Assembly (NCBI GenBank): GCA_038884715.1
Contig: JAWABG010000001.1
Coordinates: 38,287 to 102,286, forward strand
Source of the DNA: Candidatus Woesearchaeota archaeon
Lineage (GTDB): Archaea > Nanobdellota > Nanobdellia > Woesearchaeales > UBA9642
DNA length: 64,000 nucleotides
Direction of reading: 5' to 3'
Shown in pieces: positions 1-64,000 of the stretch (within the stretch, counting starts at the first letter, position 1; every line of letters starts with the position of its first letter). The translations under genes were made by a program, and so were the position numbers. The notes under the pieces are model-generated. The model saw only the letters and a program-made list of their open reading frames with translations. It made no database searches and was not told the origin of the DNA.

Positions 1-2736
1 GGTGAACCACCACCTTTAAAATATCTGACAAGATATGTTACATCAATACCATTAGTATTACAGTCACCATTTGTATCAATAGATAATAAACCACAATATG
101 GTGCTGGCTGATTTCCTTTAAAATAATTTATCATATAAGTAACATCCATACCATTTACAACTCCGTTACAATTCGCATCACCCGGAATAAAATAATCTAA
201 GACCATAACATTAAAGCGTGTGATTTCAGAATATTCTCCATCTGAAACTGTTATCTCAAAACTATAATTTCCTGAGCTCGTAAAATTTGTTGGCCATATA
301 AACAAATTATTATTAACAATAAATCTCGAATCATTTATTGAATAAATAAGATTATCGTTATCAGGATCGGTTGCATTAACAATTATTGTTACATTAAAAG
401 TTTCATTTATGACAATATCATTTATTGGATTTATAATCGGGGCCCGGTTTACATTTATTACGTTTATTTGGACTGTTTCTGTATCCCAGAATTGTCCATC
501 TGTGACATTAAATGTTACATAATAAATGCCTGCATCATTATATGTTGGTGTCCACTGAAAAAGTCCTGTTTCTTGATCAAAACTAAAATTACTTGGTAAT
601 ACGTCGTGGGCATTTGTAAAATAAGCTAATTGTTGACCGTTTGGATCTGTTGCTTGAATATGAATCAACAAAGTATCATTTTCATATATTATCTGATTTC
701 CAATTGGATTAAGTGTAGGCTCACCGTTACCGCTAAAATCTGCAAGAAGACTATATGTTTGAGGCGAGTATTGAATTGCGGCACTATTAATTCGTATAAT
801 CCATTGACCTGGTTGAGGATTATTAATTAATATTTGTTCTACGTTATTCCTGTTATCTATTCCTGTTGTTGCAGGCAAATTGGGATTTTCAGGATCCAGA
901 ATCCACGGCCGAAATATTTGCCCAGATGGACTTTCAAGCTCTAAGTCAAGATTATTAACAAGAGTTATATTGGTCTGAGGACTTGCTTGTTTATCATCCC
1001 AAACTAAAGTGACCTTTAATTCTGTTTTGTTATCTGGAACATTTAATAAATAAATATCTTGTTCACCACTATTAATTTCATTTTCTCTGATAATATTATT
1101 AATTCCATCATCTGCAATTATCAAATCAATTGCTCTTTGAATATTAATTCTTCCATAACCATATATGTAATCTGGTCCTGTGTTTCCTAGATCTTCTGCA
1201 GTATGATATACAATTGCCCTGACTGTTGAAGGTAAAGGATCTTGGTTGTAAAATTCATTATATTTCTCATAAATTAAAATAACAGAACCACTCACTGATG
1301 GCGCAGCATAGCTTGTACCACAATCTAAAATAATGTAGTCGTTCATATTATTACTTGTTGATTTTATTCCACCGTATGTTTTGCAGGAAGGAGCAGTAAT
1401 ATCTGGCTTTATTCTTCCATCTTTTGTTGGACCTCTACTTGAACCATCCCAAACAGTATCTGTATCAACATAAGTGCCTCCAACAGACAAAGAATTCTTA
1501 GCAGTTGCTATAGGACCAACAATCGTTCCAAAAGGAAAATTGGGAAGGTAAGACTGGCATAAATTGCAATCACCATCATTCCCTGCCGAACCTACAAAAG
1601 ACATTTTATTTCCAAAAATTCCTCTTGTAACTGAGTCAACAGTCACTGAAGTTGAAGTATACGATCCAAAATTATTACAGGGTAGTATGCATGCATTAAT
1701 ACCCCAAGAATTATGTGACACTTTTGCTTCATAAACATTTATTGCTTGATTAATTTCATTTGTGAGATTACCATACCAATCATAAGATACTATGTTGGGC
1801 ATTGTTGCTATTCCTCTCCATTGAAATGGAGTTCCTCCTCTATTCTCACTGTTTGTTCCATCTCCTGTCATGATTCCACAAACACTAGTTGGATGAGCTT
1901 GCATAGATCCTCCATCAGGTCTTGTTATTCTACTACCAAAATCTATATGATTTGCAACTGTTCCCTGATCCCAAATTGCAACAGTATATCTGTTTGCATG
2001 CAAATTGTATGGTTCCATTTGAACTTCGTTTGCATGAATAACTGCTCGAACTGTATCTACATTTGTAATCTTTTCAGGCTCGGGAGTGTCAATCCATTGC
2101 ACAGAATCTATACTTGCAAATTCAAAAATTTTGTCTGAACTAATTTTTAATTGCCAAACATTGTCGTAAATTATATCTGTTACTTTAAATGAATTCTTGT
2201 TAATACTATATTCATTAACAATTTTTTGAATATTTTCCTCCAAAATATCCTCAAAAAAATATGCAACAACAGTTAATTCATTATTTTTGGTTTTTTGCTG
2301 GATAATATTTTGAGAAATTTTATCATTTGGCAAGATATTGCTTATAAAACTAATTGTAGATAATGATTCAATATTTGGATTTTCAATCTTCACATACCAT
2401 GCATTGTTTGGTATATATGATAAGAGTTTTACTCCGTTTTTTTCTAATTCTAATTTTTCTTGTTCATTAAGTGCGTGATCAAATTGAATAAGGATGTGTT
2501 TATTATTGAACTGGCTGATTGAAGTATAATCGTTTTCTATTGTTTTTTTCTCTGTATTGATATATCTTGATGCTAAAAATATTTTATTTTTATCACTTAT
2601 TTGTTGGGTGTTTTGCGCGCTTATGAAAGGACAAATAGAAATTAGACTAACAAGTAGTATTATAACAAAAAATATTATAGTAAAAATTAATCTTACTAAA
2701 GTAATATCTTTATTTAAATATTTTTTATAATTCATT
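1..2736 (-). CDS. Subtilisin-like serine protease (peptidase S8), partial. Its C-terminus runs off the window start. Domains: N-terminal signal/TM, S8 catalytic domain, two cadherin-like (He_PIG) repeats, C-terminal dockerin.
   Basis: Manual translation of the minus strand from ATG at 2734-2736 (MNYKKYLNKDITLVRLIFTIIFFVIILLVSLISI...). Catalytic motifs: VAIWDQG (Asp), MQAHPTSVCGIMTG (His), GNDG (oxyanion Asn), GTSYAAPSVSG (Ser). TLVWDD beta-sandwich follows. Two cadherin-like repeats carry FDQETGLFQWTPTY and NATDPDNDNLIYS. The last 60 aa are a canonical two-segment dockerin: DANCNGVVNGMDVTYMINYFKG ... DTNGDCNTNGIDVTYLVRYFKGG. No stop occurs before position 1. Confidence 0.8.
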
Positions 2737-3098
2737 TTAATATATTGGTTAATCTTAGTAGTTTATAAATTTTTCGTCATTTTATAGTGGTTATGATTAT
2801 TTTCTGAAAAACTCATTAATCTATAACAAAAAAACGAAAATTTTGTCTTGTTATTATTGTTATTATTTTAATATAGTTATTACAGGATATATAAAGCCAG
2901 ATTAAGGTTTGAATAATTCAATTCATATTAAAATTTAGATGCTCATTAGTAACAAGAGAATTTTGTTTCATCATAAAATCTCGCATTAACAATATTTCAC
3001 TTTGACAGATTAAAAACAAACCAATATAAAATTAAAAAAGTTAGAATAATATGTTAAAAAATAAAAAATTTTAATAAAAAACGTTCTATTGTTGTTAT

Positions 3099-6000
3099 TC
3101 ACCACCAACAAAAACCAGATGGGAATTCAAATCGACACAATTTAACTTCCTGATTTATTGGACATTCAAGATTCACGTTTGGATTCTGAATATGGCTCGC
3201 AAGTCTAATTATATCACCTATTTCAACATTACCACTATTATCAACATCACAAACAGAGATGTTATCAGGAAGACCTGTCCCTCGCTCAATATAATTAATT
3301 ATTGTGCTAACATCAGAAAGCTCTATAAAACCATTGTTGTTGCAATCACCACATTTAGGCAGATTAACCCTACCACAAGTCGGAGCTGGGCTTTCGGGAA
3401 CAAAAAAATAATCTCTCAAATATTGATAATCTGCTTGATTCAATATTCCGTCACCATTTACATCAGCAACCCACCAATAATTATGAGCAGAACCTCCAGC
3501 CAGATATGCTTGTAAAAACACAAGATCAGCACCATTTACTACTCCATCCATCCCATTCACATCTCCACAAACCGGATTTGTAGGTAATGTTGCCAAACAT
3601 TGTGGTAAAGGACCATCGTGATTAAAATAATTATTGATATAAATAAAGTCTAGTGAATTTACATATCCTTGAGTCCCACCATCTCCGTTAACATCACAAA
3701 CCCATAAAGGATCACATCCAGGACCATTATTATTTAGATAATTTAATAAACAAAAAGTATCAGCCATATTAAACTGTTTATCATTATTGCAATCACCACA
3801 AAGATTATCTCCCTGTCTTATATACGCAATTGTGCAATCAAGATTGCACCCACTACCACTAACCCCGTTATTTGTTCCTTCATCACAATCTTCAAATCCT
3901 GTCTGAACATATCCATCGCCACATATTGCATTATTGCAATTTACACATGCATCATTATTATAATTATTGCCATCGTCACACAACTCATATCCCTGCCAGA
4001 TATAACCATCTCCACAGGTTGGTAAGTTACAATTATTCAAACAACTATCTGAATTATCTGTGTTTCCATCATCACAGAATTCTCCCGGCTCAATAACGCC
4101 ATTACCACAAACAGGTGCGTGGCAAACAGGTATTTTATTAACCATCCAATCCACATCTGATTGATCTACAACACCATCTGCATAATTAACATCCATTGAT
4201 GACCAGATATTATAAACCGGACCGCCTTTAAGGTAATTAGCTGTACATGTTACATCCCCGAAATCAAATATGCCATTTCCATTACAATCACCACAAATCA
4301 TTGACTGGGGGTGTTGCCTGTTACAGTTAATTGAAGACATTCCATTTTTTATTACATATTGCACATCTATACGATTCACATGTGGTTCTTGAATTGTTCC
4401 GTCACCATTAAAATCACATGTCCAAAGATCCTGACAATGGTATATCCCACCACGACCATTAAGATAATTTGTTAGACACGTTACATCATTTCCGTTTATA
4501 ATCCCATCTCTGTTGCAATCACCACATATTGAAGGAGCAATATAATTTGGATTTTGCTGGCAATTATTGTAACATGCATCATTATTATTCTGATTCCCAT
4601 CATCGCAAGCTTCACCGGCTTCAACAATACCATTACCACAAACAGGATAAACACACTCTGATGGTTCCTCTATACAAATCCATCCTGCGTCAACAACACA
4701 GAAAGCGCTACAACCATCTCCATTTACTTTATTGCCATCATCACAAAATTCACCCACCTCAATATTGCCGTTCCCACAAACTGGTTCCTCTGTGCATAAT
4801 TCAGTGCAACCATCTCCGTCATTTGTGTTTCCATCATCACATTGCTCTCCTAAATCTCTAATGCCATTTCCACATATTGGATTGTTGCATATAGGTTTAG
4901 GATAGCCAGGCGTTCTTTTGAAATACTCAACTAAATAAGAGACATCTCCTGTATTTACAATTCCGTCTTTATTAACATCACATATCCACCAAGGAGCACA
5001 AAACGGTTGATTGCCTGCCCCATTAATATATGACATTATACAATTAACATCATTACTTTTAAGTCCATCTGCTCTGTTGCAATCGCCGCATTCGAGAGAT
5101 GGAGGTATATCTGTGTTACACCAGAGAGAAACCTCACCACGAAAATATTTTAAAAAATGCGAGTAATCTAAACGTGTAACTAATCTATCACCGTTAACAT
5201 CAAAATTTGAAAATGGAGAAGTTGGTGGTTGTTCACCATTTAAATAATAATTAAGATAATACATGTCCTGTGAATTTACTCCATCTCTCTTATTAACATC
5301 ACCGCAAGGAATAGATTGTCCTTGAGGAATTGGCTCTTTTTTACACATCCAACATCCATCTCCTTCTTTTGTATTACCATCATCACATTCTTCATTACCT
5401 TCAAGTATTGCATTTCCACAAAACTGTTTTGATAAAATGATAATCTCATTCTTGCAAAATTGATCACAACCATCTCCGTTTACTTTATTGCCATCATCAC
5501 AAAATTCACCCACCTCAATATTACCATTTCCACAATAACCTAGTGAAGGATTTGTTGGAGTTTTTGATGGAGGATCAGTATATGATGAAAGAGTTGGCTG
5601 AATAATTTTAGTACAAGAAGTTGGTGATTCATAATCACATTCCCATCCTTCTTCAGGAATACAAAATTCGCTGCATCCATCACCAGATTCTATATTGCCG
5701 TCATCACATTTTTCAGTGTCGGGGTCTAATTTTGCATTACCACATAATGACGGTTGTAGACCACAGCAACTAATTGATTTTGAGAATCCATACCAATAGT
5801 CTTTTAATAAAGGATAATCTTCCCATGTTAATTTGCCATCTCCATTTATATCCAGAATACAAGTTTGTTTTAGTGTATTCATACCGCTTGTGAGATACTC
5901 TGCAAATAAATCAATATCTGTTTCATCTAGTTTGCCGTTTTGATCAAAATCGCCACAAACAATATGTGCTTTTAAAGTTTCTGTTGCAAAACCAATATAA

Positions 6001-6158
6001 GAAGTCGATTTGTCTATTTTTGTGTCTGTTTCTGTTGATCTTTGTGTTAGAGTTTTGTTTGTCATTAAAACAATAATAGTTATACTCACTATTACTACTA
6101 TGGCTACAATTGTAACGATATATATTGAACTAATAGAATGAATTAGTCGTTTATCCAT
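3099..6158 (-). CDS. Membrane-anchored, repeat-rich surface protein. At least 7 dockerin-like (EF-hand Ca-binding) modules alternate with 9 Myxococcus-type cysteine-rich repeats.
   Basis: N-terminal TM: MDKRLIHSISSIYIVTIVAIVVIVSITIIVLM. Nine copies of CGNGxIExGExCDDGNxxxGDGCxxxC (TIGR02232-type Myxococcus cysteine-rich repeat), e.g. CGNGNIEVGEFCDDGNKVNGDGCDQFC. These are interleaved with paired DxNxDGxxNxxDxxxLxxY segments, e.g. CGDCNRDGIINGNDVTCLTNYLNG...CDFNGDGTIQEPHVNRIDVQYVIKNG. SD-like GTGAGGTG lies 7 nt upstream of the ATG. Confidence 0.7.
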   Translation of the reverse strand: MDKRLIHSISSIYIVTIVAIVVIVSITIIVLMTNKTLTQRSTETDTKIDKSTSYIGFATETLKAHIVCGDFDQNGKLDETDIDLFAEYLTSGMNTLKQTCILDINGDGKLTWEDYPLLKDYWYGFSKSISCCGLQPSLCGNAKLDPDTEKCDDGNIESGDGCSEFCIPEEGWECDYESPTSCTKIIQPTLSSYTDPPSKTPTNPSLGYCGNGNIEVGEFCDDGNKVNGDGCDQFCKNEIIILSKQFCGNAILEGNEECDDGNTKEGDGCWMCKKEPIPQGQSIPCGDVNKRDGVNSQDMYYLNYYLNGEQPPTSPFSNFDVNGDRLVTRLDYSHFLKYFRGEVSLWCNTDIPPSLECGDCNRADGLKSNDVNCIMSYINGAGNQPFCAPWWICDVNKDGIVNTGDVSYLVEYFKRTPGYPKPICNNPICGNGIRDLGEQCDDGNTNDGDGCTELCTEEPVCGNGNIEVGEFCDDGNKVNGDGCSAFCVVDAGWICIEEPSECVYPVCGNGIVEAGEACDDGNQNNNDACYNNCQQNPNYIAPSICGDCNRDGIINGNDVTCLTNYLNGRGGIYHCQDLWTCDFNGDGTIQEPHVNRIDVQYVIKNGMSSINCNRQHPQSMICGDCNGNGIFDFGDVTCTANYLKGGPVYNIWSSMDVNYADGVVDQSDVDWMVNKIPVCHAPVCGNGVIEPGEFCDDGNTDNSDSCLNNCNLPTCGDGYIWQGYELCDDGNNYNNDACVNCNNAICGDGYVQTGFEDCDEGTNNGVSGSGCNLDCTIAYIRQGDNLCGDCNNDKQFNMADTFCLLNYLNNNGPGCDPLWVCDVNGDGGTQGYVNSLDFIYINNYFNHDGPLPQCLATLPTNPVCGDVNGMDGVVNGADLVFLQAYLAGGSAHNYWWVADVNGDGILNQADYQYLRDYFFVPESPAPTCGRVNLPKCGDCNNNGFIELSDVSTIINYIERGTGLPDNISVCDVDNSGNVEIGDIIRLASHIQNPNVNLECPINQEVKLCRFEFPSGFCWW

Positions 6159-6177
6159 AATAACACCTCACATCATT
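6159..6177 (-). promoter_or_regulatory. Conserved 17-nt leader/SD element AAAATGATGTGAGGTGT. The identical sequence recurs at 8962-8978 upstream of the CARDB gene.
   Basis: Reverse complement of 6161-6177 and of 8962-8978 read AAAATGATGTGAGGTGT. Each is followed within about 10 nt by (A/T)TG-GAT-AAA (M-D-K). The GAGGTG core is complementary to the 16S 3' end. Confidence 0.5.
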
Positions 6178-6575
6178 TTACAAAATTTAAAATAACAGTA
6201 CTAATACTGGCAATTATCATTTGTTATTAAATAAGCTTTATTATTTATAAACTTTCATGGAGAAATCCATTTAAATATATTTATATACTATAACATACTA
6301 ATTCAAGAACATAAAAAAGTGTAAACAAAAAAAGCATAAAAAATAATTCTGATAAAAGCCAACTTAATCATTGCAAAAAAACAAATTATAAAGGACATTA
6401 AAATAAGAAGGATAAATAATAAATGTTAATAAATATTATTCGAAACATATAAACTTAGGGGCTTTTATCCTAAATAATACTTAGAAAGAAGTTGTTGAAA
6501 TAAATCCTAACGACACAACGGACTCGATTATTATTGCACAAATTATTATTGCAGATATACTAATAGTTATATTAT

Positions 6576-6619
6576 AAGTTATAGTTATTATTATAGAAAG
6601 TTATAGTTATTATTATAGA
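6576..6619. repeat. Perfect tandem duplication, 2 x 22 nt (aagttatagttattattataga), in the intergenic region upstream of the multi-dockerin gene.
   Basis: Direct reading of 6576-6597 and 6598-6619. A related partial copy (tagttatattat) lies just upstream. Confidence 0.6.
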
Positions 6620-6786
6620 CTCATAAGGGTTTCATAAAAAAACACCAAAACATAAACTTATAACACCATATACTAGAATACATGGTAGAAAGTGATAAAT
6701 AAATTATAAAAATCATAATTAAATTTTTAATAAAACCATATTTAATAAAGATTAATAAAGACAGAATAGTATTTATTATAAAATTC

Positions 6787-7914
6787 TTATAAAAAATCAT
6801 CATCAATATTTTCTAATTCTTCAAGATCTAACTCTGCAAAGCTTATATCTGAAACTGGCGTTTTCTCATTGTCTTTTAACAATTTTTTTTGATCAGTGTA
6901 TTCATCTGTATCTTTAATTTCTTTTTGAGGTTTACTAATCCTAATATTCTCAATCTCTTTTTCTGGATCCGGATTTAAATCTACATAATTAACAACTAAC
7001 TCATATCTCTCAAAAACTGCGTTCTTATTAACTCTTCCCCTTATCTTTATTATTGTTCCTAATAATTCATTCTTATATTGTTCAAAACCCTGAATGTTTT
7101 CCCTAAATTCGATAAGCTCGGTATCAGAAAGATTAAATAATCTTTGAACCTGATCCCTAAAAAAGACAGTTCTTATATTTGAGGTTCCATCATCTAAATA
7201 AATACTAATTAAATAGCTATAATCAGGTATTACTGCGCCATGAGTATTACAAACAAAAACATCATCCTTTAATTTTATTCTTTTTTTGCAACTAGGGCAT
7301 ATTTCAAAAAATCTTGGTTCAAAAACTTGTACTATTGTTCCGAGAACCTCAACATTTGAGTCATTTTCGTTTAAATCCTTTATTAGTTTTCTTTCTATAA
7401 TCGAATATCCTGCAGTCATAACTGTCTCCCCGCCAGGATTAATAAGAATCTTGCTTTGATCATTTATATGTAATTCACTTCTGCCATTATTATCTCTTAC
7501 ATACCCTGAGATAATTTTAATAACGTCTGTTTCCTTTAAACCTTTAATATTATCAACAGCCTTATTCCAAAAAACAGCACGTATTGTTCCTGTCTCATCA
7601 CCAATCAAGGCACTTGTCATTTGACCTGATCTTCCATTTGTCTGGAATTGCTTAGTATCATATATCCTTATTACTTTCGCTGTTATATCAACATTTCTCA
7701 TCCCTGGAAGAACGTTCTTTATTTTTAATGCAGTTGATGTATCAAATAGTTTAATTCCTAATTCATTAGCAACAATATGTGCTGCTCCTTCTTCTGAAAC
7801 CAAACCCGATAAGGATTCAAGTTTTTGATTAATTTTATCCTTAATTTCTTTTTCAGAAAGACTTGTTTTTTCTCGTATTCTTCTTATAACTTCAGATACA
7901 GGAATATTAAACAT
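6787..7914 (-). CDS. rpa: Replication protein A (archaeal RPA/SSB). OB-fold ssDNA-binding protein with a C4 zinc ribbon.
   Basis: N-terminal EEGAAHIVANELGI motif typical of archaeal RPA. OB-fold segment VDITAKVIRIYDTKQF...ALIGDETGTIRAVFW. Zinc ribbon CPSCKKRIKL...CNTHGAV. Second OB fold. Acidic C-terminal tail ...EELENIDDDFL. Confidence 0.8.
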   Translation of the reverse strand: MFNIPVSEVIRRIREKTSLSEKEIKDKINQKLESLSGLVSEEGAAHIVANELGIKLFDTSTALKIKNVLPGMRNVDITAKVIRIYDTKQFQTNGRSGQMTSALIGDETGTIRAVFWNKAVDNIKGLKETDVIKIISGYVRDNNGRSELHINDQSKILINPGGETVMTAGYSIIERKLIKDLNENDSNVEVLGTIVQVFEPRFFEICPSCKKRIKLKDDVFVCNTHGAVIPDYSYLISIYLDDGTSNIRTVFFRDQVQRLFNLSDTELIEFRENIQGFEQYKNELLGTIIKIRGRVNKNAVFERYELVVNYVDLNPDPEKEIENIRISKPQKEIKDTDEYTDQKKLLKDNEKTPVSDISFAELDLEELENIDDDFL

Positions 7915-8092
7915 GAATAACCCCCTAATACTAATTATATCTTGGTTTTAAGAACAATAAATTGTTTATATAATTTACGGTAATTATAAATTAAGTAATA
8001 TTATATAAATACTTAAAATTATAAATACTTAAAACAAAATATAAACATTTAAAAATATTTAAATGAAAGAATTACAAAAAAAAAGAAAAAAA

Positions 8093-8956
8093 TTATGGTA
8101 TATAGATTGTTTTTATATACTCATTATTATTCTCATTTGATTCGCTAATTCTATATGTTGAATCCACATATCCATAATAATTATATGTTCCTGGATTAAT
8201 ATATGCATTCACAAAAGCAGTATATTCCTGGCCCGGATTCAGCATTGGTATATAACTATTAGGCAAGCTATAACTTCCTCCAGTACCATTTATGTTTACT
8301 TTCAAATAAAAATACGTGCCAGTAGTAGCATTACCTTTATTTTTTATAAGATTTGCAACAACGAGAGGTGAGTTATTTCCTGATTGATTAGTTATATAAG
8401 AAGCATTAATATAAGAAGCATTAAGTATTACTAAGTCAGGCATACTAGGCGTCTGGTTGACACACACACCATTAGCACAGCCATAAGTACAGTTCATGAC
8501 AAATTGTTGAGTTATCTGGCTACCACACGCCCCTCTTAAACAAAAATAATCAGTGAAATTACGATGTACACTGTTACCATAACAGTAATTAGGACTATAA
8601 CTATCTGTTCCACAAGCATATAACCCGTTTAGTTCTCTTGTAGAATTACAAAAATATTCATTTACTGTCTCGTTATTTTGACAATAATCGGTGTGATTAT
8701 ACCCCACACCATTATAATAACCAAATGTTGTTCCTTGAATTTCAATTCTTATGCCATTGTCGGTATCTTCACAGCTATCTGTTTGTGGTGCGATTTTAGA
8801 TGAGGTAACTGTGCCTTGGCCAGCCATTCCAATATAATTATCAGATAATGTCTTAGAAGCATTATTTACATTAATAACCATTACAACTAATCCGATTATT
8901 GCTACACACGCAACAATAGCAATTATATATAGAACTCCCATATTTTCTTTATCCAA
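8093..8956 (-). CDS. Secreted or membrane-anchored protein with a C-terminal CARDB domain. The likely start is TTG at 8954-8956 (MDKENMGVLYII...); the ORF-track start at 9004 is probably too long.
   Basis: CARDB signature at the C-terminus: NKGNATTG...LNPGQEYTAFVNAYINPGTYNYYGYVD...ISESNENNNEY (ExNExNN). The leader AAAATGATGTGAGGTGT is shared with gene 3099..6158 and places the TTG-GAT-AAA (M-D-K) start in the same position. Hydrophobic N-terminal anchor. Confidence 0.6.
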   Translation of the reverse strand: MDKENMGVLYIIAIVACVAIIGLVVMVINVNNASKTLSDNYIGMAGQGTVTSSKIAPQTDSCEDTDNGIRIEIQGTTFGYYNGVGYNHTDYCQNNETVNEYFCNSTRELNGLYACGTDSYSPNYCYGNSVHRNFTDYFCLRGACGSQITQQFVMNCTYGCANGVCVNQTPSMPDLVILNASYINASYITNQSGNNSPLVVANLIKNKGNATTGTYFYLKVNINGTGGSYSLPNSYIPMLNPGQEYTAFVNAYINPGTYNYYGYVDSTYRISESNENNNEYIKTIYIP

Positions 8957-9147
8957 CGTAACACACCTCACATCATTTTTAATATTTATTAATAATTTCA
9001 ACAAAAAAATATATTTTATTAAATTCTTAAATTACTTATTTAAAAAGTTTTTCTTTTTATATTTATTGGTATATATATTGTTAAACATTATTTGGTACAT
9101 AAATACATAACAATTAAAAAATTAATATTTAAATATTCAATAAAAAT

Positions 9148-11214
9148 TTAAGAGGAACTAAAAACAAAATAATTATTTCCGGGAACTAATTCACTGAATT
9201 TTATTTCATTGTTATTTTTATCAACTGCTATTACTGCAAAATATTTTTTTGTAACAGGAATCTGAATATAGGTAGTTTTTAGATTACTAATCGGATCATT
9301 ATATATTACATCAAGATGATAATAATTATCATTAAAATGCTCAGATACCCAAGGAATCCCAAATCGTCTAACAACGCCTCCAGACTGCATAAAATCATTC
9401 TTGTCTGTATTTACAAAATTTTGATCAGAATAATATATATTATATGCTACAACGTCTTGAGTGTTCGTAGGATTATCACTCCACTGTAATTTGTAAACAT
9501 CTGCTGAGACATTTATAACAGACAAACCAATAACAGCTAAAGGAGCTATATTATCATATAGGTTAATTGCAAATTTTATATTAACTGGTTTTAGAACAGT
9601 GTTCATATTATCATCAAGCTGAGGAATCTCATCATTTGTTTTTAGGCACAGCCTGAATTTTTGTTTTTGATAAATACACTCCTTATAATCAACACCGTTT
9701 TGGTCATAGTCTGAAAAAAACAATTTATTGTTGTTAATGTTTGGATTAATATTTTCTATTTTTGTAAAATTTTTGCTGTAATTGCTTATATAAAGAAATA
9801 TTTCCTCTTTATTTGGCGTTGATATATATGTTCTGTAAATTCTTTTATTAGGATTTATTGTGTCAAAACCATCATCACCAATAACTGATTTAATATATCC
9901 ATCGTCATCATATTTTATTGAATAAATCTCAGGAATGTTTGTAGATTGATTTATAGAAAAACTATAGTAATTTATTATTGGTTTTGTCATCTGAACCAAA
10001 ACTTTATCATCTTGGATTGAAAACTTGAATTCAAATTCTCCCTTAAGTTTCTTATTTTTTATTTCATCGTTGGAATACAAATTTGTGAGCTTGCATGCAC
10101 AATCTGTTACATTTACCTCTGAGCATTCTTGTAATCTTTCCATTGCATCATAAAAAACCTTAAAAGGACCTTCTTCACAATCATAAGTCATTTTCATATT
10201 TGGATTATTTATGTTAAAATCAGATACAGCTTTATCAAGGCAAGATTCGAGATTATCAACACAGTGCGTCTTAACATTGGACGTAAATGTTTTTATCAAC
10301 TCATAAACACTTAAATTATAGTTTACAAATACATTAAAATGAGGCATTACTGTGTATACTCCTGAAATTCCAGAGCCTTTCTTCATAGTGTCTACATAAA
10401 TACCGTTTTTTACTTCTCCTCCTGCAGCAAGGCATATTTGGTTAAAATAATTCAGAATAGTCTCAGGATAGGCAGCACCCATTCCTGCATCAATGCACTT
10501 ATTTTTACTGCCACTTTCAGGGCTTGTGTACAAGCAGCGCACATAATCTCCCCTGCATACACTGGGTGAATCAAGGTAATTCTCTCTGCAGGCTTCAATC
10601 ATCGCATCTGTTAGTGTTTTGCCTACTTGAACTTTTTCAGCAGCACTTATTGCTGTTCGTTCACCCCTATTATATGCAAATAATGCCAAAATTAAAGTAT
10701 CTTTTGGACTGAGATTTTTTTTAGAAATTGAATCAAATTTTCTCTTAAAATTATGTATGCCTGCATCAATCTGACTTGCCACTGTAACGCATGGTTGGTC
10801 TCTTGTGCAAGTATCATCTACTTGAAGAATTCCTCTATAATTAGAAATATAGCCGCACTTGCTTTCCTGCATTGCAATAGCCATTATCATTATGGGGTCA
10901 ATTCCTCTTTCAGTTATTCCATTCTGCACAGAATACTGCATAAATAAGTCTATATGATTATAACAGCCATCGATATATTGCATATTCGAACTCGCTAATC
11001 TGCTTAAGTCTGGATTATCACAATAAACCATTTGGCTTTTGTCATTATCTCCGCCAACTCCAATTACAAAACCCGAGATACTTAAGATTGGATTTAGTTC
11101 CGAAATTGAAGCATTTAAATTTTTTAATTTTAAAACTAAGAATAAAAATAAAATAAATAACAAAAATAAAGAAAAATATAAAAGGCTTTGTTTTGAAACT
11201 TTTTTATTTTTCAT
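9148..11214 (-). CDS. Secreted lytic-transglycosylase-like protein (GH23/SLT domain) with a C-terminal FN3-like region.
   Basis: All three family-1 SLT motifs appear in order: AMQESKC (catalytic E-S), GILQV (GLMQ-like) and FAYNRG (AYNxG). N-terminal signal/anchor: MKNKKVSKQSLLYFSLFLLFILFLFLVL. C-terminal YKLQWSDNPTNTQDVVAYNIYYSD is FN3-like. Confidence 0.6.
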   Translation of the reverse strand: MKNKKVSKQSLLYFSLFLLFILFLFLVLKLKNLNASISELNPILSISGFVIGVGGDNDKSQMVYCDNPDLSRLASSNMQYIDGCYNHIDLFMQYSVQNGITERGIDPIMIMAIAMQESKCGYISNYRGILQVDDTCTRDQPCVTVASQIDAGIHNFKRKFDSISKKNLSPKDTLILALFAYNRGERTAISAAEKVQVGKTLTDAMIEACRENYLDSPSVCRGDYVRCLYTSPESGSKNKCIDAGMGAAYPETILNYFNQICLAAGGEVKNGIYVDTMKKGSGISGVYTVMPHFNVFVNYNLSVYELIKTFTSNVKTHCVDNLESCLDKAVSDFNINNPNMKMTYDCEEGPFKVFYDAMERLQECSEVNVTDCACKLTNLYSNDEIKNKKLKGEFEFKFSIQDDKVLVQMTKPIINYYSFSINQSTNIPEIYSIKYDDDGYIKSVIGDDGFDTINPNKRIYRTYISTPNKEEIFLYISNYSKNFTKIENINPNINNNKLFFSDYDQNGVDYKECIYQKQKFRLCLKTNDEIPQLDDNMNTVLKPVNIKFAINLYDNIAPLAVIGLSVINVSADVYKLQWSDNPTNTQDVVAYNIYYSDQNFVNTDKNDFMQSGGVVRRFGIPWVSEHFNDNYYHLDVIYNDPISNLKTTYIQIPVTKKYFAVIAVDKNNNEIKFSELVPGNNYFVFSSS

Positions 11215-11247
11215 TTTATTATTTTTTTAATGTTTTTGTGTTATTTA

Positions 11248-12405
11248 TTATTTCTTCATTAAATATGATGTTGTACATTTTCCTGCTGCTTTTGCCATCT
11301 GTGCTCTGTCTGAGTTATATTCAAAATGCCACCATTCTCCAAAAACATTTTTACTTTCACTACCCAACCTAATCCACCCGTTCTCGCACATCAATCTCTG
11401 CAACAAATCGTGATTTTTTTGTTGTTCTTGAGAATAAAAAAACGGGTAAGGCTTATGTAGCCCGGTATCTAATTCGTGCCCGTTAAAATATATTTTTGAT
11501 ACATCGATGGCTTGTCCTTGTGCATGTCTTGCGGTTGCACATGTTGCACTTGCTGCACCAGACCCTTTTTGTTTTTTTAATTCTTCTTGTTCATGTAGAG
11601 TTCTATAGGCATCACTTATCAATAATGTATACCTCTGTTTTCTTAAATTTTCGGCAGTTGTTTTTAATCCATCGGCGGCAGATTGTGCAAGCATGCATCT
11701 AATTCCTGGTTTACAAGTAATTCCTTCAATATTGTCAATTCCAACTATCTGTTCGTTTGTGCAGCTTGAAGCAGTAATTTTCGTGTCTATTATACTGCTA
11801 GCAACACCTCCAATACTAAAGATTATAGGCTGTATTGCGAGTCCAATAACATTTAATTTTTTTGTGCCTTGCTCTTGTTTTATTATAAATTTATAATTTT
11901 CTGTAGGGATGTTCACATTTGGATACTTTGAAAGATAATTATTTAATTCGTTATTTATATACTGCTTAAAGCTCTCATCATAATCTGGAAAACAGTTATC
12001 TGCTTCATTGCTGTATAAAGGATAAATAAATTGACCGCAAGGATAATTAGGAGTCATTCCTCCTTCGTCAATTGTATTCATTAAAAAGAAATAGCCTCCT
12101 GTTTCGCCAAGGCGAGAGATTGCTTTCAAGACGGATAATTTCGCAGATTGATCAATAAATAACAATGCGTATTCTCCTTCTTGATATGTTTTAAAGATAA
12201 TATATTCCTTATCGCCGATTTTCTCACCACTATCCGCTTTAAAATTTTTGCTAAATAAAATGAATATTATTATTAGACTTGAAACAATAATAAACATAAT
12301 TCCCAAAACAAAAAGTTGTGATTTTTTATCTGTCCTTTTCATTTTAATATGGATATTACTTATTGAATGGTTTTTTCGTACAGTAAAAAAAATAGTGTTT
12401 GACAA
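11248..12405 (-). CDS. Peptidase M15 family zinc peptidase (VanY / L-Ala-D-Glu peptidase-like peptidoglycan hydrolase) with a pilin-like N-terminal anchor.
   Basis: Zn-binding motifs ARHAQGQAIDV (SxHxxGxAxD) and GEWWHFEY (ExxH). N-terminus ...KMKRTDKKSQLFVLGIMFIIVSSLIIIFILF is class III signal-peptide-like. Confidence 0.7.
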   Translation of the reverse strand: MSNTIFFTVRKNHSISNIHIKMKRTDKKSQLFVLGIMFIIVSSLIIIFILFSKNFKADSGEKIGDKEYIIFKTYQEGEYALLFIDQSAKLSVLKAISRLGETGGYFFLMNTIDEGGMTPNYPCGQFIYPLYSNEADNCFPDYDESFKQYINNELNNYLSKYPNVNIPTENYKFIIKQEQGTKKLNVIGLAIQPIIFSIGGVASSIIDTKITASSCTNEQIVGIDNIEGITCKPGIRCMLAQSAADGLKTTAENLRKQRYTLLISDAYRTLHEQEELKKQKGSGAASATCATARHAQGQAIDVSKIYFNGHELDTGLHKPYPFFYSQEQQKNHDLLQRLMCENGWIRLGSESKNVFGEWWHFEYNSDRAQMAKAAGKCTTSYLMKK

Positions 12406-12423
12406 TTTTATGATTAGTTATTT

Positions 12424-12900
12424 CTACGATGAAGATAACGCCACTTGCACTGCTTTTATCTCGCCATTTAACAGGGGAAGATAAACAATTTTGTAAGGAA
12501 GACCAAAAGGTATTTGATTGCTCGTTTTTTTCGGAAAACAAATTATCGCAAAATATTTATTTGGAGAAAGTAGTGCAGTCTGTCGTAATTCCCAATCCGA
12601 GCATTTTTCATCCATATAATACTTAATCTTGTCGTCAGGGCTGTTCATCAACTTCGGATACATACCAAGATAACTCCCGAATGATGTGTCTTCATTTACA
12701 CTATCTCTGAACAAATTTATTGTTTCTCTGTCTTGAGACAATTCTCCAAATTTTTGTTGATAATTTGTCGTTTTTTGTTTAGCACTAAGATAAAAAAGGA
12801 AAATAAGTAATACAATAATAATTATAAAAATTATGATTGAAACAACATCAATCATCACGAAATCTCCTTTTTTATTTTTTAATAATTTACTTACTTTCAT
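12424..12900 (-). CDS. Hypothetical small surface protein with a class III (pilin-like) signal peptide.
   Basis: N-terminus MKVSKLLKNKKGDFVMIDVVSIIIFIIIIVLLIFLF (KKG then a hydrophobic helix). No recognisable domain. Confidence 0.4.
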   Translation of the reverse strand: MKVSKLLKNKKGDFVMIDVVSIIIFIIIIVLLIFLFYLSAKQKTTNYQQKFGELSQDRETINLFRDSVNEDTSFGSYLGMYPKLMNSPDDKIKYYMDEKCSDWELRQTALLSPNKYFAIICFPKKTSNQIPFGLPYKIVYLPLLNGEIKAVQVALSSS

Positions 12901-12993
12901 TTTTATTTTTTATATTTTTTAATTATTATTTATTTTAATTAAATGTTATATTAATTATATTTTTAAATATTTATCAATTATATTTTTTTATGA

Positions 12994-13569
12994 TTATTTT
13001 TCACTAATTAATTTTATATTAAGTATTCCTGAATTAAAAATATTATTCTCAATATATAATACAGAAACATTCTTTTCTATAACGTTAAAATCATTTTTGA
13101 ATACATTTGATTGAACTTCAATACTCTTATAATAATACTGATTATTGTATATAGGACCGAATTGTTTATTATTCGTAGAATCGGTTAATTCTAACTTTAC
13201 AGCCATAACTCTTACATTTCTAAAATTTAATGATTTTTCAATATTACTTCTAGTAAACTTTTTTATGTCAATAATACCAGGATATACCCTTCCAGTATTT
13301 TCATCAACGTAATTTATAATGTTAGGGGAATAATATATCTTGTTAAATATAACATCCATATGTAATGATGAAACATCTAGATTATTTACTACAAAAAAAA
13401 CAATTATCCAAATAAAAATTCCGATTGCAAAAATCAAGAAAAATATCCTAAATATATTTAGTATTGGCTCTTTTAGTGCTGCCCGCTTATTTATTTTTTT
13501 ATTTATTTTATTTTTTATTATTCTACTAATCTTTATTCTATTTTTATTTTCAAATATTTGAAATTTCAT
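12994..13569 (-). CDS. Hypothetical membrane-anchored protein.
   Basis: Single TM (ILNIFRIFFLIFAIGIFIWIIVFFVV) after a basic N-terminus. A 4-nt gap to the upstream gene suggests an operon. Confidence 0.35.
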   Translation of the reverse strand: MKFQIFENKNRIKISRIIKNKINKKINKRAALKEPILNIFRIFFLIFAIGIFIWIIVFFVVNNLDVSSLHMDVIFNKIYYSPNIINYVDENTGRVYPGIIDIKKFTRSNIEKSLNFRNVRVMAVKLELTDSTNNKQFGPIYNNQYYYKSIEVQSNVFKNDFNVIEKNVSVLYIENNIFNSGILNIKLISEK

Positions 13570-13573
13570 TTGA

Positions 13574-14410
13574 TTATTTGTAATTATTTTTTATTACTTC
13601 TACGAGTTTTCTTACAAAATCATTCTTGTTTTCGAATATGCCAGAAGGAAAATTAACTGGAATTAAAATCATAATTGCTGTTTTTTCGGAGCTTATCTGA
13701 CTAAATTCTTGGATGTTTTGCTCTGCAAATTGGGTGTTAAAAAAATTATTAAAGGTGTATTTTAATTCACAAGCAAGGTTTTTACTCATAAAGGATCCTG
13801 GCGGATAAAAAATACTTAGTTTCTCGTCGGGAGAATTCTTAACATAAATTATTAAATTCGGGTTGTTTATGTCTTTAACAAACCCTGTGTTTTCTAAATT
13901 ATTTTCAATACTGTTTGATAAATAAAATAGATTTTGATCAAGTGTAATTATTGAAAAATTTGTTTCTGATACAGATTTTAATGATTTATCACATAATGGT
14001 TGTTGAATTCCTATTCCTAAAACACCGCTCGCATATTCATACCTAAACGCTTTGCTACTGGTTTCTGATTCAATTATTTTAATATTTATATCATTAGCAA
14101 AAGGATAATTTGCATAAACACCTCTTTCTTGCTTTGGAAAATCATAAACAAAAATTTCAGATGACTTTAATGAAACCAAAAAATCTTTTTCGCGTCTGGG
14201 AGAATAATAGACAAAGCCAATTTTTCCTGGTGAAGCTTCAAGGGAATCAATAACCAATGCATTATCCCTGGCAAAATAATTTCTCCAATAGATTGTATTA
14301 TCTGATTTTTGATAAACAAATGCAAAAACAAGCAAGCCTATCCCCATAAGTATCGCGAATTGATTAAAGATATTCCATAATTTTTCTTCATCGCCCCTTT
14401 TATTAAACAT
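13574..14410 (-). CDS. Hypothetical surface protein with a class III-like signal peptide.
   Basis: N-terminus MFNKRGDEEKLWNIFNQFAILMGIGLLVFAFVY (KRGD motif, as in two neighbouring genes). Confidence 0.4.
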   Translation of the reverse strand: MFNKRGDEEKLWNIFNQFAILMGIGLLVFAFVYQKSDNTIYWRNYFARDNALVIDSLEASPGKIGFVYYSPRREKDFLVSLKSSEIFVYDFPKQERGVYANYPFANDINIKIIESETSSKAFRYEYASGVLGIGIQQPLCDKSLKSVSETNFSIITLDQNLFYLSNSIENNLENTGFVKDINNPNLIIYVKNSPDEKLSIFYPPGSFMSKNLACELKYTFNNFFNTQFAEQNIQEFSQISSEKTAIMILIPVNFPSGIFENKNDFVRKLVEVIKNNYK

Positions 14411-14485
14411 AAGAATTAATCTAAGAGAAGATATTTATATAGTTTTAGGTAAAAAATATTTTAAAAAACTAGTTTATATACACTC

Positions 14486-15766
14486 CTATTTACACACTCC
14501 TATTGGCAGGATTTTATTTACTGTTTTATCCCGGCCGTCAGGATTATATCTCTGACTCTCTCCAGAATATAGCTCCATAGAATAAACACAATTTTTTCCA
14601 TTACAATTTTTTCCGAGCTGAGCTAAGGATGAACCTGTACTTTTTCTTAAAGTATATTCTCCACAATCCTTAGTTAAATCAATCTCAACAATCTTATAAC
14701 TAACAGTGTTTTCTAATAATGGTCCACCAAAGACATCATCTCCTATCTGCCTAATTCTAGTAAATGTTTTTCCTTCCTCTAAATCATAAAGTGTGTTATA
14801 GAGCGGAAAGTTGTCTCCAACACCCAAACATTTACCTGTATAAACACCTATGTTTGAATATGTTAAAGGATCATCGGGATGAGAAGAGTATCTAATAACT
14901 TTTTCTGCAAACATACACACTTGATCATTATTGCATTTTGTTCCAAGACAACCAATCATATAAACTGGCAAATCTTCAACTGCAATACCCCCATATCCTG
15001 AAAATGAAATATCATACCCCAATATTCCACAAGGGACTTCTGTGTTTGAACAAGGTCTTTGCTGAGCCAAAATAGTGTCAAGATCGCTAAACTTATTTAT
15101 TGGCTGAGCATAAATATTATAACTATTTCCAATCTTTACCTTAATAAAAAAAACATTGTTAAAATCAGTTGATTTATCAGTTGTTCCTAATTGAAAGAAA
15201 TTTTTAAAAGTCTCTTTATTTAATATAAACACAGGATTTTGAGATTTTGTATATTCAACTTTCATCTTTCCGTCCTTTTCTACAAGGTTTGTTGATACAT
15301 AAACCAAGCCCATGAAATCTACACTCTCAAAAGTTCCCTTATTTAGTGATTTGCAGAACAAGACCTTTGTTTTTTTGTACAAACAAAGACAAGGATTATC
15401 ATATTCTGTATTACTCTCTCCACACTTTTCTGGTTTTTTAAATATATTTTTTCCAATAATTATTTCATCTGATTGATCACCAAAACCTAATATAGAATAA
15501 TCATCGGGAAGATATATTGTTGAGTAAGCATAGTCATTATCTGTTGAATGTAATAATAATCCTTCAAGAATTAATGATGCGGTATTAAAATTCTGTATTA
15601 CTGCTTTATTTAAATCTTTGTTTCCCGAAAATAAATTATATATTAATGGAACAAAAATTGTTAGCAGAATTATAACAACAAGTATTGCAAATATTGCCTC
15701 CACGAGCTGTCCTGTTGTTAAATCTCCCTTTTTTGCTCTTGCAATTTTTTTCCCAATCATAAGCAT
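14486..15766 (-). CDS. Hypothetical Cys-containing surface protein with a pilin-like N-terminus.
   Basis: N-terminus ...ARAKKGDLTTGQLVEAIFAILVVIILLTIFVPLIY. The KKGD motif plus E and a hydrophobic helix resembles prepilin leaders. Confidence 0.4.
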   Translation of the reverse strand: MLMIGKKIARAKKGDLTTGQLVEAIFAILVVIILLTIFVPLIYNLFSGNKDLNKAVIQNFNTASLILEGLLLHSTDNDYAYSTIYLPDDYSILGFGDQSDEIIIGKNIFKKPEKCGESNTEYDNPCLCLYKKTKVLFCKSLNKGTFESVDFMGLVYVSTNLVEKDGKMKVEYTKSQNPVFILNKETFKNFFQLGTTDKSTDFNNVFFIKVKIGNSYNIYAQPINKFSDLDTILAQQRPCSNTEVPCGILGYDISFSGYGGIAVEDLPVYMIGCLGTKCNNDQVCMFAEKVIRYSSHPDDPLTYSNIGVYTGKCLGVGDNFPLYNTLYDLEEGKTFTRIRQIGDDVFGGPLLENTVSYKIVEIDLTKDCGEYTLRKSTGSSLAQLGKNCNGKNCVYSMELYSGESQRYNPDGRDKTVNKILPIGVCK

Positions 15767-15829
15767 AATGAATAATTATAAAGAAATCCTTATTTAAATG
15801 TTACTCTTATTTACATTTATCATGAATAG

Positions 15830-16081
15830 TTAGCTAAATGCTCGCATACAACATACTTTGTTTTCACCGCAGTTTTTTTCATCAAGTGGCTGGTCTCCTG
15901 GCTGGCAATTACTTGTACTGCTGCAATAAAGAGCTTGGCCTCCTATTTCTCCTTCACATTTATTTACGTGCATTGAAGGTTTGATGATTAAAAAATATAT
16001 TAATGCAGCTGCGACAATTATTACTAGAACTACAATTATAATTTCTACAATATGACCTCCCGCTTGTGATTTATTATTCAT
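15830..16081 (-). CDS. Mini-pilin-like protein (83 aa) with a C-terminal six-cysteine knot; paralog 3 of 3.
   Basis: MNNKSQAGGHIVEIIIVVLVIIVAAALIYFLII, then C-x10-C-x5-C-x11-C-x5-CC (CEGEIGGQALYCSSTSNCQPGDQPLDEKNCGENKVCC). Confidence 0.5.
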   Translation of the reverse strand: MNNKSQAGGHIVEIIIVVLVIIVAAALIYFLIIKPSMHVNKCEGEIGGQALYCSSTSNCQPGDQPLDEKNCGENKVCCMRAFS

Positions 16082-16335
16082 TTTTATTTATTTTAAAATT
16101 ACTATTTAATAAAAATTAATTAATTATTAATTAAATCTTATAATAAATTAATAAATATTACTTTTTGTGTTTTTCCAATGATTATTTTTTTCTAATAATT
16201 ATTTTATTGTTTATATATATTAATTAATATACAAAAAATATTATTAATTATTATTTATTTAATATACAACATTAATTAATAGTTTGTTTATCATGATTTA
16301 GTATAAGTTTATGAATTAATATTTTTTGTTATATT

Positions 16336-17631
16336 TTATGTCGCGGCAATTCTTTTTCTTTCTGTTTTTCCTTGCCCCAAAACATTCTCCACATATAAAC
16401 AAATATTATTATTTTCATCATTTGCGGGACGAGTAATTGTTAATTCAGATGTTGCTGTATACTTGCCCCTATTATCTTTTGTTATTGGAGGACAATCGAT
16501 AGTATCATTGGTAATAATATAATACCATTTTTGGGTATTACAAGCATAGTCTGGGCTTTTTGCTTCACATATTAGTTTTATTTCATATTCTCCTGAACTC
16601 TTTTTAAAAATCTCGATTCGAGGAGTGGGATATGTGTCAACAAAAAATATTGGAATTGAAATACTTGCAGCCCAATAATTTGGGTCTATAGTACAGGCAT
16701 TTCCTTTTTGACAATCTTCTTTGTAAACAATTGACTGTAAGCTTAGTTCTTTATTTATCTCTTCATACTTTGGAGTATAAGTAAAAATTAATTTTGTATT
16801 TGTGCATTCAAGATTCTCTGTTCCAACTAAATTACCTTCTTGATTAAGCCATCTTTTATTTACTACATCATAAATATAACCAACACACCTTCTCTTTTTA
16901 TCAGAGTTTATATAGAACTCAATGTTTAATGTCTGACCAATGATTGCATTAAGTGATTGACTATAACCAATATCTTTGTTATTTACTTTTATAGCAATTG
17001 TTGCTCTTGCTTTATCGCTTGAGCGAGAATTTGAAGGGTTGTTTCTATTGTTTGATAGTTCGTTAACATCATTCGGATAATCATATTTTGGAATAATAAC
17101 AATACTTATTGTTTCATCATTATTCTTTATTACAACTACCTTAATATCAGTAACTGAATCATCATTTATATCAGTTTCTAATTCTCCTTTTTTATTAATA
17201 AGAGGTATTGTGTACTGTTTTGGCTCTGTTTGAATTGTTATCTTTACATAATTATCAGTCATTTCATCAATGCTTATAGAATGAGTTACTCCATTTATTA
17301 CAAAAGTTTTTGATTCCCCGACATGCAATGAAAAACTTTGCTCTTCATTTTTAATGCGCCTGCAGCAATATTGCCCAAGAATTTCTTTGTTAGTATTATC
17401 CTTGCATAAAATAATTCCTGATTTAGTTATCATGTATGTATCATCACATTTTTCATAAGTACAATAACCTCCAAAGGTCTCACAAGAATTTATTTTTGTT
17501 GATGTTTTCCAATAATAAAGGTAAATAATGAGCGAAGAAATAACAATAAGTATTAAAACAATTATTAATACCTTTACAAGTCCAACTCCGCTTGTATCAT
17601 CTGCACGTTTGTTAAATTTAAAGTTAATCAT
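16336..17631 (-). CDS. Surface protein (431 aa): pilin-like anchor, then the same 6-Cys module, then a large extracellular domain.
   Basis: MINFKFNKRADDTSGVGLVKVLIIVLILIVISSLIIYLYYW, then CETFGGYCTYEKCDDTYMITKSGIILCKDNTNKEILGQYCC, which has the same C...C...C...C...CC framework as the mini-pilins. Confidence 0.45.
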   Translation of the reverse strand: MINFKFNKRADDTSGVGLVKVLIIVLILIVISSLIIYLYYWKTSTKINSCETFGGYCTYEKCDDTYMITKSGIILCKDNTNKEILGQYCCRRIKNEEQSFSLHVGESKTFVINGVTHSISIDEMTDNYVKITIQTEPKQYTIPLINKKGELETDINDDSVTDIKVVVIKNNDETISIVIIPKYDYPNDVNELSNNRNNPSNSRSSDKARATIAIKVNNKDIGYSQSLNAIIGQTLNIEFYINSDKKRRCVGYIYDVVNKRWLNQEGNLVGTENLECTNTKLIFTYTPKYEEINKELSLQSIVYKEDCQKGNACTIDPNYWAASISIPIFFVDTYPTPRIEIFKKSSGEYEIKLICEAKSPDYACNTQKWYYIITNDTIDCPPITKDNRGKYTATSELTITRPANDENNNICLYVENVLGQGKTERKRIAAT

Positions 17632-17695
17632 TTTATAAAACCAAAAAATTAAGATTTTTAATTTAAGAAAAAAAAAATAAATTTATAACTGACTG

Positions 17696-17941
17696 CTAAC
17701 TGGTTAATGGACAACAAACAAATCCTTTAGCACATCCTTTTTCTCCTGAATTGCCTAATGGATTATTACAAGAACCAATCGGCAGACATTGTCCATTATA
17801 ATTATCTACACATTCTAGTTTTCCCCTGAATAATCCTAACCTGCTCACTAATAAATATGCTATGATTGCTAAAACAATTAATACAATTACTGCAATGATT
17901 ATAACATTCATTGACATTTCAATTCCTTTTTTGTTTTTCAT
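17696..17941 (-). CDS. Mini-pilin-like protein (81 aa) with a C-terminal six-cysteine knot; paralog 2.
   Basis: MKNKKGIEMSMNVIIIAVIVLIVLAIIAYLLV (KKG then I-E, class III leader), then CVDNYNGQCLPIGSCNNPLGNSGEKGCAKGFVCC. GAGGT SD lies upstream. Confidence 0.55.
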   Translation of the reverse strand: MKNKKGIEMSMNVIIIAVIVLIVLAIIAYLLVSRLGLFRGKLECVDNYNGQCLPIGSCNNPLGNSGEKGCAKGFVCCPLTS

Positions 17942-17986
17942 TGTTAACCTCTAAAAGATTATTATACAACTTATCACATAATTTAA

Positions 17987-18229
17987 CTATACCACTTTGC
18001 AGCATATTTTATTAGCATCACAGTCATTAAATGTTCCTCTAACCTGTTCATTTGTACATTCTTCCGGTGTCTTACATAACCCCCCATTCGCAACGCAGCT
18101 CTTCGTTGTTCCTTGATTCACATTTGCACCTGCTCTTAATACAAGAACGGCTAAAATTACTAGAACAATAAGTGCTATCGCCGCAATTATAATAACATTC
18201 ATTGATAATTCAGCACCTTTTTTTTCCAT
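17987..18229 (-). CDS. Mini-pilin-like protein (80 aa) with a C-terminal six-cysteine knot; paralog 1.
   Basis: MEKKGAELSMNVIIIAAIALIVLVILAVLVL is nearly identical to the 17696 leader. It is followed by CVANGGLCKTPEECTNEQVRGTFNDCDANKICC (C-x5-C-x5-C-x10-C-x5-CC). GAGGTGA SD lies upstream. Confidence 0.55.
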   Translation of the reverse strand: MEKKGAELSMNVIIIAAIALIVLVILAVLVLRAGANVNQGTTKSCVANGGLCKTPEECTNEQVRGTFNDCDANKICCKVV

Positions 18230-18537
18230 ATTTTCACCTCAACCCAAGATACACGTTTTAATAATGAAAATGTAATTATTTATAAAACAAGTATAAAACT
18301 CTCTACTTACTACCAGTCAAAGGTATATATAAAGTTTTTGATATTTTTAAATTTTGATGTGTTTAAAATATGTTTGAAAGTTCGTATTTATTTATTATAG
18401 TATATTATCTATTTTATAATATTAATTAATTATTAATTATAATTTATTAAGTTATAATATTTACAATGTTGTGTTTTTTATTGTTTGTATTTACCTCATT
18501 AGTTATATTTTTAATATTGGGTTAGCTTGTTCTCAGT

Positions 18538-19053
18538 TTAATTTGTTTTCTTCTTTAAAATCAGTTTTTCAATCTTAAAAGCAGAGTTCTCAGTATAATC
18601 CTTAACTTTTTCATCAAATAGCAAAACCTTAAATTCATCTGAATCTGATGTAGAGAAGTACTTTATATCATCAGAATAAACAACACATTTATTATTAACC
18701 ATTGCAGGATCAATTCCGACACCATATATTTTAGAAAAGAGATGAATACAAGTATCGGTCCTTTTAATATTCAAAACACTGTATCTAAAATAATAATAAG
18801 CATTCTGCTCCAAAAATAATTCATATTTTCCTTTATTTTTAGTAATATTTTTCCAATTAAGATTGTTAATTTCGTCATCAGATTTTTTATATGGGCCGTT
18901 GTATTGAATAAGAACATAATCGTCTCCTTTCATATTATCATTATTAAGTAATGATTTAGATAGAGGGATTAACCATTTTATTGTTAGAATTAATGCAACT
19001 CCAATAATTAATAATCCTATAAGAAATCCTGTCATTTGTTTTGATTCGACCAT
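18538..19053 (-). CDS. Hypothetical surface protein with an N-terminal anchor.
   Basis: MVESKQMTGFLIGLLIIGVALILTIKWLI, then a soluble domain. No recognisable motif. Confidence 0.4.
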   Translation of the reverse strand: MVESKQMTGFLIGLLIIGVALILTIKWLIPLSKSLLNNDNMKGDDYVLIQYNGPYKKSDDEINNLNWKNITKNKGKYELFLEQNAYYYFRYSVLNIKRTDTCIHLFSKIYGVGIDPAMVNNKCVVYSDDIKYFSTSDSDEFKVLLFDEKVKDYTENSAFKIEKLILKKKTN

Positions 19054-19102
19054 TATAAACCCAAACTTCTTATTTTAAATAAAAAATTATTGTGTGGAAT
19101 TG

Positions 19103-19246
19103 TTATCCAAACAAGTCAAACATTCTTGAAATTCCACCGCTCAGTCTTCCAACAATAAATAATATTATTGCTAAAACAGCTATTGCTATCAGTATCCAGG
19201 CAAGTGGATTATCGAGCATTGATTTTTTTTGTTCAATTATTTTCAT
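19103..19246 (-). CDS. Candidate small membrane protein (47 aa). It falls below the ORF-track cutoff.
   Basis: Manual translation: MKIIEQKKSMLDNPLAWILIAIAVLAIILFIVGRLSGGISRMFDLFG*. One clear TM helix. Same strand as the island genes, 49 nt upstream of 18538..19053. Confidence 0.25.
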   Translation of the reverse strand: MKIIEQKKSMLDNPLAWILIAIAVLAIILFIVGRLSGGISRMFDLFG

Positions 19247-19582
19247 TTTTTTATTATTATACAATAATAATTTAATTATTATATACTCAAGGTATGCATA
19301 TATAATTTATATTATATAATTATTTATATAATTCGTGTTGTATAGTAAATAGTATAAATAGTATATAAAATAATAAAATAGTATAAAATTTATAATAATA
19401 TATTATTATAATAGGAATATATTATAATAAGATGTATTATAATAAGATTTAATACGGCTATATGATTATAACTAAATATTTATTAAAGTTTGTCTTTTTT
19501 ATCTATGTTGTGCTAATAATTTTACAATATTATTATAATACTAATCATATAATATTAATATTTTTTTTATAACCTGTTGTGG

Positions 19583-20536
19583 TCAGACTTTTTCTTTTTG
19601 TGTCGCAATATATTCACAACCAAGATCCTTAATATTTTGAGTATTATATTCAACAATAAATAATCCTGACGCCCACTCTGCATCTGTTGTCTCGAAAATA
19701 GCATCATAGGCAAGTTTTATTCCACTAATTACTACAACAGCGGCACCCCCAATTACCGCAACAGGAAGCCCGACTCCGGAAGCAACAGCAAGTAATAAAA
19801 AGCCCCCCACAACACCAGCCCCAGTTCCTGCAAGAAAAAAACCAAGCCTACTTTTATCTAAGGTGTTTGTATAAAACCTGCTTAGAGATTCTGAACCTTT
19901 AGCATAAACAAAGATAACACCATAATCGTTATTTGTATTTAATGTATCTAATTTTTTTGCTTCAACAGTAATAGGATGGTCTGCGAGATATCTTTGGGAT
20001 TGTGGAGTACTATAACCCGCAAAATAATCAGAAAATGTTATTTTTTTGTTTGGCATATTTACATTTGCCAGATATTCCGTAAATCCTTCTATTGTTTTAT
20101 TCTTTTCCTTAAATGTTATAAATGAACAGACATGACAAAATGTTCCATCCTTTTCCTTGAACATTTCTGGTTTTCCCTCAAGCCATATATTCCAGCAGCG
20201 CCTCATTTCATTTGCTATTTTTGACTTAATATTAAGCTGGGAATTATCATTAATTTTGACAATATTTGTTGGACAATTAATCTTTACAACAAAATCATTT
20301 GCAATTGCTAAATAATTATTACTCATTCCAATCAGCAATGCCTCTTTTGTAACAGCATCCTTACATCTTTGCTCTTCTTCTATAACTTTTTGCTTATCAT
20401 ATATTTTTTTAATAAAAAATCCACCAATTATAAGCATTAATACTGCAAGAATTATTATCACTATAAACATCATTCCATGACCGGAATCATCCTCTCCAGT
20501 ATCTTGAGCCTTCTTATTAAGTTTTTTGAATATCAT
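19583..20536 (-). CDS. Hypothetical membrane protein with an N-terminal TM and a C-terminal Gly/Ala-rich hydrophobic segment.
   Basis: N-terminus MIFKKLNKKAQDTGEDDSGHGMMFIVIIILAVLMLIIGGFFI. C-terminus GFFLAGTGAGVVGGFLLLAVASGVGLPVAVIGGAAVVVISG. Confidence 0.4.
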   Translation of the reverse strand: MIFKKLNKKAQDTGEDDSGHGMMFIVIIILAVLMLIIGGFFIKKIYDKQKVIEEEQRCKDAVTKEALLIGMSNNYLAIANDFVVKINCPTNIVKINDNSQLNIKSKIANEMRRCWNIWLEGKPEMFKEKDGTFCHVCSFITFKEKNKTIEGFTEYLANVNMPNKKITFSDYFAGYSTPQSQRYLADHPITVEAKKLDTLNTNNDYGVIFVYAKGSESLSRFYTNTLDKSRLGFFLAGTGAGVVGGFLLLAVASGVGLPVAVIGGAAVVVISGIKLAYDAIFETTDAEWASGLFIVEYNTQNIKDLGCEYIATQKEKV

Positions 20537-20567
20537 TTTAAATTTTTTGGATATTTCTCTTTTTAAT

Positions 20568-21497
20568 TTATATTAATTTTGAGCATTGATTTTTCAATTC
20601 AGATGTAGGAATAATATAAGCAAAATAAGAACTCAGATGTTTTTCAGCACCCTCTCTTACAAAGTAAATAACATAGGTTTGCATTTTATCAAATTCAATA
20701 TTTCTGTACTGTGCCATGCTTGGATGCTTTGCCCTATTATTAACGATTTCATCCCAGAGCAATCCAATACTAGGTTGTACAACAAAAAATGATATGGCAA
20801 CAGGATCGCTGGCGGGTATATTTAAATAATTTGAATCCATATAATTCTCAAAACAGCTTGGATTATTTGAATAGAAAAAACAAATGGTGTCATCTGACCC
20901 GGGGTATTTGTTTGTAATATATTCATAATATGTAATATCACTATTCGCCATCTTATTTTCTTTCAAATAATTATAGAATCCTGAAAATGAATTCTGAGAT
21001 ACATCTTTATTAAAAGAAATTTGGTCGCAGATAAAGCAAAGCTTCTCATTTTTGCCTAAATCATAATATTGGTCATTCAAAATTTCTAGTTTTCCTTCAT
21101 AGAACTGATACCAGCATCTCTTCAGTTCCTCAGCTAAAAAGGCATTTACGTGCTCGTCTGTTAAAGAAGAGAACGAACGTATTTGCGCCCCCCTATAATA
21201 AAATGAAACCTTATCTCCGTTTACTTCAACTTTTGTATTATAGAATTTAACATTCATCGTATTGCATTCAATTGTAAATGGAGAATCAACTTTCAATGGT
21301 CCTAACTTAAATTTGGTAACTGCTTGAGTATATACACTTGTCTTACATACCTCTCTGTTCTTATAACTATTAAGATTGGTAGTACATTTATTAAGCAATA
21401 AAAGCATTACTGCAAGACCTACTATTATTATAATCAGCGAAACAGTAAACATACTTATTCCTTTTTTGTTTTTTTTCAATAGATTTTCAGATTTCAT
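20568..21497 (-). CDS. Hypothetical surface protein with a class III (pilin-like) signal peptide.
   Basis: MKSENLLKKNKKGISMFTVSLIIIIVGLAVMLLLL. Its start codon overlaps the stop of the upstream micro-ORF (ATGA). Confidence 0.45.
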   Translation of the reverse strand: MKSENLLKKNKKGISMFTVSLIIIIVGLAVMLLLLNKCTTNLNSYKNREVCKTSVYTQAVTKFKLGPLKVDSPFTIECNTMNVKFYNTKVEVNGDKVSFYYRGAQIRSFSSLTDEHVNAFLAEELKRCWYQFYEGKLEILNDQYYDLGKNEKLCFICDQISFNKDVSQNSFSGFYNYLKENKMANSDITYYEYITNKYPGSDDTICFFYSNNPSCFENYMDSNYLNIPASDPVAISFFVVQPSIGLLWDEIVNNRAKHPSMAQYRNIEFDKMQTYVIYFVREGAEKHLSSYFAYIIPTSELKNQCSKLI

Positions 21498-21604
21498 TTA
21501 AGAAAACTCCTCACTATTCTTAAACAAATAAATATGAATATGATTGCTCCAAGTATTGCAAGTATTATTTTTATTGTTTTTTCTGTCAAGGCTTTTTTAT
21601 TCAT
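21494..21604 (-). CDS. Candidate 36-aa micro-pilin-like ORF, translationally coupled to the downstream gene through an ATGA overlap.
   Basis: Manual translation: MNKKALTEKTIKIILAILGAIIFIFICLRIVRSFLK*. Its stop TGA overlaps the ATG of 20568..21497. Its last codons contain GTGAGGAG, which serves as an SD for the next gene. Confidence 0.3.
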   Translation of the reverse strand: MNKKALTEKTIKIILAILGAIIFIFICLRIVRSFLK

Positions 21605-21726
21605 CTTTGTATTAGTTATTTTTTTATATTTAATGTTTGTATTAGTTTCTTATTTTTAATAACTTATTTTAACAATACTTAAAATATATGTTATATATTA
21701 TTAAATTATAGTTTATTTAAAACTTC

Positions 21727-22218
21727 TTATTTGCATATTGCCAGTTCAATCCTCGTACTAATCCCCCCACCTATAGGAATTGGCTGGTTCGAAGTAATTC
21801 CCTGAATACTTGTTCTATTGCATTTATATGAATATGTATAATGTGGGTTTTCAATATTAATCCTATATTTGGTATTCCAAACTAAAAAAGTTTTATTTAG
21901 GATTAGTTCAATGGTTTTATTAATTTGTTGACATGAAGTAAAACCATTACAAATAATTCTTTTTTCCTTATTGCAGTCTACAATAAATTCCTGTATGGAA
22001 TAAGGAATACCTCCACAATCTATCTGTGTATCAAGCAACGCAAGTAAATAAGATTGAGCAAGTTTATCATCAATGTAATTTTTTGGTGTATGTTTAGGTA
22101 TGTGACTTGAGAGTGTAAAAAAGAGATAAGTTCCTATGGCTACAAGCACAACAATTATTGCTAAACCCATAATTTCAATTTGGGATTTTTTGAATTTTTT
22201 TTTAGGATTTCTTTTCAT
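21727..22218 (-). CDS. Hypothetical pilin-like protein with a Cys-containing C-terminal domain.
   Basis: MKRNPKKKFKKSQIEIMGLAIIVVLVAIGTYLFF (KKSQ then IEIMGL, class III leader). Confidence 0.45.
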   Translation of the reverse strand: MKRNPKKKFKKSQIEIMGLAIIVVLVAIGTYLFFTLSSHIPKHTPKNYIDDKLAQSYLLALLDTQIDCGGIPYSIQEFIVDCNKEKRIICNGFTSCQQINKTIELILNKTFLVWNTKYRINIENPHYTYSYKCNRTSIQGITSNQPIPIGGGISTRIELAICK

Positions 22219-22233
22219 ATTAAGTTTAATTAT

Positions 22234-22698
22234 TTAGGCATATCTCTCAACTTTTAATATTGCAAAGCCTCTTGTATTAGTAATGGGATTGTAGAGGTTT
22301 ATTGGTATAAACACTGGATTTTTTAAGACATATTCCTCGGGAATATTTTCATATAAAACAATTTCTTCATTTTCAAAAAACGTTGATGAGTTAGGCAAAA
22401 CTTGTATTATAGATATGTACGCATTACCAAAAAAAGAGGAATAAAAAAATCTTGAATCAGACGATTCCATTAAATTAATAAAGGCAATAACCTTAAGAAT
22501 ATCAATGCAACTGATTTTATTATTTGTGCAATGAATCTCTGGTAAAGAAGAAACTATATTTGCCAACTTTAGTGTGTTTATCTCGCTAGCTTGTTGAATT
22601 TCCTCATTATATTTGTTTCTGTTATACGATGAGTATATTGCAATACCAATAATTATCATTATCAAAATTATTATCACAACTCCCACTGATTCGGCCAT
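22234..22698 (-). CDS. Hypothetical membrane-anchored protein.
   Basis: MAESVGVVIIILIMIIIGIAIYSSY N-terminal TM. A 15-nt gap to the upstream gene. Confidence 0.35.
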   Translation of the reverse strand: MAESVGVVIIILIMIIIGIAIYSSYNRNKYNEEIQQASEINTLKLANIVSSLPEIHCTNNKISCIDILKVIAFINLMESSDSRFFYSSFFGNAYISIIQVLPNSSTFFENEEIVLYENIPEEYVLKNPVFIPINLYNPITNTRGFAILKVERYA

Positions 22699-22806
22699 CT
22701 GAACCTGTGATTTCTTTCTAAACTCTTGAATATTTATTCACCTCTAATATTATAACTGTTTAATTGTTATAATTAATTTTTATAATTGGTTGATTTCTGT
22801 AATGTT

Positions 22807-23835
22807 TTAGTAAACAGTAGGACAGCTTGCTCTACTCAGATCCTCGTTTTCTTTTTCGAGTCTTTGACTGCTCGAGTATATTGTAGCCGCATTACTTCTA
22901 CTTAATTCATCTGTGCTGTTTTTTATTTGATTAAAATAACTGGGAAAATTAACATAGTATTGTTGACACCTGTTGTTATTAAACTGACTCTCAATTTCGT
23001 TTGCTCTTATCAATAAAATTGTAGCAGTGAATCTTAAACGCTTTAATGCCTTTCTCATCGTACAAACATAATATTCTGTATTTTCTGAAAAAATAGCGCC
23101 ATAAATGGATTCTTTTTTTAAAAAGAATGAAGTCTTTGTTGAAAATCCATCTTTGAACTGAATCGTACCATAACTATTTAAAGGATGTTCAAAAATACTA
23201 GAATCAGGATTAATTATTACTGCAGTTGACTTACTGGGTAAAGAGTCAGGAACAGTTTTATAAAATATTAGCCTACAATTATCATAACTAGAACAAGAAA
23301 ATCCGTTTAAAGAAGAAATAAGTTTTTTCGTCTTGTTAAGTGGAATTGTATTATATAAATCAATGATTTCTGGATCATTACCAACAAAAACAAACTGTGT
23401 TCTATCATCTGCAAGCATAAGAAAAGAACCAGCGAGCATTGGAATATTCCAATTAACAGTCCAAGCATAAATATTACCTTTTAGATTGCTCTTAGAAAAA
23501 ATAATTAAGCTCTCAATTGATTTCTCATATCCTTTTATATTAATTGTCGATATATCATCTCTGTCACACGTCATTACAACAGGTGTTCCATACATCTCAA
23601 TAATCCTAAAGGTTCCTTCACTGTTAACGCTCGACTCTTGTGCTGTTCTTAGAACGTTATCAATATTATGAAGAACAGTAATATCAATCTTCTTAAGACC
23701 GGTGCTTTTAATGCTATTAATTAATACTAGAAGAAAAATAAATATTATTGCTCCTGAAATAAGAACAAATATCCAGTTAAATTGTAATTCTATCGTTCCT
23801 CTTTTTTTGATTCTTTTAATTCTCTTTGCAAGCAT
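22807..23835 (-). CDS. Hypothetical surface protein with a class III-like signal peptide.
   Basis: MLAKRIKRIKKRGTIELQFNWIFVLISGAIIFIFLLVLI (KKRG then TIEL). Confidence 0.45.
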   Translation of the reverse strand: MLAKRIKRIKKRGTIELQFNWIFVLISGAIIFIFLLVLINSIKSTGLKKIDITVLHNIDNVLRTAQESSVNSEGTFRIIEMYGTPVVMTCDRDDISTINIKGYEKSIESLIIFSKSNLKGNIYAWTVNWNIPMLAGSFLMLADDRTQFVFVGNDPEIIDLYNTIPLNKTKKLISSLNGFSCSSYDNCRLIFYKTVPDSLPSKSTAVIINPDSSIFEHPLNSYGTIQFKDGFSTKTSFFLKKESIYGAIFSENTEYYVCTMRKALKRLRFTATILLIRANEIESQFNNNRCQQYYVNFPSYFNQIKNSTDELSRSNAATIYSSSQRLEKENEDLSRASCPTVY

Positions 23836-23914
23836 AAAAATAATTCAATGTTGTGATAATATAAAGTTTTTGGAAAAAAATAAATTTAACATTTAATTAA
23901 TATTGTGAATAAAA

Positions 23915-24406
23915 TTAAGTTGTCTCGGAGACAATTGTTGTCTGACCGTTTCCAGTGAATGTCAATTTAAGACCCCTACCAACACTGATACATAAAAATC
24001 CATTATCAACTTCAAGTTTTTCAGAATACGCAAGAGGCTTTGTTTCCTTGCTTGTTACTAAAAAAATGTTCATTTGAACTCCATCTTCTACACTGTCTTT
24101 AATTATTGGATATTGATTAGGGATAATACCATTAGCACCAATTTTATTTGTACTTACAAAGCAGATTTCTTTTGAATTGCATGGCGCCTGTAAGATTTCT
24201 TTATGAACAGATCCATAATCACTATATATATCAATATATTTATTTATATTGCTAATAAATGATGTTTCTTGAATATTGCACTTTTCTATAGTTATTTTCT
24301 TAAATAGATTGGCTCCGATAAGTGCTAAAAAGCCAACAACAATAATAGCAAAAATATATATAAAAACTTGTCCTACAATTTGGGATTTCTTATAAGGTAT
24401 AATCAT
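23915..24406 (-). CDS. Hypothetical pilin-like protein; first gene of the co-directional run.
   Basis: MIIPYKKSQIVGQVFIYIFAIIVVGFLALIGANLF (KKSQ then a hydrophobic helix). Confidence 0.45.
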   Translation of the reverse strand: MIIPYKKSQIVGQVFIYIFAIIVVGFLALIGANLFKKITIEKCNIQETSFISNINKYIDIYSDYGSVHKEILQAPCNSKEICFVSTNKIGANGIIPNQYPIIKDSVEDGVQMNIFLVTSKETKPLAYSEKLEVDNGFLCISVGRGLKLTFTGNGQTTIVSETT

Positions 24407-24742
24407 ACAGAAATAAATTAAAAATAGTATTTAAAAATCTTTAGTTTTAGTTTTTATTTTGTATTTTCCATAATTTTAAACTATTCTTATTTACTATTTA
24501 TAAATGCATTCTTATTATTTAATAATGTATTATCGTCTTCCTGACTATATCTTCCTAACTATTTGAGTCTTACTAATTTTTACTATATAGTTTAACCTTC
24601 TTCTATTTTGACGTGCTTCTAATCTCATCTGTTTTTTTATTTCAATATGTATTGAACCAAATAAATTAATATATAAAATAATATATAAAAGAAAATAAGC
24701 AATAATAAATAAATAATAAAATAATAAAAATTTAATAAAAAA

Positions 24743-27700
24743 TTATTGTTTTGGTAAAATCTTTAATTCACTTAGTATTTTACTGACTTCTTTTTTTGTC
24801 AGAAGTTTTTTCTCAGCGAGGTCAAAAAGTATGTTCGCCACAGTCTGCTTTGATAATTGATTAGTCTCTAGAAGTCTTGAAAGAACAAATTTAAAAACAT
24901 CAGTATTAACTTGTTTTCTCTCAGTAATATTAGCAAAGATATCCATCATATCTTTTTTAGTAACTTTTTTCTTTTCTACAACTTCTTTAATGCTTGACTT
25001 AGTTTTTCCTGAAATCTCTGCAAGCCTGTCAAAAATTTCTTTATTAGTCATATTATAAATATTTGCTTTATCTTGTTTGTCAATTTCAGCGAGTTTTTCT
25101 GTTTTATAGGAATCAAGTTCTGGTTTTAAATTAATAAGTTCTTTCTTATGGTCAATATCGTTATTATGGTTAAGAACTGCAACAATTTTTGATTTTTCAT
25201 TTTGCTTTTTCAAATTCTTAATTGTACCTAATCTTTGAAAAACATCTTCATTAATATCCTCTTTCTTAACTTCAGTTCCTGTCTCTTTTTCTTCGCGTTT
25301 GGCTAATTTAGTAATATCAATATAGCCATCTTCATCTGTTTCCAACTCTTTTTTATTTGTGCTATTTTTTTCATCCATTATGGGACTTACAGATTTCTTT
25401 AATTTTTCTGTACCATTTTTTGTTTCCATTGACTTTTTATCATCAACACTAGTTAGATTTTTAAGTTCATCAGATCTGAACTTATCAAAAATATTTGATC
25501 TTTCTTTTTTTCTCTGATTTCTCTTTTGTTGCAGTCTCTTTTCAATTATCTGAAGATTTGAGATATCTTGCTCTCTAGTAATTCTTGTTGGATTTCTTCC
25601 TAAAATATTTTGAACTGTAATTGGCTTTCCGGTTTGTTTTGGAACTTGACTCTTAATAAATTTTGTATAAACAATATATCCACAACCACCTATTAGTAGA
25701 GATATACCTACAATTAATAGTATAATTGGCAATATTTTTTCTTTTTCAGGATGACTGTTTGAATCTAAAGGGTCTGTCCCAGAAAGGAATTCTTTTATAT
25801 CAGAAAATCCGTCATTATCAGAATCAGAATTAGGATTAGCACAATCTATACATCTAAAGTATTCATATTCCCACCAGTCAGGAAGGCCGTCATTATCAGA
25901 ATCTATATTTGCATTTCTAACAGGGACGCATTTATTATCTACACAAATAAGATTGGGTTCACAATTAGAATCAAGACCTGCACAACTAACACCCAAACCA
26001 CAAGGATCACAATTACCTCCACAATCAATACCGCTTTCATTGCCATTTACTCTATTATCATCACAACGTGGAGCTTCACAAATCTTTGATACATTACAGT
26101 TATTGCTAATGCAATCTTCATTAAACAAACATTTCTTGCCGTTTGAACATCTTGGACAATTGAATCCTCCACAATCAATATCTGTCTCGTCAATATCAGT
26201 AACTCCGTTAACATTACAATTCTCTCTTGTTTGATTCTGGTTCGTTCTATTTAATTGATTCTGAGATTGATTGCTAACTATAATCCTCAATCTATCTTTA
26301 ATATAGTTATTATTATTATCAGATGCATTCCAACAAATATAACTTGTTGTTGTTAGAGTATCTTCATAACCATACTCTCTTTCCTGAGTAGGCGTACAAT
26401 TGGAACTATTTGATTTTCCAAAATAATAATAATTCTTGCATCCACTAATATAATCCTCACAAGTAATGTTAAATATAGTATAACCAGCATAAGATGTTGT
26501 GAAAACTCTTATTATTGGAGGTTCAGTATCACAAGTTGTACTCATAGTATCAATGACTGAAAATGTTTTTGATGCTACGGATCCTGCACGACCAGACTTG
26601 TCTACGGCAAATGCATTCCAAGAATATATCTGGCCAACTTCAAGATTATTATTTAAAGAAACATGAATAGTTACTCTATTACCTGAACCAGAGTGTGCCC
26701 AGCCAAATATTCTATCATTTCCCTTAGAAATGCTATAGTTAAAATAGTCAATACCGCTTCCGTTTGCAGTATCATTTGATTCAAGTAAAGCTGAGAACTC
26801 GTTTAATGAGCAATAAGTGCTTGACGCAGTGATTGTTGTCGAACCAGGATTCGTGAGATCAATCACAAATGGAAAATAAAGATTCGCTTGACCAAATTGA
26901 TAAGCACAAAAAATATCAACACCGTATCTACCCTCGAGTATGTTAGTAAAATTATGTGTAAATGTCAAATGGTCTTCTGTATTCATATCTGATGTTATGT
27001 TCGCTATGCTACAATAACTTGCAAGCATATTTGTTCTAACGACTAATTGATAATTTGAGGTTTGTGAGTATTGGGGAGAAAGCACTGTAATGGTAAGAGG
27101 AACGCTAAAATTTAATAATTGGGTGTATTGAATACTGCTATATAGACCTGCGAGATTCATACAAGTAATATTATAATTTACGATATAAAAAGGATTGGAT
27201 GAAGGAACTGTATATGATATATTTATTTTGTGTATTCTAACAAAATCTGCTGTTTTATTTTCATGATATGGATTAATATATATTCTTTGGGTTCCATCAT
27301 ATATTGAACAAATTGTCGGATCAGATGTTGTAATTGTGAATTCGGTAAATTTCCTGCTAGGATCAATTATTGGATTGGGTGTTGAAGTTACACTTATTGC
27401 TGATGGAGTTGTATCATATCCGAGCAAGAATTGAAGTGGAGAAAGATGACCTGATCTGTTGCAGATAGCAGTATAAACTTGATAGTCTTCTGGTTGCGTG
27501 ATTAAGTTAAAGCTATGATTGTAATGATTCTGAGATTCTTCTGGAGGTTCAAATCTTAATGGAAGAATTGAATAAAGTTGGTTTAAGTCATTTATGTGTT
27601 TTGGTTTTCTTCCAAATTTACAAGTTGCTATTTCGCTGCTATAAAGTTGTATATCAAATGGATAACTATTAGCAACACCTCTTAATGGCCTTATTAATTG

Positions 27701-28135
27701 CATTGGCATATAGCCTTCAGTATATACATTAAATACAGCTGTTTCCTCAGCAAAATTGGTGTCAATATCTCTTCCACTAATCCAAAAATTATATTCTCCA
27801 TTAAATAAAAAAGTTGTTGTGTTATAAACAATTTTTGTTGTATTTAAAATATGATTTTCACTAAAATCAATCTGAACAACAGAATCAGAGTAATCCATAA
27901 ATTCATCATATAGTCTGTAGTTTATGTTAATAATTGGTCTTTCAGTAAATGTAACATTTATTGTTGGCTTTGAATTGTTGACATCTGTCGGAATAAAGAT
28001 TAATGCAGACACATAAATTAGTATAGAACTGAACAAGTATATTAAGCTTATCATTACTAAAAACAAAACATATATTTTAGTATATGATTTTTCAGTATAT
28101 AACTTGGTTTTTATTTTGTTGTTCTTTGAGCTCAT
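24743..28135 (-). CDS. Receptor-like single-pass membrane protein (1130 aa). It has a large extracellular region with Cys-rich modules and TSP3-type Ca-binding repeats, a TM helix, and a 330-aa K/E-rich cytoplasmic tail with tandem helical repeats.
   Basis: N-terminal signal/anchor MSSKNNKIKTKLYTEKSYTKIYVLFLVMISLIYLF. Cys modules CNVNGVTDIDETDIDCGGFNCPRC... and DCGGNCDPCGLGVSC. TSP3-type repeats DSDNDGLPDWWEY and DSDNDGFSDIKEF. TM helix ILPIILLIVGISLLIGGCGYIVY. The tail repeats TDVFKFVLSRL, QTVANILFDLAEKKLL and KEVSKILSEL. Confidence 0.6.
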   Translation of the reverse strand: MSSKNNKIKTKLYTEKSYTKIYVLFLVMISLIYLFSSILIYVSALIFIPTDVNNSKPTINVTFTERPIININYRLYDEFMDYSDSVVQIDFSENHILNTTKIVYNTTTFLFNGEYNFWISGRDIDTNFAEETAVFNVYTEGYMPMQLIRPLRGVANSYPFDIQLYSSEIATCKFGRKPKHINDLNQLYSILPLRFEPPEESQNHYNHSFNLITQPEDYQVYTAICNRSGHLSPLQFLLGYDTTPSAISVTSTPNPIIDPSRKFTEFTITTSDPTICSIYDGTQRIYINPYHENKTADFVRIHKINISYTVPSSNPFYIVNYNITCMNLAGLYSSIQYTQLLNFSVPLTITVLSPQYSQTSNYQLVVRTNMLASYCSIANITSDMNTEDHLTFTHNFTNILEGRYGVDIFCAYQFGQANLYFPFVIDLTNPGSTTITASSTYCSLNEFSALLESNDTANGSGIDYFNYSISKGNDRIFGWAHSGSGNRVTIHVSLNNNLEVGQIYSWNAFAVDKSGRAGSVASKTFSVIDTMSTTCDTEPPIIRVFTTSYAGYTIFNITCEDYISGCKNYYYFGKSNSSNCTPTQEREYGYEDTLTTTSYICWNASDNNNNYIKDRLRIIVSNQSQNQLNRTNQNQTRENCNVNGVTDIDETDIDCGGFNCPRCSNGKKCLFNEDCISNNCNVSKICEAPRCDDNRVNGNESGIDCGGNCDPCGLGVSCAGLDSNCEPNLICVDNKCVPVRNANIDSDNDGLPDWWEYEYFRCIDCANPNSDSDNDGFSDIKEFLSGTDPLDSNSHPEKEKILPIILLIVGISLLIGGCGYIVYTKFIKSQVPKQTGKPITVQNILGRNPTRITREQDISNLQIIEKRLQQKRNQRKKERSNIFDKFRSDELKNLTSVDDKKSMETKNGTEKLKKSVSPIMDEKNSTNKKELETDEDGYIDITKLAKREEKETGTEVKKEDINEDVFQRLGTIKNLKKQNEKSKIVAVLNHNNDIDHKKELINLKPELDSYKTEKLAEIDKQDKANIYNMTNKEIFDRLAEISGKTKSSIKEVVEKKKVTKKDMMDIFANITERKQVNTDVFKFVLSRLLETNQLSKQTVANILFDLAEKKLLTKKEVSKILSELKILPKQ

Positions 28136-28214
28136 TAACCCACCACTTTTTTAAAAATTACCTTTTTCAAAAATTAGTTTTGTTGTATTTAATGTTGAAC
28201 TTTTCAATTCAGGA

Positions 28215-31200
28215 TCACGTAACATCTATAAGTATGTGTGGACCGAATGTGTTGCTTAATCTTATCCTTACTTGGTGCCTTTCTTCTTTATTACCCCCCC
28301 TGTCATAACTAAAGTAGTATAATATCTTTTCATAATTGTTGTTGGGAAATTGCAGTTCTATAGGATTAAGAGGATTATACACATTATAGTTTTCATCAAT
28401 AGCACAGTTCGGATTTGAATCAGGATCATCTCCTACAATGCAGTATCTTGTTTCATTACAGCCAAAGTTGAAATCAATTATACCATAATACATCAAAGTT
28501 GGCTTAGTGTCATTACAAATAAATCCTAGTTTGAGCTGTGTATTATTATAAACATAATTTGGATCAAATGGAAGCCCAGTCACAACATTCATTAACGTTG
28601 TAATTGGTGGAAGCTTGTCAATACCAAACAAAATCGAGTCTCCTAAATCTCCTTGTTTTATTTTTCTATAGTTTGTAAAATTACAGGAAGTATAATAACC
28701 GTAAACTCCTGACTCTGTTGTTTCTGTTGTTGACCAATGATATAGGCCTCCTGTTGTTGAAAATGGAGTTCCTGCACTGTAAATAGGGCTTGAATTTTCT
28801 GTAATTCTGTTGTATCTACATTCAGCAATACTTGAAGTATTAACAGAAATTACAACACTATCAGTCCTTAATGTGCCTCTGGGTTGCGGGTTACTAATAC
28901 TCTTATCAGCATTCAGGATTATTTCCTCTTGCCAAGTGCCGAGATTGCCATAGTCATCAACACACTCAACATTCCATGTATAGTGAGCATCACTCATATA
29001 ATAATAATTTGCATTAAATATTTCACTCATTCCGTGGAATCCGCCCGGAATATAAACTAGAGGATTTTCTGGAATTTGAATAATTTTTGATAATCTACCT
29101 TGGCAGATTGCTTTGTCATTTGTTGTGCATACAATTGATAAATTACTAACCCATACATCAGTACTCTGAGCTGTTTCAAACGATTCTATTATATAATTAC
29201 AATAAATAAGCGGAGGTGATGTATCAATATATAACCGCACGCTTTTTACTGGCTCAATATTTTTAGAGAGGTCCTCTGAAAAATAAAGAAGATCATAAAC
29301 TGCAGATGGCATACTTGTTGTTATTGTTTGAAGATTACTCATACCTTGAATATTAGGGTAATCACATGAAGGACGAATAGATGGAGGAGTTGTAAGTATA
29401 TTCCTTGTGTTTCCTTCCCTTAAAGGATTAACTGAACTAACGTAGTTTAGACAAAAATATGTTGTTGTATTCCCACTATAATAATCATCAGATACAAAAT
29501 ACTCAACATTAAAGTTTTCTCCTGCACCATATATTGGATAAATATATCCATCAGTAGCGTTTCTCAATATTATTGTTGTATTAGGTGGGGTATTGTCATG
29601 AATACATTTTATTGGGTCTGTATTATAAGCACAATCATTCAAAAAATTTTGATCAGCATCTTTAATACATTTCAAGACAGAGTCCCATTTACAGGTTCCA
29701 AAACCAAAATAATCATTACTTCTTGTTATAAACTGGTTTGTCCCAGAAACTTTTTTACGATTATTCCAAGAGACATCTATCAACGACTCTTTTCTTCCAA
29801 TACTAGGAACATGATTAATACAATCAGCTTCTGTGTCAAATTCTTTGCACCCCATAATTTTTTTATGAACACAACTTTGACCAGGCAAAACACCACTACC
29901 ATCTCTGTTATAATAGCAATTACCATACAATTTACATAATTCAGTATTACACCCACCAAATAATTCATTACATTTTGAACAATTCTGAAGAGCCTCATTA
30001 ACTGGCCTACAAATACCAATACCGAGTTCTGTGTCTTGGCCAATAGTTTGCCCTAATGGTGCCCATTCACATACAGCAGGGTTTGTAGTAAACTTATTAC
30101 AAGGATCATTTAAACAACTTTCTTTTGATTTATAATCATAGCATGTTGTTACGTTCGTGCAGTATTCGTATTTATTTGTATTAGTAAATGTTTTTTCAAG
30201 GTAGCATATATTATAAACACTCATATCTGAATCTCCCATATCTTTACAGTTTACAGAGTCATAAATATCATCAGAACCTGCATAATAATAATCAACAAAA
30301 AAATTCAAGTATGCAAACATACCATAAATTCCGTTACATTTATCACAGGGACCTTGATAAGCACATTGTGCCTCGGGAGGATCTGCTACATTCATTATAC
30401 AAATTGTGTCAGTGCCACAAGGCAAACTTACTCTCCTATTTGACTCATCACATCTTCCTATAGTGTTATGATCTATACAAAAACTAGTTTGATTTGAATT
30501 ATAACAATAATCATCTCCTGTTGTTAAACATTTTGTATTTGACTCATTTGACTCTCTTCCATTATTAAAGACTGCAGTAATGTTGTAACAATATTCAGTA
30601 TTACTTAGAATATCGTTAGTATCTATATAATTATTATAGTATACTGGAATTTGTGTTAGCCTGCCGTTGTATTTCTTATTTATAATAAAATGATCTAAAC
30701 AATTGCCTCCATTAAATTCCCAGTTTAATCTTAATGCCCTTGTTCTGTTTAGGTGAGAAATATTTTTTAGTACAGGAACTGATTGTTCACAAGTATTTGG
30801 GCAGATTCTTGTTCCTGCACAATCAATTGCACAATAAGGATTACATTCATTATAATCAGGAAGTATTTGACATGTATTATCACCACAGTAAGGATTTGAC
30901 CTACAATGACATTGTCCTAACTCTCCTTTTGGTATACACAAATCTCTTGGACATGTATTTTGTGGAGGCCCTGGCCAAAAATCTGTTCCATTAAGATAAC
31001 ACTCTTCTCCTTGATCGTGATCATTAATACTTCTACAGAATGAATCGTCAGAAATTACGCAATTAATTACATCTATACTTGGAGGACCGTTACAAGTCAA
31101 GTCTATACAGGTTCTTATTTGATAACCCGTGCCACCGCCATAATTATTACATTGAGAAATTGTGCAATCTCCATAAACTGAATTGCAAGGACTTGAACAG

Positions 31201-31808
31201 TTAAGTATTATATCAAGTACTATATTTTCATTATTTATTAAAACATAACTTGTATTTTGCAAACAGCTTTCTCGGGTTGTGATTATTGTATAGGGAATTA
31301 TTCTATTAACAAACCCAGTAAGTGTATATTCTCCTGATGTACTTGTAACAACACTCGGCCCGCCACTTATACCTATTGTAGCTCCTTCTAGAGCATGACC
31401 AAATGTTCCATTATAAACATGACCACTTACAGTATATCGAGTTTGTATTCTTCTTTGACAAAAATTCAAACAACTATCAATTGCTTCAGGATAGTCATTA
31501 ATATAAAAAAATTCCCAAATATTGTTGTTTGGACATATGAACCTATAAATATTAGAATTCTGACCACTGTAAGAGTCGGGTGGATTACAGCAACATCCCA
31601 GATTACAAGAAGGAATTTGATTACAATCAGTGTCATAATATTGGCCTCCTGCCCCAATACATTGTTGTTGCATAATACTAGAATCACATCTTTGACTATG
31701 TATGATGCAGCAGCTCGCACTTACAGAGACAGATAGTGATATTAATGCAAAAAAGAATATAGATAAAACTAAGAATATACTTAACAACCTTGCTTTATTT
31801 TCTAACAT
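28215..31808 (-). CDS. Giant secreted cysteine-rich surface protein (1197 aa) with a carboxypeptidase-regulatory-like beta-sandwich near the N-terminus.
   Basis: Signal peptide MLENKARLLSIFLVLSIFFFALISLSVSVSA. YTVSGHVYNGTFGHALEGATIGISGGPSVVTSTSGEYTLTG is CarboxypepD_reg-like. The protein is extremely Cys-dense throughout and has no C-terminal TM. Confidence 0.55.
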   Translation of the reverse strand: MLENKARLLSIFLVLSIFFFALISLSVSVSASCCIIHSQRCDSSIMQQQCIGAGGQYYDTDCNQIPSCNLGCCCNPPDSYSGQNSNIYRFICPNNNIWEFFYINDYPEAIDSCLNFCQRRIQTRYTVSGHVYNGTFGHALEGATIGISGGPSVVTSTSGEYTLTGFVNRIIPYTIITTRESCLQNTSYVLINNENIVLDIILNCSSPCNSVYGDCTISQCNNYGGGTGYQIRTCIDLTCNGPPSIDVINCVISDDSFCRSINDHDQGEECYLNGTDFWPGPPQNTCPRDLCIPKGELGQCHCRSNPYCGDNTCQILPDYNECNPYCAIDCAGTRICPNTCEQSVPVLKNISHLNRTRALRLNWEFNGGNCLDHFIINKKYNGRLTQIPVYYNNYIDTNDILSNTEYCYNITAVFNNGRESNESNTKCLTTGDDYCYNSNQTSFCIDHNTIGRCDESNRRVSLPCGTDTICIMNVADPPEAQCAYQGPCDKCNGIYGMFAYLNFFVDYYYAGSDDIYDSVNCKDMGDSDMSVYNICYLEKTFTNTNKYEYCTNVTTCYDYKSKESCLNDPCNKFTTNPAVCEWAPLGQTIGQDTELGIGICRPVNEALQNCSKCNELFGGCNTELCKLYGNCYYNRDGSGVLPGQSCVHKKIMGCKEFDTEADCINHVPSIGRKESLIDVSWNNRKKVSGTNQFITRSNDYFGFGTCKWDSVLKCIKDADQNFLNDCAYNTDPIKCIHDNTPPNTTIILRNATDGYIYPIYGAGENFNVEYFVSDDYYSGNTTTYFCLNYVSSVNPLREGNTRNILTTPPSIRPSCDYPNIQGMSNLQTITTSMPSAVYDLLYFSEDLSKNIEPVKSVRLYIDTSPPLIYCNYIIESFETAQSTDVWVSNLSIVCTTNDKAICQGRLSKIIQIPENPLVYIPGGFHGMSEIFNANYYYMSDAHYTWNVECVDDYGNLGTWQEEIILNADKSISNPQPRGTLRTDSVVISVNTSSIAECRYNRITENSSPIYSAGTPFSTTGGLYHWSTTETTESGVYGYYTSCNFTNYRKIKQGDLGDSILFGIDKLPPITTLMNVVTGLPFDPNYVYNNTQLKLGFICNDTKPTLMYYGIIDFNFGCNETRYCIVGDDPDSNPNCAIDENYNVYNPLNPIELQFPNNNYEKILYYFSYDRGGNKEERHQVRIRLSNTFGPHILIDVT

Positions 31809-32102
31809 CTTTTCACAATATTTTTTTATATTTCACTTTTATTCTTACTATTTATTTATTTTTACTATTTTATTATTAATGGCTTGTTAGTATCCTACTT
31901 TTAAATTATTAATTTTATTTTTTATTATGTTGTGTTTTTTCTTATTTCATTTTATATTATTATTTTTATTATTAATTATATTAAAATATTATTATATTAA
32001 AAATTATACTAAAAATTATGTTTCATATATAAATAGTTTGCTGTTTAGAGATATGCGTAATAGACACACCAATCGGGTGTATATGACTCAAACACGGATT
32101 TA

Positions 32103-34943
32103 TTAAGGACAAACCCAACCAATATTTGGATTACATTGAATACTATTGCAATCATTAATATCCTCAAAAAGAGTGCATTGACCAGTTGCATCACAGCTCT
32201 GAGTTCCGTAATAACATATATTACCGTTCACGGTTCCAGCTAGAGGGCAGTAATCTCTATTTTGCTGAAACTGTGACGGCGTACATATTTCTTTATAGCA
32301 GTAATTGTTAACTAAACATATTGGATTAGATTGAGTGCAAAAAGTTGTGTGAGTTGTAAATGTACAAGAATTATAATTACAATAGTTCTCACAAATATTT
32401 TGATTCCATCTAACGTCATTTGTTCTATCATCACATTGTGCATTACACACAGGGGCTCCTTCAATATCTTCTCGTTCATTTGGAATCCCGTCTGAACAGT
32501 GCAATGTATTAATAATAGGTCTATTACATAAACCAGTATTACATCCTGCTTTTGCAACAAAGACCCCTCCCTCTCCATAAACATTTTGTGATGAACATGC
32601 ATATGCCTCATTACATATTCCATCTGCTTGTTCACCACCCCCTGCATTAAAGCCAAATATCTGTTCAAATGTTTGAGCACTGTGTTGATTTTGATAATAA
32701 ACACACATAACTTGCTGCGGTTGGGGATCTGTGGGAGGTCCCATACATCTTTCTGCTCCGGGATTTATATTGTCATAATCCGGACAAACTGTTTCAAGAG
32801 TTCTTATTTCTTGAGCATCACCATTACAAATATTTCCTCTTTCACCATCACATTTTCTTGTAAATTCTCTTCTAAAAACATCATTAACTGCATTTGTTTC
32901 TGATATTCCTTGCAAATTAAAATTAATTGGATGACCGAAAGGAATTATATCGCTAAAATCATTCATCTGTCCCCACTCAATTTTATTATAACAAATAGTT
33001 GTTGATGGAGCAAGAGACCAAGTACTGGGTTCATCCATCTCACCCATACAGCAAGAATGATTAGCCATCCATGCATCTGTTGTGTTATATGGAAATGCGA
33101 AAGAGTTATTTCTGTGAGGCAAACAATGTTTTACATCAAGTTCTAGTATTGCGGGAGTGCTATATCTAGTGGGATTTGTTGCTCTAACAATTAAAGAAAT
33201 ATTATGTTTTTGAGGTATAGAAAAATTTAATGGACGGATATTTAATATATCGAATGTTTCACCTGGGATTGTTAAAAAAGGAATGGTTGTATTATAATAA
33301 AAAACTTGAAGTAGTATATCGAGTAGTGATGTGGTTCCATTCCAAAAATAAGTATTTATCTCTCCTCCGAATTGAACTCTTGAATTAATTGCGTTAAAAA
33401 AATATGGATCTTCAACAGAAGCAAATTCATCAGGAATATCATTATAAAGATTAGAACCGTTTATTTTAGCAATTGGCAAGTCAAATATTAGAATTTTAAC
33501 GGTTTGAAAATCAAGTAATCCTTCATCATCCCAAGCAGATATATTAACTTCATGATATCCTATATCTGAGCTATTTGTTTTGTAACTTGCACTAATATTT
33601 GTTTGCAAAAACAAACTAGACCTCGTCCAATTTTTTTGTTGAGTGTTATAATGTATCATGCATCTTGAAATATTTTCCAAACTTGTGTCTTGACAACTAT
33701 TATCAAAAAGATCATCATAATCCTCTTTCCATCCCGAATAATTATACTTTATGGCGTCTTCATCAGGATCAGATGCATTCGGATAAAAATATATTGTCTG
33801 ATTTTCAATTATCTGCAAATCTATAAATCTTGTTTGTAAATCGTTTTGGTGAATATAGTCAAGAGCTGGTCTTCTGTTTTTTATTGAAAATTGAAACAAG
33901 TATGGCTTTCCCCGCATCATCGACAAATTATCTGTAATTACAATTACATCATCAAACCTTGTGTTCGGATTATTTGGCTGAACATTGTTATAAAATTTTA
34001 TGTTAAAATTTGTATCCCAAGAATTCAGTGTCCAATACTCCTTAGTTTTGTTAAAATATATATCACTAACATCCTTCTGAATCAATTCAAAAACATAATT
34101 GTAAATATTTATTATTCTAATATTTGAATCATAACTGAAAGAATGATATCTTAGAAAAGGTTTTCCTTTCACTATCACTTCAAATGGAAATTCAACTTTA
34201 ACATTAAATCCTGATTTTCCAAAAGTTACTGTTGTATTTATATTCTCTTTAAGAGTAATATTTTCAACGTAATAAGAATAATGAGAAAAATTAATACAGC
34301 TCGGGAGTTTTTTATTAATATAGTCTTCCAATTGCTCTTGAATGCTGATTTGACCTATGCCAGAATATGTCTGATAATCGCAGCTAATGTTTAAAGATGC
34401 AAAATTACTAACACCAATTCTGTTGGATCCTAGTCTATTACATAATTTTGTAATATTATTTAATCCAAAAAAACCTCCAGGAGTAGTATAATAGTTGCAT
34501 TCACTTCTAATATAATGTGGTCTAAGATTGACAAAATAGCTATACTCTAAAGGATATTCTGGTGGATATAGTTTTACTAGTGGACAAAGAGTGTTGGGTA
34601 TTACTCCATAAGAAACATCATAAGAATTGTTTGAGGTATTAAAAACCAAATAATTTACTCCGAGTATTCCTTTTTCAAATAACCCTTGTTGCTCAGATGT
34701 ATTATAAATTCTTCCTCCTTGCTCCCCGAGTAATATCAATCCTTCATTTGTAGTAATTTCAAGACAGTCTGTAACATACTTCTGTAAAGAAGATTGCAAA
34801 ATAAATTCTGAGAGCGCCTTGTCTGCCAAAACAATATTTCTATTAGATTGAAGTAGTAACTTTGCATAAAACATAAAACCAAATACAAATATTATAACTA
34901 TAACTAGCAAAATAAATATAGTAAACTGCCCTCTTTTTTGCAT
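32103..34943 (-). CDS. Large surface protein (946 aa) with a class III (pilin-like) signal peptide and a very Cys-rich C-terminal region.
   Basis: MQKRGQFTIFILLVIVIIFVFGFMFYAKLL (KRG then Q, and a hydrophobic helix). The C-terminal 300 aa contain more than 40 Cys. Confidence 0.55.
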   Translation of the reverse strand: MQKRGQFTIFILLVIVIIFVFGFMFYAKLLLQSNRNIVLADKALSEFILQSSLQKYVTDCLEITTNEGLILLGEQGGRIYNTSEQQGLFEKGILGVNYLVFNTSNNSYDVSYGVIPNTLCPLVKLYPPEYPLEYSYFVNLRPHYIRSECNYYTTPGGFFGLNNITKLCNRLGSNRIGVSNFASLNISCDYQTYSGIGQISIQEQLEDYINKKLPSCINFSHYSYYVENITLKENINTTVTFGKSGFNVKVEFPFEVIVKGKPFLRYHSFSYDSNIRIINIYNYVFELIQKDVSDIYFNKTKEYWTLNSWDTNFNIKFYNNVQPNNPNTRFDDVIVITDNLSMMRGKPYLFQFSIKNRRPALDYIHQNDLQTRFIDLQIIENQTIYFYPNASDPDEDAIKYNYSGWKEDYDDLFDNSCQDTSLENISRCMIHYNTQQKNWTRSSLFLQTNISASYKTNSSDIGYHEVNISAWDDEGLLDFQTVKILIFDLPIAKINGSNLYNDIPDEFASVEDPYFFNAINSRVQFGGEINTYFWNGTTSLLDILLQVFYYNTTIPFLTIPGETFDILNIRPLNFSIPQKHNISLIVRATNPTRYSTPAILELDVKHCLPHRNNSFAFPYNTTDAWMANHSCCMGEMDEPSTWSLAPSTTICYNKIEWGQMNDFSDIIPFGHPINFNLQGISETNAVNDVFRREFTRKCDGERGNICNGDAQEIRTLETVCPDYDNINPGAERCMGPPTDPQPQQVMCVYYQNQHSAQTFEQIFGFNAGGGEQADGICNEAYACSSQNVYGEGGVFVAKAGCNTGLCNRPIINTLHCSDGIPNEREDIEGAPVCNAQCDDRTNDVRWNQNICENYCNYNSCTFTTHTTFCTQSNPICLVNNYCYKEICTPSQFQQNRDYCPLAGTVNGNICYYGTQSCDATGQCTLFEDINDCNSIQCNPNIGWVCP

Positions 34944-35100
34944 AACATATATTATCGGGAGAATATTATTTATAAAATTATTGTTAAAACAAAAATTTTC
35001 AAAAAATTTTAATTAATAAAATTAATAATGTATAATATTTTTAAATTCCTTTCTGATAATTAATTTGAAAAGATTATATGACAATAACAGTTTTATTTTT

Positions 35101-35496
35101 TTAAGATTTGTCTTTTTTAGGTTTTTCTTTTTTTTCATTTTTTGCTTTTTTTTTCTGTTCTACCACAGATTTCTTTTTAGTATTTAAATCAAATATTTTT
35201 TCTTTAGTCTTTCTTTGATGAATAGGTCTGCTTGTTTTCTGTTTTGGCTTTTTGTCAACAATATCTAAACCCAACTCTTTAAAGACTTTCACAACATCAG
35301 AATGTGATGCGCCTTTCTTGATATCAACAACATCTGCTAAAGGTTCCAAATGCTTAACATTAACTTTTTTTCTTCGCGTAAGCCCATCAATTAGCACATA
35401 ATTAGAATCAATTTTGTCAATAATAACACATTTTTTATTGCTATCCCTTCCTGCAATTTTTACACACAATCTTCCTACTTCCATCATTTTAGTCAC
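35101..35496 (-). CDS. rpl14e: Ribosomal protein L14e (eL14), KOW domain.
   Basis: MEVGRLCVKIAGRDSNKKCVIIDKIDSNYVLIDGLTRRKKVNVKHLEP. K/E-rich tail. Confidence 0.85.
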   Translation of the reverse strand: MTKMMEVGRLCVKIAGRDSNKKCVIIDKIDSNYVLIDGLTRRKKVNVKHLEPLADVVDIKKGASHSDVVKVFKELGLDIVDKKPKQKTSRPIHQRKTKEKIFDLNTKKKSVVEQKKKAKNEKKEKPKKDKS

Positions 35497-35553
35497 CTCT
35501 CCTCTCAGAAATGCATTCGTCGCCGAGATGCAAAAGAGGATATTAATTTAACT

Positions 35554-35823
35554 TTAATTTATTTGTCTAGCGTAACTCTTAATTGTTTCTCTTGAACATG
35601 AACTACACAACACGCCACCGTAGGGCCTTTCAGGTCTTTTTTTAGTTTTTGGCATGTTATGCATTTTATAAGGTCTTTCACGCGGAACTCCCTTAAGCAC
35701 AGCACCACAATTAGCACAATGAGCTATTTTAGGCTTTCTTTTTAAGTATCTTGCTACAGTACTTTTTGTAACTCTTACTTTAACTCGTCTATAACTTCTT
35801 GATCTTAAACTTGGTCTTACCAT
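35554..35823 (-). CDS. rpl34e: Ribosomal protein L34e (eL34).
   Basis: MVRPSLRSRSYRRVKVRVT...CANCGAVLKGV...YGGVLCSSC, with zinc-ribbon cysteines. Confidence 0.85.
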   Translation of the reverse strand: MVRPSLRSRSYRRVKVRVTKSTVARYLKRKPKIAHCANCGAVLKGVPRERPYKMHNMPKTKKRPERPYGGVLCSSCSRETIKSYARQIN

Positions 35824-35964
35824 AGACGTGAGAAATTGGCGGGTGTTTATAAAGTTTATGGGATGGTTAGTTTGAATATTTACTTTATTCCTTTATTTAT
35901 TCTAATAATTTAGAAAAAATAACATAGAATCTGGTAAAGGCTCACAATACAAAAATAAAAATAA

Positions 35965-36708
35965 TTAATATACTTTCATAATCTTTCTTAAGCCAATACT
36001 CATTAATATTGAAAAAATAATATAAACCCATATCCAAGACAATCTCCCAATAACAGGAACTCCTTCAAAAGGTTTTATTTCTTTATTTCCAATAATTATT
36101 TTTTTGAATTCTTTAGTTTTGTCATTAACTGCCAAAACTGGCTGTTCATATTTTCTCAAAGAAGAAATTACTAATTTTTTATCATATGTGTTGTTCTTGT
36201 ATATAAATGTCAGCACATAACTTCCTTCCTCTCCACTCAAAACCCAGTCAGCTTTGGTGTTGTCAACAATATTTTTCGTTTTTTTATCTATTTTAAGGGG
36301 AGGATTTGACTCAAGAGTTACAGTAGGTTGTGTTGCTCTATCAAAAATCGCGGTCACATTAAATTCTGTGTTTGGTAGTATTTGTTCATATGCAATATGG
36401 CTGTTAAGCCAAGCAAATAAAATAATAATTGGCAGAAATGTATAAAGAGTGCTCTTAAATGAATGTTTCATATACTTAAAATTTACTTCCATTGACTTTT
36501 TTTGAATCTCCATAAGCTTCTTTGTGTTGTTTTTCGCTTCCCTCATCTCTTTTTGATACTTACTGAGCTGCTCCTTAAGTCTCTTCATTTCTTTTTGATC
36601 AGTTGTATACTTATAAACAAGTATAATTACAAAATTAATTACAAAACAAATTAGAAATATAGCTAAACCTGGATGAATGTGCCACAAAAAAAAGTTGTCG
36701 AGTACCAT
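35965..36708 (-). CDS. DUF106 / YidC-Oxa1-EMC3-like membrane protein, in the conserved slot where the MJ0480 homolog sits after secY.
   Basis: TM1 GLAIFLICFVINFVIILVY. Coiled-coil KEMKRLKEQLSKYQKEMREAK...KKLMEIQKK. TM2. A 130-aa extracytoplasmic insert. C-terminal TM. Position between secY and L34e/L14e matches archaeal synteny. Confidence 0.5.
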   Translation of the reverse strand: MVLDNFFLWHIHPGLAIFLICFVINFVIILVYKYTTDQKEMKRLKEQLSKYQKEMREAKNNTKKLMEIQKKSMEVNFKYMKHSFKSTLYTFLPIIILFAWLNSHIAYEQILPNTEFNVTAIFDRATQPTVTLESNPPLKIDKKTKNIVDNTKADWVLSGEEGSYVLTFIYKNNTYDKKLVISSLRKYEQPVLAVNDKTKEFKKIIIGNKEIKPFEGVPVIGRLSWIWVYIIFSILMSIGLRKIMKVY

Positions 36709-36835
36709 GTTTATTTTATCGGTTATTTTTATTTTATTTTAACTTGTATTTATAAATGTGATCAACAAATATGTATCCATTAAAAATATGTATTCATAAG
36801 TAAATAATTTAATTTATTATTTGCAGAGACAAGAG

Positions 36836-38218
36836 TTAGCCTCCCATGAATTTTCTCATCATTGGATTCATATCCATCAAGTGTTGACGAGCAATATCTT
36901 CATATAATCTGTAAATTATCATAACAGTTAGCAATATTCCAGTTCCTCTAGACAGTGCTCCTAATAAGTCCGCAGTTGCTGCAAGTAATCCCACGGCTAT
37001 TGCACCCATCACTGTTAGTGGCCAGATGTATCTGTTTAAATGCCTTTCAAGAACTCTTTCATCTCTTCTGAATCCTGGCATTTGCCAACCATAACTCATC
37101 ATCTGTTTTGCTTGGCTTTTCGCATCTAATCCTGCACTCTGAACCCAAAAAATACTGAAAATAATAGAACCTACAATCATAACAAGGAGGTAAAGGAATA
37201 CATAACCAATTAATGACCAAGTAACAGTGCCTGTTATTATACTTTTTAAAAGCTCAACTCCTTGCAACCATTGTAATGACTGAGCATTTGCTCCAAACAG
37301 AGTTGCAAATAATTGCACATTGGCCAATAAGGCCGCGATAAGAATTACTGGAATATTACTTGTATAAATAAAATTCAGCGGCCATCTTACTCCATGACCT
37401 CTTATCCTGCCATAACTAAGGGGTATTTCAACTTTCATTGATTGAGCATAAATTGAAATAGCAAATATTAAGGCAGTTGCGAGTATTGATGCTACTGCTA
37501 AAAGAAATAACTGTGGACTTCCTCCAACTAGACCCATATACATCTCCCATAATCTTCCTGCAGCATTCTCTACTCCTCCAAACGGCTGACCAAAAGCACC
37601 TGTATTTGCAAGAGGAGACAATAGCTTAATGAATATTTCTTGACTAACCCCCGCAGCAATAAATAAACTAATACCCGACCCAAACCCCCATTTGCTTACT
37701 ACCTCATCCATAAATAAAACAATAAGGCCTCCTATTGTTAGTTGAACTATTAAAATAAGTTGTAAGGAAAAATATAGGCTTGAGCCTCGCGTAACCACAC
37801 CCCCTAGTGCACCATCGGGACTTAATCCCCCCATGAAAACATAGATTCCTGCTTCAAGAATAATAAAAAATATTGACATTAATTTTTGTAATCCTTGAAA
37901 TTTTGCTCTTTCATCAGGTTTAGTTAGATCGAATTTTAACATACCTGTTCCGTTTAATAATTGCAACACAATGCCTGCTGTAACAATTGGACCTATTCCT
38001 AAACTAACTAAGCTACCAAAACTTGCTCCGAGTATTATTGACAAGTACTGGAATTGTGCAAGAGAATTAGTACCTAACCCAAATAAAGGTATTGTTCCCA
38101 TTATAAAAAATAAAATAAGAATAATAAGTGTCCATGTTAGTTTTGTCTTGAACTGAAGCCTTTTCTGAGTGGGACCGGCAACTTCAGGAAGATTTGTAAG
38201 GAATGATGTGAATGACAT
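36836..38218 (-). CDS. secY: Preprotein translocase subunit SecY.
   Basis: 10-TM protein with GTIPLFGLG and IQLLNGTGML segments. Terminal gene of the r-protein cluster. Confidence 0.9.
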   Translation of the reverse strand: MSFTSFLTNLPEVAGPTQKRLQFKTKLTWTLIILILFFIMGTIPLFGLGTNSLAQFQYLSIILGASFGSLVSLGIGPIVTAGIVLQLLNGTGMLKFDLTKPDERAKFQGLQKLMSIFFIILEAGIYVFMGGLSPDGALGGVVTRGSSLYFSLQLILIVQLTIGGLIVLFMDEVVSKWGFGSGISLFIAAGVSQEIFIKLLSPLANTGAFGQPFGGVENAAGRLWEMYMGLVGGSPQLFLLAVASILATALIFAISIYAQSMKVEIPLSYGRIRGHGVRWPLNFIYTSNIPVILIAALLANVQLFATLFGANAQSLQWLQGVELLKSIITGTVTWSLIGYVFLYLLVMIVGSIIFSIFWVQSAGLDAKSQAKQMMSYGWQMPGFRRDERVLERHLNRYIWPLTVMGAIAVGLLAATADLLGALSRGTGILLTVMIIYRLYEDIARQHLMDMNPMMRKFMGG

Positions 38219-38360
38219 TTTTTATATTTTTATAAATGTTTTTTAATATTTATATCTCTTTTTTTTAAAAAAAAAATCTTCTTTTTAATAAATTATATTT
38301 TTAATAAAAATTATATTTTTAATAAATTTAATAAATATCATTTTTGTAGTGCCACCTTAA

Positions 38361-38954
38361 TTATCTATAATCAGTATTATTCTTCTTTAATTCTTCTTTA
38401 GCATCGCCTTGTTCCATCTCAGTTTTTTCTTTTTTTTCAGTCTTAATTTTGTTCTTATCTTTTTTCTTTTTTAAAATATTTACTTCCCCACCAGCACTCT
38501 GAATTTTCTCTAAAGAAGTTTTTGACGCTTCATTACAAGTTATTTTGAATTTTTTCTTAGTATACCCTATTCCTAAAAGTTTATCGGCTTTAATATCATT
38601 TAAATTGATTATAAAAAAATCATTTTCTTTTTTTGCCTTTCCTTCTTGGACGTATTTTTCAATTTTTTTATCGAGCATAAAAATATTTATAGTTTTACTT
38701 ACTTTATTTTCTCTTTGATTTGTGCTAATAAATCCGTGTTTTCCAAAATATTTATTGTTGTGCCAGTATGAAGGCTTTTTAGCACCTGCACTGCCAGAAT
38801 TACCTGCTCCGCCATGATGCCCTGCTCCTCTATGCTTTTTATGACTACCCCATCCGTGGCTTCTGCCTCCGAGCAATCTTCTGTGTTTTTTTCTTTTAAT
38901 AAAAACCATTTTTTTACTACCTTCCTTTTTTTTAAATTTTAACATAAAATTCAA
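38361..38954 (-). CDS. rpl15: Ribosomal protein L15 (uL15).
   Basis: GRSHGWGSHKKHRGAGHHGGAGNSGSAGAKKP. K/E-rich C-terminal tail. Confidence 0.85.
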   Translation of the reverse strand: MNFMLKFKKKEGSKKMVFIKRKKHRRLLGGRSHGWGSHKKHRGAGHHGGAGNSGSAGAKKPSYWHNNKYFGKHGFISTNQRENKVSKTINIFMLDKKIEKYVQEGKAKKENDFFIINLNDIKADKLLGIGYTKKKFKITCNEASKTSLEKIQSAGGEVNILKKKKDKNKIKTEKKEKTEMEQGDAKEELKKNNTDYR

Positions 38955-38973
38955 AAGGATTAAATAAACAGTA

Positions 38974-39417
38974 TTAAATCATTCTTTTTATTAAATCATT
39001 AATTTTTTCTCCTCTATAGCCTAGAGCTCCTTTTTGTGTGAATGATTTTTTTGTTCCCTTTCTTTCATATCCCCCTATTGGAGGGTGCAATCTAAAAGTT
39101 TTTTTGATTTTTCCTTCACTGTTTTTTTCCCCTCTTTTTTCAATTAATAATTTATATGTTTCATCATTAATTTCTCCAAATGTAACAAAATCCTTTACTT
39201 TTTCAACCATACCCATATTCGAGGGAATGCTGTCGAGAATAACACAATTGTGTTTTTTGTATAAACCCATCAGTTTAAATGTATCCCTTATAACATTTCT
39301 AATTCTTACATCTCCCCTAATCCTTATAATTGCTATTTTCTTTATCCTTTTCTGCTTAATAGCATTTAAAACATTACTCTTTTCAAGATTTTTGTTTATC
39401 ACAATATTTGATTTCAT
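38974..39417 (-). CDS. rpl30: Ribosomal protein L30 (uL30).
   Basis: IAIIRIRGDVRIRNVIRDTFKLMGLYKKHNCVIL. Confidence 0.85.
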   Translation of the reverse strand: MKSNIVINKNLEKSNVLNAIKQKRIKKIAIIRIRGDVRIRNVIRDTFKLMGLYKKHNCVILDSIPSNMGMVEKVKDFVTFGEINDETYKLLIEKRGEKNSEGKIKKTFRLHPPIGGYERKGTKKSFTQKGALGYRGEKINDLIKRMI

Positions 39418-39496
39418 TATTTCACCAAAAAAATCATTATTTAGATTATTATTTTATATTATTATTCGAGTTAATATGATTTTATGATTATTTAAT

Positions 39497-40288
39497 TTAT
39501 TCTACTATTGCTGTATTCATGTGCTTATCACCTGAATGAATAGCTAATTGTGTAATGTGTTTTTGCTGTATCTTGGTTGTTGATAATCTTCTCAATGCCT
39601 GCTCCAATGCTTTAATTAGGTTTATCTTGTTTCTTGTCTGGCCTTTTGTTTTTGACCACACATCTTTTATACCCGCAAGCTTTAAAACCTTTGCAACCTC
39701 TTTTTCACAGACAAGACCTTTACCTTTAGGAGCAGGGATTAAAGTAATCTGAACAGAGCCACATTTACCAGTTACAGTGAATGGAACTGAATGAGGCTCA
39801 TTGCTTGTTGATTGCCAACTCCCGCTACCCCTAATTATTTTAAAAATATTAAGTTTGGCATTTCTTAATGCTTTCTCTCTTGCAGGGACTGTTTCCTTTG
39901 AGTGACCAATACCTATACCAATGTATCCATTGCTATTACCAATAACCGCCATTGCTGTAAATTTTATCTTATTGCCTTCACTGGTTTTTTTCTGTGTTTG
40001 CCTAAAAACTCGTCTTTGCCCTCCTCCAAACTTGCCTTTTGATTGACCAATCAATAATAATTCTGATTCTATATTTGGGAGTAGTTTTTCTGTAATTTCT
40101 GGCTCCATAATTATCCTTCCATCATCAAGAATCTGATCAATATCATTAATTAATCCTTCTTTTACTCTTTTACCTAACTCTGTTTTAGGTTGCCAATTAT
40201 CCAGTGAAGAACTGAATTTTTCTTTCTCAATTACTTCCCCTGGTTCTTCTACAAATGTTTCCTCTTCTTCCTTTATATCATTTTTCAT
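39497..40288 (-). CDS. rps5: Ribosomal protein S5 (uS5).
   Basis: GQRRVFRQTQKKT...FTAMAVIGNSNGYIGIGIGHSKETVPAREKALRNAKLNIFKI. Confidence 0.9.
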   Translation of the reverse strand: MKNDIKEEEETFVEEPGEVIEKEKFSSSLDNWQPKTELGKRVKEGLINDIDQILDDGRIIMEPEITEKLLPNIESELLLIGQSKGKFGGGQRRVFRQTQKKTSEGNKIKFTAMAVIGNSNGYIGIGIGHSKETVPAREKALRNAKLNIFKIIRGSGSWQSTSNEPHSVPFTVTGKCGSVQITLIPAPKGKGLVCEKEVAKVLKLAGIKDVWSKTKGQTRNKINLIKALEQALRRLSTTKIQQKHITQLAIHSGDKHMNTAIVE

Positions 40289-40290
40289 GT

Positions 40291-40857
40291 CTATTCACTC
40301 AGTATCTTTTTCTTTATATCTTCAAAAGATTTTGAAATATCATTAATATCAATATTTTGCTTTTTATGTCTTGAAAACTGTTTTTCATTTTTGTTTATTG
40401 TAGCATATTTTTTAATATGCTCTCCTACCAATCTTTCCTGACTTGGAAAAATCGAGGAATCACAAGGAACATTCAGTTTTGCATCAACAGCGCCTTTTAT
40501 GACTGCATAAATTTTTGATCCTTTTACAGGTGTACGAAAACCTATATCAGGGATTACATTATCGATTTTTTTTGATAGTGCCTTTTTGCCTATTAAAAGA
40601 CCTGTCAAATATGCAGCAGGAATATTTGATAAAGAATAATTCCAACCTTTTTTTCTTAGATCACTTGAAGTTACATTCAGAATAACAGTATCTCCTTGGG
40701 AAGAGTAATTAGTGATTTGCGACACAATTCTTTTATTTGAGATTCTTATAACTAATCTAGGAATTCTACTTTTCAATAAGTTTAGTCTTTTCCTATAATT
40801 AGTTTTTCCTTTTATTTTTCTCCTAAACGAAATTCTTTTCTTTTTATATGACACCAT
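40291..40857 (-). CDS. rpl18: Ribosomal protein L18 (uL18).
   Basis: FRRKIKGKTNYRKRLNLLKSRIPRLVIRISNKRIVSQI. Confidence 0.85.
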   Translation of the reverse strand: MVSYKKKRISFRRKIKGKTNYRKRLNLLKSRIPRLVIRISNKRIVSQITNYSSQGDTVILNVTSSDLRKKGWNYSLSNIPAAYLTGLLIGKKALSKKIDNVIPDIGFRTPVKGSKIYAVIKGAVDAKLNVPCDSSIFPSQERLVGEHIKKYATINKNEKQFSRHKKQNIDINDISKSFEDIKKKILSE

Positions 40858-40877
40858 AATTTTACTCCGTGAATTTT

Positions 40878-41459
40878 TTAATTTTCAAAAGATGTATCTT
40901 CGTTTTTTGACATTTTCAAAATGTCTGCTTTTTTTAACTTTTTTTTGGATTCCTTTTGCCCGGATTCTGTTGTTTCTGTAATTTTTTTCTTTATCTTTTT
41001 TTCTGTTTCAGCAGTCAGAGTATCCTTATTTGATTCTACATAAATTTTAATGTGTCTGGCGCTTCTGAAAAATCCACCTTTTGATTTAACAATAAGATTC
41101 TTAAATGCTGTATTTGATATGTGTCTTTTATGCTTTAAAACTTTTAGCAGATTCCTCTGAGCCCTGATTTTGTTAATCCACATTCTTTTTTTGGGGGCTC
41201 TTGCTGTTTTTTTGCCTTTTTTTGAACCTGGACCCTGTCTAAGTCCTTTACTCTTTTGTCTTTGAATTTTTCTTGCTCTAACCCTTGATGTATGAACTAT
41301 TGGCATCTTAACAATTGCGTGATCAAGTACTAATCTTCGAATATCTGCCTTTGTTATAGCTTCTTTTATCTCATCGAGTCTATCAGGATCAAAATGAATG
41401 TGTTTTGGCGAACAATTAAATATACTGCTTGCAAGCCTTTTTTGAACATTGAGTTTCAT
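40878..41459 (-). CDS. rpl19e: Ribosomal protein L19e (eL19).
   Basis: MKLNVQKRLASSIFNCSPKHIHFDPDRLDEIKEAITKADIRRLV. Confidence 0.85.
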   Translation of the reverse strand: MKLNVQKRLASSIFNCSPKHIHFDPDRLDEIKEAITKADIRRLVLDHAIVKMPIVHTSRVRARKIQRQKSKGLRQGPGSKKGKKTARAPKKRMWINKIRAQRNLLKVLKHKRHISNTAFKNLIVKSKGGFFRSARHIKIYVESNKDTLTAETEKKIKKKITETTESGQKESKKKLKKADILKMSKNEDTSFEN

Positions 41460-41475
41460 ATTATCAGCTCTTTTC

Positions 41476-42063
41476 TCAGTCCTTCGTAATTAAAATTTTA
41501 TCTTTCTCCTTTTTTTCTTTTTCCTTTTTTTCCTCTTCACTCAGCCCTTTATCCTCTTTAATTTCTTCTTTCGACTTCTTAACTTTTTCTTCGATAGATT
41601 TTTTCTTTTTCTTTTCTTCTTCTATTTTTTTCTTTTCCTCTTTTGACTTTAATAAAGATTCATACTTTGTCTTTATTTTATCTAATGATGGTATTGTAGT
41701 TATTCCGTTCTCTTTTGCTTTTTCTGCGATAATCAATTTTTTTCTTAAACTAACTGATTTTGAAATGATTGCAATATTATCTTTTGAAAGATCAGTCAAA
41801 TCATTAATATTATAAACATTCGCCATTAACAAACCAGTATTGTTTCTATTTCTCAATTCTTTCGGTGTTCTATAACCAGATCTTACTTTTTTTGCATAGC
41901 CTCTAAAGTTATGCTTGATTTTTGAGTGATGACCCCTCGGCTTTCTCCAGCCGGTTCTTCTAACTTCTTTTTTCTTGAAACCGTCCTGCCTCTTAAATTT
42001 TGGCATCTTTTTTTTCATTTTTCTTTTTAATTCCAAAAGTTCTTTGTTGATCATTTTCAGCAT
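41476..42063 (-). CDS. rpl32e: Ribosomal protein L32e (eL32).
   Basis: RQDGFKKKEVRRTGWRKPRGHHSKIKHNFRGYAKKVRSGYRTPKELRN. Long K/E tail. Confidence 0.85.
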   Translation of the reverse strand: MLKMINKELLELKRKMKKKMPKFKRQDGFKKKEVRRTGWRKPRGHHSKIKHNFRGYAKKVRSGYRTPKELRNRNNTGLLMANVYNINDLTDLSKDNIAIISKSVSLRKKLIIAEKAKENGITTIPSLDKIKTKYESLLKSKEEKKKIEEEKKKKKSIEEKVKKSKEEIKEDKGLSEEEKKEKEKKEKDKILITKD

Positions 42064-42069
42064 AATTTT

Positions 42070-42621
42070 TTATTCTTCGATTTTTTTTCCGTCTTTTTCA
42101 ATAATATAAATTCCGTCTTGGAATCTTCTTCTGTCAAATCCTGTCCTTCGTGTTAGCTGTTCTATTGTCGCAGCAACTTGGCCTGCTTCTTCTTTACTTA
42201 TAGATTCAACAACAATCTCATTACCATTAATTGATATTTTTGCATCACAATTAATCATAACTCTTCTCGGAATTGTTTCTCCAAAAAAATTCTTTACTTC
42301 AAATACGTTATTCTTATATGTTACAGTCATCGGAAAATGGCCTGAACAAATTTTCAACTTATAAATATGCCCTCGAGTAACCCCTTTCACCATATTTTTC
42401 AGGTGAGCAACATAACTGTATATTATCTTTTTTTCTCTCTTCGTTGCATTCTTAAAAGAAAATACAACACTTGAATTATCTATAGCTATATTCAATCTTG
42501 GATGAAAAATCTTTCTCTTTATTTCTCCTTTTGGACCCTTTATAGTGAGAATGTAATCTTTATAATTACAACTAACTTTTTCTGGAAGTTCTATTTTCGC
42601 TGATAATAATTCTTGCTTCAT
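42070..42621 (-). CDS. rpl6: Ribosomal protein L6 (uL6).
   Basis: Two-domain uL6 pattern (ILTIKGPKGEIKRKI...HFPMTVTYKNNVFEVKNFFGE). Position between S8 and L32e. Confidence 0.85.
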   Translation of the reverse strand: MKQELLSAKIELPEKVSCNYKDYILTIKGPKGEIKRKIFHPRLNIAIDNSSVVFSFKNATKREKKIIYSYVAHLKNMVKGVTRGHIYKLKICSGHFPMTVTYKNNVFEVKNFFGETIPRRVMINCDAKISINGNEIVVESISKEEAGQVAATIEQLTRRTGFDRRRFQDGIYIIEKDGKKIEE

Positions 42622-42672
42622 TTTTCAATCTGATTTTGTATATGATTACAATATCAATTAAATAATATTTAA

Positions 42673-43065
42673 TTAATAACAGTAAGCTAAAAGTTTTCCC
42701 CCAATATTCTCTTTTTTTGCATCAATATGAGTCATTATTCCTTTAGGCGTTGAGACAATAAGTATTCCAAAATTCTTAGCAGGTAAATACCTTTTCTCAA
42801 ACTTTTCATAAGTGTCTTTCTTCACTGAAAACCTTGGTTTAATTACTCCTATATCATTAATATTTCCAATTATATGTATGTTTAGCCACTTTGCTTTACC
42901 ATCATCAATTTCACTAAATTCACCAATATAGAGATTGTCTTGCAAAATTTTAAGCACTCTTCTGATTATTGAAGAGTTGTATTTTGTGATCAACTCTTGT
43001 TTTCCCTTATTCTCATAATTTTTTATGTGTGACAAAACATTTGCTAGCGGATCATTTAAAACCAT
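42673..43065 (-). CDS. rps8: Ribosomal protein S8 (uS8).
   Basis: [25 protein letters not shown]...[31 protein letters not shown]. Confidence 0.85.
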
Positions 43066-43120
43066 TTTTTGTTCCCCATTATGTTTATTTGTTATGATTT
43101 TTTATTGGATTGATTAGGAA

Positions 43121-43375
43121 TTACGAAAATTTCTTAAACCCTATCTTTGTTGCAACCTCCCTGAAGCATTGCCTACAGAGATGAATACCGTACTTGGAAA
43201 CATGAGCTCCAGCTTTCAAACAACGTTTACATCTCTTTACATTTGATCCATATTTTCTTTTTTTAGGAACATTAAACTTATTGTATCTAGCAACTTTTCC
43301 AGGTTTATGCCGTATCTGATTCAATATTTTTGAATAATGGCTATATGTCATTTTATAATTAGTCCTCCGTTGCAT
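43121..43375 (-). CDS. rps14: Ribosomal protein S14 (uS14, zinc-binding type). The true start is probably internal (MTYSHYS...).
   Basis: C-terminal [46 protein letters not shown]. The N-terminal 30-aa extension is atypical. Confidence 0.8.
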
Positions 43376-43489
43376 TAGTATTATTTGTGTTATGATTGTA
43401 CAATTATTATACTATAATTACTTTATAATATTAATATATAATTATATCAAAATAATTAATATTATATCAAAAGCATCATAAATCTTTAT

Positions 43490-44002
43490 TTATTCCTCCT
43501 CTATTTTCAAGTTAAATTCCTTTATAAAATAATCCATAGCTTCCTGCTTTGATATCTTGTGCTTATAAGGAATTTTTTTCTTTTCAATTTTCCTTCTCTT
43601 GATTCTAAATCCTGGCCTTTCAAGAGTAAGCGATACCTCAAATCCCATTATACCAATTTCAGGATCATATTTCACACCCGGAATATCAATATACTCGTGT
43701 AAACCAAAGCTCACATTTCCATTATCATCAAAATTATTTGGAGTTAGTTTGTTATCTTTTGCCATTAACAATCTTTTGATTAGTTCATTAGGATTTTTTC
43801 TGAGAGTAAGCTTACAACCAACAGGTAATCCGGGCCTTAAACCCCATCCGGCAATTCTTTTTTGAGTAATTGTTTTTATTGGCGATTTTCCTGTAATATT
43901 CTTTATGAGCTTTATTCCCTTATCTAATCTTGACTGATCTTTTCCTGCCCCGAAATTCAGAGTGAGTTTTTCAATTCGAATAGTTCTCATCGTGTTTTCC
44001 AT
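43490..44002 (-). CDS. rpl5: Ribosomal protein L5 (uL5).
   Basis: IRIEKLTLNFGAGKDQSRLDKGIKLIKNITGKSPIKTITQKRIAGWGLRPGLPVGCKLTLR. Confidence 0.9.
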   Translation of the reverse strand: MENTMRTIRIEKLTLNFGAGKDQSRLDKGIKLIKNITGKSPIKTITQKRIAGWGLRPGLPVGCKLTLRKNPNELIKRLLMAKDNKLTPNNFDDNGNVSFGLHEYIDIPGVKYDPEIGIMGFEVSLTLERPGFRIKRRKIEKKKIPYKHKISKQEAMDYFIKEFNLKIEEE

Positions 44003-44129
44003 TTTAAATTTTCTAAACTTTAGTGAATTTCATTAATAATTACTCAATTGTTGTTTATTTTATTTATTAGTGTTGTATTAGCTTTTATCATTTTTAGTTT
44101 AAATCATTTCATTAGTATTTTTATTTTCA

Positions 44130-44816
44130 TTAGCTTAATGTTATCAGTGGCTTGTCTTCCCCTACAACAATTGCGAAATTTTTATCTGTCTGAAATTTTT
44201 CTTCATTAATTTTAAATAAAAGGTTTTTTCCTTCTATCTTCTCAATAGTTGCGATGTTGCCTGTGAATTTCCCTTTATACAACAATATTGTTTTTCCTTT
44301 TTCCATTTTAAGTACTGATTTTATCTTTTGCTCTGGAAGTTCAAACAATACACTATCTCCTACTGAATAATTCTTACCGTTCTCCACAATAATATTTCTC
44401 CCATCAAGAGTACCCAACTGGGTTTTTCCCTTATTCTGAGTCTTATTTACTATCTTAGATATCTTTAAAACTGAATCCTTCTCGTCAGTTTTCTTAAAGC
44501 ATAATTTTCCTTTCTTGTCAAATAACATTCTATAATATATATTCTGTTTGGGTATGGAGAGAGTATCCAAAAAACCAATCTGAGATTTTAAATCCTTTTT
44601 TCTTCTCCAATCAACAAACACTTCTTGTGTATTCAATAAAAACACAACTTCTCTCCTATTGTTTGCAAGACCTAACTGCCTAATAGCTAAACCGAGGGGC
44701 ATAGCCATACTGAACGAATGAGGACCCGGGTTTGGTCTTGTAACAAATTTTTTGTCCTTTCTTAATAATTTCCACTGCTTAGGTGCATTTATTCTCTTCA
44801 GATGTGCTTTTGTCAT
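44130..44816 (-). CDS. rps4e: Ribosomal protein S4e (eS4).
   Basis: MTKAHLKRINAPKQWKLLRKDKKFVTRPNPGPHSFSMAMPLGLAIRQ. Confidence 0.9.
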   Translation of the reverse strand: MTKAHLKRINAPKQWKLLRKDKKFVTRPNPGPHSFSMAMPLGLAIRQLGLANNRREVVFLLNTQEVFVDWRRKKDLKSQIGFLDTLSIPKQNIYYRMLFDKKGKLCFKKTDEKDSVLKISKIVNKTQNKGKTQLGTLDGRNIIVENGKNYSVGDSVLFELPEQKIKSVLKMEKGKTILLYKGKFTGNIATIEKIEGKNLLFKINEEKFQTDKNFAIVVGEDKPLITLS

Positions 44817-44817
44817 T

Positions 44818-45225
44818 TTATTTTTGTTTTTCAGTTTTTGATTTTTGTTTTAATTGAATTCGATTTATTCTCTTTTTGTCATTAAGATTTAATTCAGTAA
44901 TTATAACATTTGAAGGATCTATTGGATAAAATGCTTTTGAGCCATCCTTTTTGCTTAGCTCTGCTTTTCCAATATATATTTTAGTGTGTTTTGTGTCAAC
45001 TCTTTCAACTTTACCTTCTATTCCTTTGAATTGACCTCTCAATATTTTCACCTTATCACCGTTTACAACGCGTATAGATCTTCTATTATATTTTTTCCTT
45101 AACTCTCTAGACAAATGTGAATTCATAAATTTGCCCTTAATATGGATTGGAGCATTATATCTGTACTTTCTTTGTTTTCGAGGCTGAATGCTCGATTTCC
45201 AATGTTTTGAAAATTCTTTTTTCAT
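44818..45225 (-). CDS. rpl24: Ribosomal protein L24 (uL24), KOW domain.
   Basis: RVVNGDKVKILRGQFKGIEGKVERVDTKHTKIYI. A 1-nt gap to S4e. Confidence 0.85.
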   Translation of the reverse strand: MKKEFSKHWKSSIQPRKQRKYRYNAPIHIKGKFMNSHLSRELRKKYNRRSIRVVNGDKVKILRGQFKGIEGKVERVDTKHTKIYIGKAELSKKDGSKAFYPIDPSNVIITELNLNDKKRINRIQLKQKSKTEKQK

Positions 45226-45257
45226 TTTATTTTCTGATTTATTATTTTCCTAATTTT

Positions 45258-45659
45258 TTAAATTACAATACTTGCCAATTTGGCAATTGCAGGCCATCTC
45301 TCGACAACCTCTTTTGCTATTGGACCCTTAATCATTGTTCCTTTAGGGTTTCCCTTTTCATCTTTTAATATAACAACTCCGTTCTCTTCAAACTTTATTC
45401 TTGTTCCATCTGTTCGCCTATACTCTTTTTTTTGTCGAACAACAACAGCATAAAAAACCTGTTTTCTCATATCTGGCTTTCCTTTTTTTACAGCAACAGT
45501 TATCAGATCAGAAATTCCTGCTGCAGGATTTCTGCCTTTTTTTGTTTTTTGACCAATAACTGAAACTATCTTCACAGTCTTTGCTCCTGAGTTGTCAGCG
45601 GTGTCAACCCATGCACCAACAGGCAATCCTCTTGTTATCGTCGCTTTAAGAGCTTTCAT
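45258..45659 (-). CDS. rpl14: Ribosomal protein L14 (uL14).
   Basis: MKALKATITRGLPVGAWVDTADNSGAKTVKIVSVIG. Confidence 0.9.
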   Translation of the reverse strand: MKALKATITRGLPVGAWVDTADNSGAKTVKIVSVIGQKTKKGRNPAAGISDLITVAVKKGKPDMRKQVFYAVVVRQKKEYRRTDGTRIKFEENGVVILKDEKGNPKGTMIKGPIAKEVVERWPAIAKLASIVI

Positions 45660-45672
45660 TTTAACTATTTAC

Positions 45673-46032
45673 TTAATTATTCTGCTTTTTTAGCGTGTTT
45701 TGAATTTCTATTACAACAAAATTTTTTGTTTTGGACAAAGGTCTTGTTTCCATGATTGTCACAATATCTCCTGTTTTTGCATTTATACATGCAGGATTGT
45801 GAGCCTTGATTTTTTTTGTTTTTATAGCATATCTCTCATATTTTTTTATAAATTTCCTGAGTTCCCATTTTATAGTAACTGTTTTATCTGCTTTATCACT
45901 AATTACTTCCCCGACAAGTATTCTGCCATGAACCTTTACTGATCCATGAAATGGGCATTTTAAATCCTTACAATCCTTTACAGGTATTTGCACATTAATT
46001 CCTATATTTTTTTTATTATTTTCTTTTTTCAT
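45673..46032 (-). CDS. rps17: Ribosomal protein S17 (uS17).
   Basis: CPFHGSVKVHGRILVGEVISDKADKTVTIKWE...YERYAIKTKKIKAHNP. Confidence 0.85.
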   Translation of the reverse strand: MKKENNKKNIGINVQIPVKDCKDLKCPFHGSVKVHGRILVGEVISDKADKTVTIKWELRKFIKKYERYAIKTKKIKAHNPACINAKTGDIVTIMETRPLSKTKNFVVIEIQNTLKKQNN

Positions 46033-46046
46033 TTTTTATTATATTT

Positions 46047-46295
46047 TTATAATTTCTTAATCCTATCCTCGCTTCGCATTATTATGTTGTTTCCTTTTAT
46101 TGTGATTTTGTCTATAAGGAATGTGTTGTTTTTTTTCATTATTGTAATAATTTTTTCTCCTTGTTTTCTAATCTTGAACGTATTTTTTGTTTCGTCAATA
46201 ATGGTTCCACTTACACCAATCATTGATTTGTTTTTTGAATTAATTATCTCGATTTTTTTGCCTATAAATTCCTCTTTTAGTTTTAAGTTTTTCAT
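46047..46295 (-). CDS. rnp1: Ribonuclease P protein component 1 (Rpp29/Pop4).
   Basis: EEFIGKKIEIINSKNKSMIGVSGTIIDETKNTFKI matches the Rpp29 G..G.IIDETKNT pattern. Conserved position between SUI1/L29 and S17. Confidence 0.75.
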   Translation of the reverse strand: MKNLKLKEEFIGKKIEIINSKNKSMIGVSGTIIDETKNTFKIRKQGEKIITIMKKNNTFLIDKITIKGNNIIMRSEDRIKKL

Positions 46296-46353
46296 ACCTT
46301 CTTATTCTTACTGATGTTGAAATTCCTGCTCTGGTAAGCGTCACAAGCATTGC

Positions 46354-46662
46354 TCATCTAATATCAATTGTATCGGGTGCAAAACCAAGCTTTATCAACT
46401 CTGGCTTAATCTTATGTAAATGGTCACCTTGGAGTTCAATGAACCCCTCTTTGACAGTGCCACCACACGCCAGTATGTTTTTAAGTTTTTTTGCCACTTC
46501 CTTCAAATCGATATCCTTTTTGTCTATTCCTTGAATTACTGTGTATTTTTTACCAAATTTTTTGCTTATTACCTTTGCAGTTATCTTCTGGTTCTCCTTT
46601 GTTATGGTTTCCCAGACACCCAGTTCTTTTGGCAGTCCCGTTATCGGGTCTATATCACTCAT
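46354..46662 (-). CDS. sui1: Translation initiation factor 1 (SUI1/eIF1 family).
   Basis: ITAKVISKKFGKKYTVIQGIDKKDIDLKEVAKKLKNILACGGTVKEGFIELQGDH. Confidence 0.8.
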   Translation of the reverse strand: MSDIDPITGLPKELGVWETITKENQKITAKVISKKFGKKYTVIQGIDKKDIDLKEVAKKLKNILACGGTVKEGFIELQGDHLHKIKPELIKLGFAPDTIDIR

Positions 46663-46747
46663 TTTTTGTTTTTTATTTTATTCTATTTAGTTTTCCTTAT
46701 TTTAATTGAGTTCTTTTTTGTATTTTTTAATTTGGTTTGTCAATTTT

Positions 46748-46948
46748 TTATCTTGTCTGATTTTCTTTTTGAGATTTTAATGTAATAAGCCTCGCCATCA
46801 ATCTTTTTATCTGTCTAATCTGCATTGTGTTTTTTTGTGTTGAACCTGTGGCCGCCTGACCTTTGACTTTGATTAGCTCTGAATTTAAATCGGAAAGTTT
46901 CTTACTAATTTCTTGTACTGACAGGTTGTTATAATCTTTTTTTTTCAT
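46748..46948 (-). CDS. rpl29: Ribosomal protein L29 (uL29).
   Basis: LSVQEISKKLSDLNSELIKVKGQAATGSTQKNTMQIRQIKRLMARLITL. Confidence 0.8.
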   Translation of the reverse strand: MKKKDYNNLSVQEISKKLSDLNSELIKVKGQAATGSTQKNTMQIRQIKRLMARLITLKSQKENQTR

Positions 46949-47023
46949 TTTTAAATTTTAATTGATTGTTTATCTTCTTTAATTATATTTTTAATAAATT
47001 AATTATTAATTCAATTAATTTAA

Positions 47024-47857
47024 CTAATTATTTTTATTTGTTTCATCTGATACAACAACATCTTGAGACATGGTTTCTCCCACACTGTTTGTCGTGTTTG
47101 ATTTGATTTTCTGCTTTTTTGACTCTTTTCTTTCTTTAGCTTCTTTTGGTTCTTTTGATTTTCTTGTTTTTTCTTTAGCAGCCTTAATAATTTTATTCTC
47201 TTCATTTTTTATATCTTCAAGATCCTTGTGAGGTTCTGTCTCACTAACTTCCTCTATTTTTTTTTCAATAAATATAATATTATCAGGTAATTTTGTTGTT
47301 GCGGGCAATATACTAACCTTTACACCTATTATTCCCGATTTTAATTTTGCAATACTATAAGCCACATCCACTCCAGTTAACGCAATATCGCCACATTTCT
47401 TAAGATAACCTTGATAAAATCTCCAAGACTTTGCCCTGCTACTTGGAACCTTGCCACTAATTATTATTTCAACACCTCTTGCACCTGCATTCATTACATC
47501 CATCATCGCCTTGTGTCCAATACCCTTAAATCTCATAGTTCCATATCTTTCAAGAGCAGATGCTATTGTTTCTGCAACAATACTGGCATCTAAATTTGGA
47601 TTTTCAACATCTTTTAACTCGATTTGAGGATTCTCTAGGGCAAAGTTTTCTTTAAGTTCTTTGGTAAGTTTAGCAATATTTGAACCACTCTTTCCGACGA
47701 TTAAGCCAGGCCTGGATGAATAAATAATAATTTTCTCTCCTATAGGTGTTCTCATCAACTTTGTTTTGCTATGTCCTACCCTTATTAAATGTGAAGTTAT
47801 GTATTCCTGAATCTGGAATTCTTTCATTTTTTGAGCAACAAATTTTCTTTCTATCAT
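47024..47857 (-). CDS. rps3: Ribosomal protein S3 (uS3) with a KH domain and a K/E-rich C-terminal extension.
   Basis: MIERKFVAQKMKEFQIQEYITSHLIRVGHSKTKLMRTPIGEKIIIYSSRPGLIVGKSGSNIAKL. Confidence 0.9.
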   Translation of the reverse strand: MIERKFVAQKMKEFQIQEYITSHLIRVGHSKTKLMRTPIGEKIIIYSSRPGLIVGKSGSNIAKLTKELKENFALENPQIELKDVENPNLDASIVAETIASALERYGTMRFKGIGHKAMMDVMNAGARGVEIIISGKVPSSRAKSWRFYQGYLKKCGDIALTGVDVAYSIAKLKSGIIGVKVSILPATTKLPDNIIFIEKKIEEVSETEPHKDLEDIKNEENKIIKAAKEKTRKSKEPKEAKERKESKKQKIKSNTTNSVGETMSQDVVVSDETNKNN

Positions 47858-47893
47858 TTTTCTTCTATAGACTCCAACTTATCCTTATTTTAT

Positions 47894-48502
47894 TTATATC
47901 TTATTTTCAGCGGGGTTTTTCTTTTCCTCTTTCTTATTTTCCATTGCAGTCTCATCATCTTTTTTTGTATCTTTAATTTTCACGTTTCTAATTTTCTTTT
48001 TTTCGAGTTTTTTCTTACCTTTTCTTTCAGATTGTTCTTCTAAATTTTCTTTTTCATCTTTTGGTACAGCAATCTCTTCAACAACAATCTCGAGATTTGT
48101 TCTCTTAGCTTTTCTTCTTCGTTGTCTTCCATATTTCCAAGATGTTGCTGCTCTTTGAGGAATTATACTTATTATAAAAAGATTATCTGAATTTAACCCT
48201 TTGTTTTGGGCGTTTGATTCAACTGATTTTAGTAATTTTAATATCTCGACTGATGCACTTACTGCATATCTGCCCGGACCTATTCCTGGTTTATGCCCAA
48301 CACCGTTTGTAAACCGTCTAAAAGGAATGGGTTTCTTCATAGATATTGCTTCTTCTAGGATTTTTTTAGCAACACTTAATCTTTTATTTCTTATAAAATT
48401 TGAAATCTCTATGCTCTGCTTTGTGGAAATAGCAATATCTCTAATTACTGCCCTTGCAGTGTTTTCTTTCATTTCTTTGAACGCGTAGTTGTACTTTGAC
48501 AT
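47894..48502 (-). CDS. rpl22: Ribosomal protein L22 (uL22) with a K/E-rich tail.
   Basis: MSKYNYAFKEMKENTARAVIRDIAISTKQSIEISNFIRNKRLSVAKKILEEAISMKKPIPFRRFTNGVGHKPG. Confidence 0.85.
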   Translation of the reverse strand: MSKYNYAFKEMKENTARAVIRDIAISTKQSIEISNFIRNKRLSVAKKILEEAISMKKPIPFRRFTNGVGHKPGIGPGRYAVSASVEILKLLKSVESNAQNKGLNSDNLFIISIIPQRAATSWKYGRQRRRKAKRTNLEIVVEEIAVPKDEKENLEEQSERKGKKKLEKKKIRNVKIKDTKKDDETAMENKKEEKKNPAENKI

Positions 48503-48591
48503 TTTGATAAACTAATTTTGATTCTCTTTTAGATTAATTTTTCAACATATATCAAATTTTTTAAGTTTTAATATATTATTTATTTTATTAT

Positions 48592-48972
48592 TTATTTCAC
48601 TGATAAGTTTGAACTCGACTTTGTTGCTCCGATTCCTGGAGCACTGTGCTCGACCTTTTTTCGAGTCATTACGAGCTCACCAAGATACATACCAATCATT
48701 TCGGGTAGTATAATAACAGGAACAAACTCCTTGCCGTTGTGAATTTTGATAGTCTTTCCAACCATTCCTGGCAAGACAATCATCTCCCTAAGGTGGGTTT
48801 CAACAACATCATTCTTAGCAATTTTTTTAATAAATGCTTTTTTCTCTTCGTTAAATCCTCTCTTGATGCTTCTTCTCTGTCTCGCAGGCAATATTTCTGC
48901 AAGCTCTGAAAGACTAAACCTTTTTAATTCATTAAGTGATTTTCCTCTATATGTAAATTCTTTTTTAGCCAT
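48592..48972 (-). CDS. rps19: Ribosomal protein S19 (uS19).
   Basis: [61 protein letters not shown]. Confidence 0.9.
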
Positions 48973-49112
48973 TTTGAATTAATAATTTTTCATAGATTTT
49001 TTATTTTTTTAACATATAGTATTATTTTTATATATTTGATTATATTTTATAATTGTTTGATAATTGTTGCTTATTATTCTTATATTATTAAATTATAATT
49101 AAATTAAATAGA

Positions 49113-49838
49113 TTATATCTCCATAGACATTTTACCTTTTTTTCTTCCTGTTCTTCGCGGTCTAATCATACCAACTTTTCTTCCAGGAGGAGCATTATGA
49201 GGAGCAGGTCTTGCTTTGCTCTTTCTTGAAGTCCTTTTATTACCAAATGGATGGTCAACTGCATTCTGTGCACTACCACTTATCATTGGATATCTTTTGT
49301 TTCTAGCTCGCATGTAGTGGTACATGTTTCCTGCTTTTAGGAATGGTTTTTCTTTTCTTCCCCCACCCGCAACAACACCTATAGTTGCCCTGCAACTAGG
49401 ATGAAATATCCTAATTTTTTTTGAAGGTAATAAAACACTTACACCACTATCAGTTCTTTGGGTCACTTTTGCAAATCCCCCACTAGTTCTCACAAATTTT
49501 CCACCATCTCCAGGAACTCCTTCAATATTATATATGGGTGTACCTTCTGGAATGTCCTTTAATAAAAGTGTATTACCTGTCTTCAAATCTGCATTCTTGC
49601 CGTTGATTATTGTATCTCCAACTTTCATATCTTCATTAGCAATAACAAAACCCTCACTATCATCATCATATTTCACTTGAGCAAGAGGTGCAGAATGTCC
49701 TCTGCATCTTATTATATCAATTATATTTCCTGTAGCATCGCCAAACTTAATTTTAGCACTGGCTTTATAATTAAAACTTGGTGCCCTATACGTTGGGCTT
49801 CCTTTTCCCCTAGCCTGTTGAATTAAGTTTTTTCCCAT
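49113..49838 (-). CDS. rpl2: Ribosomal protein L2 (uL2).
   Basis: GKNLIQQARGKGSP...GGRKEKPFLKAGNMYHYMRARNKRYPMISGSAQNAVDHPFG. Confidence 0.9.
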   Translation of the reverse strand: MGKNLIQQARGKGSPTYRAPSFNYKASAKIKFGDATGNIIDIIRCRGHSAPLAQVKYDDDSEGFVIANEDMKVGDTIINGKNADLKTGNTLLLKDIPEGTPIYNIEGVPGDGGKFVRTSGGFAKVTQRTDSGVSVLLPSKKIRIFHPSCRATIGVVAGGGRKEKPFLKAGNMYHYMRARNKRYPMISGSAQNAVDHPFGNKRTSRKSKARPAPHNAPPGRKVGMIRPRRTGRKKGKMSMEI

Positions 49839-49848
49839 TTTATAATAT

Positions 49849-50097
49849 TTACATCATTCCGAGTTTAGTTGCAATATCTATTGCTGGTGTATCATTGCTG
49901 AACTTTACATATGCTCTTTTAACTCCCCCCGCATCAATATGTGTGTTTATTTTTGTTATTTTCACCTTAAACTCTTCCTCGATTGCTTTTTTTATGTCAT
50001 TCTTTGTTGCTTTTTTATCTACAACAAAGACAAGTTTGTTCTCTGACTCCATTAATCTTATGGATTTCTCTGTTGCAAGAGCATATTTTATTATCAT
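49849..50097 (-). CDS. rpl23: Ribosomal protein L23 (uL23).
   Basis: MIIKYALATEKSIRLMESENKLVFVVDKKATKNDIKKAIEEEFKVKITKINT. Confidence 0.85.
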   Translation of the reverse strand: MIIKYALATEKSIRLMESENKLVFVVDKKATKNDIKKAIEEEFKVKITKINTHIDAGGVKRAYVKFSNDTPAIDIATKLGMM

Positions 50098-50160
50098 TTT
50101 GTAATATATTTTATTATCTTATTTTGAATTTTTTTGATTTTCTTCTCAATAAATAATATT

Positions 50161-50985
50161 TTATGTGTTTTTGTTTTGTGTAGTTTGGAATAAACCATTA
50201 TTTAATATCTCGATTGCTCCTTTTGTATAAAGAGTTAGTCTTCCGGGTTGAGCTGCGGGAGCAAGCAGGGCAGCATTTAATTCATTTATTTTTACAATAT
50301 CAACTCCGGGAATGTTGTTACCAAATTTTAGTAGAGGACATTTCTTTGAAACAACAATGAGAGGACCTTTTTTAGTGATGTATTTTCTTCCTCTCATTTT
50401 TCCTCTTCCCGCTCTGATTTTGATTTCAGAAACTCTTTTGAGTTCTTCTTGAAAACCAAGACTTTTTAGCGCCTTTAAAAGATCTTTTGTCTTATTAATT
50501 TCTTCAAAAGAATTATCAATAATAAACGGAAATTCTTTTGGAATAATATGATTTCTTGCTTTGATATAATCAATATTTATTGAACCAGCTATCGCGCTAC
50601 ATATTGCCTTTCTATTTTCTTTCTTATTAATTTTTTTCTCCCAAATTTTTTCAATATTAGGTGGGTGTGCTCTCCTTCCTCCTCTTGTTTGAGGTGCAAA
50701 TGCTCCAACCCAATTCATTTGAGAACCTCTTCTAGTTAATATTTTCCGTGGAACTCTTGAAATTCCCTTACCATAACTTCCCCTATAATTTCTTCTCCTT
50801 TTTGAAACAAGGGCGCTTGCCTTTTTTCCTGCACGAGGATCTGGAGAATAAGGCTGCCGATTATTGGCATTTAAAGTAAGTACTGCTCTTTTTATTAGAT
50901 CTGGTCTTATCTCTTCACTAAATTGAATAGGAAGATCTATTTTTCCTGTTTCCTTTTTTTCTTGATCAAAAATAATTAATTTCAT
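50161..50985 (-). CDS. rpl4: Ribosomal protein L4 (uL4, L1e-type).
   Basis: KRRRNYRGSYGKGISRVPRKILTRRGSQMNWVGAFAPQTRGGRRAHPP. Confidence 0.85.
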   Translation of the reverse strand: MKLIIFDQEKKETGKIDLPIQFSEEIRPDLIKRAVLTLNANNRQPYSPDPRAGKKASALVSKRRRNYRGSYGKGISRVPRKILTRRGSQMNWVGAFAPQTRGGRRAHPPNIEKIWEKKINKKENRKAICSAIAGSINIDYIKARNHIIPKEFPFIIDNSFEEINKTKDLLKALKSLGFQEELKRVSEIKIRAGRGKMRGRKYITKKGPLIVVSKKCPLLKFGNNIPGVDIVKINELNAALLAPAAQPGRLTLYTKGAIEILNNGLFQTTQNKNT

Positions 50986-51001
50986 TTTTATTATACTTTT
51001 T

Positions 51002-52000
51002 TTATTTACCTTGATTTGACTTTAAGCTAATATACTCAATCGATGGAACTTCAAGAGGCTTTTTTCCCATTATGGATTTTGTTAGTAATATTAGTCTTTT
51101 TTTTGGGCCTGAAACAGACCCTTTTATTAAAACATATTCTGATTTTATAAAACCATAATTTACAAATCCGCCTTTTGGATTTATTTCCTCTGGCTTATTT
51201 GAAATTTTCATTATCTGCTTATTATAATCTATTCTTTGATGAAACCCTGTTTGCCCTGCATGTGGAACTCTATACATAACATGCCCTTGTCCCGACCAAC
51301 CTCCTAAAGAACCAGGTCCTCTTTTTGTTTTTTCTGACTTATGAGGTCGTATCTGAATTCCAAATCTTTTTACTGGCCCTTGAAATCCTTTTCCTTTTGT
51401 TATTGCACGAGTATCAACTAACTCTCCCTCTTTAAAAACAGAACTCAATGTGATTTCCTTGTTGTGGTGTGCTTTTACAAATTCAAACTTATCCTTATTT
51501 GATCCGCCTAAACAAATCTCAAAAAGCTCCGGCTTTTTCTTAAGATGTATTGAAGATGGTGTTGTATAAACTGTGATTGTGATTTTAGAATAATTATCGG
51601 GATTTATAGATGAAAAATCAGAAGAAGGATTTGAAAAATGAGACTTTGGAAGATTTGTTTTTCTTAACAAAAACTTATCTGTTTTAAAAAAAATCTCTTT
51701 GTCAAGATAAAAGCCGTAAGGGTTTTTTTTATAAAATCTGACACTATTTATCTTTATCGGAGGACACTCAACAATTGTTACTGGAAGTGTAATTTCCTGT
51801 CCTTTTGTCAGTGAGTGCTTACCGTTATCGATGATTGTTATGTGAGTCATACCTGCTTTATAACCTGCAAATGCCAATGGCAAAGCATCTTTCGTGTTCT
51901 TTGCAAAAGACCATTTTCTTATTCGAGGATACATTCTTTTAGCCCTGACTCTAGGCCAGAATTGCATACTTCCACTCCTCGGATTATTTGGTTTTGGCAT
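51002..52000 (-). CDS. rpl3: Ribosomal protein L3 (uL3); first gene of the superoperon.
   Basis: FQGPVKRFGIQIRPHKSEKTKRGPGSLGGWSGQGHVMYRVPHAGQTGFHQR. An AT-rich TATA-like region lies upstream (52060-52100). Confidence 0.9.
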   Translation of the reverse strand: MPKPNNPRSGSMQFWPRVRAKRMYPRIRKWSFAKNTKDALPLAFAGYKAGMTHITIIDNGKHSLTKGQEITLPVTIVECPPIKINSVRFYKKNPYGFYLDKEIFFKTDKFLLRKTNLPKSHFSNPSSDFSSINPDNYSKITITVYTTPSSIHLKKKPELFEICLGGSNKDKFEFVKAHHNKEITLSSVFKEGELVDTRAITKGKGFQGPVKRFGIQIRPHKSEKTKRGPGSLGGWSGQGHVMYRVPHAGQTGFHQRIDYNKQIMKISNKPEEINPKGGFVNYGFIKSEYVLIKGSVSGPKKRLILLTKSIMGKKPLEVPSIEYISLKSNQGK

Positions 52001-52459
52001 CTTTAATTTTTATACAAAACCTCAAAAATTATTTTCAATTTTTGCAGGCTCTGCTTAGTTGATTTCTTTATATATAATATTATATAGTTTATATACTGAG
52101 TTTATATAGTTGAGTTGGTTCCTAAAACTAAATTTCGTTATAAGTTATATATTATTTAGTCGCATTTGTGGACAAATATAAAAAGGAATAAGCCTATTAG
52201 TGAAATCCTTCTTAGAACTCGCAAGGTTCGGTAATGAAAAAGGATTCTTTTCAGGCCTTATTTTCCTGTACTTTATTAACTATAGTTTATATTTTAATTT
52301 ACATAAAGTATATTAATATAATTTATATACAATATGCTATCTCGGAGGAATGATGAGGTGTTTATAAATATATCGGTAGTATCCCTGAAATTTACTTATC
52401 TAAGCACAATATTTATCTAAATCAAAGAAAAATCAATGAACATACATTTATCAATAGAA

Positions 52460-53944
52460 TTAGTCTTTAGCATCCCCTATCTCAATTTCATATTTTTTAG
52501 GTGGTGAATTTTTGTTTTCTTTTTTTTCTTTGTTTGTACTAATAATAGCTTCTGCATCCGCAACTTGATTTTTTTCTGTTTTCTGTTTTCTCCACACCCC
52601 ACTCATTGTCTTAAATTCTCGAAGTGTCGCTCTAACTCTTTGTACAGGGTTCTTTATTCGTTTATGATTTTCATTATTACAGTAAACACCAAGTGATTTA
52701 TAATAAGCTTCATTATCACAATTAGGAGGAAGAACTTTTTTTCTATTTTGCTTGTGATAACGTAGCTGTCCAACAACATAATTCTCTCTTAATGGCTCCT
52801 TATTTTTTTCATTCCATTGATGAATCCTTTTTTCAATATCTTCGTAACTCCAATTCATACATGACAAAAAATTTATTAATATTAATAAGCCTCTTTTTCT
52901 TCCATCTTCTAGACCGTTCAAGATTTTCTTAATACAATCAGGAAAAAATTCTTCAGGAATTTTTTTGCCTATTTCATTAAGATATTGTATTGAATGAAAT
53001 TTTTTATCTTTTATTTCAAATCTTTTTTCATCTTTTATTTTTGGATTAAAATCAAACGCTTCTCTCAATAACAAGCTTATCTCGCCCTTTACTGCATTCT
53101 TCCTGTCAAGAAAAGAAATTATTTGTTTTATATTTTCAGGTCTTGCATCTTCCTTAGTGAAATTCAACAACCTATCAGTGTCAATTGGCAGAGATATAAG
53201 ACCAGATTTTTCATGAAAGCTGTATGGCATCCTGTACATATGACGCGGACTTATTAAAACAGTATCAATTTCTATGAATGGCTCTGCATTTATTTTGTAA
53301 TGTATAATTCCTTTTTTTGTCTCTTGAATAATAATGTCTTTTCTTTGCAGTCCTGTTTTTTGCAAAATACTATCAACATTTTTTTCAATTTGAAATATTG
53401 CTCTGCTTACTGGTTTTGAAATTAAATATTTTAAGTATAGTGCTATTCTCTTTGGTGCTTCAGGAAACATTTTATTGATTGGAATTTTATTAACAATTTC
53501 AGGAAAACACTCAAAAGGCACACCTATATGAAATCCTTTATTTCCTGAAAACTTCACACTAATACTTTTTACTCCATATTTTTGCAAGGCCTTAATTGTG
53601 TAATATGCAGCAATCTTGCTGTAATCAAAAACCTTACAATCTATATCTATTATTAAGTCAAATCCTATTCGTAAATCGTCAAGTTCGTGCTTTTTTTGAT
53701 TTGTTGTTAGCTGAAGAGGGTTTTTCCATAATTCTTCAGAACAGTGAAAACTTAATGCCCCTTGTTTTGCTAGTTCAAGGACGTCATTTTCATATTTCAA
53801 AATGTCTGGTCGTTTACCAAATCCTTCATTAAAATGTACTGCAACTTCTTTATTTTTTGAGTGCTCAATCATTGCTGCTCTAACATCTGCTCGTTTATAA
53901 AAAGATAAGGTGTTACGAATATCAATATTTATTTCTCCAGTCAT
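52460..53944 (-). CDS. priS: DNA primase small catalytic subunit PriS (AEP superfamily) with a roughly 150-aa C-terminal extension containing four Cys.
   Basis: PriS motif I LIIDIDCKVFD (DxD). Motif II FSGNKGFHIGVPF (SGxRGxH). Motif III RMPYSFHEKSGLIS. The C-terminal extension carries Cys in PDCIKK, FLSCMNW, PPNCDNE and GVYCNNE. Confidence 0.8.
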   Translation of the reverse strand: MTGEINIDIRNTLSFYKRADVRAAMIEHSKNKEVAVHFNEGFGKRPDILKYENDVLELAKQGALSFHCSEELWKNPLQLTTNQKKHELDDLRIGFDLIIDIDCKVFDYSKIAAYYTIKALQKYGVKSISVKFSGNKGFHIGVPFECFPEIVNKIPINKMFPEAPKRIALYLKYLISKPVSRAIFQIEKNVDSILQKTGLQRKDIIIQETKKGIIHYKINAEPFIEIDTVLISPRHMYRMPYSFHEKSGLISLPIDTDRLLNFTKEDARPENIKQIISFLDRKNAVKGEISLLLREAFDFNPKIKDEKRFEIKDKKFHSIQYLNEIGKKIPEEFFPDCIKKILNGLEDGRKRGLLILINFLSCMNWSYEDIEKRIHQWNEKNKEPLRENYVVGQLRYHKQNRKKVLPPNCDNEAYYKSLGVYCNNENHKRIKNPVQRVRATLREFKTMSGVWRKQKTEKNQVADAEAIISTNKEKKENKNSPPKKYEIEIGDAKD

Positions 53945-54146
53945 AAATAATAAGAAAAAGAAAAGGATTTAAATTGATTGTGAACTTCTAAATATATATT
54001 ATCTTTGCGTCTGAATAATGCCTTGCGTGATAATAGACATAATAACAAATATTGTTTTTTATAATAGTAATAGACTACATATTTTTTAATACTCTTTATC
54101 AGAAAATAGTATAATTTAATTAAGTTTTATCAAAAAATTATTTGTA

Positions 54147-54650
54147 TTAAAATTCTTCAAATATTCTTTTTCCTTCGTCTTTTCTTATGCATAAAAGAAC
54201 CTTTTTATCCTTATTTATGTAGCTTGCGAGGACCCGCCCAAAGAGTATAATATGATCTCCAGCATCTAGTTGACTTTCTAGACGACATTCAAAATTAATT
54301 GTTGCATCAGAAATAAGAGGGGACTTTATTGTTCTTGCAGGCTCTGTTTTTATTTTTGTTGCCTTAAATTTATCTATCTCTGCTCCCTTCATTGTACCAA
54401 AAAAATCAAGCTCTGGTTCAAGTTCTTTATTAGGCACAGCCACAATAAATTCTTTACTTTGCGCTATTAGATTGTAAGTATTACCCTCTTTAGCTAAAGA
54501 GATTGCAAGCATTCTTGGTTCATTAGAGCATTTCATGAAGCATTTTGTTACTGTACCGTTTGGTTTTCCTTCTTTATCTACAGATATAACAAATACATAA
54601 ATCTCGGGCTTTAATTTTTCAAATGCTTCTGTAACAGCCACTTCTTCCAT
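54147..54650 (-). CDS. Flavin-reductase-like FMN-binding domain protein.
   Basis: Size (167 aa) and the ...AGDHIILFGRVLASYINKD signature (GDHxxxxGxV) match the flavin_reduct/PNPOx-like split-barrel fold. Confidence 0.5.
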   Translation of the reverse strand: MEEVAVTEAFEKLKPEIYVFVISVDKEGKPNGTVTKCFMKCSNEPRMLAISLAKEGNTYNLIAQSKEFIVAVPNKELEPELDFFGTMKGAEIDKFKATKIKTEPARTIKSPLISDATINFECRLESQLDAGDHIILFGRVLASYINKDKKVLLCIRKDEGKRIFEEF

Positions 54651-54753
54651 TAAAATTAGAAAAAAAAGGATTTATAAAAAACTATCGAAAGTTATAAAAT
54701 AGGTAAATATAGATTGAGTAATATTTTAATACTAATATTATTATTTTAAATTT

Positions 54754-55113
54754 GTGAATAAAAAATTACAACAAGAACTGCTTAGAGAAATAAATAAGGC
54801 TAAAGATGATTTAACAATTGTAGAAGGAATAAAAGATAAAAAATCTTTAGAAAGTCTTGGTTTTAAGAGAATATTATTAGTAAAAGGTCCTTTATTTCTA
54901 ATGATAGAAAATATTACAAAATTGAATAAAAAGAACAAAAAAATAAATATCCTTACGGATTTAGACAAAGAAGGTAGACAAATTCATCATATTCTTAAAG
55001 ATGAATTATGTCGTAGGGGAATAAAGTGCAATGACAGGCTTCGTGAGATTTTGTTCAAGACAGAATTAAGGCAGATTGAGGGATTAAAAAATTATCTAGA
55101 AAAAGAAGAATAA
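54754..55113 (+). CDS. Small Toprim-domain protein (COG1658-like).
   Basis: TIVEGIKDKKSLESLGF (conserved E) ... ILLVKG ... ILTDLDKEGRQI (DxD). 119 aa. A divergent promoter is shared with 54147..54650. Confidence 0.55.
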   Translation: MNKKLQQELLREINKAKDDLTIVEGIKDKKSLESLGFKRILLVKGPLFLMIENITKLNKKNKKINILTDLDKEGRQIHHILKDELCRRGIKCNDRLREILFKTELRQIEGLKNYLEKEE

Positions 55114-55879
55114 AAATTACATAATATAATTCAAATTATCTGAATATTATCTGCAAATATTATATAAAACTCCACAAAACTGTCATTTATTATAACATAG
55201 CTGTATTTATGTAAGTAAGTAAAATTCTGTTTTGACATTGAGACAATAATAGCTTCTAAATACTCAACTTTTTTCCAGAAGGTAAATATGAAACACCACT
55301 TAACTCTAACCATAATAATTAATTTTATTTTTGTCTTAAATGTGTTAAAATTGATCTTTTAATTCGTACTTAGCGCCAATCCTTGCTCAAATTTCTTATC
55401 TTCTTTTTCAAAATCATGAATAAACAAACAGGTTCTTAAAATTTCAGTTTACATTATTCCAAAAATTTGATTTCATAGATTGCGAGAAATATCTTAGATT
55501 ATAAAAAAGTATTGACTTGATAATCGAAAAAGTATATAATTATTTTCTTTAATTATTTGTTATAAGCATCACTTCATAATCTTCTATATCTGGATATTTT
55601 ACTCGAAGAAAAAAAAGAAAATTGTCTAGTTCTACTGCAGTCTTAAAGTCAGCAAAAAATGAAAGCTCTGCATTTCCAATATACTCTCTAATCTGTGTCA
55701 CATTTTTGTTCATTCTAATATATTCTTTTAGCAAATTAATTACAAGAAAAGCAGTATTGTATGTTAGCCTCAACATGAACTTGGGAAAATAGAAACATAC
55801 CGTGAAAACAAAACAGAAATGCAAAAAATAAATTTTTAATTTCTTGTTTTTTTATTTATTTTAGGATTTTTAAAGTTTC

Positions 55880-56797
55880 TCACATCGCTTCAAGTCTTTT
55901 AATTCTCTCATCGATTGGTGGGTGTGTTGAGAATAAATTATTCAACCAACTTTGCTTATTTCTGAGAGGGTTTTCAATCCAAAGATGAGCCATCCCTTTA
56001 TTTGCGGTGTCAACTACTTTATCATTGTCATTCTTTATTTTTTTCAACGCATTTGCTAAACCTGGAGGATACCTTGTAAGCAAAGCACCATTCGCATCTG
56101 CCAAATATTCTCTTTTTCTTGATATGGCAAGCTTTATCAGCTGTGCAATTATAGGAGCAAGAATTGCGAGAACAATTGCTATAAGAACAAACAGTATACC
56201 GAGATTCCCACTGCCCCGATCATTATCCCTCCTACCACCACTCCAAAGAAATGCCCTAAACATAATATCGGACAATAACACTATTACACCTACTAGCACT
56301 GCTGCAAGCAGCATAGTTCGAACATCAAAATTTTTTATGTGAGAAATTTCGTGGGCAATAACTCCCTCTAACTCTTGTCTGCTTAGTTTTTTTCTTGCAC
56401 CCGATGTGATTGTTATTGATGCGTGCTGTGGATCTCTACCTGTCGCAAATGCATTTATTGATTCTTCTTTAATCATATAAATCTTTGGCATTGGAACTCC
56501 AGCAGCAATTGATAGTCCTTCAACTGTATTATAATAATATGGATCTTCTTTTCTAGTGATTGGTTTGGCTTTTACAGTAGCTAGTAATATAGAATCCCCT
56601 GTATAATAAGCTATCAAAATATAAATTATCGAAAAAATAAAAGCAATTACCAAAAAAGGAATAGCGCCATATAATGAATTTGTAAATCCAAGACCGAAGA
56701 CAAATGCAAGAACAAGAATGAACAATGTAAAAACAACAAACAACATATAGCTCTTCCATTTATTTGAGCTTATTTGAGAATAAAAATCTGATGCCAT
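55880..56797 (-). CDS. htpX: HtpX-family membrane zinc metalloprotease (M48).
   Basis: Four TM segments and the HEISHIKNFD zincin motif. Adjacent to LemA. Confidence 0.85.
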   Translation of the reverse strand: MASDFYSQISSNKWKSYMLFVVFTLFILVLAFVFGLGFTNSLYGAIPFLVIAFIFSIIYILIAYYTGDSILLATVKAKPITRKEDPYYYNTVEGLSIAAGVPMPKIYMIKEESINAFATGRDPQHASITITSGARKKLSRQELEGVIAHEISHIKNFDVRTMLLAAVLVGVIVLLSDIMFRAFLWSGGRRDNDRGSGNLGILFVLIAIVLAILAPIIAQLIKLAISRKREYLADANGALLTRYPPGLANALKKIKNDNDKVVDTANKGMAHLWIENPLRNKQSWLNNLFSTHPPIDERIKRLEAM

Positions 56798-56912
56798 TGA
56801 ATCACCATTTATAATTATTGAAAAAAAAACATGAAAGTAATATAGGATTCTGCGAGCTATAATAAAAAATGAAGTCTGTTTTTCTATGCATACTTTCTTT
56901 TAAAATATGCAT

Positions 56913-57467
56913 CTAAAACTGAACTTTAATTGCTTTCCTCTCTTCTTCACTATCTGTCTTGAAAAAGTCCCTTTTAACAAAGTTAAACATTCCTGCGATG
57001 ATGTTTGTTGGGAACATCTGTATTTTGTTGTTAAAAACGAGGACAGAGTCATTATAAAATTGTCTTGCATATGCAATCTTGCTTTCTGTTCCGCTAAGTT
57101 CTTCTTGTAACTGTAAGAAATTTTCATTGGCTTTTAATGTAGGATATGCCTCTGCCACTGCGAACAATGATTTGAGTGCGCCCGCAAGCATTCCATCTGC
57201 TTTTGCTTTTTCTGGAATACTTTTTGCATTAGCCATCATATTCCTTGCTTCTGTTACCATCTTAAAAGTTTCTTTTTCGTGTTTTGCATAACCCTTTACT
57301 GTTTCAACTAAGTTAGGAATAAGATCAAATCTTCGCTTGAGCTGTACATCAATTTGGCTCCAAGCATTATCAATCCTATTTCGTAATACAACCAAGCTGT
57401 TATAAGCTATAATAAGCCACAGGATAAGTATTATAACAACTATCAATATTATTATTCCAATAACCAT
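56913..57467 (-). CDS. lemA: LemA family protein.
   Basis: N-terminal TM, then [48 protein letters not shown]. Confidence 0.85.
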
Positions 57468-57729
57468 TTATACCCCCTCCCATAGGTAATTTTATTATAA
57501 ATATAATTATATAAACATATTAATAAGTATTATATTTTATTTATAATATTTTATGTATATCAATTGAGAGAGAAACCTTATTTATAAATGTTATGAAATA
57601 AGTTACTAATGTATTAAAAAATTTGTATAGTTAAAAACTGATTATTTAATTTAGAAATTAGTTATTTGAACAGAGGTCTGAAATATAAATAATTCTAAAA
57701 AAATAATCAGATAGCTTTAGTTTAAAGAA

Positions 57730-58671
57730 TTAAGTAAATATTATTGGAGTAACATACACCTCAAGTAATGCAGCAAGAAACAGTAAACCAAGACTTAATA
57801 ATAACAAATCTGCACTGTCTAATAAAACATGTTCAAATTTTCTTGTTCCAAAATCGTGTCTAATTACTGCAACACTAATTATCCCTCCTGCAAGACCTGC
57901 AGTAAAATACGCGAGTATTTCTGGAATTCCGTGGATAGCATACTTAAATAAACCTATAGAAATCACACCAAAATAATGAGAAATCTTGTCAAAACCAAAA
58001 ACATCTGAAGCTCTTGAAAGTCCTGCCCTTATAAAATTTCCAATAGCCACTCCAATCACAGAAGCATTCCACGCTAAAATAAACATTGCTCCTGCTCCAT
58101 AAAGAAATGAAAATAGAATACAAAAAACCAGTACCTTCAAATTATTTGAGAATATGTGGGTAAATATTTTTAATGAATCTGCAATTGAAAGACCTGTCAC
58201 GCCTCCATTAATAGCCTTTATTGTATTACTCTGAGCTTCAAATAATACTCCAACAGTTTCGGATGGAAGCACAACAAACCACAAAGCTGCTGCAAGAAGT
58301 ATTCCAACGAATAAAAACATAAAACACTCCAGAGCTTTTGCATGCTCCTTTAAAAGAAACTTTTCTTCAAGGTCTTGCAAATCCTTTTTTTCTTCTTCTT
58401 TAATAGATTTAATAACTAAAGGGAGACACGCCATTGTTGTAAAAAAAACCATTATCATACTTGCATAACTCTTGAATATCCACATAGCTAAAAGACTTGC
58501 AATACTACAATAAAAAAAACCAAGGAAGATGAGTTTATAAGGGTTCTTGGTCATTGTAAATGGATTAACAAGAGATTCAATAACCATACTAATTTCTACT
58601 AACAGGGTGTTTATATATTTTGTGCTGAATCTTAATGAAGTACAAAAACTGATTAAACACAAAAACCACAA
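57730..58671 (-). CDS. Polytopic integral membrane protein, possibly DUF95/SpoIIM-like.
   Basis: At least six predicted TM helices. An HGIPEILAYFTAGLAGG segment resembles the DUF95 HGxxE motif. Weak call. Confidence 0.4.
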   Translation of the reverse strand: MWFLCLISFCTSLRFSTKYINTLLVEISMVIESLVNPFTMTKNPYKLIFLGFFYCSIASLLAMWIFKSYASMIMVFFTTMACLPLVIKSIKEEEKKDLQDLEEKFLLKEHAKALECFMFLFVGILLAAALWFVVLPSETVGVLFEAQSNTIKAINGGVTGLSIADSLKIFTHIFSNNLKVLVFCILFSFLYGAGAMFILAWNASVIGVAIGNFIRAGLSRASDVFGFDKISHYFGVISIGLFKYAIHGIPEILAYFTAGLAGGIISVAVIRHDFGTRKFEHVLLDSADLLLLSLGLLFLAALLEVYVTPIIFT

Positions 58672-58703
58672 CTTTTTAAAGATGTATAATTTCCTTTTTT
58701 AAT

Positions 58704-59111
58704 ATGAATTATGAAGAAATGCTTGAACGGGGTAAAAAGAAACTGCCTGATTTTTCAGAAAACACAGAAAGATTCATAATACCACAAGTATCAGGACATT
58801 TAGAAGGAAATAAAACAGTTATAAATAATTTTTTTCAGATAGCCAGTGCCATTAATAGAGATCCTGACCATTTATTAAAATATTTATTAAAAGAGCTTGC
58901 AACACCTGGCGAATTCAAAAAACAATTATTAGTGTTAGGAAGCAAGGTTCCAAGCCAAAGAATAAATGAAAAGATTGAAAAATATATCCAAGAGTTTGTG
59001 ATTTGCAAAGAATGCGGGAAGCCAGATACAAAATTGTCTAAGGAAGAAGGAGTATATTTTATAAAGTGTCAAGCTTGCGGTGCAAGACATAGCATTTACT
59101 CAAGAATTTAA
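58704..59111 (+). CDS. eif2b: Translation initiation factor 2 beta subunit (aIF2-beta).
   Basis: NFFQIASAINRDPDHLLKYLLKELATPG. C-terminal zinc ribbon CKECGKPDTKL...CQACGA. Confidence 0.85.
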   Translation: MNYEEMLERGKKKLPDFSENTERFIIPQVSGHLEGNKTVINNFFQIASAINRDPDHLLKYLLKELATPGEFKKQLLVLGSKVPSQRINEKIEKYIQEFVICKECGKPDTKLSKEEGVYFIKCQACGARHSIYSRI

Positions 59112-59140
59112 GATAAAAGAATAAAAAACAAAAAAATAAA

Positions 59141-59434
59141 ATGATTCTTAAAAAACAGTATGCTGATGGTAAAGAGATTTTATCAATAATAGATGATGAT
59201 TTGCTAGAAAAAAGGTTTGAGGAAGGAAATAAAATTTTGGATTTTAGCTCTGATTTTTATAAGGGTGAAAAAAAGACAAGGCGAGAACTAAAAAAAGAAA
59301 TAATGTCTGCATACATAATTAATGCCGCGGGTAAAAAAACAATCAGTTTTTTAAGTGAACTAAAACTAATAGACAATAAGAGCATAAAATTCATTAATAA
59401 AATTCCATACACTAATTTGTTGTTGATAAAATAA
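59141..59434 (+). CDS. DUF424-like small protein, commonly found downstream of aIF2-beta in archaea.
   Basis: 97 aa with GKEILSIIDDDLLEKRFEEGNKILDFSSDFYKGE. Conserved position after eif2b. Confidence 0.45.
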   Translation: MILKKQYADGKEILSIIDDDLLEKRFEEGNKILDFSSDFYKGEKKTRRELKKEIMSAYIINAAGKKTISFLSELKLIDNKSIKFINKIPYTNLLLIK

Positions 59435-59475
59435 TAACAAAATAAATAATAGAATAAATAATTATGTGCCGTTAT

Positions 59476-62400
59476 TCACTTTTTGAGTTCTTCTTCTCCA
59501 AACCATTTACCCAACCCTTCTTGCCTTTCAGGATCCTTCCCAAAATAGCTCTCAACCATTCTCTTTGTTAGTTCAAGACTTTGCTGTAAATAAACAGGAA
59601 CATTAAACTCTTTAGCAATACTTAGACTCGGCTCGAGATACTTTAGTATTGAGCCCTCTGTAATTGTAAAAATTATTCTTCCTTTACACTTGAGACAATT
59701 ACCGGACAATGGAGGTCTGCGATATTTTTCATTACAATTAACACACCTAAATTGTTGTGTTGAAAACTTTCTGAGATTTCCTCGTATATCCCTCAAAAAA
59801 TGCTTTTCAATAACAAGTCTTGCAACATCGGTTTCATCAACACATCTTAACCTTTTAGCAAGATCCATCTGCCCTTTTAATTTTTCTTCCATAGTTGGTA
59901 ATAATTTATATTGAGAACAGAGAACTCCTTGATTAATATCTTCCGTTTCATGTGTATATCCGTATCCTTCAAACTGTTCAGGAGTATTCAAAACATCTGC
60001 CAATAACTTAATATTTACCTCCCATGGCATTTTTCCCACCTCACAAGCCTTATAAAATTCAAGAGTGTACTTCCATGCAATATCAACATGAAAAGCCATA
60101 TCATCTACTTCAGTAGGATTTAATAAATAAGTTAAAACAAGGGGTGCATCCATTGTTGCACCACGAGAATTTGGCAAATAGTGCTTTGAAAAATTTAATA
60201 GAGCGTCCATCAATAAAAGCACACAACTCTCATCACCATCAGCATCTCGTCTCATAGCCGCGTGGAATATTGGCTGAGCATAAAATCCTTGGGTTTTGCT
60301 AAAACCAATTATCCTACCAACAATACCTGCAGATGTATGTGGTGCGAGCCCAACAATAAGATGTCCTATAAGATCCTCTTTTGTTTTAATATTATAAAAT
60401 GGTTTTGATTTATATAATGAAACAAGCAAGTCATCAATAAATTTTGTTGTTCTAAAAAGCACAACATCGCAAGGTTCATCAGGAGATTCAACACACGCAG
60501 GAAGAATTACATCTTGTGGTTTTAATTCGAGTATCTGATCATTATCATCTAAATTATTTCCATTAATGTCCTTTGTATATCCTAATTTCTTTAATTTTTC
60601 AATAGAAACACCTATTTCTTTTGGCTTAAAATGAGTTATTACTAATTCTGAGGCATCATATCTTGTTGTTCCATCTTTATTAACATAAATATCATACTTT
60701 GCACGAAGAAATCCTTTTAATAAATGCTCTGGTATGTGTTCTTTGTTACTTGTCCCTCTAACTCCTTTTATTAAATCAGGAAAAATTGTTGTTTCAGTGT
60801 TCTTAAGAATTGCATCAAAGTACTCTCTAATATTAATTTGCTCATTTCTTACTTGATTTTGTTGAAGAGGAATTGCTTTTGAATCACAAAAAGGACACCT
60901 CCTGAAAACAACTTCTTTATTACATTTTTCACATTTAAAGATAGAAAAATCAGCAATTATGTTTCCTTTTTCGAGGGTTGATTGAAAGCTCCTCATCTTT
61001 CCTCCTTCTTCACCAACAGGAAACAAGACATGCGGGCTTCCAGTCATCTTTCTCATCTTTGCTTTTTCAGGTCTTCCCATCCTTGAACCAATGAATATTC
61101 CACATTTATCCTTAATTTTTACATTTGAAATTAAATTTATAATTGATAAAGTATCTTCTAAACCCGACTTCTCCAGCTTATGTAATGATATTTCAATATC
61201 TCTTGTGTTATCTATATCAATTCCTAATGATTCCAATAAAGCAATTGTATTATTTTTGTTAATCACCACAAAAGTATTGTTAACAAAAGAATGTTCTATT
61301 CCTAAAAGCTCAAGAGTTCTTTTAACGTCCTTATTTCTTTCTGTAATTTCAAGCGTTGATTTTTCTAATACATCTCTTGTTTTTATTATATTAAAATTTG
61401 GAAGTTCCATCAACAATTCAATAAGATTACTTTTTGATATGCTTTTCCAGAAAAAAGTATACAAAGGATGAAGAGGAATATTTAATTTTTTTGAGATCTC
61501 TAATGCGGCATCAACCGATAATTTGGTTTTAATTGGGTTTTTAATTAAGAGTTCTATTTTTTCAGTTTGTATATTTAGATATTCTGATGCCTTTATATAA
61601 TCTAGAGAACCAAACATTTCAATAAGTGCTTTTTCGAACTCTAACACCCACCATTCTTGACAGTATCCTGGACTCACCAAAGGGTGTGCTCTATCAAAGA
61701 AATCACCGTAATTGATCAATATATCACCGAGATAAATTATTTCTTGAATATCCTCTTTGTATTTTTTTGCAAGAGCTTCTGTTTCTAAAAAATAAACACT
61801 ACCGTCTTTTAATTTTACAATTGGTCCATCAATTGAATCACACACACTTATTGCTGTAGCCTTTCCAGGCCTCTCAACTTTTAGCTGGGTGGCACTGGCA
61901 ATAAAATTATTCAGAATGTGCATTGTTGCAGGGTGAATTGATTGTGAACTGTAACCACTCACTCTTGATCTTCCAAACCTTAATCTAAAGGCACCATTAC
62001 GCAATGGATGGCCAAGAACAGGTCTTCCTGCAACCAAATCATGAATGTATGTAAAGTCAGGAGTGATTCCTTTTGCAACTTCTTTTTTCAGCTTTGCCTT
62101 TGCACTTTTCTGAATTTTAAGAAACTCTTCTAGAAAATTCCAATGATCTAATTGAAATTCTTTTCCCCATTTTTGAATTTGTTTCCAAAGTTTTGGAGCT
62201 TTTAAAGGAATACATGAACTGTGTATCAAACAATAACCGCTCCTAAGAAAATTTGTTGGCACTCTAGGTAAATCCTTATAGTTGCTAACAGTGTATTTTT
62301 CTGAAGGCTCTCCTGAAATTTCAACCGGCAAATTTTTAACTAAAAACTCAGTTTCCTTTTCACTTGGAAAATATTGAAGATTTGTTACAAACTCATGATA

Positions 62401-62994
62401 GTCTTCAAGCTCTCTATAACACCTTTTAATTTCTTGCTCATTAGGATCGTAAACACCATAGCCAAAAATTTTTCTCAAGTAATCTCCAATTATTACACAA
62501 ACACTTGCAGCTGTTCCTCCAGCATTTCTTATTGGACCCGCAAAATTTAGACAAAAATATTGTCCCTGACCATCTAGCCTATTCTTAATCTCAAGACTTG
62601 TAAATCCCTCTAATGGACTTGAAACAACACCAACAGTCACATATGCAAATCCTGTTCGGATACCGACTTCTATTGCTTCTTTTTGGTCTTTAAATTTTAC
62701 AAATTTTTCCTTAGCAATTTCTTCTGCAATTTTTAATGCGACTCTCCAATCAAGTATTCCATACTCTGCTTCTAATTCCATAATCCTTTTTACTGCAGTG
62801 CTTTCCTTTAATTGGGGGGCAACAACACTTATCAAACCAATAACTCTTTCTGCCATATTTTTTGCAAGAGTTATTTCTACATTATCCTCAGGATCATAAC
62901 CTTTTTTTCTTAATTCATTTGCTATCTCAAATATCTTCAAAGAGTCCTTCTCAATATTATTAAAATATTGTTGCATCTCCTTTGAACATTCCAT
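59476..62994 (-). CDS. dp2: DNA polymerase II (PolD) large subunit DP2.
   Basis: 1172 aa. N-terminal MECSKEMQQYFNNIEKDSLKIFEIANELRKKGYDPED. Internal zinc fingers CEKCNKEVVFRRCPFCD and CVNCNEKYRRPPLSGNCLKCKG. Length is consistent with no intein. Its start overlaps the DP1 stop (TAATG). Confidence 0.95.
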   Translation of the reverse strand: MECSKEMQQYFNNIEKDSLKIFEIANELRKKGYDPEDNVEITLAKNMAERVIGLISVVAPQLKESTAVKRIMELEAEYGILDWRVALKIAEEIAKEKFVKFKDQKEAIEVGIRTGFAYVTVGVVSSPLEGFTSLEIKNRLDGQGQYFCLNFAGPIRNAGGTAASVCVIIGDYLRKIFGYGVYDPNEQEIKRCYRELEDYHEFVTNLQYFPSEKETEFLVKNLPVEISGEPSEKYTVSNYKDLPRVPTNFLRSGYCLIHSSCIPLKAPKLWKQIQKWGKEFQLDHWNFLEEFLKIQKSAKAKLKKEVAKGITPDFTYIHDLVAGRPVLGHPLRNGAFRLRFGRSRVSGYSSQSIHPATMHILNNFIASATQLKVERPGKATAISVCDSIDGPIVKLKDGSVYFLETEALAKKYKEDIQEIIYLGDILINYGDFFDRAHPLVSPGYCQEWWVLEFEKALIEMFGSLDYIKASEYLNIQTEKIELLIKNPIKTKLSVDAALEISKKLNIPLHPLYTFFWKSISKSNLIELLMELPNFNIIKTRDVLEKSTLEITERNKDVKRTLELLGIEHSFVNNTFVVINKNNTIALLESLGIDIDNTRDIEISLHKLEKSGLEDTLSIINLISNVKIKDKCGIFIGSRMGRPEKAKMRKMTGSPHVLFPVGEEGGKMRSFQSTLEKGNIIADFSIFKCEKCNKEVVFRRCPFCDSKAIPLQQNQVRNEQINIREYFDAILKNTETTIFPDLIKGVRGTSNKEHIPEHLLKGFLRAKYDIYVNKDGTTRYDASELVITHFKPKEIGVSIEKLKKLGYTKDINGNNLDDNDQILELKPQDVILPACVESPDEPCDVVLFRTTKFIDDLLVSLYKSKPFYNIKTKEDLIGHLIVGLAPHTSAGIVGRIIGFSKTQGFYAQPIFHAAMRRDADGDESCVLLLMDALLNFSKHYLPNSRGATMDAPLVLTYLLNPTEVDDMAFHVDIAWKYTLEFYKACEVGKMPWEVNIKLLADVLNTPEQFEGYGYTHETEDINQGVLCSQYKLLPTMEEKLKGQMDLAKRLRCVDETDVARLVIEKHFLRDIRGNLRKFSTQQFRCVNCNEKYRRPPLSGNCLKCKGRIIFTITEGSILKYLEPSLSIAKEFNVPVYLQQSLELTKRMVESYFGKDPERQEGLGKWFGEEELKK

Positions 62995-64000
62995 TAGACT
63001 TCAACCCTTGTTTTGGATTCTTCAGTAAAATAATTTTCAATTTCTTGTTTAGACTCTTTTTTTCTTGAAAAATTCATAATTTTTACATCTCTTGTTTGAA
63101 GATTAATTATTGGAACCCGTGCAGGCTCGGGCTCGAGTCCACGTTTAATCTGATTTTCACTAATATCAACCCAGCAAGATGCATTGATGAGTGTAGTATT
63201 TTTATAATTGCTTACAGAACTCCTGTGAATATGACCTGTTATAAGAAAATCGGGCACGGTTTCTATAACAAGCGGATCTCTTTTTGGATCAGGAACATAA
63301 AGACTAGCTTCGTGAGTAGGAGAAAGATGACGTTTCTGTAATAAATATTTCATTAGAAGATCAGGTCTTTTCTGACCCCCTTTTGTACGAATGCTATCAA
63401 TGTTTTCTGAATAATAAATAAGAGAACTACCATGATAAATTAATATATCAAAACCAGGAAAATCTTTTGTTTTCTCAATATTTATCAATGCAGGATTACT
63501 TAAAATATGAACATTAGGCATATTCCAAAGAGTTTCTGCAAAATCTTTATAAAGAGGAGGTTGGGGTTCTGCTAATCGCCCAGCATCATGATTTCCTGGA
63601 CACACAATTATTTCCTTATCAGATGGAATATTAGAAAGCAAACTTGCTAAATATGAATATTGCTCCTTAATATCTTTTATTAATAGCTCTTCTTCTTGAC
63701 CAGGATAAACACCCACACCCTCTATTAAATCACCCGGAATAAGAATATATTTTGTTTTTTTAGCAATTTCTCTCTGCACATCATTACCTATTTTTCCCTG
63801 AATCCATAACAAAAACCTATGAAACTCTTTTTCCAAAAACTTGTCAGACCCAACCTGGGGATCTCCCAATACAATAAGAAATTTTTCCTCACTGAGTTTT
63901 TTGTATTCCCTATCTGCAGGCACATCAGGAAAATACAAATTATTCACAAACAAAATTTTGTTACTGAACATATTAGAATTACCACTCAAAGAACCAGTAA
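62994..64000 (-). CDS. dp1: DNA polymerase II (PolD) small subunit DP1 (Mre11-like phosphoesterase domain), partial. The N-terminus lies beyond the window end.
   Basis: Calcineurin-like PDE motifs LIVLGDPQVG, ILIPGDLIEG, VCPGNHDAG and GHIHRSS. The reading frame stays open to position 64000. The ORF-track start at 63989 is a TTG in an open frame. Confidence 0.9.
   Translation of the reverse strand, partial: TGSLSGNSNMFSNKILFVNNLYFPDVPADREYKKLSEEKFLIVLGDPQVGSDKFLEKEFHRFLLWIQGKIGNDVQREIAKKTKYILIPGDLIEGVGVYPGQEEELLIKDIKEQYSYLASLLSNIPSDKEIIVCPGNHDAGRLAEPQPPLYKDFAETLWNMPNVHILSNPALINIEKTKDFPGFDILIYHGSSLIYYSENIDSIRTKGGQKRPDLLMKYLLQKRHLSPTHEASLYVPDPKRDPLVIETVPDFLITGHIHRSSVSNYKNTTLINASCWVDISENQIKRGLEPEPARVPIINLQTRDVKIMNFSRKKESKQEIENYFTEESKTRVEV

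Follow-up and report, generated by a model that had tools for sequence, protein, structure and literature searches.

Here we show that a co-directional block of 23 minus-strand genes from a Candidatus Woesearchaeota MAG is not foreign, but a syntenic locus of about 23 genes that is conserved in a DPANN lineage. Most of its products begin with a basic leader and a hydrophobic helix. We consider it reasonably probable that this block (positions 8093 to 34943 of the window, i.e. of the 64-kb stretch of DNA that was analysed) encodes the structural components of a type IV pilus-like apparatus that is specific to Woesearchaeota and directed at bacterial walls, whose processing and assembly we infer.

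Extent and conservation of the gene cluster

ORF calling placed 23 genes (G1 to G23, all on the minus strand) between 34943 and 8093. A previous sequence-only reading had described a 16-kb island of about 20 genes from 8093 to 24406; that interval does hold 20 genes once the start of G6 is corrected and G11, missing from its list, is added, but the block extends to 34943. The label "island" is not upheld, as the nucleotide composition of the cluster is that of the remainder of the window and the locus is syntenic across the lineage. With G5 as its marker, the syntenic cluster was recognized in at least 95 GTDB species representatives, almost all labelled Woese- or Nanoarchaeota, and the gene order (giant surface proteins, G4-G7, small pilins, hydrolases) is repeated in the related loci L001, L003, L004, and L005. 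An RPA-like gene (6787-7914) comes after G23, as it does in L025, L042, and L048. Five of the six short intergenic gaps reported earlier (4, 15, 31, 33, and 45 nt) are correct, while the sixth (18 nt) requires a TTG start for G21; six further gaps of 206-336 nt make several transcription units likely.

No assembly ATPase, platform protein, or prepilin peptidase was found in the 64-kb window, in agreement with the sequence-only reading, nor within approximately 10 kb of G5 in 84 related loci. Genes for flaI, flaJ, and flaK have been reported from Woesearchaeota genomes, in one study from most MAGs (PMC5994134, PMC11606122).

Leader signature and its conservation

A basic leader of 5-14 aa (30 aa in G19) ending in [KR][KR][G/A/S], followed directly by an uncharged hydrophobic helix of 19-29 aa, was found in 18 of the 23 genes, namely 17 of the 20 between 8093 and 24406, and G1. 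The remaining five are G12, G22, and G23, which have no such site before the helix, and G2 and G3. Chance occurrence was assessed with a relaxed form of the rule (a single K/R followed by G/A/S and a helix) that admitted G2 and G3 too: it was matched by 19/23 cluster genes and 5/119 wrong-frame ORFs of the same region. Outside the cluster, it was matched by 7/225 of all ORFs and by 1/37 of those on the minus strand with 80 aa or more, most of which are real genes. The near-uniform leader and helix noticed earlier are thereby confirmed as real, set against a frequency of about 3% in other ORFs.

Among 849 N-termini from the 84 related loci, 80% have G/A/S directly after the last K/R (20% background), 86% have K/R at position -3, and 49% have Gln at +1. 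Orthologs in genomes with GC contents of 25%, 30%, 38%, 45%, and 47% retain the site at each position, and +1 Gln is invariant or nearly so in the G4, G6, and G7 family alignments. Because the site is conserved across this GC range and these loci, selection appears to act on a processing site and not on a generic positive-inside anchor. [quoted passage not shown] The cluster leaders agree with this description and resemble the mapped sites, and thus fit archaeal class III (prepilin-type) signal peptides with predicted cleavage. Zero matches to Pfam or NCBIfam pilin or class III models were obtained among cluster members, and Glu lies at +2, +3, or +6 compared with the classical +5. The earlier assignment to class III leaders therefore stands, but the high frequency of Gln at +1 points to a peptidase of the EppA type rather than the proposed PibD/FlaK-like one; likewise, a prepilin-type site was correctly recognized, while cleavage as KKS↓Q is likelier than the suggested KKSQ↓. 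Taken as a whole, the earlier interpretation is partly supported.

Giant surface proteins and core pilin-like proteins

Proteins of more than 900 aa, previously counted among the leader-bearing products, number three; all lie outside 8093-24406 and only G1 has the leader. G1 (32103-34943; 946 aa), in which the leader noted earlier was read as MQKRG↓QFTIF, is a large, Cys-rich extracellular protein without a Pfam match; it has a pilin-like N-terminus and is a candidate adhesin, and 25 related loci have a G1-like protein upstream of G5. G2 (28215-31808; 1197 aa), a Cys-rich giant surface protein with a Sec-type signal peptide (VSA↓S), has a weak CarboxypepD_reg match and orthologs in 46 loci, its counterparts carrying CarboxypepD_reg in L001 and L005 and Big_13 in L005. 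G3 (24743-28135; 1130 aa), whose family occurs in 68 loci, has an N-terminal signal anchor, a large ectodomain with a TSP3 repeat, and a second TM segment near residue 798 followed by a K/E-rich cytoplasmic tail of about 310 aa. The C-terminal TM segment was present in all 15 long G3 orthologs inspected, followed in 14 of them by a tail of 134-308 aa.

Four core pilin-like genes follow. G4 (23915-24406; 163 aa, KKS↓QIVGQ) is a candidate minor pilin with orthologs in 63 loci and an almost invariant +1 Gln (alignment A7); its best PDB profile match, type IV pilin PilE1, is not significant (E 0.33). G5 (22807-23835; 342 aa, KRG↓TIELQFNWIF), the cluster marker, corresponds to NCBI QXG00_00320 at 100% identity, and its AF2 model (pLDDT 83), made up of an N-terminal helix of 48 residues, a beta domain, and a helical bundle, has no fold match in the PDB, solved pilins included. 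The most likely start codon of G6 (22234-22731; 165 aa, KKS↓QVQMAES) is ATT, a non-canonical one, at 22731, 7 nt behind the Shine-Dalgarno-like site AGAGGTGA; with this start the protein regains the KKS↓Q leader of its orthologs, which occur in 56 loci with invariant +1 Gln (alignment A9). G6 and the G7 family share N-terminal homology (hhalign 92%). G7 (21727-22218; 163 aa, KKS↓QIEIMG) has orthologs in 64 loci, with Q+1, E+3, and G+6 invariant (alignment A8). Family profiles of G4, G6, and G7 gave no significant match to PDB pilins.

Small six-Cys proteins and remaining pilin-like genes

G13 (17987-18229; 80 aa), which begins with KKG↓AELSMNVIIIAAIAL and is preceded by an SD-like GAGGTGA site, is a candidate major pilin with 49 homologs (alignment A2) and 4155 family representatives among 1.84e9 proteins. 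Its AF2 model consists of a helix at 5-43 and a mini-domain of three strands. G14 (17696-17941; 81 aa, KKG↓IEMSMNVIIIAVIVL) is a tandem paralog with 76% nucleotide identity to G13 over the part encoding the leader and helix (family D3), and G16 (15830-16081; 83 aa, NKS↓QAGGH) is a third small protein of this type. The family to which these duplicated proteins of about 80 aa belong is very large; its N-terminal helix hardly varies, and the six-Cys mini-domain at the C-terminus resembles beta-defensins, a fold that the G13-type domain matches. Outside the Cys domain, PDB matches of the small-pilin profile were, besides generic TM helices, to archaeal type IV pilins only, and weak (E 0.45). G15 (16336-17631; 431 aa, KRA↓DDTSG) joins its helix to a G13-type six-Cys domain, identified from Cys spacing, and an extension of about 330 aa; longer proteins with this Cys motif at their start occur in 9 loci.

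Two of the genes in between are tiny. G8 (21494-21604; 36 aa) consists of KKA↓LTEK and one helix, and its position is occupied by similar one-helix genes in L001, where the product has 37 aa and lacks a basic leader, and in L003, where it has 34 aa and KKA↓Q. G11 (19103-19246; 47 aa, KKS↓MLDNP, one helix) has a 47-aa counterpart in L001 by size, position, and leader. G9 (20568-21497; 309 aa, KKG↓ISMF; found in 18 loci) and G10 (19583-20536; 317 aa, KKA↓QDTGEDD) are paralogs (BLASTP 1e-7) with orthologs in L001. G10 has two extra C-terminal TM segments (residues ~231 and ~255) and is probably a membrane-resident component, since about half of its family has one or two such segments. G12 (18538-19053; 171 aa) has an N-terminal helix but no recognizable [KR][GAS] site, while genes at its position carry KRG↓T in L001 and KKG↓Q in L005. 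G17 (14486-15766; 426 aa, KKG↓DLTTG) has a pilin-like N-terminus and no known domain, G18 (13574-14410; 278 aa, KRG↓DEEK) has orthologs in L001 and L003 and BLAST matches in 9 loci, G19 (12994-13569; 191 aa), whose leader ends in KRA↓ALKEP, has an ortholog in L001, and G20 (12424-12900; 158 aa) carries KKG↓DFVM.

Hydrolase-bearing genes

G21 (11248-12342; 364 aa, KKS↓QLFVLG) combines a pilin-like N-module of about 200 aa with a VanY/Peptidase_M15 domain (residues 200-343) that scores above the Pfam gathering threshold and contains the metal/catalytic motifs HAQGQAID and EWWH. The N-module is present in 20 of the 47 loci reaching far enough, and at the same cluster position it is also found on proteins with SLT, Amidase_2, M23, NlpC/P60, or M15_3 domains, which start at about residue 200-250. 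By sequence comparison, a conserved pilin-like module is thus shown to bear interchangeable predicted peptidoglycan-hydrolase domains. G22 (9148-11214; 688 aa) has an N-terminal helix without a class III site; its residues ~100-195 probably form an SLT/lysozyme-like domain (ES, GILQ, AYNRG motifs), for which the Pfam SLT match is below threshold (E 0.011); L050 has a bona fide SLT domain with which the AYNxG motif can be aligned. Region 260-600 of G22 is a shared module homologous to C-terminal parts of other cluster hydrolases. G23 (8093-8941; 282 aa), the last gene before the RPA-like gene, has an N-terminal helix, a Cys-rich region, and a CARDB domain (Pfam, 7e-10).

Comparison with known systems

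The Epd pili of Methanococcus maripaludis (EppA-processed; archaeal TFF "system 1", reported in methanogens and a few DPANN; 10.64898/2026.04.22.720090) share with the cluster K[G/A]↓Q-type leaders and a small major pilin without a large globular domain, require several minor pilins as well (PMC4371748), and can have pilin genes apart from the ATPase genes. Unlike Epd pili, the cluster holds about 18 pilin-like genes together, has Glu at positions other than +5, and includes hydrolase-bearing members and a Cys-rich major subunit; no relationship in sequence between its families and Epd pilins or Pfam Class_IIIsignal was detected. Modular type IV pilins (Streptococcus sanguinis PilB/PilC and more than 1,200 bacterial examples) likewise graft a function, including peptidase modules, onto a pilin module for filament display (PMC8179133), but here the carrier is an unannotated archaeal module of about 200 aa on which at least five murein hydrolase families alternate at one locus position. 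Four adjacent, universally conserved pilin-like genes (G4-G7) beside giants recall the bacterial T4aP tip complex (FimU/PilV/W/X and the large adhesin PilY1), an analogy of gene order and number only, with no sequence or fold similarity detected.

The "dark matter" pilin islands of DPANN (Makarova, Wolf, and Koonin 2019, Fig. 2A) are similar runs of unannotated signal-peptide genes read as diverse pilins; they were recognized through an adjacent ATPase (FliI in that paper) and TadC, neither of which is ever present near the cluster, and hydrolase or defensin-like components are not mentioned for them (PMC6393860). Murein-degrading domains are also known from Woese- and Pacearchaeota lytic transglycosylases and from archaeal peptidoglycan hydrolases (PGHs) that kill bacteria, and in DPANN are taken as a sign of bacterial hosts or prey, but these enzymes were not tied to pilin-type leaders or a pilus-like gene cluster (PMC8204110, PMC9723730, PMC12352652). 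The Tad-like Kil apparatus of Myxococcus xanthus is described as a type IV filament machine for contact-dependent killing of neighbouring bacteria (PMC8460266); being bacterial, with its own ATPase and secretin, it is a functional analogy only.

Proposed function and alternative explanations

In the apparatus that we favour, the proteins would be inserted by Sec and cut ahead of the helix by an EppA/FlaK-type prepilin peptidase encoded elsewhere, after which a FlaI/FlaJ-type ATPase and platform protein, also from elsewhere, would polymerize G13, G14, and G16 into a shaft. By analogy with the four bacterial minor pilins and PilY1, G4-G7 may prime or cap the filament, while the giants G1-G3 may have an adhesive or anchoring role. 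G21, the modular hydrolase, would be displayed together with G22 on or beside the filament, where it could attach to the murein wall of a bacterium, whether partner or prey, and open it locally. Given their extra TM segments, G3 and G10 probably remain in the membrane as base components. It is important to note that these segments are incompatible with extraction into a filament, and that some 18 pilin-like proteins are many more than in characterized pili; both count against a filament. The earlier view of the products as pilin-like substrates agrees with the signature but does not extend to all of them, and the sequences indicate that not every product is a filament subunit, because G2 has a Sec-type signal peptide, G3 carries a TM segment and cytoplasmic tail at its C-terminus, and about half of the G10 family has extra TM segments.

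An alternative is prepilin-type processing without a long pilus, in which a short pseudopilus or bindosome-like membrane-anchored complex displays or pushes out hydrolases and giant adhesins, as in T2SS or the Sulfolobus bindosome. The class III signature, diverse medium-sized "pilins", enzymes with a leader (compare the bindosome sugar-binding proteins; 10.64898/2026.04.22.720090), membrane-resident G3 and G10, and the lack of a dedicated ATPase nearby are all compatible with it, yet we judge it rather unlikely, as the 80-aa subunit looks like a polymerizing major subunit: it is duplicated and highly conserved, has a strong SD-like site ahead of it, and comes from a family of thousands. Still less probable are ordinary uncleaved N-in signal anchors forming a membrane-tethered envelope or host-contact layer whose hydrolases scavenge murein fragments as food: the helices are long enough for TM anchors, pilin models gave zero matches, and machinery is absent nearby, but the enrichment at -1, -3, and +1 across about 20 unrelated families in 84 genomes and the near-invariant +1 Gln of G4, G6, and G7 would be left unexplained.

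Lytic transglycosylase-type enzymes are often found in bacterial T4P, T2SS, and T4SS loci, and the conserved hydrolase position at the cluster end would accord with a similar role here, cutting the cell's own wall for passage of the apparatus. We regard this as very improbable, since murein synthesis is not known from archaea, and VanY/M15, M23, NlpC/P60, and amidase domains act on D-amino-acid stem peptides and MurNAc linkages, both lacking in pseudomurein; DPANN enzymes of this sort have moreover been read as bacteria-directed (PMC8204110, PMC9723730, PMC12352652). An integrated virus or mobile island with hydrolases as endolysins, suggested by the many small membrane proteins, giants, lysin-type domains, and absent annotation, is effectively refuted by the composition shared with its surroundings, the constant RPA neighbour in several genomes, the G5 family in 95 species, zero PHROG matches of cluster proteins, and no relatives among 2.9 million viral contigs (IMG/VR); no tRNA or flanking repeats were found at the cluster.

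A recognized Sec or Tat signal is present in only 32% of archaeal PGHs (PMC8204110, PMC9723730, PMC12352652), and a class III leader would account for part of the remainder. The cluster suggests that a tiny symbiotic archaeon may carry a hair-like organelle with which to grip and breach bacteria.

Gene content and transcription units

ORF calling delineated 23 co-directional genes (G1-G23) on the minus strand between positions 34943 and 8093 of the window, whose GC content is approximately 30% and in which nearly all genes lie on that strand. An archaeal ribosomal-protein/SecY operon occupies 35-52 kb. The window also encodes an RPA-like protein and a primase of the fused PriS-PriL type, a single protein of 494 aa (52460-53944, minus strand) combining small-subunit and large-subunit domains. 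The product of one cluster gene, G5 (22807-23835), shares 100% identity with NCBI protein QXG00_00320, which is encoded on a 129,970-bp contig of a Candidatus Woesearchaeota MAG. An exact-sequence look-up with a protein of the window retrieved no record. Rfam and tRNA scans of the window returned no matches. Dockerin-rich surface proteins adjoin the cluster: a large secreted protein of 1019 aa (3099-6158, minus strand) carries seven dockerin and eight DUF4215 repeats, and a second large secreted protein (1-2735, minus strand), which runs off the window start, has a Sec-type leader and a dockerin-like C-terminus.

For G6, the non-canonical ATT codon at 22731 is the likely start, given that in-frame codons upstream of the first ATG read ...EFRKKSQVQ and that orthologs read RRA↓QIQSVE and KKS↓QIEMGE (arrows mark putative cleavage sites, between positions -1 and +1). 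This codon, in the minus-strand region 22699-22745, sits 7 nt past a Shine-Dalgarno-like sequence, AGAGGTGA; initiation at the first ATG would leave only 'MAESVG...' and would remove the KKS↓Q leader that all orthologs keep. An apparent intergenic gap of 530 nt contains G11 (19103-19246, minus strand), whose 47-aa product (MKIIEQKKS↓MLDNPLAW...) agrees in size, position, and leader with a 47-aa gene of a related locus, L001. The short intergenic gaps quoted in the sequence-only reading were correct; six longer gaps, of 206-336 nt, also occur in the cluster and make it likely that it is transcribed as several units.

Conservation and lineage distribution of the cluster

Homologs of G5 were few in a word-indexed search. 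The contigs that encode them, at 45%, 25%, 38%, and 47% GC, share a gene order in which genes for giant surface proteins (G1-G3 in the window) are followed by orthologs of G4-G5-G6-G7, then by tiny and medium genes, two or three genes of ~85 aa, and further medium genes. Orthology of the shared-order genes was confirmed by BLASTP; the ortholog alignment for G18 was too weak to serve as a search probe. Scanning GTDB, at one genome for each species, for the invariant G5 motif [ES][LI]QFNWIF identified 95 relatives, from which 80 loci were retained, and almost all of the records were titled Woesearchaeota, Nanoarchaeota, or Nanoarchaeia, or bore placeholder labels. The core members G3-G4-G5-G6-G7 were each present in 56-82 of 82 loci at fixed relative positions. 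Directly after the cluster lies the RPA-like single-stranded-DNA-binding gene (6787-7914, minus strand), which likewise stands at the cluster end in L025 (20644-20984), L042 (20322-21071), and L048 (20083-21086). With this neighbor shared between the window and several distant genomes, the chromosomal position of the cluster is fixed.

With respect to taxonomic labels, L051 (JAFCCF010000001.1), filed under the bacterial Candidatus Aminicenantes, carries a Woesearchaeota-type cluster, and dozens of cluster loci are filed as 'uncultured Methanosarcinales archaeon'; these labels probably reflect mis-binning or placeholder taxonomy.

The sequence-only reading had described these genes as an island. 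We rejected an origin as a prophage or mobile island: the composition of the cluster is not distinct from its surroundings, the 95 relatives of G5 make it lineage-wide and syntenic, a PHROGs scan of its proteins gave no matches, and no relatives were found among 2.9 million viral contigs. The cluster is, as judged from sequence comparison, a vertically inherited feature of the lineage, neither an acquired island nor a provirus.

Leader peptides

Eighteen of the 23 cluster products begin with a leader ending in [KR][KR][G/A/S], which places G, A, or S at -1. These leaders are 5-14 aa in length, with the exception of 30 aa in G19, and are followed, 0-8 residues past the site, by an uncharged stretch of 19-29 aa. 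The remaining five are G2, with a Sec-type leader (VSA↓S), G3, with a signal anchor, and G12, G22, and G23, which lack the site. A less strict rule, applied automatically, captured 19 of the 23 cluster genes; it captured only 5 of 119 ORFs read in the wrong frame from the cluster DNA, 1 of 37 real genes in the rest of the window, and 7 of 225 among all ORFs beyond the cluster. We considered whether chance or AT-rich codon usage might generate the pattern and rejected this on the basis of these wrong-frame and outside counts, and because orthologs of 45-47% GC keep the motif; the N-terminal pattern recurs at the same place in each ortholog from the genomes of 45%, 25%, 38%, and 47% GC.

A wider census took in 84 loci and, within them, 849 plus-strand ORFs whose products open with a K/R-preceded helix. 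Immediately past the final K/R, the residue was G in 36%, A in 28%, and S in 16% of these N-termini (80% in sum, versus 20% in the bodies of the same proteins), and -3 was K/R in 86%, the K/R at -2 being present by construction of the scan. Gln occupied +1 in 49%; when the G4, G6, and G7 families were each aligned on their own, it varied little or not at all, and it is not universal, G13 having Ala and G5 having Thr. Glu was enriched at +2 (12%) and +3 (21%), and not at +5, the position specified for Glu in EppA-type leaders. The G6 and G7 families have N-termini that profile-profile comparison relates to each other (92%).

Prepilin processing needs G, A, or S at -1 and, in archaea, depends critically on a charged residue at -2, at a site that lies ahead of the H-domain; in EppA substrates Gln is conserved at +1, and cleavage has been mapped to KG↓Q and RA↓Q (PMC4371748). 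The proposal that the cluster carries class III (type IV pilin-like) leaders stands as regards G/A/S at -1, the charged -2, the short hydrophilic leader, and a site before the H-domain, and the frequent +1 Gln fits EppA substrates. Curated pilin models (Pfam Pilin_N / Class_IIIsignal and the NCBIfam archaeal pilin N-terminal model) matched no protein of the cluster at E<=0.1. Because a generic positive-inside membrane anchor would not select G/A/S and Gln across approximately 20 unrelated families, we consider it quite probable that the cluster leaders undergo prepilin-type processing.

Assembly machinery

The 64-kb window was found to encode neither an ATPase of the T2SSE type nor a platform protein of the T2SSF type nor an A24 peptidase, as the sequence-only reading had stated, and a motif scan for ATPase, platform, and peptidase machinery extended this absence to 85 loci. 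In Pfam censuses of the flanks (132 proteins downstream, 100 upstream), the top 25 families listed comprised only housekeeping genes besides hydrolases. The association of pilin genes with a PilB/FlaI-type ATPase and a PilC/FlaJ/TadC platform that defines type IV filaments was thus not observed in the window or the loci examined. Genes flaI, flaJ, and flaK have been reported in Woesearchaeota genomes, one study noting them in the majority of its MAGs (PMC5994134, PMC11606122).

Pilin-like core and probable membrane-resident proteins

The pilin-like core proteins G4-G7 are a candidate tip or priming set. The AF2 model of G5 comprises an N-terminal helix of 48 residues and a beta domain, and its fold had no match in the PDB. 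Pilins appeared in PDB profile searches only at E~0.3-0.5, the family profiles of G4, G6, and G7 gave no significant match to PDB sequences, and only 2 homologs of G4 were recovered in a word-indexed search.

The possibility that all cluster members are filament subunits was rejected, as features of G2, G3, and G10 argue otherwise. In the G3 family (24743-28135 in the window; orthologs in L025, L028, L068, L069, and others), a C-terminal TM segment was present in 15 of 15 long orthologs inspected and was followed in 14 of the 15 by a cytoplasmic tail of 134-308 aa, which is K/E-rich and, judging by its sequence, could link a surface apparatus to the cytoplasm. Approximately half of the proteins in the G10 family carry one or two additional TM segments at the C-terminus. 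Given these segments, G3 and G10 are unlikely to leave the membrane, and they may form the base. The giant proteins G1-G3 and their relatives, which reach 3346 aa and contain CarboxypepD_reg, Big_13, and TSP3 repeats, look like adhesins.

Hydrolases on a pilin-like carrier

At residues 200-343, G21 matches Peptidase_M15 with 28.7 bits against a cut-off of 27 and VanY with 28.2 bits against a cut-off of 25, both above Pfam gathering scores, and the motifs H-x6-D and E-x-x-H can be read from its sequence as HAQGQAID and EWWH. Single-sequence searches of the PDB with G21 and G22 yielded nothing useful, and phmmer gave no PDB match for G21. The first ~200 residues of G21 consist of leader, helix, and a conserved domain, and at least 20 further loci encode, at the corresponding position of the cluster, proteins whose N-termini match this N-module. 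Among 21 N-module proteins, several of which end at the locus edge with the C-terminal domain outside, the C-terminal domains were VanY/M15 (10), SLT (3), Amidase_2 (2, one together with SLT), M23 (1), NlpC/P60 (1), and M15_3 (1); in the seven with domain coordinates, the catalytic domain begins at residue 200-250. L020 encodes a bifunctional hydrolase (19289-21001) in which Amidase_2 (206-359) and SLT (421-509) share a pilin-like N-module, and the cluster of L005 also encodes an Amidase_3 protein.

The SLT match of G22 is sub-threshold (15.8 bits versus a Pfam cut-off of 21.3); the protein contains the motifs QES, GILQ, and AYNRG, the last of which aligns with a true SLT domain. Residues ~260-600 of G22 form a second module common to other cluster hydrolases (compared between 11248-12342 and 9148-11214 of the window, L005 13492-15783, L016 15363-17138, and L042 19194-19979), which lies C-terminal to different catalytic domains and in some loci occurs alone in the last gene before the RPA-like gene.

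That one murein-cleaving chemistry has repeatedly taken the place of another while the carrier stayed the same speaks for wall cutting as the function selected at this cluster position, with G21 and G22 as candidate wall-cutting modules. Archaea are not known to make murein, from which it follows that the target would most simply be a bacterial wall. DPANN transglycosylases have earlier been read as aimed at bacteria (PMC8204110, PMC9723730, PMC12352652). [quoted passage not shown]

Small six-cysteine proteins

Three small proteins, G13 (17987-18229), G14 (17696-17941), and G16 (15830-16081), and the N-terminal part of G15 (16336-17631), all encoded on the minus strand, share the N-terminus KKG-[AIV]-E-[LM]-S-M-N-V-I-I-I-A... 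as well as six Cys. Of these, G13 and G14 form a tandem duplication, the only duplication found amid AT-rich noise in a repeat search, and G13 is preceded by a gap of 308 nt and a GAGGTGA site. A word-indexed search returned 49 homologs of this family, and a search of 1.84 billion proteins returned 4155 cluster representatives (1487 at E<=1e-10), the best 150 of which are all 75-120 aa in length. The family has no Pfam model. Among 84 loci, 32 contained recognisable small six-Cys genes.

The Cys spacing, C-x6-C-x5-C-x11-C-x5-CC with a conserved GG-x-C, can be set beside that of the beta-defensin fold, which is near C-x6-C-x4-C-x9-C-x6-CC, and in which Gly precedes Cys2, the sheet has three strands, and the disulfides pair as C1-C5/C2-C4/C3-C6. 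Profile searches of the PDB with the Cys domain matched only beta-defensin-fold proteins (tick carboxypeptidase inhibitor, crotamine, beta-defensins, big defensin, platypus defensin-like peptides, and helianthamide), at a best E of just 0.007-0.012, with the six Cys and the Gly before Cys2 all in register. The N-terminal part of the profile matched generic TM helices and two archaeal type IV pilins at E~0.45. The AF2 model of G13 (pLDDT 76) contains a helix at 5-43 and three strands, and its best PDB matches in Foldseek were defensin-like peptide 1 and a SCRiP toxin, at TM 0.52-0.54, which is not significant. The resemblance to beta-defensins is consistent across methods yet statistically weak, and convergence of the cysteine framework is a possible source of it. 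Trans-defensins have been described only from animals (PMC11561630); if the resemblance were to reflect real homology, the view of this fold as confined to animals would change. G13 and G14 are candidate shaft subunits.

Relation to previous work and implications

Runs of unannotated pilin-like genes in DPANN genomes (PMC6393860), murein transglycosylases of Woese- and Pacearchaeota, and class III leaders on archaeal enzymes and binding proteins (10.64898/2026.04.22.720090) have been published. The three papers that read DPANN enzymes as aimed at bacteria (PMC8204110, PMC9723730, and PMC12352652) make no mention of pilin-type leaders or of this cluster, and we found no description in the literature of a lineage-wide cluster of 20-plus genes, of its EppA-like K-K-[GAS]↓Q signature, of the carrier with swappable hydrolases, or of the six-Cys small-pilin family. 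With thousands of members and no database model, this last represents a large unannotated protein family that could be named.

It is conceivable, if doubtful, that Woesearchaeota build a bacteriolytic type IV pilus, with a beta-defensin-like domain on the shaft and pilin-anchored murein hydrolases swapped from species to species to match different bacterial walls, as an organelle for parasitism or predation of archaeon on bacterium. Such a pilus, if real, would provide the first trans-defensin-type fold in a prokaryote and a dedicated organelle for cross-domain parasitism or predation. The class III leader suggests why many archaeal peptidoglycan hydrolases are without a recognised Sec or Tat signal. 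Woesearchaeota are among the most widespread DPANN archaea, and as to their hosts, the chief hint of a life on bacteria, for some of them, has come from murein hydrolases encoded in their genomes; a conserved pilin-type carrier within a lineage-wide prepilin-like cluster turns that hint into a concrete, testable cellular machine.

Follow-up and report, generated by a model that had tools for sequence, protein, structure and literature searches.

The window analysed here – a 64-kb stretch of DNA from a MAG of Candidatus Woesearchaeota, a tiny archaeon of symbiotic type – carries on its minus strand two adjacent genes, only 33 nt apart, for relatives of cell wall hydrolases. Protein 1 (9148..11214; 688 aa) matches an NCBI Woesearchaeota hypothetical protein at 100% identity, and protein 2 (11248..12342; 364 aa) is named by NCBI as a D-alanyl-D-alanine carboxypeptidase family protein. 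Together, they close, at its 3′ end, a cluster of ~13 kb that is conserved in a distant Nanoarchaeota MAG. The parts of the two proteins and the cluster genes up to 21497 described below all lie on this strand.

Protein 1 comprises an N-terminal signal or anchor, a lysozyme-like catalytic domain of the GH23 family (SLT/goose-lysozyme superfamily; residues ~56–274; 10393..11049), a Cys-rich middle module (residues ~279–400; 10015..10380), a lineage-specific linker and an FN3-like C-terminal domain (residues ~506–688; 9151..9699). The original prediction had assigned this ORF the motifs AMQESKC, GILQV and AYNRG, and both the coordinates and the motifs proved right: the codon of the catalytic Glu117 (10864–10866) lies in IAMQESKC (E117/S118), GILQVD (10816–10833) in RGILQVDD (G128, Q131, D133) and YNRG (10663–10674) in LFAYNRGE (Y181–G184). 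E117 and YNRG are invariant. The family comprises 171 cluster representatives, and 153 proteins were retrieved from it. The motif matches of both proteins exceed chance, as model and profile searches show. On its own, protein 1 stays below the Pfam SLT threshold (15.8 versus a cut-off of 21.3; E 0.011), but a 34-member family profile matches goose lysozyme among GH23 structures (E 6e-7), 25 of the 34 homologous domains match Pfam SLT, and the catalytic domain is predicted to adopt the GH23 fold. The earlier label of a family-1 lytic transglycosylase was sound as to GH23 but too specific, as the profile is closest to goose-type lysozymes; the chemistry may be that of either a hydrolase or a lytic transglycosylase, because the Asp following QV – present in the window protein – occurs in only 19 of the 34 family members.

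With characterised GH23 enzymes (GEWL, MltF, MltC, MltE and Slt70, as well as the Tn916 Orf14-type structures 4hpe and 4fdy), protein 1 shares the Glu-Ser, G-[LI]-[ML]-Q and Y-N-x-G motifs, and with goose lysozyme also the ‘QVD’ sequence (Asp97 position). It differs from them in its archaeal host, in an identity to the solved bacterial enzymes of below 20%, in a further, disulfide-rich elaboration that has six conserved cysteines and in the fusion of the catalytic domain to the Cys-rich and FN3-like modules. The middle module, with six invariant cysteines, occurs in 90 of the 153 proteins retrieved, and its profile found no relative among solved structures. The C-terminal module (profile A9, searched against the PDB) best matches the FN3 domain of a chitinase (6bt9; 1.2e-3), followed by the FN3 domains of gp130 and fibronectin, and the protein P0157 shows a faint Pfam fn3 match. 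Both modules are probably spacer or binding parts.

Protein 2 consists of a class III-like leader, a conserved N-module and an M15/LAS metallopeptidase domain of the VanY-LdcB-VanX type (11251..11745; Pfam, NCBIfam and profile A6). A minus-strand ORF does span 11248..12405, as first proposed, but translation almost certainly starts at the ATG at 12342 rather than at the TTG at 12405, since both an ortholog and the NCBI model start at this ATG; residue numbers refer to the resulting 364-aa form. The two predicted zinc-binding motifs are in place, with H273 (11524–11526) and D280 (11503–11505) in ARHAQGQAIDV and E336 (11335–11337) and H339 (11326–11328) in GEWWHFEY. The protein exceeds the Pfam gathering scores for both Peptidase_M15 (28.7 versus 27) and VanY (28.1 versus 25), matches the NCBIfam DdpX-like model PRK10178 at 6e-11 and, through profile A6, finds LdcB/YodJ (4ox3; 6.2e-5) and Ply500 (2vo9; 0.048) in the PDB with the H..D motif aligned; an AF2 model built from only 2 sequences reached a pLDDT of 36. 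The likeness to known M15/LAS enzymes (VanY, LdcB, VanX/DdpX and the L-Ala-D-Glu peptidase Ply500), with which protein 2 shares H-x6-D and E-x-x-H, is at the level of the family only and points to no one specificity among DD- or LD-carboxypeptidase, dipeptidase and endopeptidase; here, moreover, the domain is preceded by an archaeal N-module of ~180 residues that begins with a prepilin-like leader. While the window copy retains all four catalytic and metal-binding residues, the L001 ortholog has lost every one of them and is a pseudo-enzyme, so the cluster does not depend on peptidase activity in all lineages.

The leader of protein 2, MKRTDKKS/QLFVLGIMFIIVSSLIIIFILF (12253..12342; the slash marks the putative prepilin-peptidase site, 12316–12324), consists of basic residues, a Ser at –1 and a Gln at +1, followed by a hydrophobic segment. 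Behind it lies the N-module (residues ~31–190; 11773..12252; ‘YQEGEkALLyLDxSAK ... CG...LWN...C.PD’), for which we propose the role of a stalk or pilin-like carrier domain and whose profile found no relative among solved structures. Leader and N-module together – the first ~180 residues – head at least 42 multidomain proteins among the 153 of the family, as well as P0157, and the N-module also precedes SLT or M23 peptidase domains in relatives. In 37 of the 42 N-module relatives, [KR][GAS]x stands directly before the hydrophobic segment, mostly as KK[GA]Q (–1: Ala in 18, Gly in 16, Ser in 3; +1: Gln in 23), so that KKS/Q of protein 2, where Ser takes the place of Gly or Ala at –1, is a variant of a KK[GA]/Q consensus. 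Substrates of prepilin peptidases are defined by just such a [KR][GAS] pair next to the hydrophobic segment (PMC6098224, PMC3387779). A strict FlaFind-type pattern fits only 6 of the 42 leaders. Judged from this pattern of conservation, a pilin-type leader on protein 2 is credible.

The same cannot be said of protein 1, to which the original prediction had also given such a leader (of an ‘SKQ’ type, alongside KKSQ). Its N-terminus (11125..11214) is a basic stretch followed by a ~20-residue hydrophobic segment, in which hydrophobicity peaks at residue 11 (3.04); no [KR][GAS] stands ahead of the segment. Moreover, ‘SKQ’ is not conserved in orthologs: P0002 has SKW, the L001 ortholog begins with MKSPSKIITLS, and the signal of P0005 is generic. 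A pilin-type leader was accordingly rejected for protein 1, in which a generic signal peptide or anchor is predicted.

Upstream of the pair, three genes with KKG (12424–12900), KRA (12994–13569) and KRG (13574–14410) leaders have homologs, in the same order, in the distant Nanoarchaeota MAG, and a fourth, with a KKG leader (14486–15766), has a positional counterpart there (452–454 aa) of no detectable similarity; a Pfam search assigned none of the four to a family. Next come three small Cys-rich pilin-like genes (80–83 aa, 6 Cys), with the leaders NKS/Q (15830–16081), KKG/IEMSMN (17696–17941) and KKG/AELSMN (17987–18229), which flank a gene for a 431-aa KRA-leader protein (16336–17631). The small genes have homologs in L010 (MDKKAVELSVNVIII...), and at a third locus, L006, a similar gene lies directly upstream of a GH23 gene. 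Further cluster genes are one with a homolog in L002 only (18538–19053), one for a 53-aa protein (19103–19264) and a paralogous pair with homologs in L010 (19583–20536 and 20568–21497). In the stretches 11248–24406 and 32103–34943, [KR][KR][GAS] directly precedes the hydrophobic segment in 13 of 17 proteins, while the other membrane proteins of the window lack the motif, save for one WKS match in an M48 peptidase (55880–56797). Four small pilin-like ORFs were found in addition to the proteins counted here.

How far this amounts to an island of class III signal-peptide proteins depends on the stringency applied. At the level of the motif, the earlier description stands; by the strict FlaFind-type pattern, only one island protein passes, and curated pilin and class III models matched none of the window’s pilin-like proteins. 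Likewise, the suggestion of display on, or export through, a pilus-like apparatus gains from the leader of protein 2 but not from its surroundings, as searches for a type IV filament ATPase, platform protein or prepilin peptidase found none in the 64-kb window, nor in the 14.7-kb syntenic locus L010. These absences are what one would expect if both hydrolases were plain Sec-secreted or membrane-anchored proteins, with KK[GAS]Q as an uncleaved signal anchor obeying the positive-inside rule, no filament, and neighbours that are unrelated surface proteins. The generic leader of protein 1, the absence of matches to curated pilin models and the mostly failing strict pattern fit this explanation too, as does a survey of archaeal peptidoglycan hydrolases that gave only Sec and Tat signals (PMC12352652). 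It would leave unexplained, however, why positions –1 (Gly or Ala) and +1 (Gln) are strongly conserved across 37 of 42 divergent proteins, why the motif recurs in 13 of 17 neighbouring genes, and why ~80-aa pilin-like genes accompany the hydrolases in two distant genomes, with a similar small gene at the third GH23 locus. We consider it unlikely, albeit the most serious of the alternatives.

Two observations support a functional coupling of proteins 1 and 2: three genomes keep their genes adjacent, and in one relative the two are naturally fused. The genes are also neighbours in L002 and in the distant L001/L010, whose GH23 domain shares 34% identity. In the fusion protein P0009, a protein 2-like part (residues 2–348; E 1e-51) with intact H/D/E/H residues precedes the GH23 and middle modules.

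An extracellular location is predicted for both proteins from the hydrophobic segment at either N-terminus and from their cysteine content (18 in protein 1, 8 in protein 2). The claim that both act on bacterial peptidoglycan fits their homology to enzymes that do so (GH23 and M15/LAS), and the activity itself may be presumed from it. Could the substrate instead be chitin or other GlcNAc-rich glycans, the pseudomurein of a methanogen host or the cell’s own envelope (e.g. for the passage of appendages), with the M15 domain serving mainly for binding? The resemblance of the FN3-like module to those of chitinases and the catalytically dead protein 2 ortholog point that way. Against this, a GH23 domain combined with a D-Ala-specific M15 or an M23 peptidase, adjacent or in a single polypeptide, is a hallmark of murein degraders, and the window copy retains every catalytic residue. 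Pseudomurein has β-1,3 linkages and only L-amino acids, and to our knowledge archaea of this group do not make murein. A target other than bacterial murein thus seems improbable.

The pair is encoded by a genuine archaeal (Woesearchaeota) genome and is not contamination. Archaeal markers lie on either side of it – the window contains RPA, PolD DP1/DP2, SecY, a ribosomal-protein operon and primase, with RPA 1.2 kb downstream of the hydrolases – and NCBI assigns both proteins to Candidatus Woesearchaeota, in agreement with the archaeal host first proposed. A recent bacterial or viral import without an integrated archaeal role, be it an endolysin-like cassette or a piece of bacterial DNA binned by mistake, might be suggested by the overwhelmingly bacterial or phage-borne distribution of both catalytic domain families and by a slightly higher GC content at 10–12 kb (0.33 versus 0.25–0.27 in the flanks), yet it is very improbable given the flanking archaeal core genes on the same contig, the synteny with RPA kept in L001 and L005, a family of 171 cluster representatives whose named members are all archaeal, the <20% identity to solved bacterial enzymes and searches of phage and IMG/VR collections that found no relatives.

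On balance, we favour, with some confidence, the interpretation that the pair forms an extracellular two-enzyme peptidoglycan-cutting kit at the end of a conserved Woesearchaeota/Nanoarchaeota (DPANN) cell-surface cluster, with protein 2 held in a filament or in the membrane. Sec would carry both proteins across the membrane, protein 1 by means of an ordinary signal or anchor. A prepilin peptidase would cut the short basic leader off protein 2 before Gln9, and the retained helix would either hold the protein in the membrane or insert into a type IV filament-like structure built of the small pilin-like proteins encoded upstream. With Glu117 as the general acid, the GH23 domain would cut the MurNAc-GlcNAc backbone, while the M15 zinc peptidase would trim or cleave stem peptides containing D-amino acids. 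Brought up to the wall of a neighbouring or host bacterium, the hydrolases could help the cell to attach, to breach the wall locally or to feed on its fragments.

Several elements of this proposal have precedents. Archaeal peptidoglycan hydrolases have been experimentally shown to kill bacteria, and such genes are noted there as prominent in Nanoarchaeota (PMC12352652). Like our pair, Woldo and Danwoldo of Halogranum salarium are archaeal, secreted and directed at bacterial murein, but they combine catalytic with peptidoglycan-binding domains and use Sec/Tat signals, whereas here we find no recognised peptidoglycan-binding domain and a class III-like leader (PMC12352652). For the latter, the closest parallels are the sugar-binding proteins of the Sulfolobus bindosome, which have class III signals without being filament subunits (PMC3387779), and modular type IV pilins of bacteria, such as Streptococcus sanguinis PilB (PMC8179133). 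In these, too, a functional globular module follows a prepilin-type leader and a hydrophobic helix, and pilin-like genes are encoded alongside; the present case, in which processing and assembly are predicted, differs in that the cargo is a cell wall hydrolase and no assembly ATPase or platform protein is seen nearby. A pilin-type delivery module for a wall hydrolase is thus plausible.

Another close parallel is found in the murein lytic-transglycosylase-domain proteins of Woesearchaeota and Pacearchaeota, proposed in two publications to attack or attach to bacteria (PMC8204110, PMC9723730), the latter describing GH23 genes of ‘vampiristic’ Woesearchaeota (Vigneron et al. 2022). As described there, these proteins share with protein 1 the phylum, the SLT/GH23 domain, a multidomain architecture, an extracellular location and a proposed role in binding or degrading bacterial walls; for fam00969, the likeness refers to its description. 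The searchable text of both papers contains no mention of a pilin-type leader (0 occurrences of ‘pili’ and ‘pilin’), an M15 partner, a fusion or an RPA-side cluster. Murein hydrolases in Woesearchaeota have thus already been published, and the present pair adds to them; what appears to be unreported so far is the pilin-type leader, together with the conserved cluster in which the hydrolase genes lie.

Protein 1 is encoded where the original prediction had placed it (9148-11214, minus strand, 688 residues), and all the motifs quoted for it – IAMQESKC with E117, RGILQVDD and LFAYNRGE – are present. Taken alone, it scores 15.8 bits (E 0.011) against the Pfam SLT model (PF01464), and its isolated GH23 domain 19.3 bits, both under the gathering cut-off of 21.3; as a single-sequence query against the PDB it found no relevant match, and phmmer with protein 1 or protein 2 against the PDB gave nothing useful. 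However, when its homologous domains and a family profile are used, a match to GH23 enzymes does emerge. The family was assembled with protein 1 as the query of an exhaustive HMMER search through 1.84 billion cluster representatives, which yielded 171 proteins at E<=1e-3 (87 at E<=1e-10); word-indexed homolog searches gave 1-3 relatives per protein. In an alignment of the N-terminal domain (residues 56-290) from 34 members, the residues E117, G128, Y181, N182, R183 and G184 and the cysteines C84, C209, C240 and C261 are invariant, and S118 (32 of 34) and two more cysteines nearly so. The E-S motif, with E117 and S118, is thus accompanied by the G-[LI]-[ML]-Q motif (G128 in 34 of 34, Q131 in 30 of 34) and by [AGS]-Y-N-x-G (Y181, N182 and G184, each in 34 of 34).

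Compared with known structures, the 34-member profile matches goose-type lysozymes best (6.3e-7), followed by MltC and MltF (about 1e-3) and Slt70 (0.03), and it places E117 at the position of the catalytic E73 of goose lysozyme. Singly, 25 of the 34 homologous domains match Pfam SLT at E<=0.01, the best at 1.4e-11. An AlphaFold2 (AF2) model of the domain built on the same alignment is confident (pLDDT 87.5, pTM 0.86), and the top Foldseek matches to this lysozyme-like, alpha-helical fold are exclusively GH23 enzymes. With such a fold predicted and the catalytic glutamate conserved – the two features whose absence was to count against it – the GH23 assignment stands, at 12-21% identity to solved bacterial enzymes. 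The narrower label of 'family-1 lytic transglycosylase' goes beyond the data, since the closest sequence match is to g-type lysozymes and the protein carries a 'QVD' whose Asp (D133, the equivalent of goose lysozyme D97) is found in just 19 of the 34 members.

The gene for protein 2, previously delimited as 11248-12405, does lie there on the minus strand, but its start is almost certainly the ATG at 12342 (giving 364 residues), the start found both in NCBI's gene model and in the closest ortholog. The motifs reported for it were found again, ARHAQGQAIDV contributing H273 and D280 and GEWWHFEY contributing E336 and H339, so that the zinc ligands H-x6-D ... H and the catalytic Glu of E-x-x-H are all present. 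Two Pfam models are matched above their cut-offs (PF01427 Peptidase_M15, 28.7 bits against 27; PF02557 VanY, 28.1 against 25), with the matches falling in the C-terminal 165 residues. The NCBIfam D-Ala-D-Ala dipeptidase model PRK10178 is matched at E 6e-11, yet its score of 42 is far under the equivalog cut-off of 176, which makes protein 2 a member of the family rather than a DdpX ortholog. A profile of the M15 domain from three intact copies reaches LdcB/YodJ at 6.2e-5 and the L-Ala-D-Glu peptidase of phage Ply500 at 0.048 with H-x6-D aligned, the H..D motif of protein 2 falling on SEH..D of these enzymes. An AF2 run on protein 2 from a two-sequence alignment, too shallow for the purpose, gave a pLDDT of 36.4. 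The enzyme identities of proteins 1 and 2 carry high confidence, and both enzymes would probably act extracellularly on bacterial peptidoglycan.

Three of the four available orthologs of protein 2 retain the M15 catalytic residues, which are intact in the window copy, in its close ortholog P0004 and in P0009, a fusion protein. In the Nanoarchaeota ortholog P0156 (L001 4636-5736, corresponding to L010 10001-11077; the two loci represent a distant Nanoarchaeota MAG, assembly GCA_041305085.1 for L001), all four are replaced (H to F, D to S, E to N and H to Q), RHAQGQAID having become PFVTGGAIS and GEWWHFEY having become GNWWQFEY. P0156 retains the N-terminal module described below, the overall fold-determining residues and its place in the gene cluster, and is likely to be a pseudo-enzyme. 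The loss of all four residues implies that this component does its work in some lineages with no peptidase activity, and its role there may be one of binding or structure.

The first ~180 residues of protein 2, a leader and a domain that we call the N-module, are widely shared: phmmer places them at the N-terminus of P0157 and of no fewer than 42 among the 153 proteins that the search with protein 1 had retrieved. The N-module precedes SLT domains in P0018 and P0026, M23 peptidases in P0014 and P0015, and other modules in further relatives; P0085, which combines it with M23, comes from a Nanoarchaeota archaeon and is named as a DD-metalloendopeptidase family protein. The profile of the N-module found no solved relative. 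P0157 itself (567 residues; L007-L009), seen on six contigs from ENA, JGI and Logan samples, has a faintly FN3-like C-terminus and no catalytic domain among its precomputed Pfam hits; it follows small unannotated genes near a Cdc45/RecJ-like DHH protein, in another archaeal setting.

N-module relatives typically begin with M..NKK[GA]Q[IV]F, followed by about 20 hydrophobic residues. In 37 of the 42 proteins, [KR][GAS] stands right before the hydrophobic segment, with Ala (18), Gly (16) or Ser (3) at -1 and Gln at +1 in 23, and the five exceptions appear N-terminally truncated or slightly shifted. Archaeal prepilin-peptidase substrates are defined by processing N-terminal to the hydrophobic domain and by a basic residue at -2 (PMC6098224, PMC3387779). 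The pilin-like leader claimed for protein 2 is credible, K7 and S8 supplying the basic -2 and small -1 residues before Q9 and 22 hydrophobic residues; this KKS/QLF, with Ser at -1, is a minority variant of the consensus. A strict FlaFind-type pattern fits 6 of the 42 N-module relatives and one protein of the island, the run of genes with pilin-like N-termini at whose 3' end the pair lies. Pilus-type processing of protein 2 is plausible.

The 'SKQ-type' pilin leader attributed to protein 1 is unsupported: its N-terminus consists of a basic stretch, in which the lysines are not followed by a small residue and [KR][GAS] is therefore absent, and a hydrophobic segment of ~20 residues, and its orthologs start with unrelated, generic leaders. 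Behind the GH23 domain lies a Cys-rich module of about 120 residues with six invariant cysteines; 90 of the 153 retrieved proteins have it, and its profile found no solved relative. The linker behind it is shared with the closest ortholog alone. The C-terminal module is weakly FN3-like (chitinase FN3, 1.2e-3 in a profile search).

The two genes are adjacent on the same strand, 33 nt apart. They are adjacent again in the close relative L002 and in the distant Nanoarchaeota MAG (L001/L010), where replication factor A (RPA) follows as well and the GH23 domain is 34% identical; at a further locus, L005, a GH23 gene is followed by RPA. A locus scan with a six-sequence GH23 alignment returned one genome locus and four metagenome loci. 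Synteny with L010 extends over ~13 kb and takes in homologs of 20568-21497, 19583-20536, two 80-residue genes (17987-18229 and 17696-17941), 13574-14410, 12994-13569, 12424-12900 and proteins 2 and 1, together with a gene for 452 residues that is the counterpart of 14486-15766 by position alone, sequence similarity being undetectable. Their adjacency and the extended synteny mark the two genes as a unit within a larger conserved cluster. In the window, protein 1 and RPA are separated by a gene for a CARDB-domain protein (8093-9004, minus strand; E 8e-10; 12 Cys), which is partly conserved in L002 and missing at that position in L001.

The pair also occurs as a single protein. P0009 (1015 residues, from a 22.9-kb Logan contig) is a natural fusion: its residues 2-348 resemble protein 2 (32% identity, E 1e-51) and retain all four catalytic residues, and GH23 and Cys-rich middle modules follow. 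Taken with the other relatives and the cluster, it indicates a family architecture of prepilin-like leader and N-module, catalytic cassette or cassettes, Cys-rich module and FN3-like module; as read from the sequences, this architecture is divided between two genes in the window. Proteins 2 and 1 are encoded in one frame, with a stop codon and 33 nt between them in the window (11215-11247) and 99 nt in L001 (5737-5835), which could suggest read-through from one into the other; this we reject, as protein 1 and its orthologs have a start and a hydrophobic leader of their own and the pair is out of frame across a 65-nt gap in L002. The shared frame is probably a coincidence or the trace of a split fused ancestor.

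The archaeal setting of the pair is secure. Each of the two proteins has a 100% identical counterpart on a 129,970-bp contig of a Candidatus Woesearchaeota MAG (locus tags QXG00_*). Archaeal core genes lie on either side – RPA (6787-7914) on one, and SecY (36836-38218), ribosomal protein L3 (51002-52000), PolD DP2 (59476-62994) and PolD DP1 (62994-63989) on the other – and GC is about 0.25-0.36 throughout, so that contamination or mis-binning is excluded for practical purposes. Judged by their translations, the ORFs at 38-51 kb look like the remainder of a ribosomal-protein operon. A further archaeal core gene, for a 494-residue primase (52460-53944, minus strand), joins small- and large-subunit domains in one protein, a PriS-PriL fusion of the kind described for Nanoarchaeum. 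Almost all plausible genes of the window lie on the minus strand, and nearly all 2-kb bins show a negative GC skew; tRNA and Rfam scans of the whole 64 kb were empty. The 1019-residue protein of 3099-6158 (minus strand), a surface protein with dockerin repeats, has an N-terminal anchor, seven dockerin type I domains (E 7e-60), eight DUF4215 Cys-rich repeats and EF-hand-like matches, and no cohesin partner was seen in the window.

A phage or viral source for the enzymes was rejected for lack of relatives in tblastn searches of 50,697 phage records, in IMG/VR and in PHROGs. Named family members are archaeal without exception (Woesearchaeota, Nanoarchaeota or simply 'archaeon'). The catalytic domains surely go back to bacteria in a deep sense, but they have long resided and diversified in this archaeal lineage and are no recent import.

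Whether the enzymes are carried on a filament is a more speculative matter. The proposed island of class III-like leaders holds up as far as the motif goes: KKS, KKG, KRG, KRA or KKA stands right before the hydrophobic segment in 13 of 17 proteins at 11.2-24.4 and 32.1-34.9 kb, and membrane proteins elsewhere in the window are free of it, bar one WKS match in the M48 peptidase of 55880-56797. It does not extend to curated Pfam pilin or class III models, none of which matched an island protein. Four extra small ORFs in the island were absent from the gene calls at a 60-residue cut-off. Three of them, of 80-83 residues with six Cys each, whose leaders read KKG/AELSMNVIII, KKG/IEMSMNVIII and NKS/QAGG, resemble pilin precursors. 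The small pilin-like ORFs have homologs at the same position in L010, and at a third locus, L006, a similar small gene (MKKAQLSMNTIVV...) sits directly upstream of the GH23 gene; no pilin-like neighbours are seen at L003, on a contig of high GC that carries A-type ATPase genes.

The island and its surroundings also encode three very large Cys-rich predicted surface proteins (24743-28135, 28215-31808 and 32103-34943, all on the minus strand) of 946-1197 residues with 31, 76 and 38 Cys, respectively, in which Pfam recognises next to nothing; a bacterial TSP3 repeat and a TM segment at the C-terminus mark the first, and a textbook KRG/Q leader the last. In the small cluster protein of 12424-12900 (minus strand), the N-terminal hydrophobic segment (residues 22-53) weakly matches a 45-residue PHROG 'transglycosylase' family (E 1.5e-4), most likely a transmembrane-helix artefact.

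A PilB/FlaI-type ATPase, a PilC/FlaJ-type platform protein and a PibD/EppA peptidase were all missing from the 42 window proteins scanned, a set outside which most ORFs of the 38-51 kb block fall, and no such ATPase, platform protein or prepilin peptidase was found among the called genes of L010. These absences, the lack of matches to curated pilin models and the poor fit to the strict FlaFind-type pattern speak against a filament. The Sulfolobus bindosome (PMC3387779) and bacterial modular pilins (PMC8179133) are earlier examples of functional proteins behind prepilin-type leaders. Display on a filament is speculative. Its fullest form – a type IV filament-like surface structure of Woesearchaeota/Nanoarchaeota whose minor or tip subunits would be modular pilins with interchangeable M15, M23 and SLT/GH23 cassettes, serving as a pilus-borne 'drill' through the peptidoglycan of a bacterial host, with the window pair as a split subunit – strikes us as a rather unlikely proposition.

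The core observation of murein hydrolases in a woesearchaeon is not new in kind, as it has been published for Woesearchaeota and Pacearchaeota: according to PMC8204110 and PMC9723730 (the latter also citing the earlier AR20 genome), both groups encode large extracellular proteins with murein-transglycosylase domains, possibly for attaching to or attacking bacteria. One DPANN family, fam00969 of Castelle et al. 2021, is described as large, extracellular, equipped with a murein-like LT domain and restricted to Woesearchaeota and Pacearchaeota (PMC8204110), a description that the family of protein 1 fits. A 2025 study reports experiments in which archaeal peptidoglycan hydrolases kill bacteria, and describes their genes as prominent and diverse in Nanoarchaeota, with Sec and Tat as the only signals (PMC12352652). 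Text searches of PMC8204110, PMC9723730 and PMC12352652 found no mention of pilins or class III signals for these hydrolases, and a 2026 preprint that deals with type IV filament systems of archaea does not mention peptidoglycan hydrolases. Within the literature searched, four features look new: a carrier module with a prepilin-type leader that relatives share, the pairing with an M15 enzyme, the fusion of the two, and the conservation of the cluster.

What the locus adds is a concrete, testable hypothesis of delivery, in which M15, M23 or SLT cassettes sit, across at least 42 proteins, behind one conserved N-module that starts with a prepilin-type leader and is encoded alongside small pilin-like genes in a cluster kept between distant genomes. 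Leader, N-module and catalytic domains are defined units for tests of cleavage, filament incorporation and murein lysis; the N-module can serve as an annotation marker for such effectors where the catalytic domain has diverged too far for Pfam, and the enzymes are possibly of interest as divergent lysins. To our knowledge, the hosts of most Woesearchaeota are not known. A conserved, surface-exposed kit for cutting peptidoglycan points to bacterial partners or prey, an idea already raised by genome surveys. If the pilus-borne 'drill' were real, it would be the first archaeal filament known for enzyme delivery and would count as direct molecular evidence for a life on bacteria, not archaea, in this group of DPANN archaea.
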